Source of the DNA: Amoebophrya sp. A120
Lineage: Eukaryota; Protista; Dinoflagellata
Direction: 5' to 3'
Assembly: GCA_905178155.1 (NCBI GenBank)
Contig: CAJINV010000016.1
Coordinates: 434,001 to 498,000 of the forward strand
Length of the DNA: 64,000 nucleotides
Part shown: positions 1 through 64,000 of the stretch, piece after piece
Position numbering within the stretch: position 1 is the first letter of the stretch
Layout: the number at the start of each line of letters is the position of its first letter
Program-made: the position numbers and the translations under genes
Notes under the pieces: generated by a model
Databases searched by the model: none
What the model was told of the DNA's origin: nothing
The model's input: the letters and a program-made list of their open reading frames with translations, nothing else

Positions 1-244
1 TCCGCCGATGACGACGACGGCGCTCATTTGGGGAAGGAGCCACTCCTCGTCCTTCAGATGAACTCGCAGCTCCTGCTGCACCGTAACGTTCCGCGACGTC
101 GGACGCGGCGCCGGTATGGTCGCTCTCATATCCACCCATGTCCGCCACACCCGCGGCTCCTGGCGCGGGTTGAAGCAGTGGTGAAATAGCGCTTGCTGAA
201 GCTCCGGACGATGACACAGGACCGCGGCCAGATCGACGATTCAT
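1..244 (-). CDS. 5' part of a hypothetical gene running off the window start
   Basis: Minus-strand frame MNRRSGRGPVSSSGASASAISPLLQPAPG... is open from the ATG at 244 to position 1; a pyrimidine-rich TCAG acceptor lies just upstream (~272). Confidence 0.35.
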   Translation of the reverse strand, partial: MNRRSGRGPVSSSGASASAISPLLQPAPGAAGVADMGGYESDHTGAASDVAERYGAAGAASSSEGRGVAPSPNERRRRHRR

Positions 245-596
245 CCTGCTCGCGCGGCGGTTATCCAACACCTGAGGAATCGAAGAAAAGAGAACGTGCG
301 AAGGGACACGTACCGAATTATCAGACTGATGTCTGATACGTACTTGCAACACATGCGTTTTTTTTTTCGATAATATGGACGGAATAGTGTAGTACTTCTG
401 GTGTCGCGTCCGAGGGTTTTCATCTTTCTGAGGATGCACAGGTTTCTTGTTTTCCATCCACAACAAAAAGCCTTTCGTACAGAAAAACAGGCATGGCCTG
501 GATCCGCTACCGGTAATATCGCTCGCAGCCTAATGCTGATGCTCAGAGAAGAAAAACGCGCATCGAAATCTACCTCGCATGCGAGATTATAGATGG

Positions 597-1463
597 TCAT
601 GGACGAGACCCATCCTCTACAACAATTCTATGAATATTTTCGTTTCTTGGTAGTGGTGCATTTGGGCAGTAAGAGCAATCATCTATATGTATCAGGCATA
701 CTATGTCCTCCACCGTCTGCCTTTGCTCCCTCCCCGTGCGCAGCTGGTATTCTTGGGATCCGTCCCAACCCTCGACGGCCTCAAGTCCCATCGTAAAGAG
801 CAACCGCGGCAGCCCGTCATCGCTGTAGGCGCGTTGTGTAGGCGAGTAGGGTCCCCGATGCAGCACGCCCCAGGGGCCTCCGTCGAAAAGCAGCTCTTCT
901 TCTGCACTTTCCGCGTTGATCGCGGTCTCTTCGAGAGCAGCAATCTCCTCTTCAGAGAGAGGAACTTGCGCCTTCTGACCGGGACCTGGGGCGTAGAACC
1001 TACGCGGAAGGTTGAGGCTGGACGACAGGTTGTCGAACTGCCTTTGATCTTTCGTTCCGGTGGTGCTCAGACCAAAAAGCGCTACGGAGGCTCGCGTGCC
1101 GGCGTGTAAGACGTCTGTGTCACGATGCCACTCCGCCTTCTGCCAAAATCGCGCTTCGCCGGCCTGTAGGCCCAGAAAAATTTTGTACGCCAGCCTGTAT
1201 GGTGGAGTCCAAACGTACTGTGCCAAGTGGTTGTCTTCAAACAAAATCTGTCTCGCTGCATCAGGGAGTTGCAGTTGATCAATCACGCTGAAGCGGTCCC
1301 CGCTCCCTTCCTTGCTTTCCAGAAAGTTATCCGAGGGAAAAAAATGGCGTGCTGCAGCGCAGCCAAAATTGAGAAGACCGAAGTCACTTATGATGATCAT
1401 CAGCATGGTTGTTCCTAATGGTGTTGATGCATTCCAACTCGCAGTAGGTTTTTTTTTGAACAT
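597..1463 (-). CDS. hypothetical protein, possible 2OG-Fe(II) dioxygenase-like (HxD...H) fold
   Basis: 288-aa single-exon ORF with WHRD, LHRGP and PRLL motifs spaced as in DUF1826/2OG-Fe(II)-like proteins; motif resemblance only, start uncertain. Confidence 0.45.
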   Translation of the reverse strand: MFKKKPTASWNASTPLGTTMLMIIISDFGLLNFGCAAARHFFPSDNFLESKEGSGDRFSVIDQLQLPDAARQILFEDNHLAQYVWTPPYRLAYKIFLGLQAGEARFWQKAEWHRDTDVLHAGTRASVALFGLSTTGTKDQRQFDNLSSSLNLPRRFYAPGPGQKAQVPLSEEEIAALEETAINAESAEEELLFDGGPWGVLHRGPYSPTQRAYSDDGLPRLLFTMGLEAVEGWDGSQEYQLRTGREQRQTVEDIVCLIHIDDCSYCPNAPLPRNENIHRIVVEDGSRP

Positions 1464-1640
1464 GTGAGCAAATGCAAAAGCAATTCGTCACATGACAATA
1501 TGCAATTTACATAGAACACAACTATATAGCACAGAGCTATGAACCAAAATTGATGCAGCCTACCAATGCACCCTAAACGAAAAGGAGCTCCTTCGCCTAT
1601 CGTGAAGAAAACTTACGATCAGGACAATGCCATGCTAGAC

Positions 1641-2690
1641 TCAATGCTCTCTTGACAAAGACTGCGCTGCGCCGACTACAATCATATGACAGTGCGTCTG
1701 ATAACTTCTCACAGCGTCATAATATGCCAGCACGTTCGCGTGCGCACCCCCACTGCGCCGCATTGCCTTTTCGTGTTCATCAATGTTTTTGACGCTCTGT
1801 TGAATGACTTTCCACAGCTTGGGCCACAGAGTGTCTTTTACCAATGCGCGCATGCGCATTGTGTCGCCCCGCTCCTGATCTAGCATCCGGCGCACGGACA
1901 GCTCAAGTCGCTGCAGGTTTTGCTCCTGCTCGTACTGCTCCAGCCGCTCCTGCCGCCGCCGCCGACCGGCACTAGCACTGTCGCAAACGTTCCGGGCCAA
2001 GCGAGACCACAGCGAGCCACGTCGTTGTTCTTGCGGATCGGCAAGCTCCTCGTCCTCATCCGGGCATACGACGCGCTCCACCTGGTCCGAGGCCTCGGAA
2101 TAAAACGCGCAGAGTTTGAAGTTTTCCGAACAGACCCCAATGCTGCCATCCGGAAGTCTGGGAGCGAACTGGACTTCTTTGTCCGCAATTTGAAGCGCGT
2201 TCAGCTGTTGGAACGCGATCAGGTGATGCGGGTTGATTATTCCCTCCCCATCTGCTCCAAAGCAAGCTGCAAACACCTTCTCTTCGTTACCGATGTCGCC
2301 CGCGGGAACAAGAAAGTCGAAGTAGGCCACCCCCTCGCCCTCGATCGTGTTTCCGACCCTCGTCTGCATCGCATTGAAGTACGCAACATCTTCTCTGCCT
2401 AAGCCGCTGGGCTTCAGAGCCGCTATTCCGTCCGGGTAAGTGGCGTAAATTGCAGACGGACCACGAGAAGCACTCGAGGAGACAGCAGCCGCGCCGGTTT
2501 TCTGTGCAAGGCCGACTCCCAGAAATGCCGAAGATCCGGTGCGAGAACTCGATGCAGATACGAAGAGTTCTTGCTGGGTAGTCCAACTTAAGATGCTCAG
2601 GAAACGAATCGCTGACAGGAACGAGCCCGGTCTGAGAAGCACAGCCGCGGCCGTAGCTACAGAGGGGGTGTGTGATAGTCGTAGCGACAT
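1641..2690 (-). CDS. hypothetical protein
   Basis: Long ORF (1641-2849 in the track), likely starting at MSLRLSHTPS (2690); N-terminal hydrophobic stretch, coiled-coil, and C-terminal THCHMIV. Confidence 0.6.
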   Translation of the reverse strand: MSLRLSHTPSVATAAAVLLRPGSFLSAIRFLSILSWTTQQELFVSASSSRTGSSAFLGVGLAQKTGAAAVSSSASRGPSAIYATYPDGIAALKPSGLGREDVAYFNAMQTRVGNTIEGEGVAYFDFLVPAGDIGNEEKVFAACFGADGEGIINPHHLIAFQQLNALQIADKEVQFAPRLPDGSIGVCSENFKLCAFYSEASDQVERVVCPDEDEELADPQEQRRGSLWSRLARNVCDSASAGRRRRQERLEQYEQEQNLQRLELSVRRMLDQERGDTMRMRALVKDTLWPKLWKVIQQSVKNIDEHEKAMRRSGGAHANVLAYYDAVRSYQTHCHMIVVGAAQSLSREH

Positions 2691-4126
2691 TTTTCTTAGC
2701 TCTTGCTCGGACAGGCAGTTCTTCTTCTTGCGTAGTAGTAGGAGCACGAATATAACAGAAGTAGAAAAAAGAGTTGTGGGGTCAGATCTTCCGGTGTGAC
2801 GGACGATGAAAGAAGAGTGTTTGAGTAATTGTTCGTGTTTGAAAAGCACTTAAGACTAAAAGTGATGTCGCGGATGCGGAAGTAGCTTGATATACATTTC
2901 AGAGAATCTTCGTGTCGCAGACTCATCAACAAGAATGTTGCTGAGTGGCTCTGTACTGCGAGTGTAGCGATAGCGTCAATGAGAGGAGAAATTGATATTT
3001 ATAGTAGACAACATCAACACTCGCGCATGCATTCAGAGATGACATCTCTGCACCCTAATTTGCACTCTCTCTCCTCCGACGAGTTCTTGTCTGCTACTTT
3101 TACCGACTGGGCATTGGAGCGTGTATCCTACTAGCAGGCCCTCGCGGGTCGTGATCATATGACCCAAAACCGACGCTTCTACTTGACCGATTCATTGTGA
3201 GATCGATCTGGTCGGGCAGAAAATTTCTTTTTTTTGCATGGCTTGATCGTTTCTTCATTTTGCGACCGAGGTTGTTGGTTGATTGAAGAAAACTTGAGGT
3301 GGCCAGATCCGAACGTGGACCTTTATTTTCCAGAACAAGGTCTGCACCCGATAATTTTTTTTTATGTTTCTTTTTCCTTTTCGTTGTTTTTGAATGGAGA
3401 GCCCTTCACCGGCTCGCCCTCATTTATACAAAAATTGGTAGTTCGTGTGCTGGTTTTTCGAGGCATCTGCTCCAGTGTGCGGCAAATTGTTGCCCGTCGC
3501 GCGCACTACAAACCGGCGTTGCCGCGAAGGCTTTCTTTCGCAGCGTCCGCACAAACACGAGCTTCCTGCGCACCGGAGCGAAAACCTCTTCACAAAATTT
3601 TAATTTTCAATAGCGAGCTGTGCCATATAACATTCACTCAACACAAAAATCGTTGCAATGCATGTACAGCCGTAAGTGTGATTTACATAAAATGTCAAAA
3701 TGAAATCAAGAGCCGATCAAGTTGCATGCGACATCCGTCCTTCGACGGGGGCATTGGTACTGAATTATGGAGGTACAATTATTTTATACATTCAGAGGCC
3801 ACGAGAGCTTCTCCTTGAAAGGCAAAAAAAAAAGTATATGTCAAGATCAAATTCAGAATGTCACATTTGGTCATCAGATTCTCAAAATTCGATTAAGTAA
3901 TTTACTTACACAGATGAAGTAAGTGGTGATCGTCGTCATATGTATAAGCGAACTTGGACCAGCAGGGTTTTGTTTTTTAAATGTGATGTAAAGCACAGCC
4001 CTACTAGTTGTCTCGACAGCGGCAGACAGCATGGATCATCTTGCAAAACGAGTCGTGTCTGTGCCTAACGAGTCGCGAACCTCTGCCGTCATAAATAAAA
4101 ACTTATCCTCCACCCCGTCCCTTTCT

Positions 4127-5459
4127 TCACACCACGGTCATCCGACTGGCCATCCAGGTGCCGGCGCGGGAGAAGATGTCCAGCTCCCGCTGCAGGAGGA
4201 AGTTGAAGATTTCCATCAGAAACTTCGTGAACGACTCCCCGTATCCGAAGTACATAAACCCCTTGTCGCTGTAGGAGCCCACGGAGCTCCCGTTGCCGAA
4301 CAGCGTGGAGAAGGCAAAGCCCTTGCCGGAAAACGGGTAGAAATCCATCGGCGGCACGTAGGGCACCAACGCCTTAGCCAACTCCGCGGAGCCGGACAGC
4401 GGGGTGTAGGCGTAGGAGAGCGGGTTTAGCACCGGCAGCTCGGGGCCGTAGAACACGCGGGACTGCGGTTGCTGGAAAACGTAATTGGCCGGGCCGTAGA
4501 CGACGGAATCAACGACGGTGGAAAGCAGGTCATCCTCCTGCTGCCCAAAGATCGGGTGGATCACGACGGACCGCGATTCGAGCACGTCCGTGGAGTACAC
4601 GCCGAGGGAGAGCAGCATATCAAATGCAAAAGTGTCTGGGTCTGGAATGTTGCTGGGTTTGTCATGCATTTTTTGCATGACTCCTGACGTCTGTGATGGA
4701 TGCCCTAGCATCACAGATTTTTTGCGGGCTTCGTCATGCCTATTCCGCATGAGAAATTCCCTCTCGCCGGGGCAAAAACTGGACCGCTTTTGCTGTTCAT
4801 GCAATACAGATTTTTGTAGCATCCAAATGGAGCATCACAAGTTCGCATCCTTCCAGACCCAGACATTTATTTTGCAGTTGATACAGCAAGCAGAAGGTCA
4901 ACGCCGTGTACTCCTGCAGGAAGACAAACTATGCATTGCAAAAGTATCGTACTAGTAGTATGAATTGCATTACAAATTTTGGCACGAGACGAGAGAGTGG
5001 AACTTGTTATGCTGTTTTGCCTTCAGAAGAACATTTGTCATGCATATTTGCAATTAGTACGAGTACGATACTTTTGCACAGGATACAAACGGCGCCTCGA
5101 TAAAGTCAGCCAGGAGAAAGAAGGTATGCCCAGCAAAATCTTCGTCTACGTTTTGCTACGGAATGCCGCATGATAGCATTATAGTCCTCACTGTGAAGAC
5201 AGCACATTCTGTCATGCGGTGAGCAATTCTGGGGCGAGCTATGATGTGACACATCATAGCTCGCATCAGAATTTCAAGTTTTGAACATTGATTTTATCAT
5301 TTCAATTCATGCTGAAAAAATTTGTGATGCGGTCCCGTAAATGTAGAACAATTTTGCGATGCGTACGCCGGCAAGAGAAGGAGTTTGAAGAGGAAAGAAA
5401 CCGCTTCTTCTTCCTCCATCGAACCCTCGGAAGAAGCCGTGGAAGATCGCATCGAGGAT
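4127..5459 (-). CDS. hypothetical multi-exon protein interrupted by two IEs and at least one further intron; 5' end unresolved
   Basis: Removing IEs 4930-5085 and 4618-4883 (each plus one 5-bp repeat) gives a continuous frame QNVDEDFAGHTFFLLADFIEAPFVFLQEYTALTFCLLLSLGVYSTDV...RMTVV* with strong GC3 bias. Confidence 0.6.
4618..4883. mobile_element. introner element, family A (TIR TATCAAATGCAAAAnTGTCTGGGTCTGGAA)
   Basis: ~30-bp TIR; direct repeat CAGCA/CAGCA; frame restored on removal. Confidence 0.9.
4930..5085. mobile_element. introner element, family B (TIR TATnnnnTGCAAAAGTATCGTACT)
   Basis: TIR; direct repeat CAAAC/CAAAC; frame restored on removal. Confidence 0.9.
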
Positions 5460-5711
5460 TATGCAATTTACAAACACGATTTTTATTCTGAGTCCAAGTT
5501 TGTCATGCACAAAATGCACATCACAATCACTTTTGTGATGCAAAGTTTCGATTTCAAGGCATGTTTTGAGGAAGGCCGAATGATGATCATATTCTGATTC
5601 TTTTTCAGCAACTAATCTTGCATCAACCTGCAGACAGTGTACCAGTAGCAGCTACTACCTAGGAGCAGGCACTGTTCTTTATTGCAAGACAAATGCACTT
5701 CTTCTACATCT

Positions 5712-6260
5712 TCAACCCACGCAGGCCGAAGTGGCGGGAAAACAATTATCGGATTTGTACTCCCATATGCTCTGGCGTTCCGAGACCCCGGCATCCCTTA
5801 GGCTGCTGGCCCGGAGGCTGGAGGACAAGCGCAGGTAGGATTGCGGCGTGGTAATCCCGAAGAGGTTCCGGAGAAACTGGGGCAGAATCAACCCCTCCCG
5901 GTAGATGGTCTGGTCCACAAAGACCGTGCTGGTTCTTTGCATCGACTGCATCAGAACCGAGTTCTGGCCCCGCGCAGCCCACTTCTTGCCCGTGCGGGGG
6001 TCGTAGTCTTCGTCGGCGTTTGTTTGCCCGAACTTGTCAATGCCCGCATCCACGTTTCCGCCGATGGAACCCTGTTTGGCGCGGTACTCCTTCGACTGAA
6101 TGTTCTCAAAAAAGTTCTTCCGGTCCACCGCATTGCCCTGCTGGATGAGGGAGACGCCACGCTGTTTCTGGTCGATCGAGGCGTCGACGTTTGCGTTATT
6201 GGACGCAGCGGTATTGTTCAGGGTGGTACTGGCGCGCCGACCCGCGTTCATGTTGGACAT
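5712..6260 (-). CDS. hypothetical protein (may be the 5' exon of the 4127-5459 gene)
   Basis: 182-aa ORF with an ATG after an A-rich leader and high GC3 codons. Confidence 0.55.
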   Translation of the reverse strand: MSNMNAGRRASTTLNNTAASNNANVDASIDQKQRGVSLIQQGNAVDRKNFFENIQSKEYRAKQGSIGGNVDAGIDKFGQTNADEDYDPRTGKKWAARGQNSVLMQSMQRTSTVFVDQTIYREGLILPQFLRNLFGITTPQSYLRLSSSLRASSLRDAGVSERQSIWEYKSDNCFPATSACVG

Positions 6261-6914
6261 TTCTTTTGCTGTGCTTGTTCGCTAGAAATAACAACGTAAA
6301 GGAAATGATTTATCAAATTCAAAATCAAATCACTGAAGGACAAAATAAAGTTTTCTTGAGAAATCTGCAAATGCTTATGCTGATGATGGTCAGTTTATTG
6401 TAGAAAGCACTTAGATGTTTTTTCTGTCGTGGAGGTAGGAATAAATTTATGAGAGAAGGAGATCCTGTGTCACAAAGAAGACATTGCAAAGTGGAAGTCG
6501 CATAGTTCTCAAAACCGATTCGGCTTCTTAGATGAACAAGTAAGTAGTCATCACGACGTTCCACCTCCGACTGTTGTTTCACGAGCTGCAGCACGACTTT
6601 GGCCGAAGTCCAGCGAGGCCGAGAGAAAAGGAAAACATGAATATTACCGATTAACGAATCTCCATTACAGACAATTAGGGCGGAGAAAGACCGACCGAAT
6701 ATTTCTGACAATGTCACGAGAACCGATGATTCTTCGTAGCGCAGGAAGCGCACTCGCACGGACCGACAGTGGTACGTGGTCTGGTTTTTTGTATACTTTT
6801 TCCGAAGCAGAACAAGTAGAGTAGTGTACGTCGAAGTGGTGACCGGCCCCACTTTGCTGGTTTGTGTGACGATGGCGTGGCGAAGAGAAAAATGACAAAC
6901 ATCAAACGAAGATG

Positions 6915-9900
6915 AAAACCTAATACGGCCTCGACCATACATGATGCCATCGTGGCTGGAATGAATCACGAAAGCAAGAAACGCTGCTTTTGCTGGGTAG
7001 TGCCTTTGCTGCGGTGCTCGGATGCTCCGCACTTGGCTGAGATAGTGGCAGCGATTCCTGTTTTGCTTCTCCCGGTATAGCAACTGGCCACCCACGAGAA
7101 CCAAAACCAAAGGCCTCGATGACCCGGAGGCCAAAACCCAAGACCTTGACCATACCACTGCGGCTAAAATCTGCCAAGCAAAAAAAGCTGTTTTCGTTGG
7201 ATAGCAACTTTGGCACGGGCCCCCCCCCAGACCCTTCGCCGGTGGCTGAAAGCGTGGCAACAGGTCCTGTTTTGCTTCTCACGGTATAGCAGCTCGCCAC
7301 TCGCGAGAAGCAAAAAAAAGGCCCCGTAGACCCGGAAGTCAAAACCCAAGACCTCGACCATACCGTCGCGGAAAAAAACTGCCAAGCAAAAAAAGCTGCT
7401 TTCGTTGGATAGCAACTTTGGCACGGGCCCCAGACCCTTCGCCGATGGTTGCAAGCGTGGCAACAGCTCCTGTTTTGCTTCTCCCGGTACAGCAACTCGC
7501 CATCCACGAGAAGCAAAAAAAAGGCTCCGGAGACCCGGAATGCAAAACCCAAGACCTCGACCATACCGTCGGGGAAAAATTCCGCCAAGCATGAAAATAA
7601 GCTGCTTTCGTTGCATAGCAACTTTGCTCCGGACCCAAGACCCTTCGCCGGTGGTTGAAATGGTGGCAACAGCTCCTGTTTTGCTTCTCCCGGTATAGCA
7701 ACTCGCCATCCGCGAGAAGCAAAAAAAAGGCTCCGGAGACCCGGAATGCAAAACCCAAGACCTCGACCACACCATCGCGGAAAAAATCCGCCAAGCAAAA
7801 AAAGCTGCTTTCGTTGGATAGCAACTTTGCTCCGGACCCGAGACCCTTCGCCGGTGGTTGAAATGGTGGCAACAGCTCCTGTTTTGCTTCTCCCGGTATA
7901 GCAACTCGCCATCCGCGAGAAGCAAAAAAAAGGCTCCGGAGACCCGGAATGCAAAACCCAAGACCTCGACCACACCATCGCGGAAAAAATCCGCCAAGCA
8001 AAAAAAGCTGCTTTCGTTGGATAGCAACTTTGCTCCGGACCCGAGACCCTTCGCCGGTGGTTGAAATGGTGGCAACAGCTCCTGTTTTGCTTCTCCCGGT
8101 ATAGCAACTCGCCATCCGCGAGAAGCAAAAAAAAGGCTCCGGAGACCCGGAATGCAAAACCCAAGACCTCGACCACACCATCGCGGAAAAAATCCGCCAA
8201 GCAAAAAAAGCTGCTTTCGTTGGATAGCAACTTTGCTCCGGACCCGAGACCCTTCGCCGGTGGTTGAAATGGTGGCAACAGCTCCTGTTTTGCTTCTCCC
8301 GGTATAGCAACTCGCCATCCGCGAGAAGCAAAAAAAAGGCTCCGGAGACCCGGAATGCAAAACCCAAGACCTCGACCACACCATCGCGGAAAAAATCCGC
8401 CAAGCAAAAAAAGCTGCTTTCGTTGGATAGCAACTTTGCTCCGGACCCGAGACCCTTCGCCGGTGGTTGAAATGGTGGCAACAGCTCCTGTTTTGCTTCT
8501 CCCGGTATAGCAACTCGCCATCCGCGAGAAGCAAAAAAAAGGCTCCGGAGACCCGGAATGCAAAACCCAAGACCTCGACCACACCATCGCGGAAAAAATC
8601 CGCCAAGCAAAAAAAGCTGCTTTCGTTGGATAGCAACTTTGCTCCGGACCCGAGACCCTTCGCCGGTGGTTGAAATGGTGGCAACAGCTCCTGTTTTGCT
8701 TCTCCCGGTATAGCAACTCGCCATCCGCGAGAAGCAAAAAAAAGGCTCCGGAGACCCGGAATGCAAAACCCAAGACCTCGACCACACCATCGCGGAAAAA
8801 ATCCGCCAAGCAAAAAAAGCTGCTTTCGTTGGATAGCAACTTTGCTCCGGACCCGAGACCCTTCGCCGGTGGTTGAAATGGTGGCAACAGCTCCTGTTTT
8901 GCTTCTCCCGGTATAGCAACTCGCCATCCGCGAGAAGCAAAAAAAAGGCTCCGGAGACCCGGAATGCAAAACCCAAGACCTCGACCACACCATCGCGGAA
9001 AAAATCCGCCAAGCAAAAAAAGCTGCTTTCGTTGGATAGCAACTTTGCTCCGGACCCGAGACCCTTCGCCGGTGGTTGAAATGGTGGCAACAGCTCCTGT
9101 TTTGCTTCTCCCGGTATAGCAACTCGCCATCCGCGAGAAGCAAAAAAAAGGCTCCGGAGACCCGGAATGCAAAACCCAAGACCTCGACCACACCATCGCG
9201 GAAAAAATCCGCCAAGCAAAAAAAGCTGCTTTCGTTGGATAGCAACTTTGCTCCGGACCCGAGACCCTTCGCCGGTGGTTGAAATGGTGGCAACAGCTCC
9301 TGTTTTGCTTCTCCCGGTATAGCAACTCGCCATCCGCGAGAAGCAAAAAAAAGGCTCCGGAGACCCGGAATGCAAAACCCAAGACCTCGACCACACCATC
9401 GCGGAAAAAATCCGCCAAGCAAAAAAAGCTGCTTTCGTTGGATAGCAACTTTGCTCCGGACCCGAGACCCTTCGCCGGTGGTTGAAATGGTGGCAACAGC
9501 TCCTGTTTTGCTTCTCCCGGTATAGCAACTCGCCATCCGCGAGAAGCAAAAAAAAGGCTCCGGAGACCCGGAATGCAAAACCCAAGACCTCGACCACACC
9601 ATCGCGGAAAAAATCCGCCAAGCAAAAAAAGCTGCTTTCGTTGGATAGCAACTTTGCTCCGGACCCGAGACCCTTCGCCGGTGGTTGAAATGGTGGCAAC
9701 AGCTCCTGTTTTGCTTCTCCCGGTATAGCAACTCGCCATCCGCGAGAAGCAAAAAAAAGGCTGCGGAGACCCGGAATGCAAAACCCAAGACCTCGACCAC
9801 ACCATCGCGGAAAAAATCCGCCAAGCAAAAAAAGCTGCTTTCGTTGGATAGCAACTTTGCTCCGGACCCCAGACCCTTCGCCGGTGGTAGAAATGGTGGC

Positions 9901-10480
9901 AACAGCTCCTGTTTTGCTTCTCCCGGTATAGCAACTCGCCATCCGCGAGAAGCAAAAAAAAGGCTGCGGAGACCCGGAATGCAAAACCCAAGACCTCGAC
10001 CACACCATCGCGGAAAAAATCCGCCAAGCAAAAAAAGCTGCTTTCGTTGGATAGCAACTTTGCTCCGGACCCCAGACCCTTCGCCGGTGGCTGAAAGCGT
10101 GGCAACAGGTCCTGTTTTGCTCCTCCCGGTATAGCAACTCGCCACTCGCGAGAAGTAAAAAAAAGGCCCCGGAGACCCGAAAGTCAAAACCCAAGACCTC
10201 GACCATACCGTCGCGGAAAAAATCTGCCAAGCAAAAAAAGCTGCTTTCGTTGGATAGCAACTTTGGCACGGGCCCCAGACCCTTCGCCGGTAGTTGCAAG
10301 CGTGGCAACAGCTCCTGTTTTGCTTCTCCCGGTCTAGCAACTCGCCACCCGCGACGAGAAGCAAAAAAAAGGCCCCGGAGACCCGGAAGTCAAAACCCAA
10401 GACCTCGACCATACCGTCGCGGAAAAATTCCGCCAAGCAAAAAAAGCTGCTTTGGTACGATAGCAACTTTGGTCCGGGGA
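6915..10480. repeat. tandem array of a 203-bp unit, about 17 full units plus a degenerate partial unit
   Basis: GTGGCAACAG(C/G)TCCTG recurs near 7254, 7457, 7663, 7866 ... 10302; central units appear identical, edge units diverge. Confidence 0.95.
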
Positions 10481-11258
10481 AAAGCTCCTCTTTCTCTCGG
10501 AGTCCGAGTGACTCGTATTCCCCGAAAATACAAAGGAATAGGATAAACCTTTTGAAGCTGTAGCGATGTGTCACAGGGGAGCAGAAGGCTCTTCCTGAGG
10601 TGCACAAAGGGAAGTAAGTAATCCTTGCGAGACCAAGCCCTATGTTGCAGTCGTATACCATTTGGTCACACATTGTTTCAAAACGCACCGGCGCCGCCGT
10701 CTCGAAACTCATATCCTCAACGTGGGTCGCAGGGATGAAGAAGTTCTTTCCTTGTCAAACCACATGACGAACAATTCTTCGTCGCAGTTGAGGAGCTTTC
10801 GCTTCCGAACACGATTATTTCAAGCTGCAACTTTGCTGCTGCATACATTGAACTTTTTACGGAAAGTTCGTTTATGCACAGATCATTTATTTGCAGCGCG
10901 TTGGTGGAATAGAAGAATTGTTGAGTTCGCATGGCATGGATTGAGCCTCCGTTTCTTGTAAGTAATTGTATTCAAGTGATGAAACAAAGCGAATGCTCGA
11001 CATTGTATTTGTACTTGTAGAGCCTCATACATTACATCTTAGCAAATAGTGGAAGAGGCACCCGAAGTAGAACTACTAGGTAGACTTAGACAAAGACAAC
11101 AAGCAGATGCAAGATAAGGTACACTTCCTGACAGTCATTGATTCGAAGCACGAGTACTTACTTGCCTTAGCTTCAAAGATCTAGTTTTTCAGTTTGCGCG
11201 AGGGATCAAATTCAGGGAAAGTTTTTTCTCCTCGCTCTTATTTCGCGTTCGCCTGTTC

Positions 11259-11519
11259 TTATAAGCCACGATCATCGCCTTGGTTCTTCTCAGTGGCGTA
11301 AACCCGTCGGTAGACTCCGCCGTTACCAAAATACTTGGACACCTGGGCTGCGATTTTTTGCCCAAAGCTCGGGTTGTAGTCCGTACCAGAGTTTGGCCGA
11401 CTACCCGTCGCTGCGTGCACATCCGGGGGCGGCGGGCGGGATGTCGTAGTACTCGCGGAGCCGAAAATGCTCTGGATCAAAAGCCCTAAGCCGAGCAGCA
11501 GAACAACGCCGAGCACCAC
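11259..11519 (-). CDS. possible small membrane protein or terminal exon
   Basis: Hydrophobic VVLGVVLLLGLGLLIQSIFG segment; connection to the upstream ORF not resolved. Confidence 0.3.
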   Translation of the reverse strand: MVLGVVLLLGLGLLIQSIFGSASTTTSRPPPPDVHAATGSRPNSGTDYNPSFGQKIAAQVSKYFGNGGVYRRVYATEKNQGDDRGL

Positions 11520-11790
11520 GTTTGGTATCCAGGCTAATTTTTGGCGTAGCGCCCTCCAGCAGCAGATTAATCTGTCTCAGTAGAAATAAACTGCATCTGC
11601 TTACACATACAGATTCATGCTTTCGTGTTTTCTGTTTTAGTTTCGAAGATTTTACAAACGCTACAATAAGCACTCATCGCACATTGGGAACCATATTTCC
11701 GAGAGACACACAAAGGGTAAGCGGCCAGAAAGACGTATAAGCAAAAATGTGCACTGGATACAGAGCAGGTGCCGCAGCTTCATGTTCTCG

Positions 11791-12417
11791 TCACGCTGGA
11801 AGATTTTTTTTTTCTCGTAGGCAATAACAACCTCGACTCATGCCACCATATTTTCGCAAGCGCAACCTGTATAACATGTTGAAGTACTTAAATTTGTATA
11901 CCAGTCCCTCGAGCTCTCTCGGCGTGTCTTCGTCCGCCTGCCGACCAACATCATCACCTGCTGGGACCGCTTGTAATTCTGCATCAGCCAAAATCACCAC
12001 CTGCTGCTCTATGGGCTCCATCCGATGTTCTCCTTCACCCGCCCGTGCACCGGCAGAGGAGTTACTCGGGTAATTGTTTGGCGCTGTAGAGCTCGCGGCG
12101 GTGGAGTTGTCACTCGAACCGCTGGAACCGGACTTGGTTGCAGTCGGGGACCTTCTTGATGATTTCGGGGTCGCATTTCGAGGCTTTTTGGGACTCGGAG
12201 TGGTCCCAGTGCTCTTAGAAGTCGAACGGGGCTTCGCCGGCAGCTGCCCCCATTCTGCATTCAGTTCCTTTCGGAGCTGAATGATAGACTTTGTGTTCGA
12301 CGGATCGCTGAAGCGCTTGATCAGCTCGTGGTCGAATGATTTCTGGTCTTCATAGCGAGATTTATCCGTCACGGACTTTCGATCCCCGGTATCAGGATCC
12401 TTGGATTTCGACGGCAT
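11791..12417 (-). CDS. hypothetical low-complexity protein
   Basis: 208-aa ATG-started ORF, S/T/K/P-rich; a GT donor near 11901 may end the exon earlier. Confidence 0.5.
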   Translation of the reverse strand: MPSKSKDPDTGDRKSVTDKSRYEDQKSFDHELIKRFSDPSNTKSIIQLRKELNAEWGQLPAKPRSTSKSTGTTPSPKKPRNATPKSSRRSPTATKSGSSGSSDNSTAASSTAPNNYPSNSSAGARAGEGEHRMEPIEQQVVILADAELQAVPAGDDVGRQADEDTPRELEGLVYKFKYFNMLYRLRLRKYGGMSRGCYCLREKKNLPA

Positions 12418-14456
12418 CCGGACTCAGGTCTGTCCGTAGCCGCGTCGCAAAGTCGAATAAGGCGAGGAGATATGGCGGTCGTCGTGGTACATCTACGATT
12501 TTCAAAAATAACCAGCGTTGAAGAAAAATCTTAATTCCTTACATTTCGACAACTGTCTGCTAGCTTCTGTGCGCTACTCGTTCTGTCGATTTCAGGTCAC
12601 TATACTTGGATTTCAGCGCCCAAACCTGCGAATATAACATTGCCGAATGCCCGGGAAAAGTAGGAATAACAATAAGTACATTTTGGTTATTTCAATCATG
12701 ACGGGCGAAGATCGAAAAACACATTTTATGCCGTCGAACCCCTTTTCCCCTCATGCTGGCCACGACAGGGTGGACAACTCATGACAACTTTATCTCTCTG
12801 AATTCATCAGAAATCAAAAGCTCATTGCGAGGACGAGCAAAACGAAAAATACACGACTTTTATTGGCGTTGCTTGTACATATGGGCTCGCATCGACAAGA
12901 AAAAAATGCTGATAGGCGGTCGAACCCCTCCCTGCTCCCTCATGCTGACAATAACTCCAGCTGTCTCTCTGATTTCCGAAACTCAAACGTACACTCGACG
13001 AGCTAAAAATGCCTCGCGCTTGGTTCTGGTGTGGACCAGCAAGACGACGAGAAATTATTCGAACTTCGGCAGCTTACAGCTACCTGCTCGAAAAGAGAAA
13101 CGATACGAACAAAACCATGGCGGCCAAAAGCGTGACTAAGACTACTGACCTTGGGGTATACCACCTTCTTTTTCTTGAGTACACTTTCAAGCAGCAGCAC
13201 AAGTTTATCATTATTGTACAGTTTTTTATTTGAAGATGATGTTCTTAAGCTGCGTGCTGCTTTTCGATCCTGAACAAAAACTTCTTTATCATTTGTGTGA
13301 AACATCCTGTAAAATTGTTGTAAATCAATTGAATTCTCCTGTAAAAAACGCTTAAACGTGAAACTGGTCTATCGCTGAGAGTGAGTTGAACAAAAAGATG
13401 AAAAGCAAACAAAAATATTTATGTACAAAAATCAAATCTGATTTCTCTTGTCGTTGGAGCTGATACTTTCTGATATCCGAGGAAGTAGTTGTGTCTGAAG
13501 TTGATGTGTTCCGACCCGTCAATAGGAAACCTCTAGAATTTACCACGAAATCCATGGTGGATGGATTCATTGAAGAAACTTTTTGCAGCTGAATTAGAAA
13601 AATGTTTGCTCAATGTAAGCGGCAACAGAGGCGTACACAGCCGTCTCGACAATCCTCTTCACCAACCGGTTTCCCATGGGGTGCGTGGCTTCGTACGCGA
13701 ACCGGTGAATCAAACTCATCAGGTTATCACACTGAAATTTCATTCTGCGCCATATGCATCACACCACTGGTAGACTACTCAACCAGGAGTCAATGCATAA
13801 GCACAGCCGTCTATACGCCGTGCCAATTGAAGAAAGTTCGCTAGTGTTCTTGCTTTTCACTATAGCTCATACTGTATTGCTCGCTCCTTGCGAATAATAT
13901 GCACAAGGTTCTTACGTTCAGGAACTACTGGTAAGGCTGAAAATTGCACGTTTGCAGTGTGATAAATTTTTTCGGCAATCCAGTGCCAGTCGACCTTCAT
14001 GCCTTCCGCAAGGCGGGTGATGAAAAGTAATTCCCGCAGCAGCGGGTCCGAAGATTGTTATGCAAAGTAAAAAAGAAGCTTATCTTCACACCTGATATCA
14101 GCATGGTTGTTCTTTTCCTGCTCAACAAACAGCACATCCAAATTTTTCAATGAACAACAATGTTGACATCAGCTGCAAGAACCCGACAAATTTTTTCCAT
14201 CTCGATACCACGGTGTACACGTTCAAGGACGGCAAAAACAGAGAAGCAGGTTGCTTGCCAAGGTATCAGAGCGAAAACGTGCCCCCTCGCAGAGAAATCA
14301 TGATTGCTAGTTCAGCCTTCGCAAGAGTTGCTGGTCGACCGTCTAGGGAGAGGTATACACAAAAAACGTGAAGCGAGTTGATCTACCTATACAATAGCAG
14401 AACCTATTTTTTTTTCCTTGGTCATCACGAATCAGTACAATCGTACGTTGCGGGTA

Positions 14457-14792
14457 CTAGTAGGCAAAAGCTGTCCTGGTCTGCGAGAAAGAAAGTTTTC
14501 GTCTGCTTAAAACTCCCAGGGCGAAAATATCGCCCTCGTTGTACAGCATCTCGCACATCCATTTCATGTTGCACAAAAAGCACTTCCGCAGCATCTTGCG
14601 GACACGAATCGGCTCGTCGCCAAAGTTCTGCTTGATCAACAGAAATTGTTTTTCTGCGATGCTCTCCACACCCTTCTCCATCAACTGCTTCTTGTCCAGC
14701 AGAACTGCAGAGGAAACATCGCGGCCGAGAACCGGATGCTCCTGACCCACAGACGTGACGGACATGGTCGTGCGTAATTCCTCTGCTGTCAA
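14457..14792 (-). CDS. hypothetical protein or exon
   Basis: 111-aa ORF with coding-like GC3 in an otherwise AT-rich region. Confidence 0.35.
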   Translation of the reverse strand: MTAEELRTTMSVTSVGQEHPVLGRDVSSAVLLDKKQLMEKGVESIAEKQFLLIKQNFGDEPIRVRKMLRKCFLCNMKWMCEMLYNEGDIFALGVLSRRKLSFSQTRTAFAY

Positions 14793-16194
14793 AGTTTCAA
14801 ACCTGGTGGACGCGAAGTTTCACAATTCTACTTCCTTGCTCTCTTTTTTACGTAGTCAGAAAGAAAATCAGAAAGTGCTACAAGTGGCTATGAAGATGAT
14901 ATATGCGATGAAAAAAAGTTGAAGTAGTCGATGGCCGCAAACGGATACGCGGTGGTAACACGTTTGCATGCTTGCTTCGGAAATCATCGAAGCAACGTCG
15001 TTGGCTCCTTCACAAAAGAAGACACGCGGTGGTATGAATGCCCAACGAAAATAGTGGATTTTCAGTAGTAGTACTCAATTCAACGATGATCATGGACACG
15101 ACGAGACTGGCTCACGAACAGACGAGACGAATTTGCAACGTTGTAAGATCAAGGTCTACGCTGCAACCACGAATCTCGGTCGATCGAGATCGTGCTTCGA
15201 TAAAAACCGTGATCTCTCCGACCGATGCATGTCGATTAACGTGAATATTTGCATTCGAGTGTTTTTTCCAAGACGAAGGAAGAGGCGACGAGAAGTGCAT
15301 TATTTTGTTTTTCGGAGCATGGCTGCATAACGTCCGAAGCTGCAGGAGTCCGGATCCGAGGCGAGTGGCTGTCTCCGTCACGACTTGCTGCATATCAAAC
15401 ACAACCCGAAGCCGGGCTTACCGCCTTCATGGCTTCAGCATGTTCATCTCCGTACTAGCACGCCGAACACAGAAATTAAACCGAAGACAGCGAAGATACT
15501 CATACGAGCTGTCTGTGGTGTTTCTTTTCTGATATTTCCAACTTTCTTTTCCTAGTGTACACGGTGTAGTCTCTAAAAAAGCTGCTGAAAATCCCAATTT
15601 GTGATATTGGTGCTCTTGCTTGGTAATCGGAATACTTATCCAGATGTCGGTAAACTCTATTTCATTCTTTGAAGTTGCGAACTGTCATCTTTGTTGAGGC
15701 GCCACAATGAAACGCGGCACAACGTTTAGTCTGGTCTTGAAAATCAGGTGTCATTATAGTGAAAAAAATCAGGTGTCGATGTGGTGATTGCCCCCTGCTG
15801 GATTTTTCTCCTAACAGAGTTACAGTTTGTAGTCAGATAAAGTTGCGTGTAAAATTTGGAATCGAAATTGAAAGTCGCGATCTTACTGAAGTTACACAGT
15901 TTCTCGTTTGAAGAAGACGCAGTGCCTGCGTAGAAAATCTGTAAAACGTTGCAAACCAATAATTGAAATTGTAGCAGTACTGTTAGATGAGTGACAAAAC
16001 CATAAATTATCATACATACTTTGAAAATTATACATCAGTCACGATTTTCTGCGTCTCAATGGACATCAACCAGGTAGATAGTAGCCTGTAGCTGCGCCTG
16101 TCCGGAGTGAAACCCTTGCTTGTCCCCCTTTATTTCCGAGAACGCGAAGCCGATGCCGACGCGTCCGGGGGACCTGAGATGAAATAGGGAATTG

Positions 16195-18876
16195 TTATCG
16201 AAATAATGACGCTCGGTCTTGACATTCATGTTGACCTTGATCTCGAACCGCTGGTGGAACCCAAGCACTCCGGACATGGACTAACGTAACATCCGAATCA
16301 AAAATCGGACCTAGCGCTCAACAACAAACGTGATTTGACAATGACATACAAATGTGTTCATTTGTTTCTTGTATGTACTAACTTAAGTACTTACTACTTA
16401 CCATCGCTGTTTTTCCGACTGCGGAAAAGACGCTTCACTGTGTTCACGAAGCCGCTTCCCGTCTGTGCTTTATTCTGTCGCAAGGTTTTTTCTTCCACAG
16501 CACCGGAGTTGAGACGCGGCACCGGCGCTGCGAAGCACGACCTCGTGGTTCCTCGCCCGTCCGACCGTCGCCGTTCCGTACTTGCTGGACGCAGGATTTC
16601 CGCCCCGGTGTCGCCTTCAACGTCATCAGCAGTGTCCGACGCCAGATGCGCACTTGACAGATTGGCGAAGTTGTAGTACCGCTTTTTCAACGTCGTCGTC
16701 GTGGATGTGGTTTCATCATTGGTATGCACATCCAGTTCGAACCGATTCGTAAGGTCCGTCATGCTTTTCTTGACGGAGCAGACTATCTGGTCCGCGTCCA
16801 CCCCGCCACGCTGTTGCGGCTGGTGAAACAGCACCGGTGTCGTGATTCTCCGCTTGATGTGCGCATGGCCGTCCTCGACGTCTCGGGAGGCAGTAGAATC
16901 CAGGCAGGATGGTGCAACGGCCGGATCGCCCGTTGCCTGGTCGCCGGAACCACGAGGTGCCGTCGCGCTGTTCTCGTGGGTTACTCCAGTGGAGAATGCG
17001 GGGGGCTGATTGGAAGCTGTCGTAGTCGACCCCAGACCGTTACACGAGCTGGTTGTGGAAGAGGAGGATGATGACTCGTTCTTCCCGTCACCTATCAACT
17101 GCAAATATGTCTGGGTCTGGAGGGTTGCAACGTGTGATGCTGTCCCTGGATTCTAAAAGCATTTGTATTGCATGACCAGCGAGGAGAGATGTCCAGTTTG
17201 TGCTACGCGGGAAGGGCGTTTTTCTCATGCGGAATAGGCAGCGCGAAGCTCTCTGAAAATATCTGATGCGAGGTGATGCATTATAGGCATCGTGGGTCAT
17301 ACAAAATATGCATGACAAACCTTGCGTTCTTCCAGATCCAGACATATTTGCAATGGATATCGTCCGCACTCGCCTTACCTTTCTCTTCCCCCGACGATTT
17401 CGCCGCCCCCGCCGTCCTACTCGCACTGTTGGAAGACCTGATCTCGGAGGTCTTTGCGTTGATCTTGGTTGTTCCTGCGGCAGTGTTATCAATACTGTCA
17501 TCCAGTGGCGCAAAAAACTCGGTGTGTGTCTGAAGAATCTTGTCCGCATAAAGATTCGTCTCCTGCTTACTTGTTGCACTCATCCGCAGCATCCGCTCCC
17601 GCCGCTCCAGCATGTCCGTAGAGGCCGTGCCGCCAGAAATCTTTTTGGTGTTTCGCACGACCTCGTCTGCCCCTTTCTCCTCGTCGATGCAATCGTGCCA
17701 GACCCCGCCACCAAAGGCGGGACCCCCTTTACTAATCACATCCGCGTTCATTTTCCCTTTCTCCGGTGACCGAGAACTAGAGTTCTGCTTTCTTCCAGGG
17801 GGCTTGATGTTGCTCGCCTGTTCTTTGATGTTGTTGGAAGAAGTGGAAGATGAGTTTGTCTGCTCTCCTTTGACGCTGCTGTGGTTCTTGCTGCTACCGA
17901 ACAGGAAATTCGAAGTTTTCGACCGCAGAGAAATTTTCGTGGTCTTCTTCGCCTCCGTGCTCGCAGTTTCCTTCAGTGCAGCCGCGGGAACAAGACGACG
18001 AGTGGCAGAAACTACAGGATCAGCTGCAATTACCGAGGTCGACGTGGAGGTCTTCGTGGTACTATCAGCACTTGCGCTTTCTCCTGCCGAGTTTTTCTGT
18101 TTGATTTTGGTTTGCTGATCTTGTTCCTGGGAAACAGACGAGGTCGAGGTGATCTTGTAGTTGTTCTTTTTCTGTCCGCTTTTGCTGTTGGTTGTAGTTG
18201 ATGCGCCTCCAGCTGCCGCGGCAATGGCCTTCAGATCCACTTGCGCCGACCCGCCCTCCTCGTCGAGTTTTATCAATTGCGCCACCGGGCCTTCCAGGAG
18301 GCTTGCAGCTAGTTGCAGCTGCTTAAGTGCTGCGGAGCGCACGAGTTCGGTAGACTTCGTGCTGTTGGCCAGCTGCGACACGGTGTTCTGCAATACCGAA
18401 AACGCGCGCGTGTAGTTCGCCCAGCCGTCCAGGACGCTGCAGAGCGCTTGAAAAGTGGCGTCCGGGATGTCGTCGCGGGAATTGTTGAGATCCGATTTCG
18501 CATACACAAGCACCTCGCGAATTATTTTTTTCGCTCTTTTCATCTCCTTCCCAGCCACGACGTCTTTTTTCAATTGCTCGATCTCGACCTCCGCGGTATC
18601 CATCCGCTTCTTCACACGGTTGACCTCGCCATCAACACGGTTGATCTCGCCATCTACACTGTCGATCCGGCTCTCCAATTTGCCCTCCACGCGGGTCACT
18701 TCACTCGCCATGTTCTGCTTCAAAATGCCGATCTCGTCTTGGAGGTGCTGCAAGTGGAAGTTGTACACCTCCTCCTGTTTTTTGGTGTCCTGCTTCAGGT
18801 TGACGAGTTGCGCTGCGAGTTCGGACAACGTCGGGGCCCCGGAAGCAGAGGATGTTGGGACGTCACTGTTCATCAA
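16195..18876 (-). CDS. hypothetical coiled-coil/low-complexity protein
   Basis: ORFs 17281-18876 and 16394-17104 join in frame across IE 17093-17359; a probable GT-AG intron 16311-16401 leads to a stop at 16195. True start may lie upstream. Confidence 0.65.
17093..17359. mobile_element. introner element, family A (opposite internal orientation to 4618)
   Basis: Family A TIRs; flanks TCACC/TCGTC diverged; frame restored by removing element +2 or +5 nt. Confidence 0.85.
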
Positions 18877-19297
18877 AACAGGCGCTTTGGAGCTCGATTT
18901 CGACGCCGGGGCACCCGTGGATTGCGTGTCCAGCGTCGATGGCTGCGGGGTGTTGCGTGTGGACGCGTCAAACGCTCGTCGCGCGGATGCAGAGGTGATT
19001 TCATATCAACTACGCTTGCGGGCTGGGACTGACAAGACACGTACTAGTTTGTTAGTAAATTCGTAAATATGTTCGCTATTTTTTCGTCATCTAGTACTCA
19101 TAGAGCGCCCCGCTCTAGTAGTTGTAGTTCTTCTTCTTTGTACGCAGAAACGCATTCAAAAATAAAAGCTGCAGACATGACATCAGAACTCGGTAGTTGA
19201 TACTCCTCACGCATCCGTGGACGAACCCACCAGGTCTGGAAACGTAAACCGCCGGACTTCTTCCTCGCCAAGTAGATGTTACTTGGGTAAGGCCCGC

Positions 19298-20880
19298 AGC
19301 TTCTGTGAAACTTTTAATCGCGCAGCACATTCTTTGTTTTAAGCCTTCGAATGCTTAATCTAGGAAATCGCGTTCATAAGGTTTAAGCATTCGATTTCGA
19401 ATGCCTAAACTAAGAAATCGCAATTTAAGCATTCGAGTGCTTAAATTCACGGAAACGCAGATTGCAATTTGCTCTAGCAAATTTCAAATTTGCTCACACA
19501 GCTTCAAAGATAACCAGTCAATTAGCCATTCGAATGCTTAAAGTGATTGTTTATTTTCAAGCAGTTAAGCATTCGAATGGCTAAGCTGATTGCTTGTCTG
19601 TGCAGCTGCGTGAGCAAATTTGAAATTTGCCAAGAGCTTTCGCACCATGGGAAACAAAAGCTCCGCCGGTGCAAGAGCACAGAGCAATGTCCCACGGCGC
19701 TTTTGTTAAGTGCCCACCCCGCGCAAAACCGCCGTGGGCGTCGTGATCCCTCCAGATCGCGACGCCTGGGGCAATTTGCCCCATTGGGCCCCCTGCGGGC
19801 TTCGGTGCACAAGGTTGCAGCGCGGCGCGGGCGCCTGGCGCGCGAGGGCGAGGAGGCGAATTCAAGAGCAAGGCGTGGCGCGCACGCTTCTCGCTGGGCC
19901 AACTGACGCGCGGGTGGGGTGGAGGGGCGTGGCCGCCGGAGCGGCGCCGAGCGGGCGGCACTTTTATCGGGGGCGACGAAGCAAAGGGCAATGGGAGCAC
20001 GACAGACAGAGCCAAGGCGCTCCGGGGCGCTTTTGTATGTTAAGTGCCTGCGGGCCCGGCGCAAAACTGTCGCTAGCGTCGTGATTTCACCAGACCGCGA
20101 CGCCATTGGCGATGTATGGCGCAGGCACATACGACGCCACTTGCCCCGCGCGCGAGCCCCTTGGGGCGAGTTGCGAATGGCGTCGCGATCTGCTGAGATC
20201 GCGACGCTAGCGACAGTTGTGCGCGGGGCCGGCAGGCACTTGGCAAAAGTGTATGTTAAGTGCCTGCGAGCCCGGCGTCGCGATCTGCTGAGATCACGAC
20301 GCTAGCGACAGTTTTGCGCGGAGCTTGCAGGCACTTAACAAAAGCGCCCCGGAGCGTCTTGGCTCTGTCTGTGCTCTTTCCCTTTGCTTCGTCGCCCCCG
20401 ATAAAACATTCGAATGACTCAAAGCAGCTTCACAAAGTTGGCAAATAACGGCTCGCAGGGTTAAAATAAGGAAACAGCAGATTGAAATTTGCGTGAGCAA
20501 ATTGGAATTTGCGCTGCCATTTTTGAAATTTGCTCGGGCGGGTGCAAAAATTCTCTTCATTTAAGCATCCGAATGGCTAAACGACTACTTTTTTTCCGGT
20601 GACTTTAAGCGTTCGAGTCGCTATTTCTAGACTTCTTGCAGAAGCTCCGGAGCAAATTTCAAAAACCTACGAGCAAATTCAAATTTGCTCGCGCAAATTT
20701 CAATCTGCTGTTTTCTTATTTTAAGCACTCGAACGCTTAAACTCAAAAATATCCGAGTTCTTAAGTTAAGCACTCGAATGCTTAAACGCTAAAATCTCAA
20801 AGCATTCGATTTCTCAAATTAAGCCTTCTAACGCTTAAACCTCTAAACTCTGCTCTTCGATTAAAAGTTTCACGGAAGCT
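19298..20880. mobile_element. non-autonomous foldback/MITE-like TIR element
   Basis: TIR AGCTTC(T/C)GTGAAACTTTTAATCG (23 bp, 1 mismatch, weaker similarity further in); subterminal copies of the palindrome TTAAGCATTCGAATGCTTAA; internal inverted repeats ~19962-20090/20288-20407 and ~20460-20512/20671-20724; no transposase ORF; no clear TSD. Confidence 0.75.
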
Positions 20881-21396
20881 ACTTTGACGGACCACATAAA
20901 GATGGTGTGACGGGGCGATGATCCGCAGTGGGGAAGAAACAGCGTCAAACCGCTTCAGGTTTGTATTGTTCAGTGGTACTGGTTGTAAAGGTCCGCTAGT
21001 CTCATCCTCCCCTTCTTCCACCGAAGCGTATTCTTCATCGCAGCGACTCCGCAAATCGGAGAATATGTCGTACGTGTCCTTGAGCAGTTCTTTGATTTCA
21101 AAGTTCTCTTCATCTTCGTCATCTACTACCCCTCCGGTGGATTTGTTACTGTTTTGTTTTTCATCTTCCTGGCCGCACCCATCCAGCTCAGGATTTTCAA
21201 CATCTCCTTCACCTTCCCCATCTTGAAATCCCGCATCACTCCGATTCCCGAGATCATGCAGTTCACCCTGTACCTGTTCCTCGGGGTCTTTCTTCTTGTT
21301 TACCGCAACCTTTGCGGTCTCCACTGCACCGGTACTACAGGCCACCCCGTTTGTTGCCGCAGGCTCTTCGACACTGCCGCTGAGGGGGGAAGACAT
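20797..21396 (-). CDS. hypothetical acidic protein whose 3' end runs into the TIR element
   Basis: 199-aa ATG ORF, D/E-rich; the last ~28 codons are element sequence. Confidence 0.55.
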   Translation of the reverse strand: MSSPLSGSVEEPAATNGVACSTGAVETAKVAVNKKKDPEEQVQGELHDLGNRSDAGFQDGEGEGDVENPELDGCGQEDEKQNSNKSTGGVVDDEDEENFEIKELLKDTYDIFSDLRSRCDEEYASVEEGEDETSGPLQPVPLNNTNLKRFDAVSSPLRIIAPSHHLYVVRQSSFRETFNRRAEFRGLSVRRLNLRNRML

Positions 21397-22441
21397 TTCG
21401 TATTGATTATTCCCGCAATCAACTTGAACTTAATTGCTTCGTGGCCAAAAAGTTTTTTTGTACAAAGTCGTCCCTGGAAAATTTCTATTATACTTAGATC
21501 ATTTGTGTAGTGGAATTCAGATGAGCAGTGCAGCGAAGCCGAAGATGAGGAAGGAATATGATAACGGCAGGTTTGAACAGCGATAGCACCGACAGTTAGT
21601 GTAGCAAACGTTTTCTGCACTTCTGCTGCATTTTCCTGTGCGTTCTGCTTCAGTACTTTCTGCACGTCTTTTTCTTGACGAAACGAGCCCTTGCTCTCTC
21701 TCTTTTGAAACGGTCGCTCACTTTGGTACGAAAACGAAAACGACCCAGAATACGAGATAAAACTTCAACTTCAATGCCCTATTTTTTACCACCCGTATCT
21801 ACCGAACAAAGGGGCTCGACACACTTTGTAATTGCGCACAAGACGAGTCATGTTCTTCTTCTGAAAATGTAGATGTACTGGATTTGGATATGAATACGAT
21901 GACGTTGACGATCGCATCACAAAGGAATATAGGAAACTTCTGCTTTTGAACTTCGGGACGTTCCGCTGCCGAACACGCAATGCAAATCGATATCTCTTCC
22001 TTCGAACACAAAATGCTGCACCAGCAAAACAAATTAGGCACGCCTCTTATTTTCGAGTCGATCCATTTCTCGTCGGGCTCGGCTGCTTTGTTGACGTCCA
22101 GACTTACTGTTTCTGTAGTTTCTGTCACTTTTGTTTGCATGAGTCTTCGCATGTTTAGTTCTCACCAGAAGTAGAGTCTCAAAAAACTTCTGCAGCAGAC
22201 GATCCTTAGAATCGAAACTGCCACAACTCCGCTATGTAGTTGACTTTGAATTTGATAGGTCCTACTGTGCTGCACCAATTACTTCGATACTCATCCACCA
22301 GAAATTTTTGCGTTCCAAACCAGGATCAGCCGGTCAGGCCGAGGATGTACCTTCGTGTTGTAGTTTTTTGAAGAAAGTAGAGAAACAAGCTGCTGCAAAA
22401 GATGACATGCAAAGAAACAGCCTTCGTCGCAAAGTCCTCCT

Positions 22442-23440
22442 CTACACGCAAAAGCTAAAGCAGGAATTCTTATACGTCGCAAGCGTCTCGCCGAACGCAA
22501 CGGTGGAAGCCTGCTCCGTCACGTTTGCATTTTTCTGCGAGAAGATGAATTCCCGCATTTTCCGAGTTAGTTCCGCAATGTCGTCGATCCGGGACGTTTT
22601 GAAGGAAGCGAAATCCCGCGCAAGCTGCGTCAGTTCATTCCTCACGGCCACGAGCGTGCCCGCGAGTGCAGCGACGCCCGCGGTGAGATCAGTGTCTTGC
22701 GCCAGGAGCAGGTGGTCATGCAGTCCACATGTCTTCCGCATCGCAGAGCCGAAGGTTGCTCGGGCATTTGCTGCTTGTACAGGTTGGCGCGTACTACTGT
22801 TCGAATCCGCAGGCTGCGGCCGCACTTCCCCCCTTGTCGAATTCAAAACCCCACTCTCTTTCGGGGGATTGCCGAGCACCAGGCGCGATGGGGTCCAGAA
22901 CCACTGGCCTTGTTGTACGGACGGGTGAGCAACTCCGTCTGCGATGGTGACAAACACGACAAAGACGAAAGCCAGCAGGAGTGTCCAACAAAGACACTGC
23001 ATTCTCCCTTTCCCTTCACCTCGGGATGAACCACTGCTTGTCGACCCCGAGTTGTTCGCCGCGAAGTTCCGTCTCCCGGCAAGTGATTCCGGTGTAGACG
23101 ATAAATCGCTTGAAGGGCTGTCCGGCGGTGGCTGCTGCTGCCCGGTAATTGCGCCCGAAATGGCTGACCTGATGCGGCTTACTTCTCCTCTGACTACCGC
23201 AGCCTCGCGTTCCAACACTCCACAATGCTCCTCCAGCTCTTCGAGCCGCGCCACCGCTTCGCCCAGGCTCATGAGATCCCGCGACCCGACCGTGTGGCCA
23301 CCGGGTAGAGGGAGGTCGTCCCCCGCGCGCCGGCTTTCCTCCCCGGAGCTGCTCCCGGGGCTCGGGGCGAGTAGGTTCTCCACTTCCTCCGAACGGCGGT
23401 CATAAGGACCTCGTTCTGGATGAACACCGAGATCGGCCAT
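22442..23440 (-). CDS. hypothetical membrane protein with coiled coils
   Basis: 332-aa single ORF; TM-like CLCWTLLLAFVFVVFVTIA flanked by heptad-like segments. Confidence 0.6.
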   Translation of the reverse strand: MADLGVHPERGPYDRRSEEVENLLAPSPGSSSGEESRRAGDDLPLPGGHTVGSRDLMSLGEAVARLEELEEHCGVLEREAAVVRGEVSRIRSAISGAITGQQQPPPDSPSSDLSSTPESLAGRRNFAANNSGSTSSGSSRGEGKGRMQCLCWTLLLAFVFVVFVTIADGVAHPSVQQGQWFWTPSRLVLGNPPKESGVLNSTRGEVRPQPADSNSSTRQPVQAANARATFGSAMRKTCGLHDHLLLAQDTDLTAGVAALAGTLVAVRNELTQLARDFASFKTSRIDDIAELTRKMREFIFSQKNANVTEQASTVAFGETLATYKNSCFSFCV

Positions 23441-24809
23441 TTGCTTACATCAAGTAATCCGGCACATGAAAGTCCAAAGAAACTGTTGAAGGCAAAACAA
23501 GAAGGCGAGTTGTCTTGAAGACCGCAGATAAGGATAAAACTACAGGTAAGTCTAAGTCAAAAGATACGAGTATCAAGAGAAACACACGGCATGACGCCCA
23601 ACTACCAGTGCTCGCTCGGTAAAAGAATGAAGGCGCAGTCGCGCAGGACTAAGACGTCCCGCTCTCCACTCGCGTTTTGCAGCTCTCTCACACATCCTGC
23701 TACGCCTCGTCCCTCAACTCGTCTTGGTCTTGCATTCCATTTTTATGTTCCTTTGCTAAACCGTTCCTTTCAAGGCTAAGGCAAAATCTCCTGCGCCCCC
23801 ACGACATCTTTGTCGTCAAGGCACTAGCTTTCGCGCCCCGAATGCGGGAACAAACAGGCCGATCACCGATTACGACGAGCTCCGTTTTGGGCGCCCCCCA
23901 TCGTGTCCGACACATACACACACCATAGTCTCCTCCGATAGCGGGTTTCGCGAGTTCGCCGGCCAGCAATCGTCAACGGACGCAGTGCGGCCGATGGCCA
24001 TCATGCGGCAACCACCTACCATCACCAATAAACGATGGCCCGGCCGCGCAGAACGAAACAAAGAAACGCCGCGCGGCGGGCCGGCGCGTGCCTGCCTGCG
24101 GGAGGAGGGGCTGGCATTTCTCGGCGCTGTTCGGCCGCCGAAGTGCCGCGCGGCGCGGGCGCGCGCCCGCCGGTCGGGCTGCGCTGCATGCTTGCAAATG
24201 GCAGGGCCGGCGGCCCACGAAAGGGGCAGGCGCCCTGCGTGCGGGCGCCCACGGCGGCCCCTCGGGCACACCTAGCGCGATACCGGACGGGGGTCACAAG
24301 CCCCGGCGGGGGGGGGCCAGCCGCCCCCGGCCCCCCGCAGGGAGCTCCCCCAAAACGTCCCGACCCTGTTGCCGGATCGCCATGGCGCCCGGCTTTAGAC
24401 CGCCGGCCATTCGTTGCGCTTGATGGAAGTCGCAAGGCGCCCGAGACGCGGAGGCTTTTCTTGGCGTTCCGTGCCTCTAGGGCGGGAAGCCTTTTCTCGA
24501 CCGTTAGCGACATTTTGGCGCCCGCCAAAGGGCTGAGGTCTCGCAAATGCTTCCGATTTTTAGCGCCATCGTAAATTCTTACGATTGTCTTGCACTGTGC
24601 TCCACTATTTGTAAAATCGACAGCAAAATAGAAGGTGGGCGCAGTATGTAAAGCAACAAAACCGTTGCCGCGTGCCTCGTGCATAAAAATCTCACTCCGC
24701 GACCTCAGTTCGGCGCCACTTGTCCTCTAGCGGAAAAACCCTCCAGTCGGTCTCACTCTCTTGAAACAGGTCGGCCCTCGCGCGCGCACGCAATTGGTGA
24801 CCAGATAAA

Positions 24810-26995
24810 TATGTGGCGGCGCCTTTTATTTTCCATGTTGCGGTGGGCGAAACTATCACTCTGGGCCCACATCATGTCGACTACGTGCTCAATCTCGTGC
24901 AGCACCGTATACAACTAGTTCTACCTTACTCTCAGGTAGACACGAACCACGCGCGCTCGCCGCTCAACGGTGGACTCCACTCAAACACACTCAGAGACTG
25001 CGCTCAGCTAACAACATGCGCGCGGTGGAGCGATCAACATCCCCTGCAGCGCGGGCGATCTCGGACATAGGGCGTCTCTAGGCACAAGAATGAGTGCGCA
25101 GCTTGGGCATCTGCGTGCCGCGCCAAAGGCCCAAAAATAAAACTCACGCGCGGCGGCACCCCTATCAAAGGAGGCTGCGCGCGCGTGTTAGTGCGGTGGC
25201 CAGGATGCATTGGATGGCCAGCACCGAGACAAGCGGGGCCGCGCCCACGCATGAAGGAAGAATACGGCCCGCCCCTACCTGCCTGGCCCGCCCCCACAGG
25301 CCCGCGGGAACCTCCTGCCGACGCGCATGGCACGAGCATGAAAGAAACCGCCACACCAGCGGGCCAACCGGCGACGGCCCCGAGGACGGACTCGCCTGCG
25401 GAAAGTAGTAGGCCCGGGCAATATAGGGGGCGGCGCAGCTGGCAGGGCCCCCCTGCCCGCAGGCTTCGCTCCTGCAGGCCTGCGGGCGGGCGGGCCAGGG
25501 CGGCCCCACAGAAACGAACACACACACACACGGCGCAGGTCCGCTAGATAGGTAATCCGGGCCGCAGTAGTCAGGTCGTACGCGGGAGTCGTGCTGGCCA
25601 TTTCTGCCGCAACCTGCCTGCCTGGAACTTCTCCCTGGTCATTTTCTCCGTCACTCGCTGCTCGATGGCCTCCTCGTAATGGTCAAGTTGGAGTCTTCTA
25701 GAAACTCCAAGCACCCCGCCAGGTCTTGGCTCGTCCAGCTACTCGGCCGCGGCGGCATCTCTCCTGCCTCTTCTTTGCGGAGTAGCTCCTCGCTATACGC
25801 CTCACGCAGCCGCTACCGCTTCAACTCCATCACTTTGGTTATGCCAAGATCTACAGAAGTCGACTCGTCTTCATGTATACATATACGGAGTGGCGCCTTT
25901 TTTTTTGTTTTCCATGTTGCGGCGGGCGACACTATAGCTTCGGGTCAACATGTCGAATACGTGCTGGCGCTCGTGTGCCACCCTTATACAGTTCGAGTTT
26001 ATAGCTATCTTGCTCTCGGGCAGACATGAACCACACGCGCTCGCCGCTTAACGGACTTCACTCAAACACGCCCAGCGACTGCGCCCCCCTAGCAACTTCT
26101 GAGCGATGGAACACACACACACAGACACACACACACAGGCCACTCTGATCGGATCTACAACCCCTGTCACGCGGGCGATCTTGGGCACAGGGCCTTTGTA
26201 CACATAATACATAATATAGAGCGCGCCGCTTATTGGGCATCCGCGTGCCGCGCCAAACGCTCGCCCAAAAAATTCACGCGCGGCTGCAGCTCCATCAAAG
26301 AAGGCTGCGCGCGCGTGTTAGTGCGGTGGCCAATGTGCAGTGGCTGGCCAACACCGTGACAAGCGGGGCCGCGCCCGCGCATGAAGGAGTAATACGGCCG
26401 GCCCGCCCCTACCGGGCCGGCCCACACTCGCAGGCCCGCGGGCGCCCCCTGCCGACGCGCATGGCACGGGCATGAAACCGCCACACCAGCGGGCCAACCG
26501 GCGACAGCCCCGAAGACGGACTCGCCTGCGGAAAATAGTAGGCCCGGGCAATATAGGGGGCGGCGCGCGCAGCTGGCAGGGAGGCCCGACAGAAGCGAAC
26601 ACACACACGCGCGCGCAATGCGCGCCCGCTCTTCCTCCACTACGCCCTGGCGGATCAGCGGGCGCTCCTGTCCGCATTGCAACTCCCCCACGCCGCGCTT
26701 GCGAAGCGTCCTCGATTTGTCACGCGGGAAGAGCTCCGAATGCTCGGCGCGGCCCTCTTCCTGCTGAGTAGAGTCCATGGTCTCGGGCGTGCTGCTTTTT
26801 TCTACTTCTTACGCTCTAGCACCTTCAAGCTGTCAAGACCCCTCGGACATTTGGCTACTCGCCAAACTACACAACACTGAAAATTCGCTTGCTCACAAAT
26901 TAATATATAAATACTTCAAACCAAAACTATACAATTTGAATCTGTACTATGCTTCCCTCAGGCAAACATGAACCACGCGCGCTCGCCGCTCAAGG
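24810..26995. repeat. diverged direct duplication of a ~720-bp GC-rich unit plus a partial third copy
   Basis: Shared blocks such as GAACCAC(G/A)CGCGCTCGCCGCT (24944, 26028, 26970), GGCTGCGCGCGCGTGTTAGTGCGGTGGCCA (25172, 26303) and GTAGGCCCGGGCAATATAGGGGGCGGCGC (~25408, ~26537). Confidence 0.8.
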
Positions 26996-27307
26996 GACAG
27001 GGTCGTTCTTTCAAAATGCACTGTGCTCAGCGCCGGCGTTTTGATTTTTCTTTTCTCATCACTCAAAAGCAAATCACTTTGCACACACGCACCCTCAGAG
27101 CCCACCTTGCGTCTTCGCTTCTTGCTGCAGCAGAAAGAACAACGGCAATGGACTGCGTGACAGCCGTCGCTTTCAACACTTGGCAACTTCTTTTTCTCCT
27201 CCGCCGCCCTCAGTGGACCACGACGAGAATTCTTGTCATACAAGAGACTACGTACTTACAACATCAAACTACTGTTTGACATGTACCCGCAGAATTTTCA
27301 TTTACTC

Positions 27308-30300
27308 TCAAAGCGCTTTCTGTCTTTTCCCCGCAGGTTCTATATCTATCTGCTGCTTTTCAGCAAGAATCGGAGCAGTAGAAGTCACTTCATTATTTCC
27401 AGTTCCACTACCAACACTCCCTCCACCGTTCGTCCCCGGAGGTGGTTCCGTGACCAGATCCTCGGGTCGCAGCAAATTTTTGTTCGCCGCGGAATCGTAG
27501 GGCTGACTCATGTTCAACAAAAATTTCCGTGCTTCAAACACCGCGGAGTCGGTGGAGAGATTCATGCGGTCCAAGTCCAAGCACGACCGGATCCACTCCG
27601 GGATCTTCTCCCGCTTCCCCGCTTTCCCGTACCGATGGTCGGCGAAGCACATGATCCCGTAATCCTTCTTCGACCTGAGCACCCGTATCAACTGCAAAAA
27701 TGTCTGGGGCTGGAAGATTGCAACTTGTCATGCTGTTTTTGGAGTTTAAAAAAAATTTGTATCGCGTGACCAGCAAGAGGAGTATAGTTTGTGCTACACG
27801 GTCGGACAGGGCATTGCTCATGCGGAAGGTGCATCAGGAAGCCCTCTAAAAGTCTGCGATGCTAAGTCATGCAGTACAGACTATCACGGGTCATGAGAAA
27901 TATGCATGACAAGTCTTGCATTCTTCCAGACTCAGACATTTTTGCATTTGATAACCCTCCCGACGCACTGACTCGCGTGCCGCATCGCGTCGAAGTTGAG
28001 AAATTCCGATTCCTGGATGTCGTAGTGTTCGTTATGCATTGCAAAAGTATCGCACTAGTAGAAATAGCATTACAAATTTTTCCAGAAGGCAAAAGGAAGT
28101 TTGTCATGCTGATTTGGCTAGGAAACAAGATTTGTCATGCATGATTGCAATTAGTACGAGTACGATTCTTTTGCAGAGCATATTCGTGGAGATAATGCAA
28201 TTTCGCCCTGAGCTCGTACGACAACGTGTACTGGAACGGCACCCCGAACAACACCACGCATCTCCCGTAGTGCCGGTCAAAATCGATCCCCTCCGCAACC
28301 TTCCCCCGAGCAATCGACAAAAAAACCGCCCCGCGCCCGCTGTCGCACGCCTGCCGGTAGAGGTTCAGCGCCTGGGTGGTGGCGACCACGTCTTTCGTTT
28401 CTAGAAAAACGAGTTTCTGGTCCATCAGTTTCCCCAGCAAACCGGATTCGTACCAGCGTTCCACGACCAATTCCATGTATCGGTACGATGTGTATCAACT
28501 TCAAAAATGTCTAGGTCTGGAAGAGTGCCAGACTTGTCATGCACATTTTGAATGGCCCGTGAGGTTTGGAATGTAGAACCTAGCATGACAGATTCCGCGA
28601 GGTCTCCATCATGCCTATCCTGCATCAGAAACTGCTTCTCAACTTGGTCCAAAGTGGACAGCCTTTGGTCATCATGCAACACAGATTGTTGCATGGTTCT
28701 GATTTACCATGACAAGTTTTAACTCTTCCAGACCCAGACATTCTTGCAATTCATAGTGTGAAGAAGCACACAATCCCATCCGCGACCGTTTTCGCCAAGG
28801 AGAGCAGCAATTCCCCGTAGTTCCGTGTCACCGCCAAGTTGTCGCGCGCTTCGAAGTTACTGGAAACGGGGACTTGGTCCGGTCCCCTCGTGACGATCAG
28901 TGGGCAAATGCACTGCCTTTCCATGGTCATTTGGAACGACCGCGTGACAATCATGTTCTCCTGCATACCCAGTAGATCCACGTACATGTGCAAGGGTGAG
29001 ATCGTCCCGGAGGTGAGCACCACGGATTGGTACCGTTTCAACACCGGCCGCATCGCCAAGCTGCTGTCCACACAGTATAATAATAACTTCGGATCTTTTA
29101 TCGCCTCGTTCTCCGGGTAGGGGTCGATCAGAATCACGAAACCCTGACTATAAGTCCCTAATAAAGTGGAGAAGTCGCACAATTTGCTGATCGGATTAAA
29201 CTTTTCGAAGTCGTTGATGTTCAAAGTGTTCAGCAATGATTTCAGCCTTTCGTAGAAAAACTTCAACGTCCTCCCGTCGATGTCCAGTCGGTCGTGGATT
29301 TTTTGCAACAAAGACAAAGGTTGGTCAGACGACGCCCGGTCCACGTTCAGGTAAGATTTGAAAAACTGCACCAACTGCTCCAAAATCCGCAGAAACTGTT
29401 CCCCTTTCCGAATATTCCCCGGGACCGCTTTATGAAATGCAAAAATGTCTGGGTCTGGAAGAGTCATGCTGTTTCTGCATGACACAGAAGGTCTGGCATG
29501 GACGCTCTAGCATCACAGGTTTCAAGAAGCTTCCGCAATGCCGAATCCGCATGACAAATCCCCCATTTTGGTGACAGAAAGTGAGCAGCTCTTGCTGCCT
29601 GTGCATCAGAGATTTTTGTGTGTTCTGAAATGCGCATCACAAGTTACATCCTTCCAGACCCAGACATTTTTACACTTGATACGCTTCCTCCCGGATGTCT
29701 TCCGGGATCACCGGGGACTGCTATCCTGTGCAAAAGTATCGTACTCGCATTGCGATCATGCATTACAAATTTAAATTTTTTATTTTTCAGAAAGCAAGTC
29801 CCCATTACAAATTTCATTTCTCATGCTGAGGAAATTTGTAATGCATTTATACGAATACGAGGATACTTTTGCAATTCATAACTGCAGTCGGTCCGCGATG
29901 TCCTCATTCAACCTCCCCGCCGATTGGAGATTCTGCACCAACCTTTGGTACTCCTCCTGCAACCTATTCGCATCCTCATTTTTCACCCGGTTAATTTCGT
30001 TTTTCAGCGTTTGAATGTTCACCTCCGCGCCCTTCAATTTAGCTTCGTTTAACTCCACGGAAAGCGCTTCGGAGCAGATATCGTCGATGTTATGCGCCTC
30101 GTCGAAAACGACGATGGACGGCTCTTTGCTGTTTATCAAATGCAAATATGTCTGGGTCTGGAAGAATGCGGAAGTTTGTCATGGGGATTTTCAATGACCC
30201 ATGAGGTCTGTGATGCATGCCCTAGCATCAGAGACTCTGCGAGGGCTTTCTATCTAATGCTCATACCACATGAGAAATGCCCTCTCCGCGTAGCACAAAT

Positions 30301-32254
30301 TGCGCCTCCTATGCTGTTCATGCAATACAGATTTTATGTAGAGTCCAAAAGTAGCATCACAAGTTTCAACTTTCCAGACCCAGACATTTTTGCAATACAT
30401 ACTGTTCCCGCCGGACTGGTTATTCGCGTTGCTGCTGGCCGCGGCGGCCATTTTGTACCCGATTCTCTCCCCGACACCACCCAGGGTGGAGACTTGCGAA
30501 ACCTTCGGGTCTAGAACGTACTGGTAGTTGAGAACAACGATCTTCGCCTGCTGTAAAAGCTTCCTTGCGGTGTAATACGGGCACCAACCGCCTTTGGAGA
30601 TTTGTTGGGGTTGGGACTGTTGTTGATGGAGGAGGGAAAGAGCGCTCGGGACTGCAGCTCCAGTTGGAGGCTGTGAAGAGGAAGAAGTGCCAGAACTGCT
30701 ACTTGAACTACTTCCCCCGCCGGTTGTCGTCCCCATCTGCGGTTGTATCGCAACGCCGCCCTGCATCACCGGGGAGACTAGACTACTCATGCCGGAGTTG
30801 AACGAACTTGCGGAATTCACAGAGCCGGGAACGGGGGTGAAATTCAAATCAGCTTCCGGTATGGAAAAACTGGATGCACCTTGCGCGCCACTGTTTCCAC
30901 TTCCGCCGAATTTCTGCCGCAGCTCTTTCGCCCGGCTTAACGCCGTGACCCGATTCGCCACAGTCCGTGCTGAACTACTGCTGTTCTTACTTCGGCTCCC
31001 GAACAAATCCTCAATGTCCGCAACCTCCTTCTTCCCCAACTCCGTCAACTCGTCAATCGTATACACATCTGGCTTCACGAACATCTCCCCGTTATCTATC
31101 ACCCTTTGGTACTTCTCGTAGTGCTTGCACTTGCAGCTGATCGCCTCGGTTACGCCGCCTAATCTCTGGAAGATGAAGGGCGAGATCATCCGCCTGCACC
31201 GCGCGTCGACTCGATCTCTGTCCGGATCCGTGGAGATTTCGTGGTGCACGCACATGTTTCGTCGTGCGGATAAGCCTACTCCGAGCACTTTCTCGGATTT
31301 GAACTCCGCGTCTGGTGGGACCAGATTCTTCTCCCTCTTCTCCTCAAATTCCCGTTCTAGAACTTCGTCGCGAAAATCTAAAATCGTCCTTAATTCCAGT
31401 AAAGCTTTGTTCATCTCGGGAATTGTCCGCGTGCAGAAAATTAATTTCCCGACTTTATTTGCGTAGAGCAGTTGGTAGCTGGTGATCAGGGAGAACAATG
31501 CGACGGTTTTCCCCGTGCCGGTGGGCATTTCTAGGATTCCATGTCCGGGGGCGTCGTATTACAATGAAAAATGCCCCCTCCCCATATCAAAGCGGAAATC
31601 TGTGATGCAGATTTGTGGCCACAAATCAGCTTTGTGATGCTAGAAGGCAAGAGATGCGCACTGTAGTGCTGTCTAGCGTGGGAAAGCCTTGCAGCTCCAG
31701 GATGACAGGAGGCAACTGGAAGTGGGAAACAGCATGACAGATTACCTGCAATTTAGGCCGCAACTTCGTCGCTTGGCCTTCTAGCAAAACAAGTTGATTT
31801 GTGTACTCAAATACAGCATCACAAATTCGCGCATCTTCCGTTTCCGATATGGGGTGGGGGCTTTTTTCACTTTGATACGTCGAGACAGTTTTTCAGCTCC
31901 TTCATGTACTCATATTGTTCAGGGTAGACAGCTATCAAATGCAAATATGTCTGGGTCTGGAAGGTTGGAAGACTTGTCATGCAGGTTTTCCATGACGCCT
32001 GAGGTCTGTCATACATGACCCAGCATGACAGATTTTGTCCGACCTCTATCATGCCTCGTCTGCATGAGAAACTCCCTCTCAGCTTGGTCAAAAGTGAGCA
32101 GCTTTTGGCAATCATGCAACACAGATTTTTGCACTATCCAGAATTAAAATGACAAGTTGCATCTTTCCAGAGAGACCCAGATATTTTTGCAATCCATAAC
32201 AGCGTCGTACGGGAAAAACACCCGCAGCTCGTCCAGGTAGAAGGTGAAACCCAT
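27308..32254 (-). CDS. ERCC2: TFIIH DNA helicase XPD/Rad3 (9 exons, all 8 introns are IEs)
   Basis: Spliced product [27 protein letters not shown]...[10 protein letters not shown]...FeS cysteines...WCPYY...[10 protein letters not shown]...EAVPGNIR...LTSGTISP...FFTSY...[10 protein letters not shown]...[29 protein letters not shown]; canonical XPD motifs. Confidence 0.96.
27686..27953. mobile_element. introner element, family A (reverse orientation), XPD intron 8
   Basis: TIRs; repeat ACCCG/ACCCT; restores QCVGRVLRSK. Confidence 0.9.
28033..28182. mobile_element. introner element, family B, XPD intron 7
   Basis: TIRs; repeat TTCGT/TTCGT; restores YLHEHYDIQE. Confidence 0.9.
28493..28755. mobile_element. 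introner element, family A, XPD intron 6
   Basis: TIRs; repeat ATGTG/GTGTG; restores CFFTSYRYM. Confidence 0.9.
29431..29681. mobile_element. introner element, family A, XPD intron 5
   Basis: TIRs; repeat CGCTT/CGCTT; restores EEAVPGNIR. Confidence 0.9.
29722..29880. mobile_element. introner element, family B, XPD intron 4
   Basis: TIRs; repeat ACTGC/ACTGC; restores [10 protein letters not shown]. Confidence 0.9.
30134..30401. mobile_element. introner element, family A, XPD intron 3
   Basis: TIRs; repeat CTGTT/CTGTT; restores [15 protein letters not shown]. Confidence 0.9.
31557..31877. mobile_element. introner element, family C (TIR TATnnnAnTGAAAAAnGCCCCC), XPD intron 2
   Basis: TIRs; repeat CGTCG/CGTCG; restores [19 protein letters not shown]. 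Confidence 0.9.
31933..32198. mobile_element. introner element, family A, XPD intron 1
   Basis: TIRs; repeat ACAGC/ACAGC; restores FPYDAVYPEQ. Confidence 0.9.
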
Positions 32255-34189
32255 TTTGAACAATTTCAGAAGGATTATGCGTCAACAAATTTCCACCAGA
32301 AGGAGCAACTCTCAGATATAGATGCGATCGTCGTGAAGATCGTGAATGAAAAAGAGGGCGTCAGAGGATGAACATATAAATGTCTAATATGTAAAACGGG
32401 TAGAGCCAACGCTAACGCTAAAGGGGAGTTGTACGGCAAGACATTACAGCGTCAAATATTCAGAGAGAAAATCATTTTGTAGGTGTGTCGCAGTGTCACT
32501 GGTTATGATCATTCAACATCGGAACATTGGAAAAATCAGAGCCGAGCTACAACCACGAAGTTTATGCTCAGGATCTTCAGGTGGATACAACGTGCATTAG
32601 CTATCACCTAGAGCAAGTCGATGAGTGACGATGAAAGAGGACAGTCAGCGATGTGTCAGCGGCTTGTGATTGTAAATACAAATAGCAGGTGGAAAATAAG
32701 GAGCTACTTCTTCTTGCAGTGTAAATTCCGGAAAACGACAATCACGATTAGGTGAAGGAACCTCTTGGCACAGATATGAGTGTTTCCATCGTCAGTCTGA
32801 ACAATGTGGAGACGATACATTCTGTCCCTGATTTCCTGGCAGCTTCGAACAAATGGAGTAGTACACAACTACAGCAGGCACCAACAGCTGCACTCTGTCT
32901 GTGTATTGGCCGCAAAGAAACGACTCTCCCAGCCGGACTACACAAACAGCAGCGGCTGAAGAGGAAAGGTCGGCTTGTCTTTATGTTTTGAAAAATTGAA
33001 AAGTTTCGCAGTTTTGTTGAAAACTTCTTCAAACGGGGTTGATAAACATGTCGTGGTCGTCGTTTTGGGTGGGAAAAGGTCGCTGCATTCCCATTGTGAT
33101 TCAGATTCAGAATGCACAAAACCAAAATAGTCGTCCGGTGGCGGTGCTGCGATTGAATCTTGCAACAGCAATAGAAGTGGAACTTCTTCTGTTCATCTAC
33201 TCTGCGTATCAGGTTCAGCAATTGGTAGGAGCAGCATTAGCGAAGTGTTCTGGAAAAGTAACCACCATCTTGCAGTTTTGCGATGCCAATTGCATCGAAA
33301 GAGAGAAACTGCTGCATTCTTAACCAAGATGAAACGCATAACACTTGCAATTGGTCTTGTACATTGAGGTAAAAATTCAAGTAAGATTCGCTTCTCCCTG
33401 TTCATTTCGATCAATGGTATGCAGCTTCTAGTGGGGCGGGAAAATGAAAATGTATTCTCAGCACTGGAACTTCTAGCGCTTGCTCGTCATTATTTCTTTG
33501 AAATTTTCTTTTCTTGTAGTCGCTACTTCTTCTTTGAAATTGAAATTGTGTTTTCACTATACTCCAGTGCTTCGCGAGGTATAGTACTAAATCCTTTGTT
33601 TCTTCGAGTCTCACTGTGAACCACCCCGCCCTTCAGATCCCACCGCGGCGGAATTATAAGTATCTGGTCTGCCCTTGCTCTTCGTCGAACGAGGAACCGC
33701 ACCCGCGGGCCGGTCCGAACTAGTTCGTGCTGATTTGCGCAGTTCACAATGGCAGTGCCTGCTTTTTCCGTCCCAACGTCGCTGGTTCTTGCACTGTCGA
33801 GTGCACTTCTCGCTGATTTCGCGTGTCAGCTCGTTCCGCCCCAAGCCCTTCGTTGACGCTGTCCGTGGCTGCGGTTCCTTCGTTCGACGAGCGAAGCAGG
33901 GCTGTTTCCGTGATAAGATGCTCGTCGTGTAGTTGCTCGCACATTTCCTGTCCGCTGCTTTCCGACGCCAGAGCAGATGCGCTGCAAGAAAAGAGCGCCC
34001 TGCAATTTCGACGTCATGCTCCTCCGCCCCGGGGCCTTCCCAAGGTTCATCCACAGCTACTCCTCGATTTCTTTGTCCAGAATCCTTTCAGAAGCATTGG
34101 TCCGCGTTTATTAGTGTAGTCGTTCTACTTGTCTACTTCTGGATCTCATCTAAGATTCCTCACAACTACTGTTGCGAATACTTCTCGCT

Positions 34190-37100
34190 CTACCATCTCT
34201 GGTTGCTGGACAAGTACGACCTTGGTGCACCAACGAGCCCGTCCGGAAGCTGCTGCGCGCCGTACTGCGGAGGTCCGCCGTAGTTTCCGTAGTGCTGTGG
34301 TCCACCACCCGGTGGCCCGCCGCCCATCCCGTTCCCGTTGCTGTAGCCGTTCATGGTTGCTCCATTAGGTTGATTTCCGTATGGTCCACCGTCGTTGTAA
34401 TTGTTCTGCTGTGGTCCTCCACCGCCATCGTTATTGTTCATGTAACCGCCCTGCTGCGCATTTACGTTCTGGTTCACATTTCCCCCATAATTCTGGTTAT
34501 TAACCGGCGGTCCTCCGTTTCCGTTGTATCCGTATCCGCCCCCTCCACCGTTCATGCCCCCGTATCCACCGCCGCCCATCTGCGGTCCGTTTCCACCAAA
34601 CCCAGGTCCAGAACTCGGACCCATCGGCCCACCTCCGTTCATCATCATGTTTCCGCCGATGCGCATCGGGGCCGCTTCCAACTCGAGATTCGAAGACTTC
34701 AAATTCGCTAAAGGGCCCTCGACGACTAAGTCGGACTTCTTCATGTGCGCGAGGAGGTTGAGCCAGAGAGAGGTGCCCTTGTAGACTTTGGCAAGGACTT
34801 TCGCGTTACCACAGATCACCAATCCGTACTTGGCGCGGGTCAGGGCGACATTGAGACGGCGCGGGTCGTTCAGGAAACCGATACCTGAGAGTGGTGGTAG
34901 GTATTGGAAAAGTGTTGAAATCGATGCCATAATTTTAATTGGCAGTAAGTGTTCAAAAAAATCAACTGAAAGAACACAGGTGAAGCGCAAGCGCCCAATG
35001 ACCAAGGCAAAAACAGCAACTATTTCAAAAAAGCATCTATTTATACCTAAATTTGTGTTGCTCCTCACGCAACTCAAAATGATAAAGTCCTTCTCCCGTC
35101 CCTGAAACGAGTCCACACTCGCCACCTCAATCTCCTCGAACCCTCGGGTCTGCATCACGGTTGCGGATCTTTGCAACAAAGTCGTGATGTACGACCGTTG
35201 CCCCTCGTAGGGCGTGATGACCCCGATCTGTTCCGGCTTGATCCTGGCTTTCAAAAAGTACGCGATAATCTTTTCGATATTCGACGCCTCCGTGCGGTTC
35301 AAATAACTGGTCCCGGAAACCGAAATCTCCTCTAAACCAGTGGAATTGTAGAAAAACATCGGCATGCTGGGCTTCGGCCAGGGGAAGCCGCCCATGTCGT
35401 GGTAGGTGCGGTCTTTTAATGTCACTCCGTTTTGCAGCGAGCCGTCGTAGAAGGAGTGAGATGGAAACTCGGAGAGGCAGGGGTGCATACGGTATTGGAC
35501 CTCTAAGCGGATCGGGCGGGCGTTTAAGTGGACTAATCGCTCGAAGAGAGATTGGTGGAGACCGGCTTTGGCGGCGCGCTTGCACATGATCACCGGACCT
35601 AACTGGCAGTGATCTCCGACCAGGACGACCTGGGAATTTATGCTAGTGTTGATGTGTTTCATGCAAGACAAAAGTTCGCTCCCAATATGCACGAAGCAGC
35701 AAAAAAATTGAAAAAAATTTGTGATGCAGGATCACTCGATGAAATGCACTCTAGTGTAGTACCTGCTTCGCCCCGTTTGTAATCGGGATCAAGCATTCCG
35801 GTTCTGTCGCTTGCGTGGATTCATCGATTAAAACCTGGCGGAACCTCATCTGCTGCAACCTCACGTCGCCCGCACCGACACACGTTGTGCAAATCACGTT
35901 CGCCGACATCAATAAAAGTTTTTCGCATTTCATGGTCAAATTCCTCATTGTTTTTTCATCCTCCGCGTTCAACTCCCCACCCATCCTGTTCTTCAACTCC
36001 GCCAGTCTTTGCAATTGCTTGTTATCCGCTGTGTATCAAATGCAAATATGTCGGGGTCTGGAAACTTGTAATGCTAAAAGTGAATGAGGGCTCCACTGCA
36101 ATTAAATACGGAGCCAAGCATGACAAGTTTTTGGGCTCCTATGTGTTGCGTGTTGCGCATGGCAAACTGCGTTTTTGCATGACAACTAAGAGGACCGCTT
36201 CGCGCTCCTGCATTACAGATTCTTGAGTCATGTCAGACATGCATGACAAATGTAGCAATCTTCCAGACCCAGACATTTTCGCAGTTGATACTGTGTCTAA
36301 GTGTGCTATTTGTCTGTGTAAGCACAAATACTCGACGTTCGAAGGGATGTGCTCGCGGGAACGGGCGACCACTCGGACAACGGATAACCCGGTCTTGTGC
36401 AACTTTTCCGCCAACTGATCCACCGCGATGTTCGACGGCGCGCAGACTAAAACCTGCGCGTGCTGGGGGGAAATCCGCTCCTGTCTGCAGTGTTCCTGCG
36501 CGTTCCGACACATGTGGTACACGATGGTCGCACTTGTGACGGTTTTACCAGTTCCGGGTGGGCCCTGGATGAGCTGCAGGGGGGAGTAGAGCGCTTTTTT
36601 CACCGCGTAGGATTGGGAGTGGTTCAAAGCCGGGAGATTTGGGGCCTGGTAGTGGCGGACGTTGAGGTATTGACGGATTTCTTGCTGTATCAAATGCAAA
36701 AGTGTCTGGGTCTGGAAGAATGCGAGATCTGTCATGCAGTTTTTGCCTGACCCAGATCGTCTGGCATGCAAGCCCTAGCATTACAGATTTTGAGTAGGTA
36801 CCCCAATGCCTAATCCGCATGACAAATCCCCTCTTTCAGCAACAAGAACTGTAGGGTAGCCTTTTGCTAGCCATGCATGACAGGTTTTGTCATGATGTAG
36901 ACTTCGCATCACAGATTCGAATTCTTCCAGACCCAGACATATTTGCAATGCATATGCTGCTCCGGATCGTGACCGAGTAGGCGGTGGTAGAGGTACCTGT
37001 TTGAATTGAAGGTGATGGGATGTTTGCATGACAAATGCAGGACACCAGCTCTGGATTTTTTGATTCACAAAGTCGCAGTCTCTGTCTCTGTGTTGCAAAA

Positions 37101-39320
37101 AATGCATGACAAAAACAAAGAATTTTATCCATACCCGCTCACACTCGTCTCATTCACCGCAAAAATGCGCATTGCCGTTTGCATCCTGTCAAAGCTGGTT
37201 GATTTCCACACAAATTCCACCGTGAACCCATCCACCAACTCGTTGTCCCACGGCCCTTTCTTCTCCGCGTTCCTCAACTCCAAACACACCTCCTCCTGCG
37301 AGTTGATTTTCGTCACAGTTCCCTGACACTCCCAGCTGACCATCTGACCGCTTTCTGGGTGTTTGATTCCAAATTCGTGCTTCAACCGTAGTTCGTCTCC
37401 CGGCGCCAGTCGGATGTCGTTCGTCTCTTTCGTGAAGTAAAACATCGCTAACCGCTTTTTATTCAACGCGATGTCCCACCGGACTTTCACGTTCTGCTGG
37501 GATTGCGATTCCTTCATCCTTTTATCGTAGTCTATCCTGAGTAAAAACGTACCCACACCAGAGTCAGGATGGGGATTTTGCAACACAAACCTAGGAGTTT
37601 TGTGAGTCATGCATGACAAGTTGCACTATGCAGTGTAGTGCAGGTTAGCAAGTGCAGCCGCATCACAGATTCATCTGCTCATCCTGTTCACAGCATCACA
37701 AATTCCAAAACACGATTGGAAATGGCTCTCATGGGGATGCGCGTCACAAGTCTTCCTCTCTTTGCAAATCTGCATTACAACTCTGGTGTGGGTACGTTTT
37801 TACTCAGGATATAGTCCGCCTCCATCTTCACTAAAGGTGCGAACGTGTGCTGGTACTGATACGCGTCTTCGTACCGGAGGGTGACCGGTCTGGTTTCTTC
37901 CTCTTCCCCCTATCCTGAGAAAAAACGTCCCCCCCCCAGAGTTGTTATGCAGATTTGGAATGACAGGAAACTTTGTGATGCGCATCCCCATGAGAGGCAT
38001 TTACAGTCGTGCTGTGCACTTTGTGATGCTGCAAACAGGATGAGCAGATGGATTTGTAATGCGGCTGACCTTGCTAACATGCATTAATACACTACGGACT
38101 GCAACTTGTCATGCGTCACTCCCACGACTTCGAGGTTTCTGTTGCAAAGTCTCCATCTTGACTATGGGGTGGGGACGTTTTTCCTCAGGTTACCTCGACA
38201 CCCGAGTTCATCGTGCCGATCCGCTCCATGTCCTTCAAAGTAGCCGTGGGGTTGTCTTTCCAAATCTCCTCTAACTTCGCGACTTGGGAGGGCGTGATTA
38301 ACCTTCTCTTGTCGCTCATGTCCGGCTCCTTCACTAACCAGGGCAAGAACATCCGGTTGGATATGAAATGCAAATATGTCTGGGTCTGGAAGGCTGCAAA
38401 CTTTGTCATGCACATTTTGCATGACTCCTGACGTCTGTGATGCATGCTCTAGCATCACAGATTTTGTGAGGACTTTCTGATGCCTATTATACCGCATGAG
38501 AAATGCCCTCTCGCCGTGGCAAAAACTGGACCTCTTTTGCTGTTCATGCAATACAGATTTTTGTAGTATGCAAATGCAGCATCACAACTTACATCCTTCC
38601 AGACCCAGACATATTTGCATTTGATATTGGAAATCAGCGGTTCCCACTTCGTCGTGTCCCACTGGGAATCTTTGAACGCGTTCTGGACCAAACACGGCTC
38701 CCGGCAGATCAAGACCACGACAAAATCCTCCTTTTTCGGAACGTAACCGAGGAGAAAGACGTTCTTGGAACCGCAGCAGTAGCACTCTAACGCTGTGTCG
38801 GCGAGGGGGCCTTTGGGGTGCAGCGCGGCTTCGCGGTGCTTTGCGCGGACCATGTGGTGGACAATGTGCGCGCCGGACGTGGCTTGGTTCCCGTTGCAAA
38901 ACCACTTGTTGCAGATCGTGCACTTGACCACGCATTCTGGATTGGAGGTCAGACAGTAGCGACAGGCGAACTCGGGGCAGGCTTCCTGTGTTGTGGGTCG
39001 TTCTTTTTGTGGTTTTGTATTTGAGGTAGGAAAAAGGAAATAACTCAACGTACTACTAAAAGTTGTCATACAGATCACGCAATATCACACACTCTGTTAT
39101 GCGCGAAACCCATAATTATTACCTCGCACAACAATCCGTCAGGTTCGTCTTCATCGAATTCGTCGACAATCATCTGGTCGGTCTGGTGACCGTGTAACAA
39201 GTTCCCTTCCCCGTCATTTGCCCCGACCTTCCACGTAGAAACGGACTGCGCTTCCCAGTCGGTCTCGGACCGGAGCTCCGACTCGGACTCGAGCCCGTGG
39301 TAGGAACGGTAGGAAGACAT
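34190..39320 (-). CDS. UPF1: regulator of nonsense transcripts 1, SF1 RNA helicase (10 exons)
   Basis: CH zinc domain (ACRYC...CNKWFCNG...LECYCCG...LICREPC), [77 protein letters not shown] introns at 38986-39122, 36997-37134, 35630-35762 and 34885-35046, plus five IE introns. Confidence 0.97.
36034..36290. mobile_element. introner element, family A (same subfamily as 63579), in UPF1
   Basis: TIRs; repeat CTGTG/CTGTG; restores [13 protein letters not shown]. Confidence 0.9.
36688..36954. mobile_element. introner element, family A, in UPF1
   Basis: TIRs; repeat TGCTG/TGCTG; restores GHDPEQQEIRQ. Confidence 0.9.
37533..37811. mobile_element. introner element, family D (TIR TATCCTGAGTAAAAACGTACCCACACCAGAGT), in UPF1
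   Basis: Perfect 32-bp TIR; repeat TAGTC/TAGTC; restores [10 protein letters not shown]. Confidence 0.92.
37911..38192. mobile_element. introner element, family D (inverted relative to 37533), readable as GT-AG intron 37910-38193
   Basis: Family D TIRs; direct repeat lost; flanking G on each side gives G|TAAC...GATA|G; restores [18 protein letters not shown]. Confidence 0.88.
38362..38626. mobile_element. introner element, family A, in UPF1
   Basis: TIRs; repeat TTGGA/TTGGA; restores [16 protein letters not shown]. Confidence 0.9.
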
Positions 39321-40270
39321 TTTTTTATCGTGAGTGTTTTTTGCTTGCTAAGGAGAAGGTGATTCGAATTCTTTGTAAAAAAATGTCCTCACAACTACAA
39401 CCGCGTGCTGTGTGTCTTTTTGTCCAGGTCCTACTTCTACAACATGAAAAACAAATTTTCCCTTTCTTGCTAAGGATACAAAAATCAAACGAATCTTCAC
39501 GGAAAAATAAAAGCGCTGCGAGGTAAAAATGGAAAGGGCTGCTTTGTCGGTGGGGTCGTGACAAACAAAATAGTAAAATGAAAAGCCGCACAAATGAAAT
39601 GCATTACAAAAGCCTCGCAAAAGCTGCAAGTATGCTTCGACACCGCGATTAGATCCATCTTTTCCTCTAGATCATAAAAAGTGGATCTCGCTGAAACTTT
39701 CTCGGTATTTCATCTTGAGTGCCCTTTTTTGTAGCGTATGGCTCGCCGCCCTCTTTTTGCGAAAACGGCGTTCATTCTTTGCATGAACACAGCAGTAATT
39801 TTGTCGCATGCTACTAGCCGTGGTGATATAATTTGCTTTGTTGAAATGTACTGTGGACTTTCAACATTTTCACTGTTTGGCCTCTCTTTACTGAAACGAA
39901 GAGGCCCTAAGCAATTTTTTTCATCCTCGATCGCATTTTGCATCTGACGCTGCTGTTCTTTTCTGAAACGAATGATAAAGCACATCATAATTTCGACTGC
40001 CTAGGAAATTCCGTACAAAATTGGATCTGGAAACGTCGCTTTGCGCGCTGAAAAAACCTTGGAAATGAAAAGGAAATCAAATGACGTTCACTTTTGTTAC
40101 TCTTTGGTGAACTTTACGTGCTCAAGCACAGTTACAGTAGACGTAATTGAATGAAAGAAAGTTCTGCTGTCGAGGTCGGTCGACGTCCAAGTTCTTTTTG
40201 CAAAAACTTCAGACGCGCCTGAAAACTGAAACTAATGTACCACAAATCTGAAATTAATCAAAAAACTTCG

Positions 40271-43200
40271 TTACTTCGTCGTCGTGTTCATCTTTTTCTT
40301 ATCCACCTGCTCCACGCCCTTCGACGTCACCAAAAACGCACCGGAAACGGATCCTGAAGCACTTTGTCCACTGTTGGCAACATTGACCGCTGCTGCACTA
40401 CTACTGTTGTTCGCCGCCGCAGCAGCTTCCCGGGCTCGTTCTATCGGGGTTTTTGGCCTGTTTGGGTTCTGTTGGAGGTTCCCTGCTGCTGCATTCATGT
40501 TTTTGTATTGCGCCATTACCGCAGCCTGGTAGTACATCATTGCGTTCATCTGCGCACTCGCCGCTTGCTGCGAGTACTGCTGTGCTTGCTGCGCAAAATA
40601 GGTCGCCTGATTCATCGGCCCGGGGTGCAAAGGCTCGTAGTTGGACGTGTTTTGATTGTAATCCGACGCGTTTCTGTTCATACTATTCGGGTGTTGCTGC
40701 TGCCATAAAGCGTAGTTGACTGAATTTGCCACCGCATTTTGATGTCGATTGCTACTTTGGTGCGCCGTGGTTGTGCCAGTTCCGTGAATGGTTGCGCGGC
40801 GGTCCATATTTTGTGGTGGTCCTGTTGCAGCAGTTGTTCCAGGCAGAAATCCCCCCTTGTTCATGTTTTGACTAGGCAACGGCGCCCGCTGATTTTCACC
40901 AACAACCCGTGCGGCGGTGGTCCTGGTAATGATCTGTTGACCTTGTTGAAGTTGTTGTACCTGTGCGTTCATCCCGCCAAGCGAGGAGTTGTATTGCTGA
41001 TTCTGCATGATCTGTTGCTGCATTTGCTGCACTCGCATCCTCTGATTCGGGCTCTGCATGGGAGGCTGATTCGGATCGATTATTCCCCCAGAAGGATTGC
41101 CTACATCACCACTTTGATGCGGGGGCGTCTGTCCTGAAGGATTGTTATTTGTAAAGCCCGGTGGCGTGGTCGGAGGTTGATGCACTACCTGCTGCATACC
41201 CATGGATGCGGCCGGGTTATTATTTGTTCCCATCGCGCCGCCCATAGCCCCCATCTGCGTCATCCCAGCCGCACCCCCACCCCCCTGCTGCATCTTCTGC
41301 ATCTGGAGATTATACCCCGCAAACTGCTCGCTCGTCGACTGTTTCAAAGGCCTCGTCTCGGCCAGTGGTCGGTTGTTCTCGTCGAGTAGCTGCAGTGAAT
41401 CCAAAATCCTCAAATTCGGAAATCTCGTCAACAAAGTTGCACGGTACAGAGGCTTTCTCGTGCAGGCGTTGTTCGCGAAAGAGAGCTGCAAAATCGACAC
41501 CATCTCGACCGGCAGACCGGAGGAGCCTCCATTTCCTTCGTGTCTTGTCAACCCATTCGTGTTCGCGGGCTGGATGTTGCTCGGGTAAAGCCGCTGCAGG
41601 TTTGTTGACGCTGCCCCTGCTGCTCCACCTGCACCGGAAGGACCCGCCGCTTGCGACTGACTGGAAATCAACTCCGGCATCGACCCCCTCCGGTTGTTGA
41701 AACTAGTACCACCTGCCTGCTGATTGTTCTGTTGGTTATTCGCCCCAGATGAAGTTGCGTCGTTTATCATCAAATTTGGGTCCTTTTCCGACAAAATCAC
41801 GTCGAGCGAAACGTCGCTAATCCGGTTGTTTCCGAGGAGAATCCGCCGTAACTTCGGGACGACAAACACGTTCAACTTTACAGATTTTATCAGGTTGTCC
41901 TCACAACGCAATTCTCTTAAATTCACCAGCCCGAACAAGTCCTCTTCTTCCAGCACCCGTAGCTTGTTTTTGTCCAGATTCAAGTCCCGCAGGTTTTCCA
42001 ATTGGGAAAATGGTTTGTTTGAAAAAATTCTCAACTCGTTTTGCTCCAGATTCAGGTACCGTAGGGACTTCAACGCTGGGAAGGTGATAGCAGACAAGTC
42101 GACGATGTTGTTCTGCTTCAACTCTAGGACTTGGAGATTGGGGATAGAAAGGAGGCCCTTTTGTTCTCCCATTTGCTTCTGCTGGTTCGACGCTAGTCCT
42201 TGTAGTTGTCCTTGTGGTCCACGAGCAGGACCTCCCAACGCTAGGGGATTTGACGAATTCTGAACTGCGCTAGTTGTTCCACCAACAGCACTCGTTCCAC
42301 CTCCAAGCAATTTCCTCACGTCCCCGATCTTGCACTTCGAGCAATTCAAAATGACGAGTTTCCCCAGCGGGCCGATCCCATCCAATCCACCGATCGGGTT
42401 GTCGTCTAGAATCAACTCCCGCAACGACGGAAACATTTCGTCCGTCAACAAATTCTTCCCGAGATTTTTTAACTTGCTCGACTCCAGATTGATCGTCCGG
42501 ACGTAGAAACAAGCGGGCGACGGACCGAGTTTCTCCTCGAGCATTTCCATGGAGAGTTTCCCCTGAAACCGATTCCGCGCCTCCTGAACTTCCAGTTGCT
42601 TGATTTCCAATCCGTCGAAAAGTTTTATTTGGTGCAAGTGGAAAATCACGTACGGCCGGTAGCGCTTGGAGGGAAGTGGGGGGAGGAAGTTCTGGTGGTT
42701 ATTTTCGGGTTTGTTCCTTATTTGTTCATCGGGTTTGTCTTGCAATTTTGTAGCCGGGGATAGTGCGTCATCAGCTTCTGCGGTTGTCTCTTCGCCTTTG
42801 TTTTCCTTGGTTTGCATCTCTTTCGACTCCTCCTCACGGTCTGTACTAGTCCCTGGAGCAACTGGCGGTGGAAGTAGCAACCGGTCTCCGCTGAGTGTCG
42901 CCAGATGCGTAATGTCGATAATTTGATGAACTTGGGCCACTGCACCACGCTTTGCACCGCTATTGCCCTCCTTGTTCGTCCCTTCACCTGCACTACTTTT
43001 CGACCCTCCTCCACCGCCAGTCGTCGCGAACAGCGATGCTCTCCTCCCCCGTCGAGAGGAATTCCGACTGCTTGCATCACCCCCAATAGCGGTTTGCAAC
43101 TTCGATTCGAACATGTTTGTTTTATTGTTGCCAGCTAGTACTCCCGCATGTCCTTGCTGCCCTCCAATCGTCTCGTTATCCGAAAAGTCGTCGTCTTGAC

Positions 43201-46200
43201 CTCCACCGCCTCCCGCGTTGTTCTCCCCCGAAGAACTGGCTCCACTACACAGCGGATTCCCAGATAAATCCAACACCCGCAGTCTCGCGCAGTTTTTCAG
43301 GGTTAAGACCGCTCTCAATTCTTCCAGCAGATTATTCGACAGGTACAGCTCGACGAGATTTTCCAAGAGTTCAAAGCCGTCCAAACTGTCGATAAAATTG
43401 TTCTCTAACGACAGCTGCGTCATCCGTTGGAAATAGTAGTTTTTCATCGGCCGGGTGAGCTGTTGTTGTTGTGAGGGCCGCTTTTCGTTCTGCTTTTTTG
43501 CACTAGATGTTGCGCTGGGTGATTTCCCCTTACTGTTCGATCGCTTCATGCTTGTCGTGCTGGTAACTGCCTTTGAAGATGTCGTTGAAGTTCCTGTTTT
43601 CTTCAAACTATTCTTCCCCCCGCTCGTATTGCTGTTCTTCCTCCCGCCCCCTGCACTACTCCTCCGAAACAACTCGCTTAAATCCGAAATTTTGTTGTTC
43701 TTCGCATCCAGCTATCAAATGCAAATATGTCCGGATCTGGAAACTTGTGATGCTAAAACGTGGATGATGGAAACAGTTCCGCATGCAACCCAGCATGACA
43801 ACTTTCTGAAACGCTTTTTCATAGGCAATCCGCATGAGAAGCTGCGTTTTTGTAGGGGCAAAAGAGGCCGCGACTTTTGTTGGTATATGCAATACAGATT
43901 TCCTAGGTATGGAAAGCTAGCATTACAAGTTCGCATCCTTCCAGACCCAGACATTTTTGCAGTTGATACCAGCCTCTGCAGCCTTGGAAACCGCTGTCGC
44001 AAACCGGCGAGTTGGGTCAGACAGTTGTTGTCCAGGTTCAAAACACCACAAACTGGAAAAGTCGGAATACCGTCCAAGCTGTGCAGTGTGTTGCCGCCAA
44101 GGTGTAAAAATTCTTTCAAATTGTGTCGGAAGGTGGAATTCAGGAACACTGATTGGAAAATCAGGGACAGTAACTTCGTGCCGAGACAAGACAAATCCAA
44201 ACTGCAGACGAAGGAAAACAAAGCCTTGAAAAACTGCTCGATCTCGGGCGTGTAGGGGTTTAGTTGTGCCATTTGCTGCTCAGGATTTGTCATGTCGTTC
44301 CCATACACCGCCCCATCTCTCGTTGCAGACAAGCTGGACGCACCGGAGATGGACCTGGTCCGGGAGAAAAAACTGGAATTTAACGCGATGGTGTTGAAAT
44401 CTGGGATTGGGAGCTGCTGCTGCTGTTGACCAGGAATAGATTTGGAGTTTTTCCTACTGCTGGACAAGGCAGCTGGCCCCAAAGAATTCCGTCTTCCCCG
44501 CTGCAGAACAGCAGAAACAGCAGTATCCGGCAGTTGTAAAATCTTTTCCACTGCCAGTCGCGCAATGCTATCCTCGTAAAGAATGACTTTGTCATCTTGC
44601 AGCGTTTGGCTCAAGCACGTCCGGATAATGTGCTCCATCCAAAATGTATCAAATGCAAAAGTGTCTGGGTCTGGAACTTGTCATGCTAAATCTCAATCAT
44701 GTAACAATCTGTGTTGCATGATTACCACAAGCTGTCCACTTTTTGACCTAGTCGAGAGGCAGTTTCTCATGCAGGATAGGCATGATAGAAGTAGAACTCT
44801 CACGGGAGAATCTGTCATGCTATGTCCTACATACCAGACCTCATGGGTCATGGAAAACCTGCATGACAAGTCTGGCCTTCTTCCAGACCCAGACATTTTT
44901 GCAGTTGATAAAATATCGAAGATTCCGGCTTTAGATCCGGGTTGACAAGAGCTGCACTGGTGAAGTAAGCCGATGCTTGTTCACCATTTAATATTTTCGA
45001 TGAAGACCGAAAACTCTTCGCTTTTTGCACGCAGAGTCGCACGAACGTGTCGAAAAGAATTGAGCTGCTGCTCGTTGCGGTTGTTGTTCCTGTTATCGCA
45101 GCAGCTGTCACGGCGGGGAGTTCTTGTCCAGTGGCGTGCTTGTGGCCTTCCTGGTGCGGAGAGTGGTGGTCTCGGTTCAAATTAGATGATGTTTTTTTCC
45201 AGCAACGCAGCCGCTGGCGGAGCAGGCTCTCCAAAGTCAATGTCGAAGAAGAGTTTGGCGAGGAAGCTGCACTGTTTCCGGCTTCTGACCGGCTCATTTT
45301 CAATTGCTTCCTCACTAAATTCTTCTGCTCTTCTGCCACCACTAACGCGTCGGTCTGGCTGTCCCGATTGATGTTCCGGACACTCGCTGTCAGAGTCGCT
45401 GAAGCTGGTGCAGCTACAGGCGCATTGGCATTGCTAAGACCGCCATCCTGCAACTGGATCATTGGGCTTTCCTCTATCGGGCTCTGTTCTCGGGAGGAAA
45501 AGGGCGTCGTGCTTGGACCATCGTTTGCATTCAGTGTGTCCAGCGGGTGCAAATGAAGAATTCTGCCGTTTTGCGAGAACAGTCTGTCATGCTCCGCTTT
45601 GAGGATCTCTTTCTCGGTACACGGTGGAAATTGGTGAAAGGAGAGGAGATCTTCCGGCCCGGAACTAGTTCTGTTCTGGTCCACGATTCCACTTGTCAAC
45701 AAATCGACCCCGCTACGGTTCAACAGTAACGCGACCACTTTGCTCGTGCTGGAAACAGGCGGGATAACTGGTGCGTAGGCATTTCCAGAAAATCCTCCAA
45801 ACAACGCGTAATTGCTAACTGAACTGCGGTTCGACATTTGACTTGTCCGGCTGATTTCCCGTAATGTTTCGGTGAAAACATCCTGCCCAGCCGTGTCCTC
45901 ATCCGCGAGTCCGTCCAGAGCGGATTGTGTCAGCTTCGACGAAGGTTTATTTTGTTTCGCAGCTGCAGCAACGAGGCCAGATGCGTGGATTGCTGGAAAG
46001 GACGCGGAATTTTTCACTTGATGATGCTGGTTCCCGTTCTTCGTTCCCAAAACGCCTGCTGTGCTACCGTACTGAAACACTGTCGCAACTTGTTCCTCGA
46101 GAAAGGTGGCGAGTAGATTGATCTCATAAGTGAACCGACACCAGTTCAAAGCGTTTAATAACCCCGTGGCACTTGTGGAGGTTAGAGATTTCGCAGAGGC

Positions 46201-49200
46201 TGTGAGAAGATCTACTGCACCTTCAGTCGTCGCTGTCGTGTGTTGCTGGTTCATTTGAGAAAATTCATTTCCTTCCACATTTCCAGCGAAAACATTTGAG
46301 CTTGGTGCCCCAACTGCCTCGACCAGCTGGGGCTGCGCGTTGATGTTCGTATTTCTCTTCGCAAGAGCATCGTCGAACGCCTGAAAGTGTTGGTCTTCAT
46401 TGTAAAAATCATCGTCAAAATGATCTTCGTCTGCCGTGCCACCTCCTTCCCGAATCGTAAAAGTCCCCCTCGGACTTGCCAGGGGGCTTGGGTTGTTCGC
46501 TGACGGTTGCAATGTCGCCACTGTGTTGGCTAGGGAATCAGTACAACCAGCATCCTGAAGTAGATCCGGGCCACCTGCTGACGACAAATTTGGCGGTACT
46601 AGTGTCACTGATGCCGTTCCGGCCGTAGAGCTGCTACTTCCAGAGGTTAGCCGGTTTGCATTTGCGGATTTGGAAATGCTGGTGGAGAAGTTGTTTGTCG
46701 GGATGCGCCGGGGATTTTTGGAAGTAGACAAGTAGTTGCCGCTGTTCAGCAAGTCGACAGGTTGTTCTTGTTGAGCATTATTTTTGCCACTTGTCGGTTT
46801 GAAGATTTCCTCCTCGATCAGTCTTTCAAAATTCTGCTCCTCCAACATTCGAAACAATTTGTTCATGGCGATTTCCGTCATTGGGAGTTTTAGTGGTTCC
46901 TTGTCCAAGGAAAACGAAAGCTGCTTGGTTGTTGTCAGGTCATCATCTTCGAAGGGTAAACCCGGTGCGGTTTTGGAAGACTGTAGCATCCTTAAAAGAG
47001 AATTCGCCTTCGAGTTGCTCATCAGCGTCGATGTTCCGAACTGCGAGAAGTTGTTCCTCGCTGTTTGAAATGTTTGGTCTATCGCAGCATTGTCTTCACT
47101 GTTGCAAGTTATTTCCCGCAGAATGTGGTGAACCAAATGACGTCTCAGTCCGTCGCGCCACAGGGTGGTGGGCTTCCCAGACTTGTCACCAATTGATACC
47201 CCAATATCACTCGACCAGTCTATCCTGCTTGCAGACAAGGAAATAGCGCTTTTGCTGCTCTGCCGACCTCCGCGGTTGCCACCAGCGTTATTTCCGAAGT
47301 TGTCGAAAGTGGATCTCTGCGAGATGCTCCGAGAGCCACTTGTCCGTTCCTTCTTCCGACTGATTTTGATATCAATGTGAAGCCCCTCTGCTACTTCCGG
47401 GATTCCAACCTTCCCGGACCGCAAATCCTTCGCAAAGTCGAGAATTAGTACTGGTAGGAAAAGCTTTTCCAGTAGAAATGCTTGCACTTTATCCGAATCC
47501 GTACTCAGCACCGGGTTGCCGAAAAGAGATAAATGGCGGATTTCCGAATGGTTGAGGAGGTTGTTGTGTTTGCAGAGGTGGGAAATCTCTTCCACTTCCA
47601 GGATCAAATTGTTGCTCAAATCCAGGCGTTCCAAAGCCGGGAACAGTGCACGATCTTGATCTTTGCGCCTTGTTTTCCTCGTGGCAGTACTTTTTCTACT
47701 CACCCCAACGCGTTGAATCAGATTGTTCGCTAGGTTCAAACTCTTCAAGACCTTCAACTGCCCTATTTGCCTCACTACGTTCTCGACAGAGTTGAACGCC
47801 AAATTCAGCTCCACCAAACAGTAACTCAACTGCCGCTTCGCACAGCTCGCAAACTCCCGGAGGGCTCGGTTGTGCAAATCGACAAATTTTACGGATTTCG
47901 CTTTCGGGAGCTTCTGTTTTCCCTTCGAACCGCTCCTCGACGCTCGTTTCGATTTCCTCAGCGTGAGCGGAATCGGCATGGAACTTGTGCCGCAGGTCAA
48001 AGATTTTTTCCGTGTGGCGACGAATAAGTCCGCGGGGTCGTCGTATTCCGATTCATTTTCTGAGCTGCCGCCTTCATTGGATTCTTCAGAAGCGGAACTC
48101 ACGAGTAAGTCCTCAGAAATTTCCCGTGGAATGTTGTTGTCTGATGCGGTTTTTACTTCTACGCTTGGTCTAGTAGAAAACCCCGCTCCCGCAGTTCCTC
48201 CATGGAGATCATGATTATCCCCATACCGCACAAGGTGTAGGTTCAGTAACGCCGCTTCACTACTCGCCCGTGCTTCCGGCGTGCCTGTATCGCCGGAAAG
48301 TAAGTGCTTTGCGTAGAGCGTCTCACAAATGACCGGGTCGGTGTTGTGGCTCAGGATTGGTCGTGTTGTGCTTGTTTTCGAAGTATTTCCCCCCTTGTTT
48401 CCATCACAACCAGTGCTAGTAGCAGTACCCATCAGCAGCTGCAGCGCGTCAAGATAGTGCGACCGCTTTTCCGTATTTTCCAGCAAGGCTTGCAAAGTGT
48501 TCGCGTTACTGCCACCTGCACTAGCACCGGTAGTCCCCGCCGCTCCTGTAGGACTTGCTGCAGTACTAGAAGTTGTCCCTGCATTGCTAGTTCCCTCCTT
48601 CAAAACCTGCTTCAAAATTTCGTTCTTCTTTACAATCTGCCTCAAATTCGGAACATCCTTCAACGAATTAATCGGGTAGAAGTTCCGCTCGACCAATTTC
48701 AACATGTTCCGGAATTCGTTTACTTTCCCAGCGAAAAGATTTTGCCTTCTCGGATCCTGATAAGCAGAGCCGTCTTCTCGGTTTTTCGGGTTAAAATTGA
48801 AAGAATTATGCTGCAGCTGCCCAGGGAAAGTGCTGCTGCTCGACGGCCCGGTCGTCCCTGTGATGTTGTTGCTCCCCGGAATCTTGCTACTGGAATTCGA
48901 ATTTTGCTGTCCTCCCTGTCCGGGGGGGAAGAGATTTATCGTGTTCAACAAGTTTGGACTGGACACAACGGTCGGAAACAATTTATTTCCCTTGCTCGAG
49001 GAAGACGAGGAGCCCTTGTTACTCGCTGCCTGCTGTTCCCTTTCTGCAATGGCGCCCAATCGGTAACTCTCCGCTGCGGGGAGGAGGAGCGCTTGTTTCT
49101 GTAGCTGTTGTTGCCCTTTCAAGCCCTTGTTGGAGCGGGTTGGTTTAATTGTGACAGCAGCGTCTTGTTTCTGGTCCTTATCCTTTAGTGATGATGCAGC

Positions 49201-52200
49201 CGCGGCAGATTGCGCCACGAATGAAAAAGCCGCTGGATAATTCTCGAACTTAAATCCCTCGACACCCGTTCCCGCTTCGTATCCGAATTCAATCAGAAAC
49301 TGCGGCACCACTCTCGCGGTCTCCGTGATTCGCAACAATGCACTATCCCCTGTCGACAACCGGTACGTGTTCCTCGCGCCCACCCCGCTGGTCGTTTTTG
49401 GGGAGAGTTCACTCGGCTCCGCCTCATAAACGTCCTCAAACACGTTAGAGAAGGTCTCGCTGTAAGTCGACGGAGAGTCCTGGCGGAGCCAAGTGGTCGT
49501 GGTCGGGGATGCATTTAATGCTGTCGTTTGAAAGCTGATCCTCTCGCAGAATTTCTGCGCGTTGGACTTCTCTGTTGGTGCACCACTTATGTGATGTTTC
49601 AGATCATTCACAGGAAGAACTACACCGTGCCCCTCCACTGGCTGATCCAGAACAACTCCCGTGGTACAACCAGCAACGATTTCGTTTTCACTCACGGCGT
49701 CACTGATCCCGCTGATCGCTGAGTCTTGTGTCTGTTCCCTGGGCGAGCCATTTTGCCCACTGCTGGTCCCAATGTCGCTTGGGATCACCGGAACTTCGAG
49801 AGACACCAACGGTGGTGCACCAGCGGCCGCGGCTGTGGAAAGAAGTACCGGACTGCTGGCCGTATGATGTGCTGCAGCAAGTGGCGAATTCGGTTTGCTC
49901 TCCAATGATTTCATCTCCTGCGGTTGCAGAGCGGCCAACGAGTCGCGTTTTTTCGCAATGGACACCCGTCTCTTCTCTTGCAGCTTCTCGTTTTGTGCAA
50001 TCACCATGTCTTTGCCGAATTCGATACTGCAAACCAGCACTTGCCCGTCCGGGAAGAGCAACGGCCCGACCTCAGACACGTCCTGCTTGATCACGGTTGA
50101 TTGAGCTGCTGTTGTAGAGGACGCAGCTGAGCTTGGGGAGGATCCAACAACATTATCCGTGTTGACAAGAAATTCCGTCCTATACCGTTTCAAAATCTTG
50201 AGCAACTCGCACCCGAGAAATTCCGGCTTGGTCAAAAAACTTTTCAACCTCGCTCGCTCCACGGTCTGGATGTCGGTGGTCAAGACGACGAAGTGGTCGT
50301 GTAACAGGTTGTGATCAACACAACTTTCGCTTTGCAGATCTGTCTCCTCGTCGTTAGAAGTCTGTATTTTTGATGCAGGTGAGCCGGCAGCAGAACTAGT
50401 ACAACCCGCAGCAGCCGTGCTTGAAGCGAGAAACTTCGCGATTGAGTGTTCGTTCCGGGGGACGAAAAAGAGATACTCTTGGGTCGTGGATGATTTGCCG
50501 TTCGTTCCATCTTTTTTGCTAGACGTGCTTGCAACCGCACCGCCTGCCCCACCAGCACCAACGGCCAAACTGCTATCGACGCCAAATTCCTCCTTGCATC
50601 TCGCCTCTTTAAATCTGTGCAAGATTTTCGTGACGGCTTTTATCCGCACTTTTTCGACGCCGAACTCGCTTAACTCCTCGAGTTTGAATTTCCTGGCAAA
50701 CAGTTCCACGGCAGCTAAGGCCCAAATTGGGTGAGAGCTCGTCAATTTGTGGACGTCGGTTGGGGTGACAGCGTGCTGTAATGTGTTTGATGTTGACTCG
50801 GCTTGTTCTTGAGTGGAAAGATCGGCCGTCTTGGAGGTTTTTGAGTCTCCTGTCGTAGAAGTAGAAGTGTCAACCTCTGGCTGTTTGTTCATCCCAGTAC
50901 CGGAGCTGAATTTAATACTCTGCTTCTCTTTCTCGTCTCGTTTGCTAAACGCGACCCGAGGTGATCCCAGCGAGGAGCCCTGTTGCTGTCCCGGCTCTTT
51001 CAAATTCTTCTTGGAAGAGGTAGTAGATGCGGAATTGGTTCCAGTATTTGTTTTCGGAACAGAAATCTTCAGCTCTAATGACGGCAAAGCGATCCCTTTG
51101 GACCCGTTTTTGTCTACATAAAACCCCCCGGCGCAATTGTACGGGGTGTCACGGAAAGTAGACCCGGCGTTTTTTGTCATGCTGGTGCCGTTAGATGATG
51201 ACGCAGAAGAGGACCTCCACGCGCTCCCGACAAAAACCGGAAACTCGTACCTCTCAAACAGCACATTCCCGGCGGCTTCCTCTTCGAGAGAAGAAAACGC
51301 TTTCAGTATCCTATGTAAAAACGTCCCAAGCCCAGAGTTGTCATGCAAATCTGCACGGTAAAAATGCTTCTCATGCGGAGCCCCATGAGAGGCATTTTTT
51401 AGTTGTGTTTGGCAATTTGTCATGCTCCAATCGGAGTGATGTGCTACATCTGTGATGCTTCTCAACTAGCTAAACAGGATTACACTATGGGACCGGATTT
51501 GTCATGCAGAACTCCCAAAACTTTGGGATTTGTGTTGCAGACTTCTCATCTTGACTATGGTGTGGGGATGTTTTTACACAGGATATTCAGCTGTTGCAGC
51601 AAGGGCTCGATCGTCGTTTCTCGGAACCTCGGAAAAATCGTGGAGACTATCGCTTGGAAATCCTTCTTCCGATTGTGGATGCATTTTTCCAAAACAGTTT
51701 CCGCGAAGTGGATATCCGTCAGCTCCTGGTCATGTGCTTTCATGATACCAGCATCAGAACCAATTTTATTCCGTGAACTGCCCGCGTTATTTCGGGGAGA
51801 AGGTGACGAAGAGCTTGGACCACTTGCAGATGACGATGGTAACTTTTTCGAATCTTCGCTCAGCGCATTTGATATTGGCTTCTTCTCCGCGATAATTCCC
51901 TTTTTGTAAACCTGCAACCGCAACAGTGCCTTTTCCAGCGTTTCGATCCGTTTCCCAAAAATCTCTTTCCACTTCACCTCCAGCTCCGCCTTCAAAAAAT
52001 CCTCGCAAATTTCCGTCGCTAGCCTGTCGAAAAATTTTCGTTTTCCGTGAAAGTAGATCTGCTTGTTAAAGAAGAGCGAGTTGGCCTTTTGGAAATCAAA
52101 ACCATCAACTTCAAAACCGTCGAGCGTTTCCAGTTTCTGCTTGCTATTATGCAGTATGAAGTTCTGATAGTTTTCCATCCGAACAAGTTCGCACCGACCG

Positions 52201-54424
52201 TAATCCGCATCGGAAAATTGGAGCTCACGGAGGGTACTAGAAGAAGAGGAGGATGAGCTATGCTGTTTGTTCGGCTGTTGTTGAAGATGCTGCAGCAGTC
52301 CGGACGGTGTAGAATTTCTTGTGTCGGCGAAACAAGCGAAATTGCCTGCGTCGTCAGAAGTAGATGCGCTGCCATTTATTTTCCCACCGAATGATCCGAA
52401 CAAGTCTTGTTTTATCGCTAGGAAATCCAACACTAGAGGGTTTCCAGACAAATTCAGTTTCTCCAAATTCCCGTTGGAAAAGGAACAACAGTGCTTCCGC
52501 AGTGGTCCTAGATCGTGGAGCAGCGGGTTCAAAGCGACGTTGAGATTTCGCAGATTCGGGAGAACATTCTTCAACTCCAGCCCACGCAAACTCGTCAGCT
52601 TGTTTTCCGAGAGGTTCAGTAGTTTCAATTTTGAGGAAAACTTCCTGATGTTCTTGTGATGGGACGATGATGAAGTCGCCGCGCCGGCTGCGTTCTCTAG
52701 TAGTGTTGCGACTGGCTTCAGATTCGCATAGTTTCGAATGAAAATCACGGTCGACGGCTTGTTGCTATGAAAACCTTGATGTTGTTCCCCACCCGGGTCG
52801 TCTTTTTTCTTCACTAGAACCTTATTCGGATTGTTCGAAGGCTCGTCCTCATCATTGTCGTTGTTTGATTCATTTTGGTCAAAGTCATCTGCGTTGTCAG
52901 GCCGGCTGGAGGATTTTGATTTGGACGACGAAGCGGAAGAACTGACGTGATTCTCGTTGCTAGCATCTTGATCCGCATCTTCGTGGTCGGCCCCACTACT
53001 GCTCCCGTGGTCGTGCTTATCCGAAGAACTTGTTTTCTTTCCCCCTCTAGCTCCTCTCGCTGTCACCGTACTAGCGCTGCTCTTCATGCTATTCCCTTTT
53101 TCCTCTTTCTCTTTCAGCAAAGTCGGCAACATATTGTTCCCCTCCTGCAGCTCTGTTACTTCCAGTTCATAGCTCCTCTCCGCTAACAGGAAATCCGCTA
53201 ATTCCTGGTCTGATCCGAAAAACTGGTGCACGAATTGGTCTAAAAACTGAAACGCGTTCTCGACGCTTTCCAGCAGGTTGCAGCTCAAATTCAGCTATTA
53301 CAGTGAAAAATGCCCCCAACCCCAAAGTTGCAATAATTTGTGACGCTAAAGCGACCGAAACCACTACACAACCTGTAAGGGCACCTTACCGCAATAATTT
53401 GTGATGCGAACTTTCCAAATGAAAACTTTTTGTCATGCATGGAAGGAATATGAATCTTTGTGATGCAGAGTCTAGGCGTATATAGCATTGCTGGCATGAC
53501 AAGCGCCGCTCTTGCTGGGATCTTTTGCAATACAAATTTGCGCTATAATTCACGATTGGAAATCTGTGATGCTGCTAGATGCAAGAAGGCAAATGCTTCT
53601 CTTCGAAAGGTTTGCAATACAAATGCTCGCAAGTTCGGGGGTGGGGGCATTTTTCATTGTAATATCAGCTCCTCGAGGTTTTCGCTCAGGGTGAGGAATT
53701 CGTCGGGAAGGCGGTCGATCCGATTTTCGGACAGATTTAAGCGCTTGAGGTGGGGAAGAGGGGTGTAGAGGGGTTTCACGTTTGTCGTAGTTGATGTAGT
53801 AGCTGGTAGGGACGCTGAAGCAGACGCTGGCGCTGGTCCCGCCCCCGACGTTTTCTGTTCAGTACTATCCTGCTGCTGCTCCGAGGCGAGCGCCGCATTC
53901 TTGGAGTAAAGCCATGGCTGCGGCAGGTCAGCGGGAAGACCTGATTTGCATTTTTGGCAAAAAAAATTGCAAGTAATTCCACAAAATCGAAGGGATATGC
54001 TAGAGTCACTTCTTCATCAACAACATCATTCTAGTCGCGATTTTTACGCTTCATATTTCTTTTTCTTGTCATGGGAGCCAAACATGATAAGTATAAAAAC
54101 CCTACCAGAATCCACCCGCGTCTTTTTCTCCTCAAACACACTCCCCGCGTAGTCGAATAGCATCTGCAAGTGCTCCACCCCAATGTCCTGGTTGATGAGC
54201 GATAAATCGACGAGGAAGTAGCCCAGGTACGGGGCGGACTTCCAGAACAGCAAGTTGCTGGCGATGTCGCCGAGGACCAGTTCCAGTTTCTTGATCGTTT
54301 GCGGTTTGTTGTACACATGGTCCTCGTTGATCCCGAGCGCCTGGGAGCAGAGGTACCGAAACGGGCTGTTCACGTCCAGGTTCTTGGCCCGGTCGGCCTT
54401 CGAAGACTTGGTCGCGGAGGGCAT
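40271..54424 (-). CDS. LRRC9: very large leucine-rich-repeat protein, LRRC9-like (about 4200 aa after splicing)
   Basis: Exons joined across GT-AG intron 53941-54105 and four IEs. Multiple SDS22-type LRR clusters with caps (LSGNPL, YRPYVIFHL, YRATLLTRFPNLRILD). Segments LRELQFSDADYG...NYQNFILH...NKQIYF, EAAGNVLFE and FGVEKVRIKAVTKI resemble LRRC9; recognised from memory, not by search. Confidence 0.7.
43713..43968. mobile_element. introner element, family A (inverse of the 62241 subfamily)
   Basis: TIRs; repeat CCAGC/CCAGC; restores the LRR LQRLDAKNNKISDL. Confidence 0.9.
44647..44910. mobile_element. introner element, family A (inverse of the 28493/31933 subfamily)
   Basis: TIRs; repeat AAATG/AAATA; frame restored. 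Confidence 0.88.
51307..51585. mobile_element. introner element, family D
   Basis: TIRs; repeat TTCAG/TTCAG; restores LQQLKAFSS. Confidence 0.9.
53296..53664. mobile_element. introner element, family C
   Basis: TIR TATTACA(G/A)TGAAAAATGCCCCCA; repeat TCAGC/TCAGC; restores the LRR LEELNLSCNLLES. Confidence 0.9.
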
Positions 54425-54559
54425 GGTAATATTAGCGGTGAGAATTATGCGAGGACGCTCTCTCAGCGGTCTGATTTCTTCTTTCTGGATGCACGGAGAA
54501 ACGCGAACGCCTTCGCTTTCTCTCCCAATCCCTCGCTCACTGAATCAGATCATCGAGAA

Positions 54560-56000
54560 CAATGAACAAGGTGGGGAAAAAGAATGAGCATCAAATTGCT
54601 CTTTGCGGGCGAAGAAACACATCGATCATCCATGGGAAAGTCAATCTGGTCGCAGATGCAAAACCGGCACCACGCAAACCAACGCGCGTGGCGCTCGCCT
54701 CGCGTCGCTGCAAAAAGGCCCGGGACCTCGGGGGCCCGCGCCGAAAATACAGAGCACCCCGCCGGCCCCGACACCACAAAGGCCAGGCGCGCTGGCTTTC
54801 TACATACTGCCACGCGCAAACTAGCCCCCTGCCTGTCTGCCGAGAGTGCGGCAGCTGCTTCGTTGCGGGCGGGGGCACAAAAAACCCGGCCCGTCCGAAG
54901 GGATACGGGGGCACCTGCTGCCAAGCCGGCCGGTGTTTGTTAGGCGAGGCGAGCGGCCCAAGCAACCCCCCCGGGGGGGCGGGTGCGGTGGGCCTAGGCC
55001 GGCCGTGGCTGGCTTGGCTGGCTTGGCGGGCGCGCGGGCGCGCGCGGCGGCCTTTCCGGCGCACGCGCACGCCGGGCCTGCTGCGGGTAGGTTTGCGGGT
55101 TTGTTGAAACGAGCCAACGCTCCAGCTTTCGAAGCGGAAGAAGGAAGGTGGGTCGCCGAGGGGCCGGCCACCCGCGCGCCGCGCTTTTTTCGTTCTCGTG
55201 TTTTTGCTCTTTTTGCTATTCCGCATCGAGCCGGCAGGGCTTTCTATCTAGCCGCACCCAAAGCGGGCCGATGTGGCCGGCAGACGGTTCCCGGGCCGCC
55301 GCCCTGCGTGCCGCGGTGGCTGCGCCGTGATGATGTCGCCCCGCACCGTACCCCCCTGCCCTGACGCCGCGCATTGCCGTTTGCGATACCGCGGCCAGAG
55401 GAACCTGGCCAGGGGCAAAGTGGCACCGCTCCGACGCGGCAGTCCTTTCCGCGTTCTCCTGCTGCGACGCCTTCTCTTGCTGCTCCGCCTACAGTCCGCT
55501 GACCTCGTGGCGCCGCCAGCTTCGCAGCCAATGGCTTCTGCGCCTCATTGTCGAGGGCCTCACCTTCGGCAGTCTTGCGCTGGAGAGTGGTGCCTTCGGC
55601 CCATTTTCATTTTCGTTAAACTTCCGGAAAAGCCCTCGGGCGCTTCTTTCTCGGCTGGCTTCGCGTCAGGCCCGGCCGCACTTCGCAATGATTGGGCGGC
55701 GCCGGCGCCCTCACTTATCCGGCCGAGCGGCATGGCGCCCGGGCTCACATTGAGCGGCGCCGCACAACTCCGCCCGCCTGCGTCTTTTCTATCGCAACCC
55801 GCCGCGACCGCCGACCAGGCCTAGTGGGGCCCCTCGGGGATATCCCGGCACGCGACAGGGCCCAGGGCCGATCTCGGCCGGCAGACCCGCGGGCCGGCTT
55901 GTAACTGCTGCAAAACGAGTCGACTCCGCCCGCGTTTTCGACAAGGGTCGCCAGCCGCCCGGCACCCGCTTGGCACGCCGTTCCAACCGAGAGACACCAG
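54560..56000. other. GC-rich non-coding island upstream of the LRRC9-like gene
   Basis: Abrupt rise in GC/CpG with short A/T tracts; only R/A/G/P-rich spurious ORFs. Confidence 0.5.
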
Positions 56001-56667
56001 CCTACCTCCTCACACACAAACCCACGGCAAAGACCATCAACAGAAACGAAGGGAGGGCGATGGCCTCCAAGTGCTACTCACATATCAGACCAGAACACTT
56101 ACTCCAAGACCGCCCAGCTCAGTCTCGTTGTCATCGCGAGGTCTTTCCATGAGGGAAGCCTCGTCGAGATTCAATTTGATCAGCACCAAACCAGGATCGC
56201 TTCTTGTCTTCAGCGTGCGCCGTGGCCACAATTGGCCCGCGACGTTCGAATATTGCATTTCAGAGTTGTCTCGATAAGGTTAATATCTTCACGGTACTTC
56301 TCATCGTCCGTCTGTTCTCAAGCACATTTAGGATAAGGTTGTAAAACTTGTTGTTCGTTGTTGTAAATCAGGATAAGGTTGTTCTCTTCGGGTTCGCATT
56401 TCAAATCTCGACGTCGAGCCAGATTTTAGTTTGTTTCGCTTTCAAACGATATAAACGTAGTCTCGGTGAAATAATTGTACATCTCCACCCTCAAACAATG
56501 GAGTCAAAAAAGCTTTACAGAGTGGCTAAATTGTACAGAAGCGGAAAGTGAAACTCATTCTCACTCTCAACAATAGCATATTGGCATTTGGAGTATACTT
56601 CAATCAATATTCAAGTCCAAACACGAAGACTCTCTCAGCTGTCTTTTCCGCGCAACCACCTCTATTT

Positions 56668-59600
56668 CTACTTCTCCCTCGTTTTACTCCCGCCGAGCAA
56701 ATCCGACAGGCTGTCCGTTGTCGTTCGTCCGATGTCCTTCCGCCTCGGACTCAGGATCGTAAACTCGTCCGGCGGCACCGCCCGCCCCGCGTCCGAATTC
56801 TTCGTCTGGATCAAATGCAAGTTTTCCCCGCCGAGGAATATCCTGGAGACGTCCACTTTCTCCATGCTGTTCTTCGGCAATTCCTTGCGGCTCCGGCTCG
56901 GCGTCGAGCTGGTGTTTGTGGTCTGCATCATCTGCTGCTGCACTACGTTTTGCGCAATGGAAGTTGGTCTGGTGTGCACCCGTGACCCCGGCGTGGAGGA
57001 CATTTGCGGAACTCCTGCGGAAAATTTGGAGGAATTGGTCCCCGCGGAAAGCAACTGCCTCCCGGAAGTAGGATGGGACCCCATCATGATCCCGCCAGTA
57101 GAGCCCATCGGCACGATGGGCGCGTGCCCGAGGAAGTTGTTTGCGGTGTTTGGGGTAGTTGATGAAAAGTTATTATTGCCGTTCATCATCATGCCATGCG
57201 GTGCTCCATGAGACATAGATGGACCACCACTTCCGCCGTACTGGTTCATTTTCACCGGCGTTCCGGTCGACCTCCCGCGGTGGCTCAGCGCGTGTCCGGA
57301 CATCACGGGCTCGGAGTTCGTCCTTGGTAAATTCCCCCCGACAACTCCCGGCAGCAGCGGCTTCCGCAGCATCGCCCCGATCGGGCCGACGCGCGTTTTC
57401 TCCGTGACAGTGTGTTCTTTCTGGAATAAATCGATCTTGCTTTCCACCAGTTTGTCGTGGCACTGCGCCGGAATCTCTTTCAGAAAGGGCACGTGGTCGA
57501 AGGGGGTGCCCTCCCTTGCCGCATCGACAGTCGCCCGGACCATCATTTCCACGGAGTTTTTGTCCGTGTCGCCGGACTTCGATTTGCCGGTTGATTGGGA
57601 CAGCTGGTTCTTGAACTCCGCCAGGGGGTCGGTGCTGCACTCTAGCCGGATCGGCTCCCAGAGGTCCATATCCTGTGCAAAAGTATCGCACTCGTAGTAA
57701 TTGCAACCATGCATTACAAATCTTGCTCTTAAGGTAAATCTACATTTACAAATTTTCTCTCTCATGCTGAGGAAATTTGTAATGCATTTATACGAGTACG
57801 ATACTTTTGCAATACATAGTCTATCATGTTGGTGAGCATCTCCGGGCCGGCTTCGGTCCGCCACTTCGGCCTCTTTTTCCTCTGCGCCGCGGGGGATTGG
57901 GCATCCGTGGCGGCTTCGGACGGGCCGCCCGGGCTGCTGTCAGCGCCGGGGGAGGTTTGGCCTTGGGAATCATCGCCGGGGGAATCTGGATTGGATTTCG
58001 AGTTGATGATGTTGGATTTATCATGGATGGCTGCAAGTGCAGACAAGTCAAAAAATCAACATTGACATTCTCATTCTGATTCTGCATCACTCAGGAACGA
58101 AAAGACTTCAACTACTTGCTTCAATACCGTATGCATACATATCCTCATCGGCTTCGCTCGCATACGGGCTTGGACTACTCCCCCTTGAGCTCGGCCGGTC
58201 CTCCTTCTTCTTTTTTCTTTCCGCTTTCCCCACGAGAAGCTTCGCCGCGTTCATCAAGTAGCACCTTAGCCTCGTTTCCTGCAGCTCTTTATGGATTGCA
58301 AAAGTGTCTGGGTCTGGAAGATTTCTAGATTATTTGTCATGCATATTTTCCATGACCGACGATGTCTGTGATGCATGCTGTAGCATCACAGAGTTTCAGA
58401 GCGCTCTGTGATACCTCTACCGCATGAGAAACGCCCTCTCCGCGTCGCACAAACTGGAGTCCTCTTGCTGGTCATGCAATACAAATTTTTTCAGAATCCA
58501 GAGACAGCATTACAAGTTTAGAATGTTCCAGACCCAGACATTTTTGCATTTGATACTCTTCCACGACTTGCTTCGGCGTTTTCTTGATCCTTTGCTGCTT
58601 CTTCTCCGCCATGATAGCTGTATTTTTACGCAATATGAAGATATGAAGTACGGTCGGAGTAACAAGCATGTGTCATGCATAGAATATGAATCCATGGACT
58701 TGTCTCTTCATACATATTCGTCATGCGGTGAAGATGAAAAACAAAAATCACAACCAAACATACCTTGCACACTGTTTTTCTTCGCGCTAACCCGCTGGAA
58801 TTCCTTGCTTGGCACGTCGATTTTGCATTGCACAAAATGGATTCTGCATTCCTGCAGACGCGGATTGCACAAAATCGATTTTGCATTGCACAAAACCGAA
58901 TCCCGCAAAATCGATTTTGCATTGCACAAAATCGATCTTGCATTGCACAAAATCGATTTTGCACTGCACAAAATCGACCCCCGCGCCAGCCGAGACCCTG
59001 TTCCTGGCGCCTCTACGGAGCTCAGAACACGCAGACGGGGCCCATGCCGCTCCCGCGGCTTTTCAGAACTTGGGCCCGGATGTAAGTCACAAGCTCGGGC
59101 GTTTTTCATTGGTTTCTACGCTGGGCCAACGCGATGAATGTGCGGAACTTCATCGGGGCGCAAGTTCTGGAATTCGCGATCATCCCTAAGCCTGTAGCTT
59201 GCGAGCGAAACATCGATCCAAGGCGGGCAGAGGCCCGTCCTCTGCGACTTCGCCCCACGCAATCAATTTTGCAGCTTTTGCCGGGTTTTCCGGCTTTTGT
59301 GTTGGAGGTAAAATCGATTTTGCGACCACGCGCGGATTGTGTGGCCCCGCCCGAGGATCGATAGGGCATCTTCGAAAAGCGTGCCCGAAGGGTGCGCACA
59401 AAATCGAGTCTGTCCGCGGGTACTCACAAAATCGATTTTGTGAGCACCGCCCGCCGGGCGGAACATGACAACCCGGCGCCCCCAACCCGGCTGCGGGAAT
59501 CTTTCTGGCATCCCGGACGCTCCAGGGTGGGGCCTAACGCCTCAGGACACCGGCAAAAACTGCCGCGAGACCGAGTTGGCGCATTCTCGAGCTTCGAGAA

Positions 59601-62600
59601 CGCGGGCAACCGACTTCGTTTCGCGCTACTTTGCTTCGCTTGTGGACGTTAGCAGCCGCGGCACAAAGTCGATTTTTTGCGGCGTGCCTGGATTTTTTGC
59701 GGATTTTTTTCCGATTTTCTTAACATTTTTGAAGTCGGTCCAAATCAGTACTAACACATACCTTGCACACTGTTTTTCTTCGCACTAATATCCAAGAAAA
59801 AAACGTTGTTAGTGTAAATTTGTGATGCGCAACATGCAAGATGATTGCGTCTGTCATGCTTGGCATGCATCATAGGGCCCATTCAGTGGCGTTTTCCCGT
59901 GCTATCTGCGCATGACAGGTTTTTGCTTTCATGCGAGAGATATTTGTCATGCTAATCCTCCAAGAAAGTTACACCTACAAGGTTTTTTTCTTGGATAACT
60001 AACCCGCTGGAATTCCTTGCTTGGCACGTCGATTTTCGCAAAGGCGAATTCAAACACGCCCGAGAAAATTCGCAGCCCGTATTTCTCGGTGAGCCAGCCG
60101 TTAAGTTTATCTATCGTCTCCTCCATCAACTCTTCCCTCTCGTTGTTTTTCATGTAAAAATGCGTTTCCGGTATTTCCCCCAAGTGCTCCAGTGGCTCGT
60201 GCTTCTTCTTCGGCCCGGTGTGCATCTCCGGGGGCGGGGCTCCGGCGGCCGCGGGCGCTGCGGCGGGGGCCGCCTCGGCGGCCTTCGGGGAGCCGTGCGG
60301 CTGCTGGTGTTGACTTTTCGTGGGGGTGGAGGGTGCGTCCGCGTGTTTTGCCGCGGCTCCACCGGGGGTTTTGATTGCCGGGGGTGGGGACTGGGTGGAG
60401 GCACGCTGGTGTGTTGGTGTGTTTGGGAAGTAGTCCTCACGGAGTCGTTGTCAACATGAGCGTGTAAGAATGCAATTGCAAAGTCATGTTGAAGATAGAG
60501 GACAAACAAGAACCACTCTCGCAGAATATTCATGGATTATGACCTCCAGAAGATGATCTTCTTTCCTACTTAGCATAAAAAGACGAAAAAAAAATCTAAT
60601 ATACCTCCTTGCTACTCCCCGCATGATTTTGATTCCCAGCACCAGCCGTCGAGCTTTTCGACCCTCCGTGCTGTTCGCTGCCCATTATCTTCACTGATTT
60701 CTCCTTCGACCCCGGGGATTCCGGGCTTGACTCCAGCACCGGTTTTGCCTTTCTTTTCCCCTTCTTCCCGTACCGTTCTGGAGACAAGGATCGCTGCAAC
60801 GCCCGAATTCTCGTAGCTTCTTCTTCGTGGAAATAAATCTTTCCGTCGTCGTACTGCTCGGCGACGACGACGTGGGCCTCCGGGAAGAAGCCCTTCATGA
60901 GCTCTAAGTCAGGCGACAAGTGCGGTGACGTTAAAGGGTCGTACGGTGGTGGTGTTTGGAGCAGCGGTGAGTGATGTCCAGCACCTCCGTGTTTGTCCTT
61001 GGACGGGCTGGCGTGCTCTTTTGAGGATTATCCTGTGTAAAAACGTCCCCACACCATAGCTGTCATGCAAATCTGCATGCCAAAAAAATTTCTCATGCGG
61101 AGCCCCATGAGAAGCATTTTCTAGTCGTGTTTTAGAATTTCTCATGCTATAATCAGCATGATGTGGTAGATCTGTGATGCTGCTGAACTACCTACTTAAA
61201 TACGATTACAATACGAAGCCAGTTTTGTCATGCGAAACAACCAAAGCTGGCTGATTTGTATAGCAGATTTCCCATTTTGACTCTGGTGTGAGGACGTTTC
61301 TACATAGGATACGGATCCGTGTTTGTTCTCGTCGTGCTTGTCTTTATCTGCAGCTTTGTCTTTGTTTTGTTCCCCAGCTCCTGCGGCACCCTTTTCTGGG
61401 CTTTTGTCACCCGCGGCTTTGTCCTTCGATTTCTGCTTTTTTTCCTTCTTCGCCGCAGCCGCAGCTGGAGGTTCTTCCTCCTCATCTTGCTGTTTTGCTT
61501 TGTCAAAGGGCAGTGGAACTGGGCGTTTTGGACCTGATATGAATTTTTTTCGCATTGATTTGTATCCCGTGAATTGCATCGAAAGCACTGATTGTCATGC
61601 ATACATCCTTTATCAAAAATTCAACAACAGCAACTTGTAAATTGAAAATATACTCAACGGCCTCGCCGGTACCGGGTCGTAGACGACCTTATCCTTTTTC
61701 GGACTTCTCGCCCGCATTTTCGTTTTCAGCGCGATCAGCTTCTCATTGTAGTTGTACGTCACAAACTGCAGCGACTGCGGCGTCTGGTGCATCCCGGCGA
61801 AGGGTAAAATCTGTACTGCTTGGATGTCCAAAAACTCCTGCCGGTTCGGCTTCCGCAAGACGCAGAACATCCTTACTTCCCGATCTGACCACAGGCGCAC
61901 GGTTCCGTCCTTGTACTGTATTCTAAGCTATCAACTGCAAATACGTCTGTGTCTGGAAGATTTGTCATGTACATTTTGTATGATCCATGATGCCTGTAAT
62001 GCATGATCTAGCATCACAGATTTTTAGACGGCTTCCTAATGCCTACTCCGCATGAGAAATGCCCTCTCCCCGTAACACAAACTGGACTCCTGTTGCTGGC
62101 CATGCATATACAGATTTTTTTGGAATCCAACGGCAGCATTACAAGTTGCAACCTTCCAGACCCAGAAATATTTGCAATGCATATCAGCATCTCCATCGAC
62201 TCGTCATACGGGTTCACGGCCGTCGAGACCGCGTGCGGGCTATGAAATGCAAATATGCCTGGGTCTGGAAGGTTGGAACTTGTAGTGCTAGCTTTGCATA
62301 CCCAGGAAATCTGTATTGCATAACCAACAAAAGTCGCAGCCTCTTTTGTACATGCAAAGCCGCAGCTTCTCATGCGGGTTTCCTATGAGAAAGCGTTCTG
62401 AAAAGTTGTCATGCTGTGTTGCATTCGCAACTGTTGCAATCATCCACATTTTAGCATCACAAGTTTCCGCACCCAGACATATTTGCATTTGATACGGGCC
62501 CGGTTGCTGCGCCCCGGGCGGTGCTTTCAACTCCAGATTCATCTGTCGCGGTACGATCCCGCGCTTATTGGTATACGCGTGCTTGATGAACTGTTTTTGC

Positions 62601-63986
62601 GCGTGCACCATCGCCAGCCCGTTCGGCCCTTCCGGTGCGTTCGGCGGTAAGTAGACCGTGATCCCCTCCATTTCCCCGCAGTAGTGCTCGCCCTCTTTCC
62701 CCGGAACTAGGAAGTACCGGTAGGGGTTTAGGACTAACCGCGGGTTCAGATTTTGGATCATCGCCTGGTGCAACTCTTCATCAAATGCAAAAATGTCTGG
62801 GTCTGGAAGAATCTGAGACTTGTCATGCACAGTTTGCATGAGCCATGATGTCTGTGATGCATGCCCTAGCATCACAGGTTTATTGAGGGACTCATGATGC
62901 CTATTCCGCACGACAAATGCCCTGTCCGCGTAGCAAAAATTAGATTCCTTTTGCTGCTCATGCAACACAAATTTTTTAGACATCCAAATGCAGCATCACA
63001 AGTTGCATTCTTCCAGACCCAGACACTTTTGCATTTGATATTCTTCATCCGACATCAGCGCCTCCTTCACCATGCCCTGGATCAATTTCTCGAAACTCGA
63101 CTGTTTCCTTCGCAACATATTGCGAGGAAAAATCCCCCCTCCCCATAATGGACATTTGTGATGCTGGATTTGTGTACACAAATCGACTTGTCTTGCTAGA
63201 AGGCCAAGAGACGCAGTTGCGGCCTAAATTGTAGACGGTTTGTTATGCTGTTTCCCACTTGCAGTGGCCTCCTGTGATGCTGAAGATGCAAGGTTTTCCC
63301 ACGTCAGCGAGCACTACAGTCCGTGTCCGCATCTTTTGCCTTCTAGCATGACAACATGATTTGTGGAAGCAAATCATGCTACACAAGTCGCCGTTTTAGG
63401 ATGAGGAGGGGGGATCGGGATTTTTCATTTTGATACAACACCAGCGCTCGTCGCAGAAAATCCCGAACGATGGTGATCAACTCGGAACTGGATCGGAGCT
63501 TCACCAAAGCGGTCAACGTCCGTTGTAACAGCTTCGCGTTTGGATTCGCTTCGTCGTTGGCGCAAACTTCCGATTCTATATCAAATGCAGAAGTGTCTGG
63601 GTCTGGAATAAACTTGTGATGCTAAGTGGCGTAGCATGGGGAGGCCACAAGTGCTGGCTCAGCATGACAAATTTCATCTGAGCTACTAGGTGTTGCCTAT
63701 TCTGCATGACAAACTGCGTCTCCGCATGACAGAAAAGCGCGGCTCTTGGGCAACGTGCATGACAGATTTAAGAGTCATGCCAGACAAGCATGACAAACGT
63801 GCATTCTTCCAGACCCAGACATTTTTACATTTGATATTCTAGTTGCTTCTTCAACTCCTTCTTTTTCTTCGCCGCTTCCTTCTTTTTCTCCTGCTCATCG
63901 GAGGTGGTTGTGGAAACGCCAGACGATTTCATCTTCACAGTGGATTCCGTCCCAGATTGCCCCGCGGAGGAGACGTCTTCGTCCAT
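56668..63986 (-). CDS. hypothetical protein, 14 exons (9 IE introns, 4 GT-AG introns)
   Basis: One continuous frame from MDEDVSSAGQ (63986; true start may lie beyond the window) to the stop at 56668 after removing nine IEs and GT-AG introns 61534-61653, 60406-60604, 58618-59761 and 58031-58127. No domain recognised. Confidence 0.75.
57669..57818. mobile_element. introner element, family B
   Basis: TIRs; repeat GTCCA/GTCTA; frame restored. Confidence 0.88.
58290..58555. mobile_element. introner element, family A
   Basis: TIRs; repeat CTCTT/CTCTT; restores QVVEELQETR. Confidence 0.9.
58758..58824. repeat. 67-bp duplicate of an exon end plus splice donor, lacking the family E element
   Basis: Matches 59756-60036 once the 209-bp element and one ACTAA are removed, with 1 synonymous mismatch. 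Confidence 0.9.
58825..59755. repeat. GC-rich intronic insertion with a 21-bp tandem repeat and dispersed AAAATCGATTTT palindromes
   Basis: About 6 copies of GCATTGCACAAAATCGATTTT at 58825-58978; further palindromes near 59310, 59428 and 59665. Confidence 0.8.
59789..59997. mobile_element. introner element, family E (TIR TATCCAAGAAAAAAAC)
   Basis: 16-bp perfect TIR; repeat ACTAA/ACTAA; empty-site copy at 58758-58824. Confidence 0.9.
61029..61311. mobile_element. introner element, family D
   Basis: TIRs; repeat AGGAT/CGGAT; frame restored. Confidence 0.88.
61929..62183. mobile_element. introner element, family A
   Basis: TIRs; repeat TAAGC/TCAGC; frame restored (EMLRIQYK). Confidence 0.88.
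62241..62494. mobile_element. introner element, family A
   Basis: TIRs; repeat CGGGC/CGGGC; frame restored. Confidence 0.9.
62779..63040. mobile_element. introner element, family A
   Basis: TIRs (left end CAT instead of TAT); repeat CTCTT/TTCTT; frame restored. Confidence 0.88.
63118..63435. mobile_element. introner element, family C (inverse of 31557)
   Basis: TIRs; repeat CAACA/CAACA; frame restored. Confidence 0.9.
63579..63836. mobile_element. introner element, family A
   Basis: TIRs; repeat TTCTA/TTCTA; frame restored. Confidence 0.9.
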
Positions 63987-64000
63987 GTTGCACGTGAGAA

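What the first reader, a model, noticed from the sequence alone, without database searches (positions are those of the whole stretch)
4655..63800. A 9-nt motif YTGT[ACG]ATGC marks introns of every class, often as inverted pairs 7-8 nt apart
Seen: family A bodies carry up to three inverted pairs (e.g. 38403 TTGTCATGC-ACATTTT-GCATGACTC, then CTGTGATGC-N8-GCATCACAG, then TGATGC-N7-GCATGAGAA). The motif also recurs in families B-E, whose bodies are otherwise dissimilar, and in GT-AG introns (GCATGACAA twice in 36997-37134; TTGTGATGC in 35630-35762; TTGTCATGC in 61534-61653; GTGTCATGC near 58670). By eye it is rare in exons. It stays conserved while neighbouring bases diverge. Inference: a candidate intron-definition code, either RNA hairpins inside the TIR stem or sites for a dimeric DNA/RNA-binding factor, possibly the specificity element of an undescribed splicing or mobility system.
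Basis: partly seen in the sequence, partly recalled or inferred. Interest (0 to 1): 0.88.

Follow-up and report, generated by a model that had tools for sequence, protein, structure and literature searches.

The report
Helix-phased DNA motif in jumping introns
In the parasitic dinoflagellate Amoebophrya, nearly all of the jumping, transposon-like introns sampled share a 9-base motif repeated about three DNA turns apart, likely a docking site for a DNA-binding protein that helps them move, and the same motif also turns up in a minority of short ordinary introns.

Summary
The motif is real: 106 copies in the window against 3-9 expected, 94 of them in 29 introner elements (TAT...ATA ends, 5-bp target duplication) of the kind published for Amoebophrya A120. 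In the window plus 605 kb of related contigs, 357 of 370 elements carry it, including families with unrelated terminal repeats, and its core changes about half as fast as neighbouring bases.

Direct pairs 30-33 bp apart dominate (15 of 19 families, 3.4 expected). Inverted pairs 6-8 nt apart are at chance level (3 of 19) and most mismatch at the middle base. The motif ignores transcription direction, and the first copy lies 31-34, 40-44 or 52-55 bp from the element end. This points to a protein reading double-stranded DNA, not to an RNA hairpin.

It does not mark every intron: 14 of 118 predicted GT-AG introns carry it (12-fold over shuffles). These are short, lack terminal repeats and lie close to elements. 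Elements themselves cluster 34-110 bp apart across families.

Best reading (0.55): subterminal sites for the mobilising machinery that also attract new insertions. Main rival (0.25): a host factor marking intron DNA. No binding protein or transposase was found.

The parts
4618..4883 (.). Family A (fam0) introner element, 3 exact motifs
4930..5085 (.). 150-nt family (fam1) element, 2 motifs, 5-bp TSD
5209..5541 (+). Four motif copies outside any detected element (5209, 5322, 5500, 5533; the last two 33 bp apart) in non-coding DNA, intron or 5' region of a minus-strand gene; no RNA was laid here
17093..17359 (.). Family A element, reverse orientation, 1 exact motif
27686..27953 (.). Family A element, 2 motifs (XPD-like DEAD_2 gene)
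28033..28182 (.). fam1 element, 3 motifs (direct pair 28101/28132)
28493..28755 (.). Family A element, 2 motifs
29431..29681 (.). Family A element, 3 motifs; next element 40 nt away
29722..29880 (.). fam1 element, 2 motifs
30134..30401 (.). Family A element, 2 motifs
31557..31877 (.). fam5 element, 4 motifs (direct pair 31600/31632)
31933..32198 (.). Family A element, 2 motifs
35630..35762 (-). Canonical GT-AG intron of UPF1 (133 nt), one exact (35719) and one 1-mismatch motif, no terminal repeat
36034..36290 (.). Family A element in UPF1, 5 motifs; RNA contigs resume at 36291
36688..36954 (.). Family A element in UPF1, 5 motifs
36997..37134 (-). Canonical GT-AG intron of UPF1 (138 nt), two exact motifs (37026, 37104), 42 nt from an element
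37533..37811 (.). fam3 element, 4 motifs all in one direction
37911..38192 (.). fam3 element in the opposite orientation in the same gene, 4 motifs; both copies are absent from the RNA contig (258 nt between 37527 and 38627 equals the two short exons less one TSD each)
38362..38626 (.).
38986..39122 (-). Canonical GT-AG intron of UPF1 with two 1-mismatch copies 31 bp apart; RNA shows only its downstream boundary
43713..43968 (.). Family A element, 3 motifs
44647..44910 (.). Family A element, 3 motifs; RNA joint skips element + 5 nt
51307..51585 (.). fam3 element, 4 motifs
53296..53664 (.). fam7 element, 5 motifs
57669..57818 (.). fam1 element, 2 motifs; RNA joint skips element + 5 nt
58290..58555 (.). 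Family A element, 4 motifs; RNA joint skips element + 5 nt
58618..59761 (-). 1144-nt GT-AG intron holding the 1-mismatch copy near 58670; the RNA joint has only 22 nt on its short side
59789..59997 (.). fam2 element, 4 motifs, TSD ACTAA; an empty copy of the site lies at about 58756-58825
61029..61311 (.). fam3 element, 3 motifs; RNA joint skips element + 5 nt
61534..61653 (-). Canonical GT-AG intron (120 nt), one exact motif (61592)
61929..62183 (.). Family A element, 3 motifs
62241..62494 (.). Family A element, opposite orientation, 57 nt from the previous one, 2 motifs
62779..63040 (.). Family A element, 4 motifs
63118..63435 (.). fam4/5 element, 3 motifs
63579..63836 (.). Family A element, 6 motifs (direct run 63724/63757/63788)

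Best explanation
The 9-mer is a conserved, strand-independent motif repeated about 32 bp apart inside Amoebophrya A120 introner elements, and it is likely the binding site of a double-stranded-DNA protein that the elements need in order to transpose. SHOWN: the elements are short TIR elements with TAT...ATA ends and a 5-bp target duplication, and RNA contigs lack exactly the element plus one duplication. They carry about one motif per 35-60 bp, as direct pairs 30-33 bp apart (three turns of B-DNA), with the first inward copy 31-34, 40-44 or 52-55 bp from the end. INFERRED: the protein (the DNA-binding part of an unidentified transposase, a partner of it, or a borrowed host architectural factor) binds these sites on one face of the helix and assembles the complex that brings the two ends together. 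Because one motif serves families whose terminal repeats share little beyond TAT, one machine could mobilise all of them. INFERRED, weaker: protein bound to resident motifs also draws new insertions into adjacent DNA, which would explain why elements of different families cluster 34-110 bp apart and sit next to motif-bearing canonical introns. On this reading splicing relies on the terminal-repeat stem, as already proposed in print, not on the motif. The origin of the motif in short canonical introns is not explained.
For: Direct pairs 30-33 bp apart in 15 of 19 family representatives (24 pairs vs 3.9 simulated; none of 5000 simulations reached it). First inward site periodic at 10.5 bp from the end (R=0.80, n=22 ends, not independent). 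Elements lie in both orientations to transcription (family A 44 vs 69, fam1 16 vs 18, fam3 8 vs 5) and canonical-intron copies are 7 sense vs 11 antisense. Core constrained (0.45-0.66 of neighbouring rate) while the middle base is free (1.0-1.5), as for a protein contact pattern. Core constraint is stronger on internal tree branches (0.17-0.55) than terminal ones (0.35-0.67) in 4 of 4 families. Density 12.2 per kb in elements vs 0.84 in predicted canonical introns and 0.046 in exons. A 1104-nt element in coding flanks has exact motifs only in its first 220 nt, and a different 323-nt TIR element in coding flanks has none, so predicted splicing does not need a dense motif array. Clustering: 138 of 384 neighbour gaps are 20-110 nt vs 82 simulated (max 106 in 300); 13 of 76 close pairs are the same family; 2 of 174 gaps are under 34 nt. 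Precedent: subterminal repeats bound cooperatively by a transposase in a MITE (PMC1636448, section 14).
Against: No transposase, autonomous element or binding protein was found, and PMC7789003 reports no transposase in A120. Short canonical introns carry the motif (9 of 21 at 140 nt or less vs 5 of 97 longer) with direct partners at 30-35 bp, yet show no terminal complementarity (5.7 vs 5.6; elements 20.6) or longer boundary repeats; a transposition-only signal should not persist there. The core stays constrained even between the closest sampled copies (0.48 at 12% divergence), so selection after insertion is not excluded. In the Emigrant precedent the repeat is half of the TIR itself; here that holds only loosely (positions 4-12 of some TIRs). 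Outward-pointing first sites are not significantly phased (R=0.44, n=13, p about 0.08), and the gaps between neighbouring elements show no clear 10.5-bp period (R=0.15, p about 0.18). The two motif-poor elements are predicted, not shown, to be spliced.
Confidence: 0.55

Rival explanations
1. A host DNA-binding factor marks intron DNA and helps co-transcriptional splicing (by pausing, chromatin or spliceosome recruitment) in an organism where U1 snRNA was not found. Short canonical introns use it, and introners survive in exons because they carry many copies.
For: 18 exact copies in 118 predicted canonical introns vs 1.4 shuffled, and 0.84 per kb vs 0.126 in long intergenic cores. Concentrated in introns of 140 nt or less (4.4 per kb), no TIR or TSD relic, BLAST similarity to elements confined to the motif region. 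Same spacing as in elements (9 of 180 vs 12 of 1348 positions, pairs counted twice). Only 1 of 370 elements lacks even a 1-mismatch copy. Constraint persists among the closest copies. U1 not detected in A120 (PMC7789003).
Against: 88% of predicted canonical introns lack it, including three RNA-supported ones. Motif-free and motif-poor elements sit in open coding flanks. Exonic and non-coding copies do not differ in motif decay (0.068 vs 0.084, n=245 vs 29, p=0.15; labels noisy). Phasing to the element end is what a transposition complex needs.
Confidence: 0.25
2. The motif binds a host chromatin or silencing factor unrelated to splicing (for example one that positions nucleosomes). Elements benefit from it, and insertions cluster in the accessible DNA beside bound sites.
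For: Strand independence and helical spacing. Weak enrichment also in DNA labelled intergenic (26 vs 8.6 shuffled). Non-element copies lie nearer to elements than control positions (intron-labelled p=3e-4, intergenic-labelled p=0.002). Introners are reported to favour nucleosome linkers (PMC9860276).
Against: Many 'intergenic' hits look like mislabelled introns or element fragments. No chromatin data were available. It does not by itself explain phasing to the element end.
Confidence: 0.08
3. The motif is a neutral relic: all families descend from one ancestral element with internal repeats, and the canonical-intron copies are remains of decayed elements.
For: Shared TAT ends; some families align in part (1/16/9, 4/5, 6/19, 2/8, X/Y). 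PMC7789003 reports repeats at the ends of 15% of A120 canonical introns. My sample holds only a small part of the 1954 reported families.
Against: Core substitution rate is about half that of neighbouring bases in every divergence bin and family tested. The spacing is kept across unalignable bodies. Exact 9-mers persist in canonical introns whose ends have background complementarity.
Confidence: 0.07
4. One reading: inverted copies fold into short RNA hairpins inside the terminal-repeat stem, or bind an RNA-binding protein, and define the intron.
For: Motif bases are predicted paired more often than other interior bases in families 0-2 (0.67-0.82 vs 0.55-0.60). One pair (91-/114+ in family A) matches at the middle base in 39 of 49 copies; 74+/91- (p=0.04) and fam1 53-/69+ (p=0.05) are borderline.
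Against: Inverted pairs with a 6-8 nt gap in 3 of 19 families vs 2.2 expected. 82 of 107 copies mismatch at the middle base of the proposed stem. The 39-of-49 signal is matched by a same-direction pair (91-/215-, 137 of 180) and so reflects subfamilies. Families 3 and 6 carry mostly or only one direction. No strand bias; no Rfam match in the window.
Confidence: 0.05

Closest known systems
Amoebophrya A120 introner elements (Farhat et al. 2021, PMC7789003; Gozashti et al. 2025, PMC12130899)
   Same: Same organism, inverted repeats starting TAT-N7-AAA, short direct repeats at the boundaries, spliced out of genes, no known transposase.
   Different: The passages, sections and supplement text I read describe terminal repeats only. 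I saw no internal motif, 32-bp spacing, end phasing, cross-family clustering or motif in short canonical introns. Figures were not visible. Three families here (X, Y, Z) begin with TAT but lack the AAA.
Subterminal transposase-binding repeats of MITEs and DNA transposons (Emigrant/Lemi1, PMC1636448; that paper also names Sleeping Beauty, pogo, CACTA and hAT)
   Same: Short repeats inside the ends, in both orientations, conserved beyond neighbouring bases, in non-coding TIR elements.
   Different: Here one motif spans at least 10 sequence groups with different TIRs, runs through the whole body with a fixed three-turn spacing, mostly does not match the TIR, and occurs in non-element introns. Binding was not tested.
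IS3EU/GingerRoot DNA transposons (PMC10045372, PMC6839031)
   Same: TA..TA termini, TIRs, GC-rich target sites. PMC12130899 reports integrase-like ORFs inside TIRs in one A120 introner family.
   Different: The target duplication is 5 bp here and usually 6 bp there. No transposase was found. Subterminal repeats are not mentioned in the GingerRoot text (0 hits for 'subterminal').
Sox/Oct composite element (PMC5314778)
   Same: Letter resemblance: TTGT, one free base, ATGC.
   Different: The octamer tail after ATGC is not conserved here, and Sox/POU factors are animal proteins (recalled). Treated as coincidence or, at most, a hint at a minor-groove bending protein.

Membership tests
A120 introner elements (PMC7789003) | Inverted repeat starting TAT, seven variable bases, three or more A | tested here: met
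   Positions 1-3 are 91-99% conserved in families 0, 1 and 3 and the A-tract 93-99%; families X, Y, Z lack the A-tract
A120 introner elements (PMC7789003) | 3-5 nt direct repeat at the boundaries | tested here: met
   301 of 370 have an exact 5-bp duplication; detection required 5 bp with at most 1 mismatch. Also seen without that filter in the window
A120 introner elements (PMC7789003) | Removed from transcripts | tested here: met
   10 of 10 element joints in probable RNA contigs skip element + 5 nt; UPF1 pieces agree. The runs are RNA by the tool's guess
MITE (non-autonomous TIR transposon) | Short, TIRs, TSD, no coding capacity, many dispersed copies | tested here: met
   106-457 nt, 370 full copies in 670 kb; empty-site copy in the window
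MITE (non-autonomous TIR transposon) | Cognate autonomous element or transposase | tested here: inconclusive
   None among long TAT...ATA candidates in about 0.5% of the genome; no whole genome held
IS3EU/GingerRoot | TA..TA termini | tested here: met
IS3EU/GingerRoot | 6-bp target duplication | tested here: not met
   5 bp by sequence and by RNA joints
IS3EU/GingerRoot | Integrase-like DDE transposase | not testable with these tools
   No autonomous copy in hand
Subterminal transposase-binding repeats | Repeated conserved motif near both ends, in either orientation | tested here: met
Subterminal transposase-binding repeats | Motif related to the TIR binding site (as in Emigrant) | tested here: inconclusive
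   A 1-mismatch copy at TIR positions 4-12 in families 1, 9 and some others, not in most
Subterminal transposase-binding repeats | Bound by the transposase and needed for transposition | not testable with these tools
   Needs binding and transposition assays
RNA-level splicing signal (branch point, intronic enhancer, conserved hairpin) | Strand-specific in the transcript | tested here: not met
   7 sense vs 11 antisense in canonical introns; elements in both orientations
RNA-level splicing signal (branch point, intronic enhancer, conserved hairpin) | Present in most introns at a fixed distance from a splice site | tested here: not met
   14 of 118; positions 23-104 from the 5' end
RNA-level splicing signal (branch point, intronic enhancer, conserved hairpin) | Covariation in the proposed stems | tested here: not met

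The most novel reading that the evidence does not exclude
Amoebophrya A120, which lacks a detectable U1 snRNA and splices tens of thousands of introns with arbitrary ends, has a DNA-encoded intron mark. One sequence-specific protein binds helically phased motif pairs in short canonical introns and in every TAT-type introner, licenses their removal, assembles their transposition, and draws new insertions next to sites it already occupies, giving a self-reinforcing system of intron gain.
Probability: 0.2. Interest if true: 0.92.

Novelty: new variant of a known kind. Interest (0 to 1): 0.62.

Why it matters
How Amoebophrya introners move and how they are spliced are stated open questions (PMC7789003: no transposase found in A120, no U1, no family-specific signal). 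A motif shared across families with different terminal repeats gives a concrete bait for finding the responsible protein, and a simple feature for annotating elements. The three-turn spacing and end phasing predict the geometry of the complex. The clustering of different families 34-110 bp apart suggests that insertions attract further insertions, which would help explain massive local intron gain. If the short canonical introns use the same protein, it would be a DNA-level intron mark, which has no close precedent that I know of (recalled, not searched exhaustively).

Tried and rejected
No whole genome was held, so genome-wide counts were replaced by the window plus 605 kb of contigs fetched with the family-A terminal repeat (150 loci held, of 161 found and about 590 estimated). 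That sample is biased to family A, and its strain relative to the window is unknown (no overlap).

The apparent near-neutral decay of motif and TIR in close sister copies (0.76 and 0.93) was a selection artefact. With separate columns for choosing and measuring, it disappeared, and I do not use it.

Exonic vs non-coding copies: no difference, labels noisy, inconclusive. The 91-/114+ covariation was rejected as subfamily structure. A 10.5-bp period in gaps between elements was not found.

The search for autonomous elements up to 15 kb and for ORFs behind unpaired TIRs found nothing transposase-like by inspection; these ORFs were not scanned against Pfam. Viral collection: 0 hits for the TIR; 11 hits for a direct motif pair, isolated and about chance level by my rough estimate. 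Rfam: 0 matches. One 2026 raw-read RNA run laid only 37 reads and was uninformative. Earlier scan notes: none.

The gene model recovered 7 of 8 RNA-supported canonical introns in the window, missed the 1144-nt one, and made at least one false call (33982-34217 lies in continuous RNA). Intron, exon and intergenic labels in the fetched loci are therefore predictions. The Sox/Oct likeness was rejected as coincidence.
Full report
SETTING. A UPF1 exon in the window is 100% identical to a protein labelled Amoebophrya sp. A120, and 80% to A25. All predicted genes lie on the minus strand. The repeated introns match the published A120 introner elements, whose inverted repeats start TAT, seven variable bases, AAA (PMC7789003, passages). 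No whole genome was held. A scan with the family-A terminal repeat gave 150 stored loci, 605 kb after merging overlaps, none overlapping the window. All cross-locus counts below cover these loci plus the window (670 kb) and are biased toward family A.

THE ELEMENTS. I found 370 full elements with TAT...ATA ends and a 5-bp target duplication, in 10 families of 4 or more copies plus small ones. A wider search added families X, Y and Z, whose terminal repeats share little but TAT. The window holds 29 elements. In probable RNA contigs, 10 of 10 element joints skip exactly element + 5 nt, and the UPF1 pieces agree. So the coding sequence is restored precisely, with the elements in either orientation: two family-3 copies point opposite ways in UPF1 and both are absent from the contig. 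Of 231 elements with classifiable flanks, 203 lie in coding exons.

CHECK OF THE OBSERVATION. The window has 106 exact copies vs 3.4-8.9 expected, 94 of them in elements. Per kb: 12.2 in full elements, 0.84 in 118 predicted canonical introns of 300 nt or less (18 copies, 1.4 shuffled), 0.16 in intergenic DNA (26 vs 8.6; 0.126 in long cores) and 0.046 in exons (12 vs 10.6). 357 of 370 elements have an exact copy and 369 a copy within one mismatch. Only 14 of 118 canonical introns have an exact copy; at one mismatch it is 48 vs 28.9 shuffled. The core is more conserved than other interior bases in all 10 families. In 195 disjoint nearest pairs from four families, the core changes at 0.45-0.66 of the neighbouring rate in every divergence bin, like TIR positions 11-30 (0.35-0.62), while the middle base is unconstrained (1.0-1.5).

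THE GRAMMAR IS DIRECT, NOT INVERTED. In the window there are 16 exact direct pairs 30-33 bp apart and 4 exact inverted pairs with a 7-8 nt gap. With one representative per family, 15 of 19 have an inner direct pair at 30-33 bp (24 pairs; simulation means 3.4 families and 3.9 pairs, never reached in 5000 runs). Inverted pairs with a 6-8 nt gap occur in 3 of 19 (2.2 expected, P=0.37). Several families are partly related, so the 19 are not fully independent. The first inward-pointing copy starts 31-34, 40-44 or 52-55 bp from the end (10.5-bp period, R=0.80, n=22); outward-pointing first copies are not significantly phased. A spacing of 31.5 bp is three turns of B-DNA (established knowledge).

NOT AN RNA HAIRPIN. 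The proposed 8-nt-loop stem matches at its variable base in 25 of 107 copies (19 expected, p=0.04), so 77% mismatch. The two end-proximal sites match in 49 of 169 (74.5 expected). The one strong signal (39 of 49) is reproduced by a same-direction pair and reflects subfamilies. Family 3 conserves 5-6 same-direction copies with 1-3% predicted motif-motif pairing, whereas the TIR stem is predicted at 0.75-0.82 in all four families folded (20 copies each). Orientation to transcription is mixed: family A 44 vs 69 (p=0.02, a mild bias), others balanced, canonical-intron copies 7 vs 11.

CANONICAL INTRONS. The motif-bearing minority is short (9 of 21 at 140 nt or less vs 5 of 97, p=4e-5) and close to elements (11 of 45 within 300 nt vs 3 of 73; an element within 110 nt for 7 of 14 vs 15 of 104). 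They show direct partners at 30-35 bp more often than at other distances, nearly always have C in the middle, and have no more terminal complementarity or boundary repeat than other canonical introns. A purely neutral relic is hard to square with exact 9-mers beside fully decayed ends (inference), although descent from unsampled families cannot be excluded. This is the main unexplained fact.

CLUSTERING. Neighbouring elements are too close together: 138 of 384 gaps are 20-110 nt vs 82 simulated within loci. 76 of 174 exact-ended neighbours are within 110 nt, only 2 are under 34 nt, and only 13 of the 76 are the same family. Exons between two canonical introns have a median of 273 nt (n=65). 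Motif copies outside elements lie nearer to elements than control positions in intron- and intergenic-labelled DNA, never within 70 nt; the 12 exonic copies show no significant effect. Nucleosome-linker preference, reported for introners (PMC9860276, passages), is an alternative cause.

MECHANISM. Shown: anatomy, spacing, phasing, strand independence, constraint, precise splicing, clustering. Inferred: a double-stranded-DNA protein binds the motif. Most likely (0.55) it serves transposition, as subterminal repeats do in Emigrant and other TIR elements (PMC1636448, abstract and section 14), and also biases insertion toward occupied sites. In favour: constraint is stronger on internal than terminal branches, and a 1104-nt element with motifs only in its first 220 nt and a motif-free 323-nt TIR element both sit in open coding flanks (splicing predicted only). 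Against: constraint persists among the closest sampled copies, exonic vs non-coding copies gave no answer, no transposase was found, and the canonical-intron copies remain. The main rival (0.25) is a host factor marking intron DNA for splicing in a lineage where U1 was not detected.

COMPARISON AND NOVELTY. The elements are known. By their ends they resemble IS3EU/GingerRoot (TA..TA; PMC10045372 and PMC6839031, passages) but fail the 6-bp duplication test, so I do not file them there. PMC12130899 reports integrase-like ORFs within TIRs in one A120 family (passages). I found no description of the internal motif in these places: searches (listings only); PMC7789003 (abstract, passages, sections 12 and 16, supplement passages; figures not visible); PMC12130899 (passages; 12 of 14 supplement files searched for two motif spellings with 0 hits; 19 of 58 A120 table rows seen); PMC12005148 and PMC9860276 (passages). 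Roy et al. 2023 (Curr Biol) was seen only as a reference entry and could describe it. The Sox/Oct resemblance (PMC5314778, passages) is treated as coincidence.

VERDICT. A real, apparently undescribed cis-element with a clear DNA-helical grammar, in a known class of elements. New variant of a known kind; interest 0.62, rising to about 0.9 if the host-factor reading holds.

Noticed in passing
window 58756-58825 vs 59752-60033: A copy of two adjacent exon pieces without the element between them (an empty insertion site, one base different in the target) lies inside the 1144-nt GT-AG intron, followed by a 21-nt tandem array (58817-58977).
   Followed up: partly
window 7056-10477: Tandem array of a 203-nt unit, about 17 copies, 96% matches, with long open frames on the minus strand; no motif copies.
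   Followed up: no
window 19477-20739: Nested inverted repeats (arms of 35-93 nt) forming a roughly 1.3-kb foldback-like non-coding region without the motif.
   Followed up: no
window 33000-39320 (minus): UPF1, the nonsense-mediated decay helicase, carries five introner elements and four canonical introns.
   Followed up: partly
L018 504-1608: 1104-nt TAT...ATA element with intact TIRs and TSD in coding flanks; motif array at one end only, GC-rich repetitive non-coding interior; may be a deletion derivative of a longer autonomous element.
   Followed up: partly
L050 2010-2333: Different TIR element (323 nt), no motif, telomere-like repeats inside, in open coding flanks.
   Followed up: partly
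L052 570-1051: Family-A-ended 481-nt element in a coding exon whose unrelated interior carries about ten exact or near motif copies throughout.
   Followed up: partly
canonical introns, window and loci: The predicted donor consensus is GTAY and the acceptor an A/C-rich tract before CAG, with no polypyrimidine tract; the element end TAT matches positions 2-4 of the commonest donor GTAT.
   Followed up: no
window 44911-53295 (minus): Very long open frames (2205 and 579 aa) with almost no RNA contig cover in the four runs laid; leucine-rich repeats in 40271-43712.
   Followed up: no

What the first reader, a model, noticed from the sequence alone, without database searches (positions are those of the whole stretch)
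17093..63435. The same element works as an intron in either orientation
Seen: all host genes are minus-strand, yet family members occur as reverse complements of each other: A 4618/38362 vs 17093/27686; A 28493/31933 vs 44647; A 43713 vs 62241; C 31557 vs 63118; D 37533 vs 37911/51307. Known: spliceosomal introns are polar (5' site, branch point, 3' site). Inference: recognition relies on symmetric features (TIR stem, paired motifs), pointing to structure-guided splicing or a non-spliceosomal or DNA-level process.
Basis: partly seen in the sequence, partly recalled or inferred. Interest (0 to 1): 0.8.

Follow-up and report, generated by a model that had tools for sequence, protein, structure and literature searches.

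The report
Two-way transposon introns of Amoebophrya
Small transposon-like inserts sit both ways round in this marine algal parasite's genes, and spliced transcript contigs lack copies of both orientations although none has normal splice signals; the inserts are already published, and their mirror-image ends likely give the splicing machinery the same signals either way.

Summary
The window is Amoebophrya sp. A120 DNA with 29 inverted-repeat elements matching the published introners (Farhat 2021).

All nine named opposite-orientation pairs align far better as reverse complements. Spliced contigs lack copies of both orientations: one contig skips nine elements, including forward and reverse family A, and another fits removal of both opposed D copies. 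None of 29 can be GT/GC-AG.

The inference holds only in part. DNA-like contigs keep the elements. Inverted repeats present the same linear ends either way, so two-way splicing does not imply structure-guided or non-spliceosomal removal. Two-way introners are published for Polarella and Aureococcus, with ordinary splice sites.

Nine imperfect duplications fit only one fixed cut: one base before the element, four after. This puts TAT at +2 to +4, as in native GTAT donors. The mirror cut for reverse copies is excluded by one annotated protein only. A relaxed spliceosome is likely but untested. The scan reported this class and cut before on other pieces of this genome.

The parts
4618..4883 (+). 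Family A element, majority orientation; perfect 5-nt duplication. Strand in these rows = orientation against the family reference; all hosts are minus-strand
   Evidence: frame restored by element+5 nt; no RNA test
4930..5085 (-). Family B element
   Evidence: no RNA test
17093..17359 (-). Family A element, reverse orientation; duplication differs at two places
27686..27953 (-). Family A element, reverse orientation, in XPD
   Evidence: X4 contig piece stops at 27680 with 30 letters left and the next contig computes to begin at 27954; skipped in P0001
28033..28182 (-). Family B element in XPD
   Evidence: contig length arithmetic, start coordinate only; skipped in P0001
28493..28755 (+). Family A element in XPD; cut at least 1 nt before the element
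   Evidence: contig piece starts at 28757; cut 0 would change conserved Ser737
29431..29681 (+). Family A element in XPD
   Evidence: contig arithmetic exact; P0001
29722..29880 (+). Family B element in XPD, opposite to 28033
   Evidence: contig arithmetic exact; P0001
30134..30401 (+). Family A element in XPD
   Evidence: contig arithmetic exact; P0001
31557..31877 (+). Family C element in XPD
   Evidence: skipped in P0001; not among the displayed contig pieces
31933..32198 (+). Family A element in XPD
   Evidence: skipped in P0001; not among the displayed contig pieces
36034..36290 (+). Family A element in UPF1 (orientation weakly assigned, 42 vs 26; same as 63579)
   Evidence: contig gap 268 = expected 268
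36688..36954 (+). Family A element in UPF1
   Evidence: contig gap 39 = expected 39
37533..37811 (+). Family D element in UPF1
   Evidence: contig gap 258 = expected 258 only if both D copies are removed (542 or 545 otherwise); P0122
37911..38192 (-). Family D element in UPF1, opposite to 37533; transcript start G-TAA
   Evidence: same contig; P0122 limits the cut to at most 2 nt before the element
38362..38626 (+). Family A reference element in UPF1
   Evidence: same contig
43713..43968 (+). Family A element in the 4,184-codon frame; reverse complement of 62241
   Evidence: frame continuity; no contig shown bridging it
44647..44910 (-). Family A element, reverse orientation
   Evidence: joint 44640>44910, one X2 contig, depth 2.8
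51307..51585 (-). Family D element
   Evidence: frame continuity; no RNA cover
53296..53664 (.). Element with C-type ends and unrelated interior
   Evidence: no RNA cover
57669..57818 (+). Family B element; cut at most 3 nt before
   Evidence: direct joint in 4 of 4 runs
58290..58555 (+). Family A element
   Evidence: direct joint in 3 of 4 runs, one sample
59789..59997 (.).
   Evidence: direct joint; scan
61029..61311 (-). Family D element; cut at least 1 nt before
   Evidence: direct joint
61929..62183 (+). Family A element; cut at most 1 nt before
   Evidence: direct joint
62241..62494 (-). Family A element, reverse orientation, 52-nt exon away from forward copy 61929
   Evidence: direct joint in the same contig
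62779..63040 (+). Family A element; cut at least 1 nt before
   Evidence: direct joint
63118..63435 (-). Family C element, opposite to 31557
   Evidence: direct joint
63579..63836 (+). Family A element
   Evidence: direct joint
58745..58830 (+). Duplicate of the exons around 59789 without the element and with one copy of the 5-mer (empty site)
27311..32254 (-). Host gene XPD/ERCC2 helicase, 986 aa, eight elements, no ordinary intron
34193..39320 (-). Host gene UPF1, 1,061 aa, five elements and four GT-AG introns
56175..64000 (-). Host gene of unknown family running off the window; nine elements and five GT-AG introns skipped in one contig
   Evidence: no Pfam match for three exon pieces

Best explanation
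These are the published introner elements of Amoebophrya A120, likely non-autonomous DNA transposons; they sit in either orientation between 5-base duplications, spliced contigs lack the element plus one duplication copy both ways round, and a relaxed spliceosome likely does the cutting by reading the element's mirror-image ends. Shown: both orientations occur; both are missing from spliced contigs; no GT/GC-AG exists; each transcript shows TAT-N7-AAA at the 5' end and TTT-N7-ATA at the 3' end whichever way the element lies. Inferred: (1) insertion by a transposase acting on DNA, blind to the direction of transcription; (2) one fixed cut, 1 nt before and 4 nt after the element, set by transcript direction; (3) the 5' cut treats N-UAU as the native G-UAU donor with the first base freed; (4) the 3' cut is measured from the element's end, by sequence or hairpin, with no AG; (5) catalysis by the U2/U6 spliceosome.
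For: Ten direct joints and exact arithmetic for eleven more elements. 0 of 29 canonical at any cut. End positions 1-3 and 11-13 are conserved in 28-29 of 29 at both transcript ends. Only cut 1+4 meets all nine limits from imperfect duplications; a cut drawn at random per element would meet them with chance 0.03. Under that cut every element has T at +2. All 9 ordinary donors read start GTA, six of them GTAT (seven; two more read). All 9 predominant A120 non-canonical ends in Farhat Table S4 have T at +2. Elements and GT-AG introns are removed in the same contigs. A120 keeps U2, U4, U5, U6 and 83 of 89 spliceosomal proteins, with U1 undetected (PMC7789003 section 10). An empty site holds one copy of the 5-mer. 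XPD is collinear with relative P0005 at 8 of 8 sites.
Against: No lariat, branch point or inhibition data were obtainable, so step 5 is untested. G at +1 is in only 12 of 29 (p 0.066), and AG falls at the 3' cut in 2 of 29. For reverse family-A copies the limits are loose (at most 3, 4, 4), and the mirror cut is excluded only by one public annotated protein, not by reads I laid. Table S4 ends depend on the authors' mapper and on ambiguous junctions. Direct joints come from one study and almost all from one sample. Contigs show presence, not efficiency. The paper found no transposase in A120 (section 16). XPD alignments to other relatives show gaps near some sites: 1 of 8 in P0002 and P0008; P0003 is partial.
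Confidence: 0.6

Rival explanations
1. A separate, structure-guided pathway (euglenid-like) removes the elements: the inverted repeats pair, and an endonuclease-ligase or second complex cuts at fixed distances from the stem base.
For: The ends are predicted to pair with mean probability 0.45-0.99 on the transcript strand in 28 of 29, in both orientations. There is no AG and no fixed first base. U1 is undetected. Euglenid non-conventional introns are released as circles (PMC11282704 section 6). Farhat et al. themselves propose hairpin joining of exon boundaries.
Against: The predicted pairing is as strong on the non-transcribed strand, as any inverted repeat gives. G-U versus A-C mismatches are unbiased, 20:16. 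Element 63118 has no predicted pairing in the exact end-to-end register yet is skipped (shifted pairing not examined). The cut aligns TAT with native donors.
Confidence: 0.27
2. Both orientations are spliced, but one less well, so orientation matters quantitatively.
For: Family A is 13:4 (two-sided p 0.049; 12:4, p 0.077, without the weak call). Orientation bias is reported for all two-way Polarella classes.
Against: Forward and reverse copies are skipped within the same single contig. Families B, C and D are 2:2, 1:1 and 1:3. The sample is small, and insertion bias would give the same skew. This rival is compatible with the best explanation.
Confidence: 0.25
3. The elements are excised from DNA before transcription.
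For: They look like DNA transposons. One empty-site duplicate exists. 617 joints were not displayed, and contigs drop rare variants.
Against: 8 of 8 displayed X5 DNA-like contigs enter the elements at all 15 flanks reached, though X5 may be the assembly's own source. None of the 15 displayed joints skips one element cleanly. Contigs lacking elements also lack GT-AG introns. The asymmetric cut appears to follow transcript direction.
Confidence: 0.03
4. Each orientation uses hidden canonical GT/GC-AG sites.
For: 12 of 29 begin GT under the 1+4 cut.
Against: 0 of 29 give GT/GC..AG at any of six cuts or any equivalent slide within 20 nt, and ten joints show removal of exactly element plus 5 nt.
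Confidence: 0.02

Closest known systems
Introner elements of Amoebophrya sp. A120 (Farhat et al. 2021, PMC7789003; read: abstract, passages, sections 10, 11, 12, 16, 25, supplement passages; figures not seen)
   Same: Same organism label at 100% identity for three host proteins; repeat motif TAT + 7 + AAA; 5-nt direct repeats; non-canonical ends; similar length.
   Different: Nothing in kind. In the text I saw, the paper calls splice positions variable and does not address element orientation ('strand' 0 hits; the three of four 'orientation' hits shown concern gene order; supplement). The two-way removal and the single cut are added detail.
Two-way introner-like elements of Polarella glacialis and Aureococcus anophagefferens (Roy et al., 10.1101/2020.10.14.339549, passages only; Huff et al. 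2016 not read, cited there)
   Same: [quoted passage not shown]
   Different: Those use GT/GC/GA donors and AG acceptors carried in the element or taken from the duplication; here 0 of 29 can be GT/GC-AG and the duplication sequence is free.
Euglenid non-conventional introns (via review PMC11282704 section 6)
   Same: Inverted repeats, duplication-like junction repeats, no GT-AG, probable MITE origin.
   Different: Reported as circular after excision and removed after conventional introns; neither is testable here. The end motifs differ.
Fritillaria borealis non-canonical introns (via the same review; original not read)
   Same: MITE-derived non-canonical introns handled by an adapted U2 spliceosome: the model for the best explanation.
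   Different: Dominant AG-AC/AG-AT ends; here only the T at +2 is fixed.

Membership tests
Amoebophrya A120 introner elements | Host organism A120 | tested here: met
   Exon queries 100% identical to proteins named Amoebophrya sp. A120
Amoebophrya A120 introner elements | Inverted repeat starting TAT, seven loose bases, three or more A | tested here: met
   28-29 of 29 at each fixed position against section 11
Amoebophrya A120 introner elements | Direct repeat of 3-5 nt at the boundaries | tested here: met
   20 of 29 perfect 5-mers, 7 with one and 2 with two differences
Amoebophrya A120 introner elements | Removed from RNA without GT-AG | tested here: met
   10 direct joints, 11 by arithmetic; 0 of 29 canonical
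Amoebophrya A120 introner elements | Repeated in families | tested here: met
   27 of 29 fall in four families in the window; many 95-99% alike contigs in X5
Two-way spliceosomal introners (Polarella/Aureococcus type) | Intron made in either orientation | tested here: met
Two-way spliceosomal introners (Polarella/Aureococcus type) | Ordinary donor and AG acceptor from element or duplication | tested here: not met
   works like them in orientation, but is not a member
U2-type spliceosomal intron | Lariat with branch point; dependence on U2/U6 | not testable with these tools
   raw-read runs X8 and X9 held 3 and 0 reads of the stretch
MITE (non-autonomous TIR DNA transposon) | Terminal inverted repeats, target duplication, no coding capacity, empty site | tested here: met
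   elements are 150-369 nt
MITE (non-autonomous TIR DNA transposon) | Cognate transposase and superfamily | not testable with these tools
   no genome held; the paper found none in A120
Euglenid-type non-conventional introns | Excised as circles, structure-dependent | not testable with these tools
   indirect only: pairing predicted, no wobble bias

The most novel reading that the evidence does not exclude
A120 runs a splicing mode that needs neither G at the donor nor AG at the acceptor: it finds the base of the transposon's terminal hairpin and cuts 1 nt before and 4 nt after it. Any of thousands of insertions, either way round and at any target sequence, would then be removed seamlessly by a dedicated structure-measuring factor or a non-spliceosomal enzyme.
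Probability: 0.27. Interest if true: 0.8.

Novelty: already known. Interest (0 to 1): 0.4.

Why it matters
How Amoebophrya removes more than 60% of its introns without GT-AG is an open question in the paper that described them. Two-way removal with one transcript-polar cut confines the signals to the terminal repeat and predicts exact junctions. That makes the question testable by lariat sequencing and minigenes, and it would explain how these elements spread through coding sequence without changing proteins. The elements, the hairpin idea and two-way introners in other algae are already in print, which limits the surprise.

Tried and rejected
No whole genome is held, so no genome-wide tally was made. 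No RNA holder was listed as such; X1-X4 are flagged as RNA by guess, and I treat them as spliced RNA because they skip GT-AG introns. There was no contig cover over 51307 and 53296, and 4618, 4930 and 17093 lay outside both laid stretches. tables were crowded by X5 (617 joints and 20,313 pieces not shown), so evidence there is arithmetic on displayed pieces. Searches used wrong ends for 4618; these were corrected. The frame test favoured 5 nt for 24 of 29 elements; the five exceptions lie near a start codon or an ordinary intron and are settled by contigs or P0001. The wobble-bias test for RNA pairing was negative. G enrichment at +1 was not significant. The paired internal 8-mers occur 2-6 times per element on both strands, but also 30 times outside elements; no role was shown. 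Rejected: orientation as an artefact of palindromic ends (interiors tested alone); hidden canonical sites; DNA excision. Literature searches found no statement of two-way splicing or a fixed cut for Amoebophrya. Subscription papers, figures, bioRxiv supplements and 2 of 14 supplement files of PMC12130899 were not seen and may hold one. PMC11453091 was seen only as a search listing.
Full report
What is there. A self-comparison and a motif scan find 29 elements of 150-369 nt, 7,408 nt in all. They are bounded by TAT-N7-AAA and its reverse complement and flanked by 5-nt direct repeats: 20 perfect, 7 with one and 2 with two differences. Ten block shuffles give 0-2 scan hits against 34. Exons of three host genes are 100% identical to proteins named Amoebophrya sp. 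A120; two are XPD and UPF1. Farhat et al. 2021 (PMC7789003) describe A120 introner repeats as TAT, seven loose bases and three or more A, with 3-5 nt direct repeats (section 11). These are those elements.

The observation. The tally is A 13:4, B 2:2, C 1:1, D 1:3, with two singletons. All hosts are on the minus strand; for the gene around 4618 and 4930 this rests on frame length alone.

Are both orientations removed? Over 44300-64000, one 4.7-kb contig in each of runs X1-X3 (one sample) skips all nine elements of the 56-64 kb gene and five GT-AG introns. These include forward A copies 58290, 61929, 62779, 63579, reverse A copy 62241, and C 63118, D 61029 and B 57669. One low-depth X2 contig skips reverse A 44647. 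That is 10 of 12 elements in the stretch; 51307 and 53296 had no cover. Over 27300-45100 the joint table was crowded out, but record coordinates of X4 contigs fit removal exactly: gaps of 268, 39 and 258 nt in UPF1, the last possible only if both opposed D copies are out (542 or 545 otherwise). They also fit removal of six elements in XPD, among them reverse A 27686 and the opposed B pair. In all, 21 of 29 have contig support (10 direct, 11 by arithmetic); 17093, 31557 and 31933 are skipped in public annotated proteins; 5 have frame evidence only. Removing the eight XPD elements plus 5 nt each gives a protein identical to P0001. Contigs cannot show efficiency, and the raw-read runs held almost none of this organism.

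Hidden canonical sites. None of 29 gives GT/GC..AG at any position in the duplication or any equivalent slide.

DNA-level removal. All 8 displayed DNA-like X5 contigs continue 22-82 nt into the elements at the 15 flanks they reach. X5 may be the assembly's source and most rows were hidden, but the element-free contigs also lack ordinary introns. A duplicate at 58745-58830 lacks element 59789 and holds one copy of the 5-mer while keeping the neighbouring intron end. I read this as an empty site predating insertion.

Where the cut falls. Nine imperfect duplications limit the number of duplication bases taken before the element. At least 1: 28493, 61029, 62779. At most 1: 61929. At most 2: 37911. 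At most 3: 57669, 17093. At most 4: 27686, 44647. Only 1+4 fits all; random cuts would fit with chance 0.03. I took the 1+4 lead from earlier scan notes and tested it here. If the cut followed the element rather than the transcript, reverse A copies would be cut 4+1. Element 17093 excludes this, through an Asp rather than a Gly in annotated protein P0121; the other two reverse copies do not discriminate. That annotation was built from transcript alignments (section 25), but it is one case and not my own read evidence.

Mechanism. Under 1+4 each intron begins N-TAT (one N-TAA). All nine ordinary donors read begin GTA, six of them GTAT. The nine predominant A120 non-canonical ends in the paper's Table S4 all have T at +2. 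The paper finds most of the spliceosome but no U1. An inverted repeat shows the same linear ends both ways, so a polar machine reading only the ends is orientation-blind without needing structure. I favour a relaxed U2-type spliceosome (0.6). Against it: no lariat data, G at +1 only 12 of 29 (p 0.066), and nothing AG-like at the 3' cut. For a hairpin-guided pathway (0.27): the ends are predicted to pair in 28 of 29. But they pair as well on the other strand, wobble pairs are unbiased (20:16), and 63118 is skipped without predicted in-register pairing. Family A's 13:4 skew is borderline.

Comparison and novelty. Introners that create introns in either orientation are described for Polarella and Aureococcus, using ordinary splice sites (10.1101/2020.10.14.339549, passages), and a wide survey already allowed for opposite-orientation copies (PMC9860276, passages). 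A120 introners are classed partly as TIR DNA transposons (PMC12130899, passages and supplement search). Euglenid and Fritillaria parallels come from a review (PMC11282704, passages and section 6). Seven searches found no explicit statement of two-way splicing or a fixed cut for Amoebophrya, within the library's limits. Earlier, unreviewed notes of this scan report both on other pieces of this genome; none lay near this window.

Verdict. Interest 0.4, for the testable cut rule.

Noticed in passing
window 58745-58830: Duplicate of an intron end plus the two exons flanking element 59789, lacking the element and with a single copy of the 5-mer: an empty site inside a 1,144-nt GT-AG intron.
   Followed up: yes
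window about 19274-20899 and 18954-19247: Annotated protein P0121 implies two further non-GT-AG introns (1,626 and 294 nt) without the usual element ends. The shorter starts T-TAC and the longer can be placed to start T-TAT, which would hint that the relaxed donor works without a hairpin. Annotation only; not checked with RNA.
   Followed up: partly
window 19298-20880 and 19962-20406: Two nested long inverted-repeat elements of a different kind inside the 1,626-nt annotated intron.
   Followed up: partly
window about 6958-10478: Tandem array of about 17 units of 203 bp, central units 99% identical.
   Followed up: no
window about 40.2-53.9 kb, minus strand: 4,184-codon open frame after removing four elements, with a weak leucine-rich-repeat match; almost no contig cover in the runs laid.
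   Followed up: partly
window 37911-38192: One end is changed so that the transcript intron would start G-TAA, a native donor type.
   Followed up: partly
window 24824-25447 and 25903-26581: Two related GC-rich repeats of about 650 bp between genes; similar GC-rich DNA at about 54.6-56 kb.
   Followed up: no
ordinary introns, e.g. 35630-35762, 36997-37134, 61534-61653: The 8-mer motifs that recur inside the elements also occur in some GT-AG introns; possibly decayed elements or a shared binding motif.
   Followed up: no
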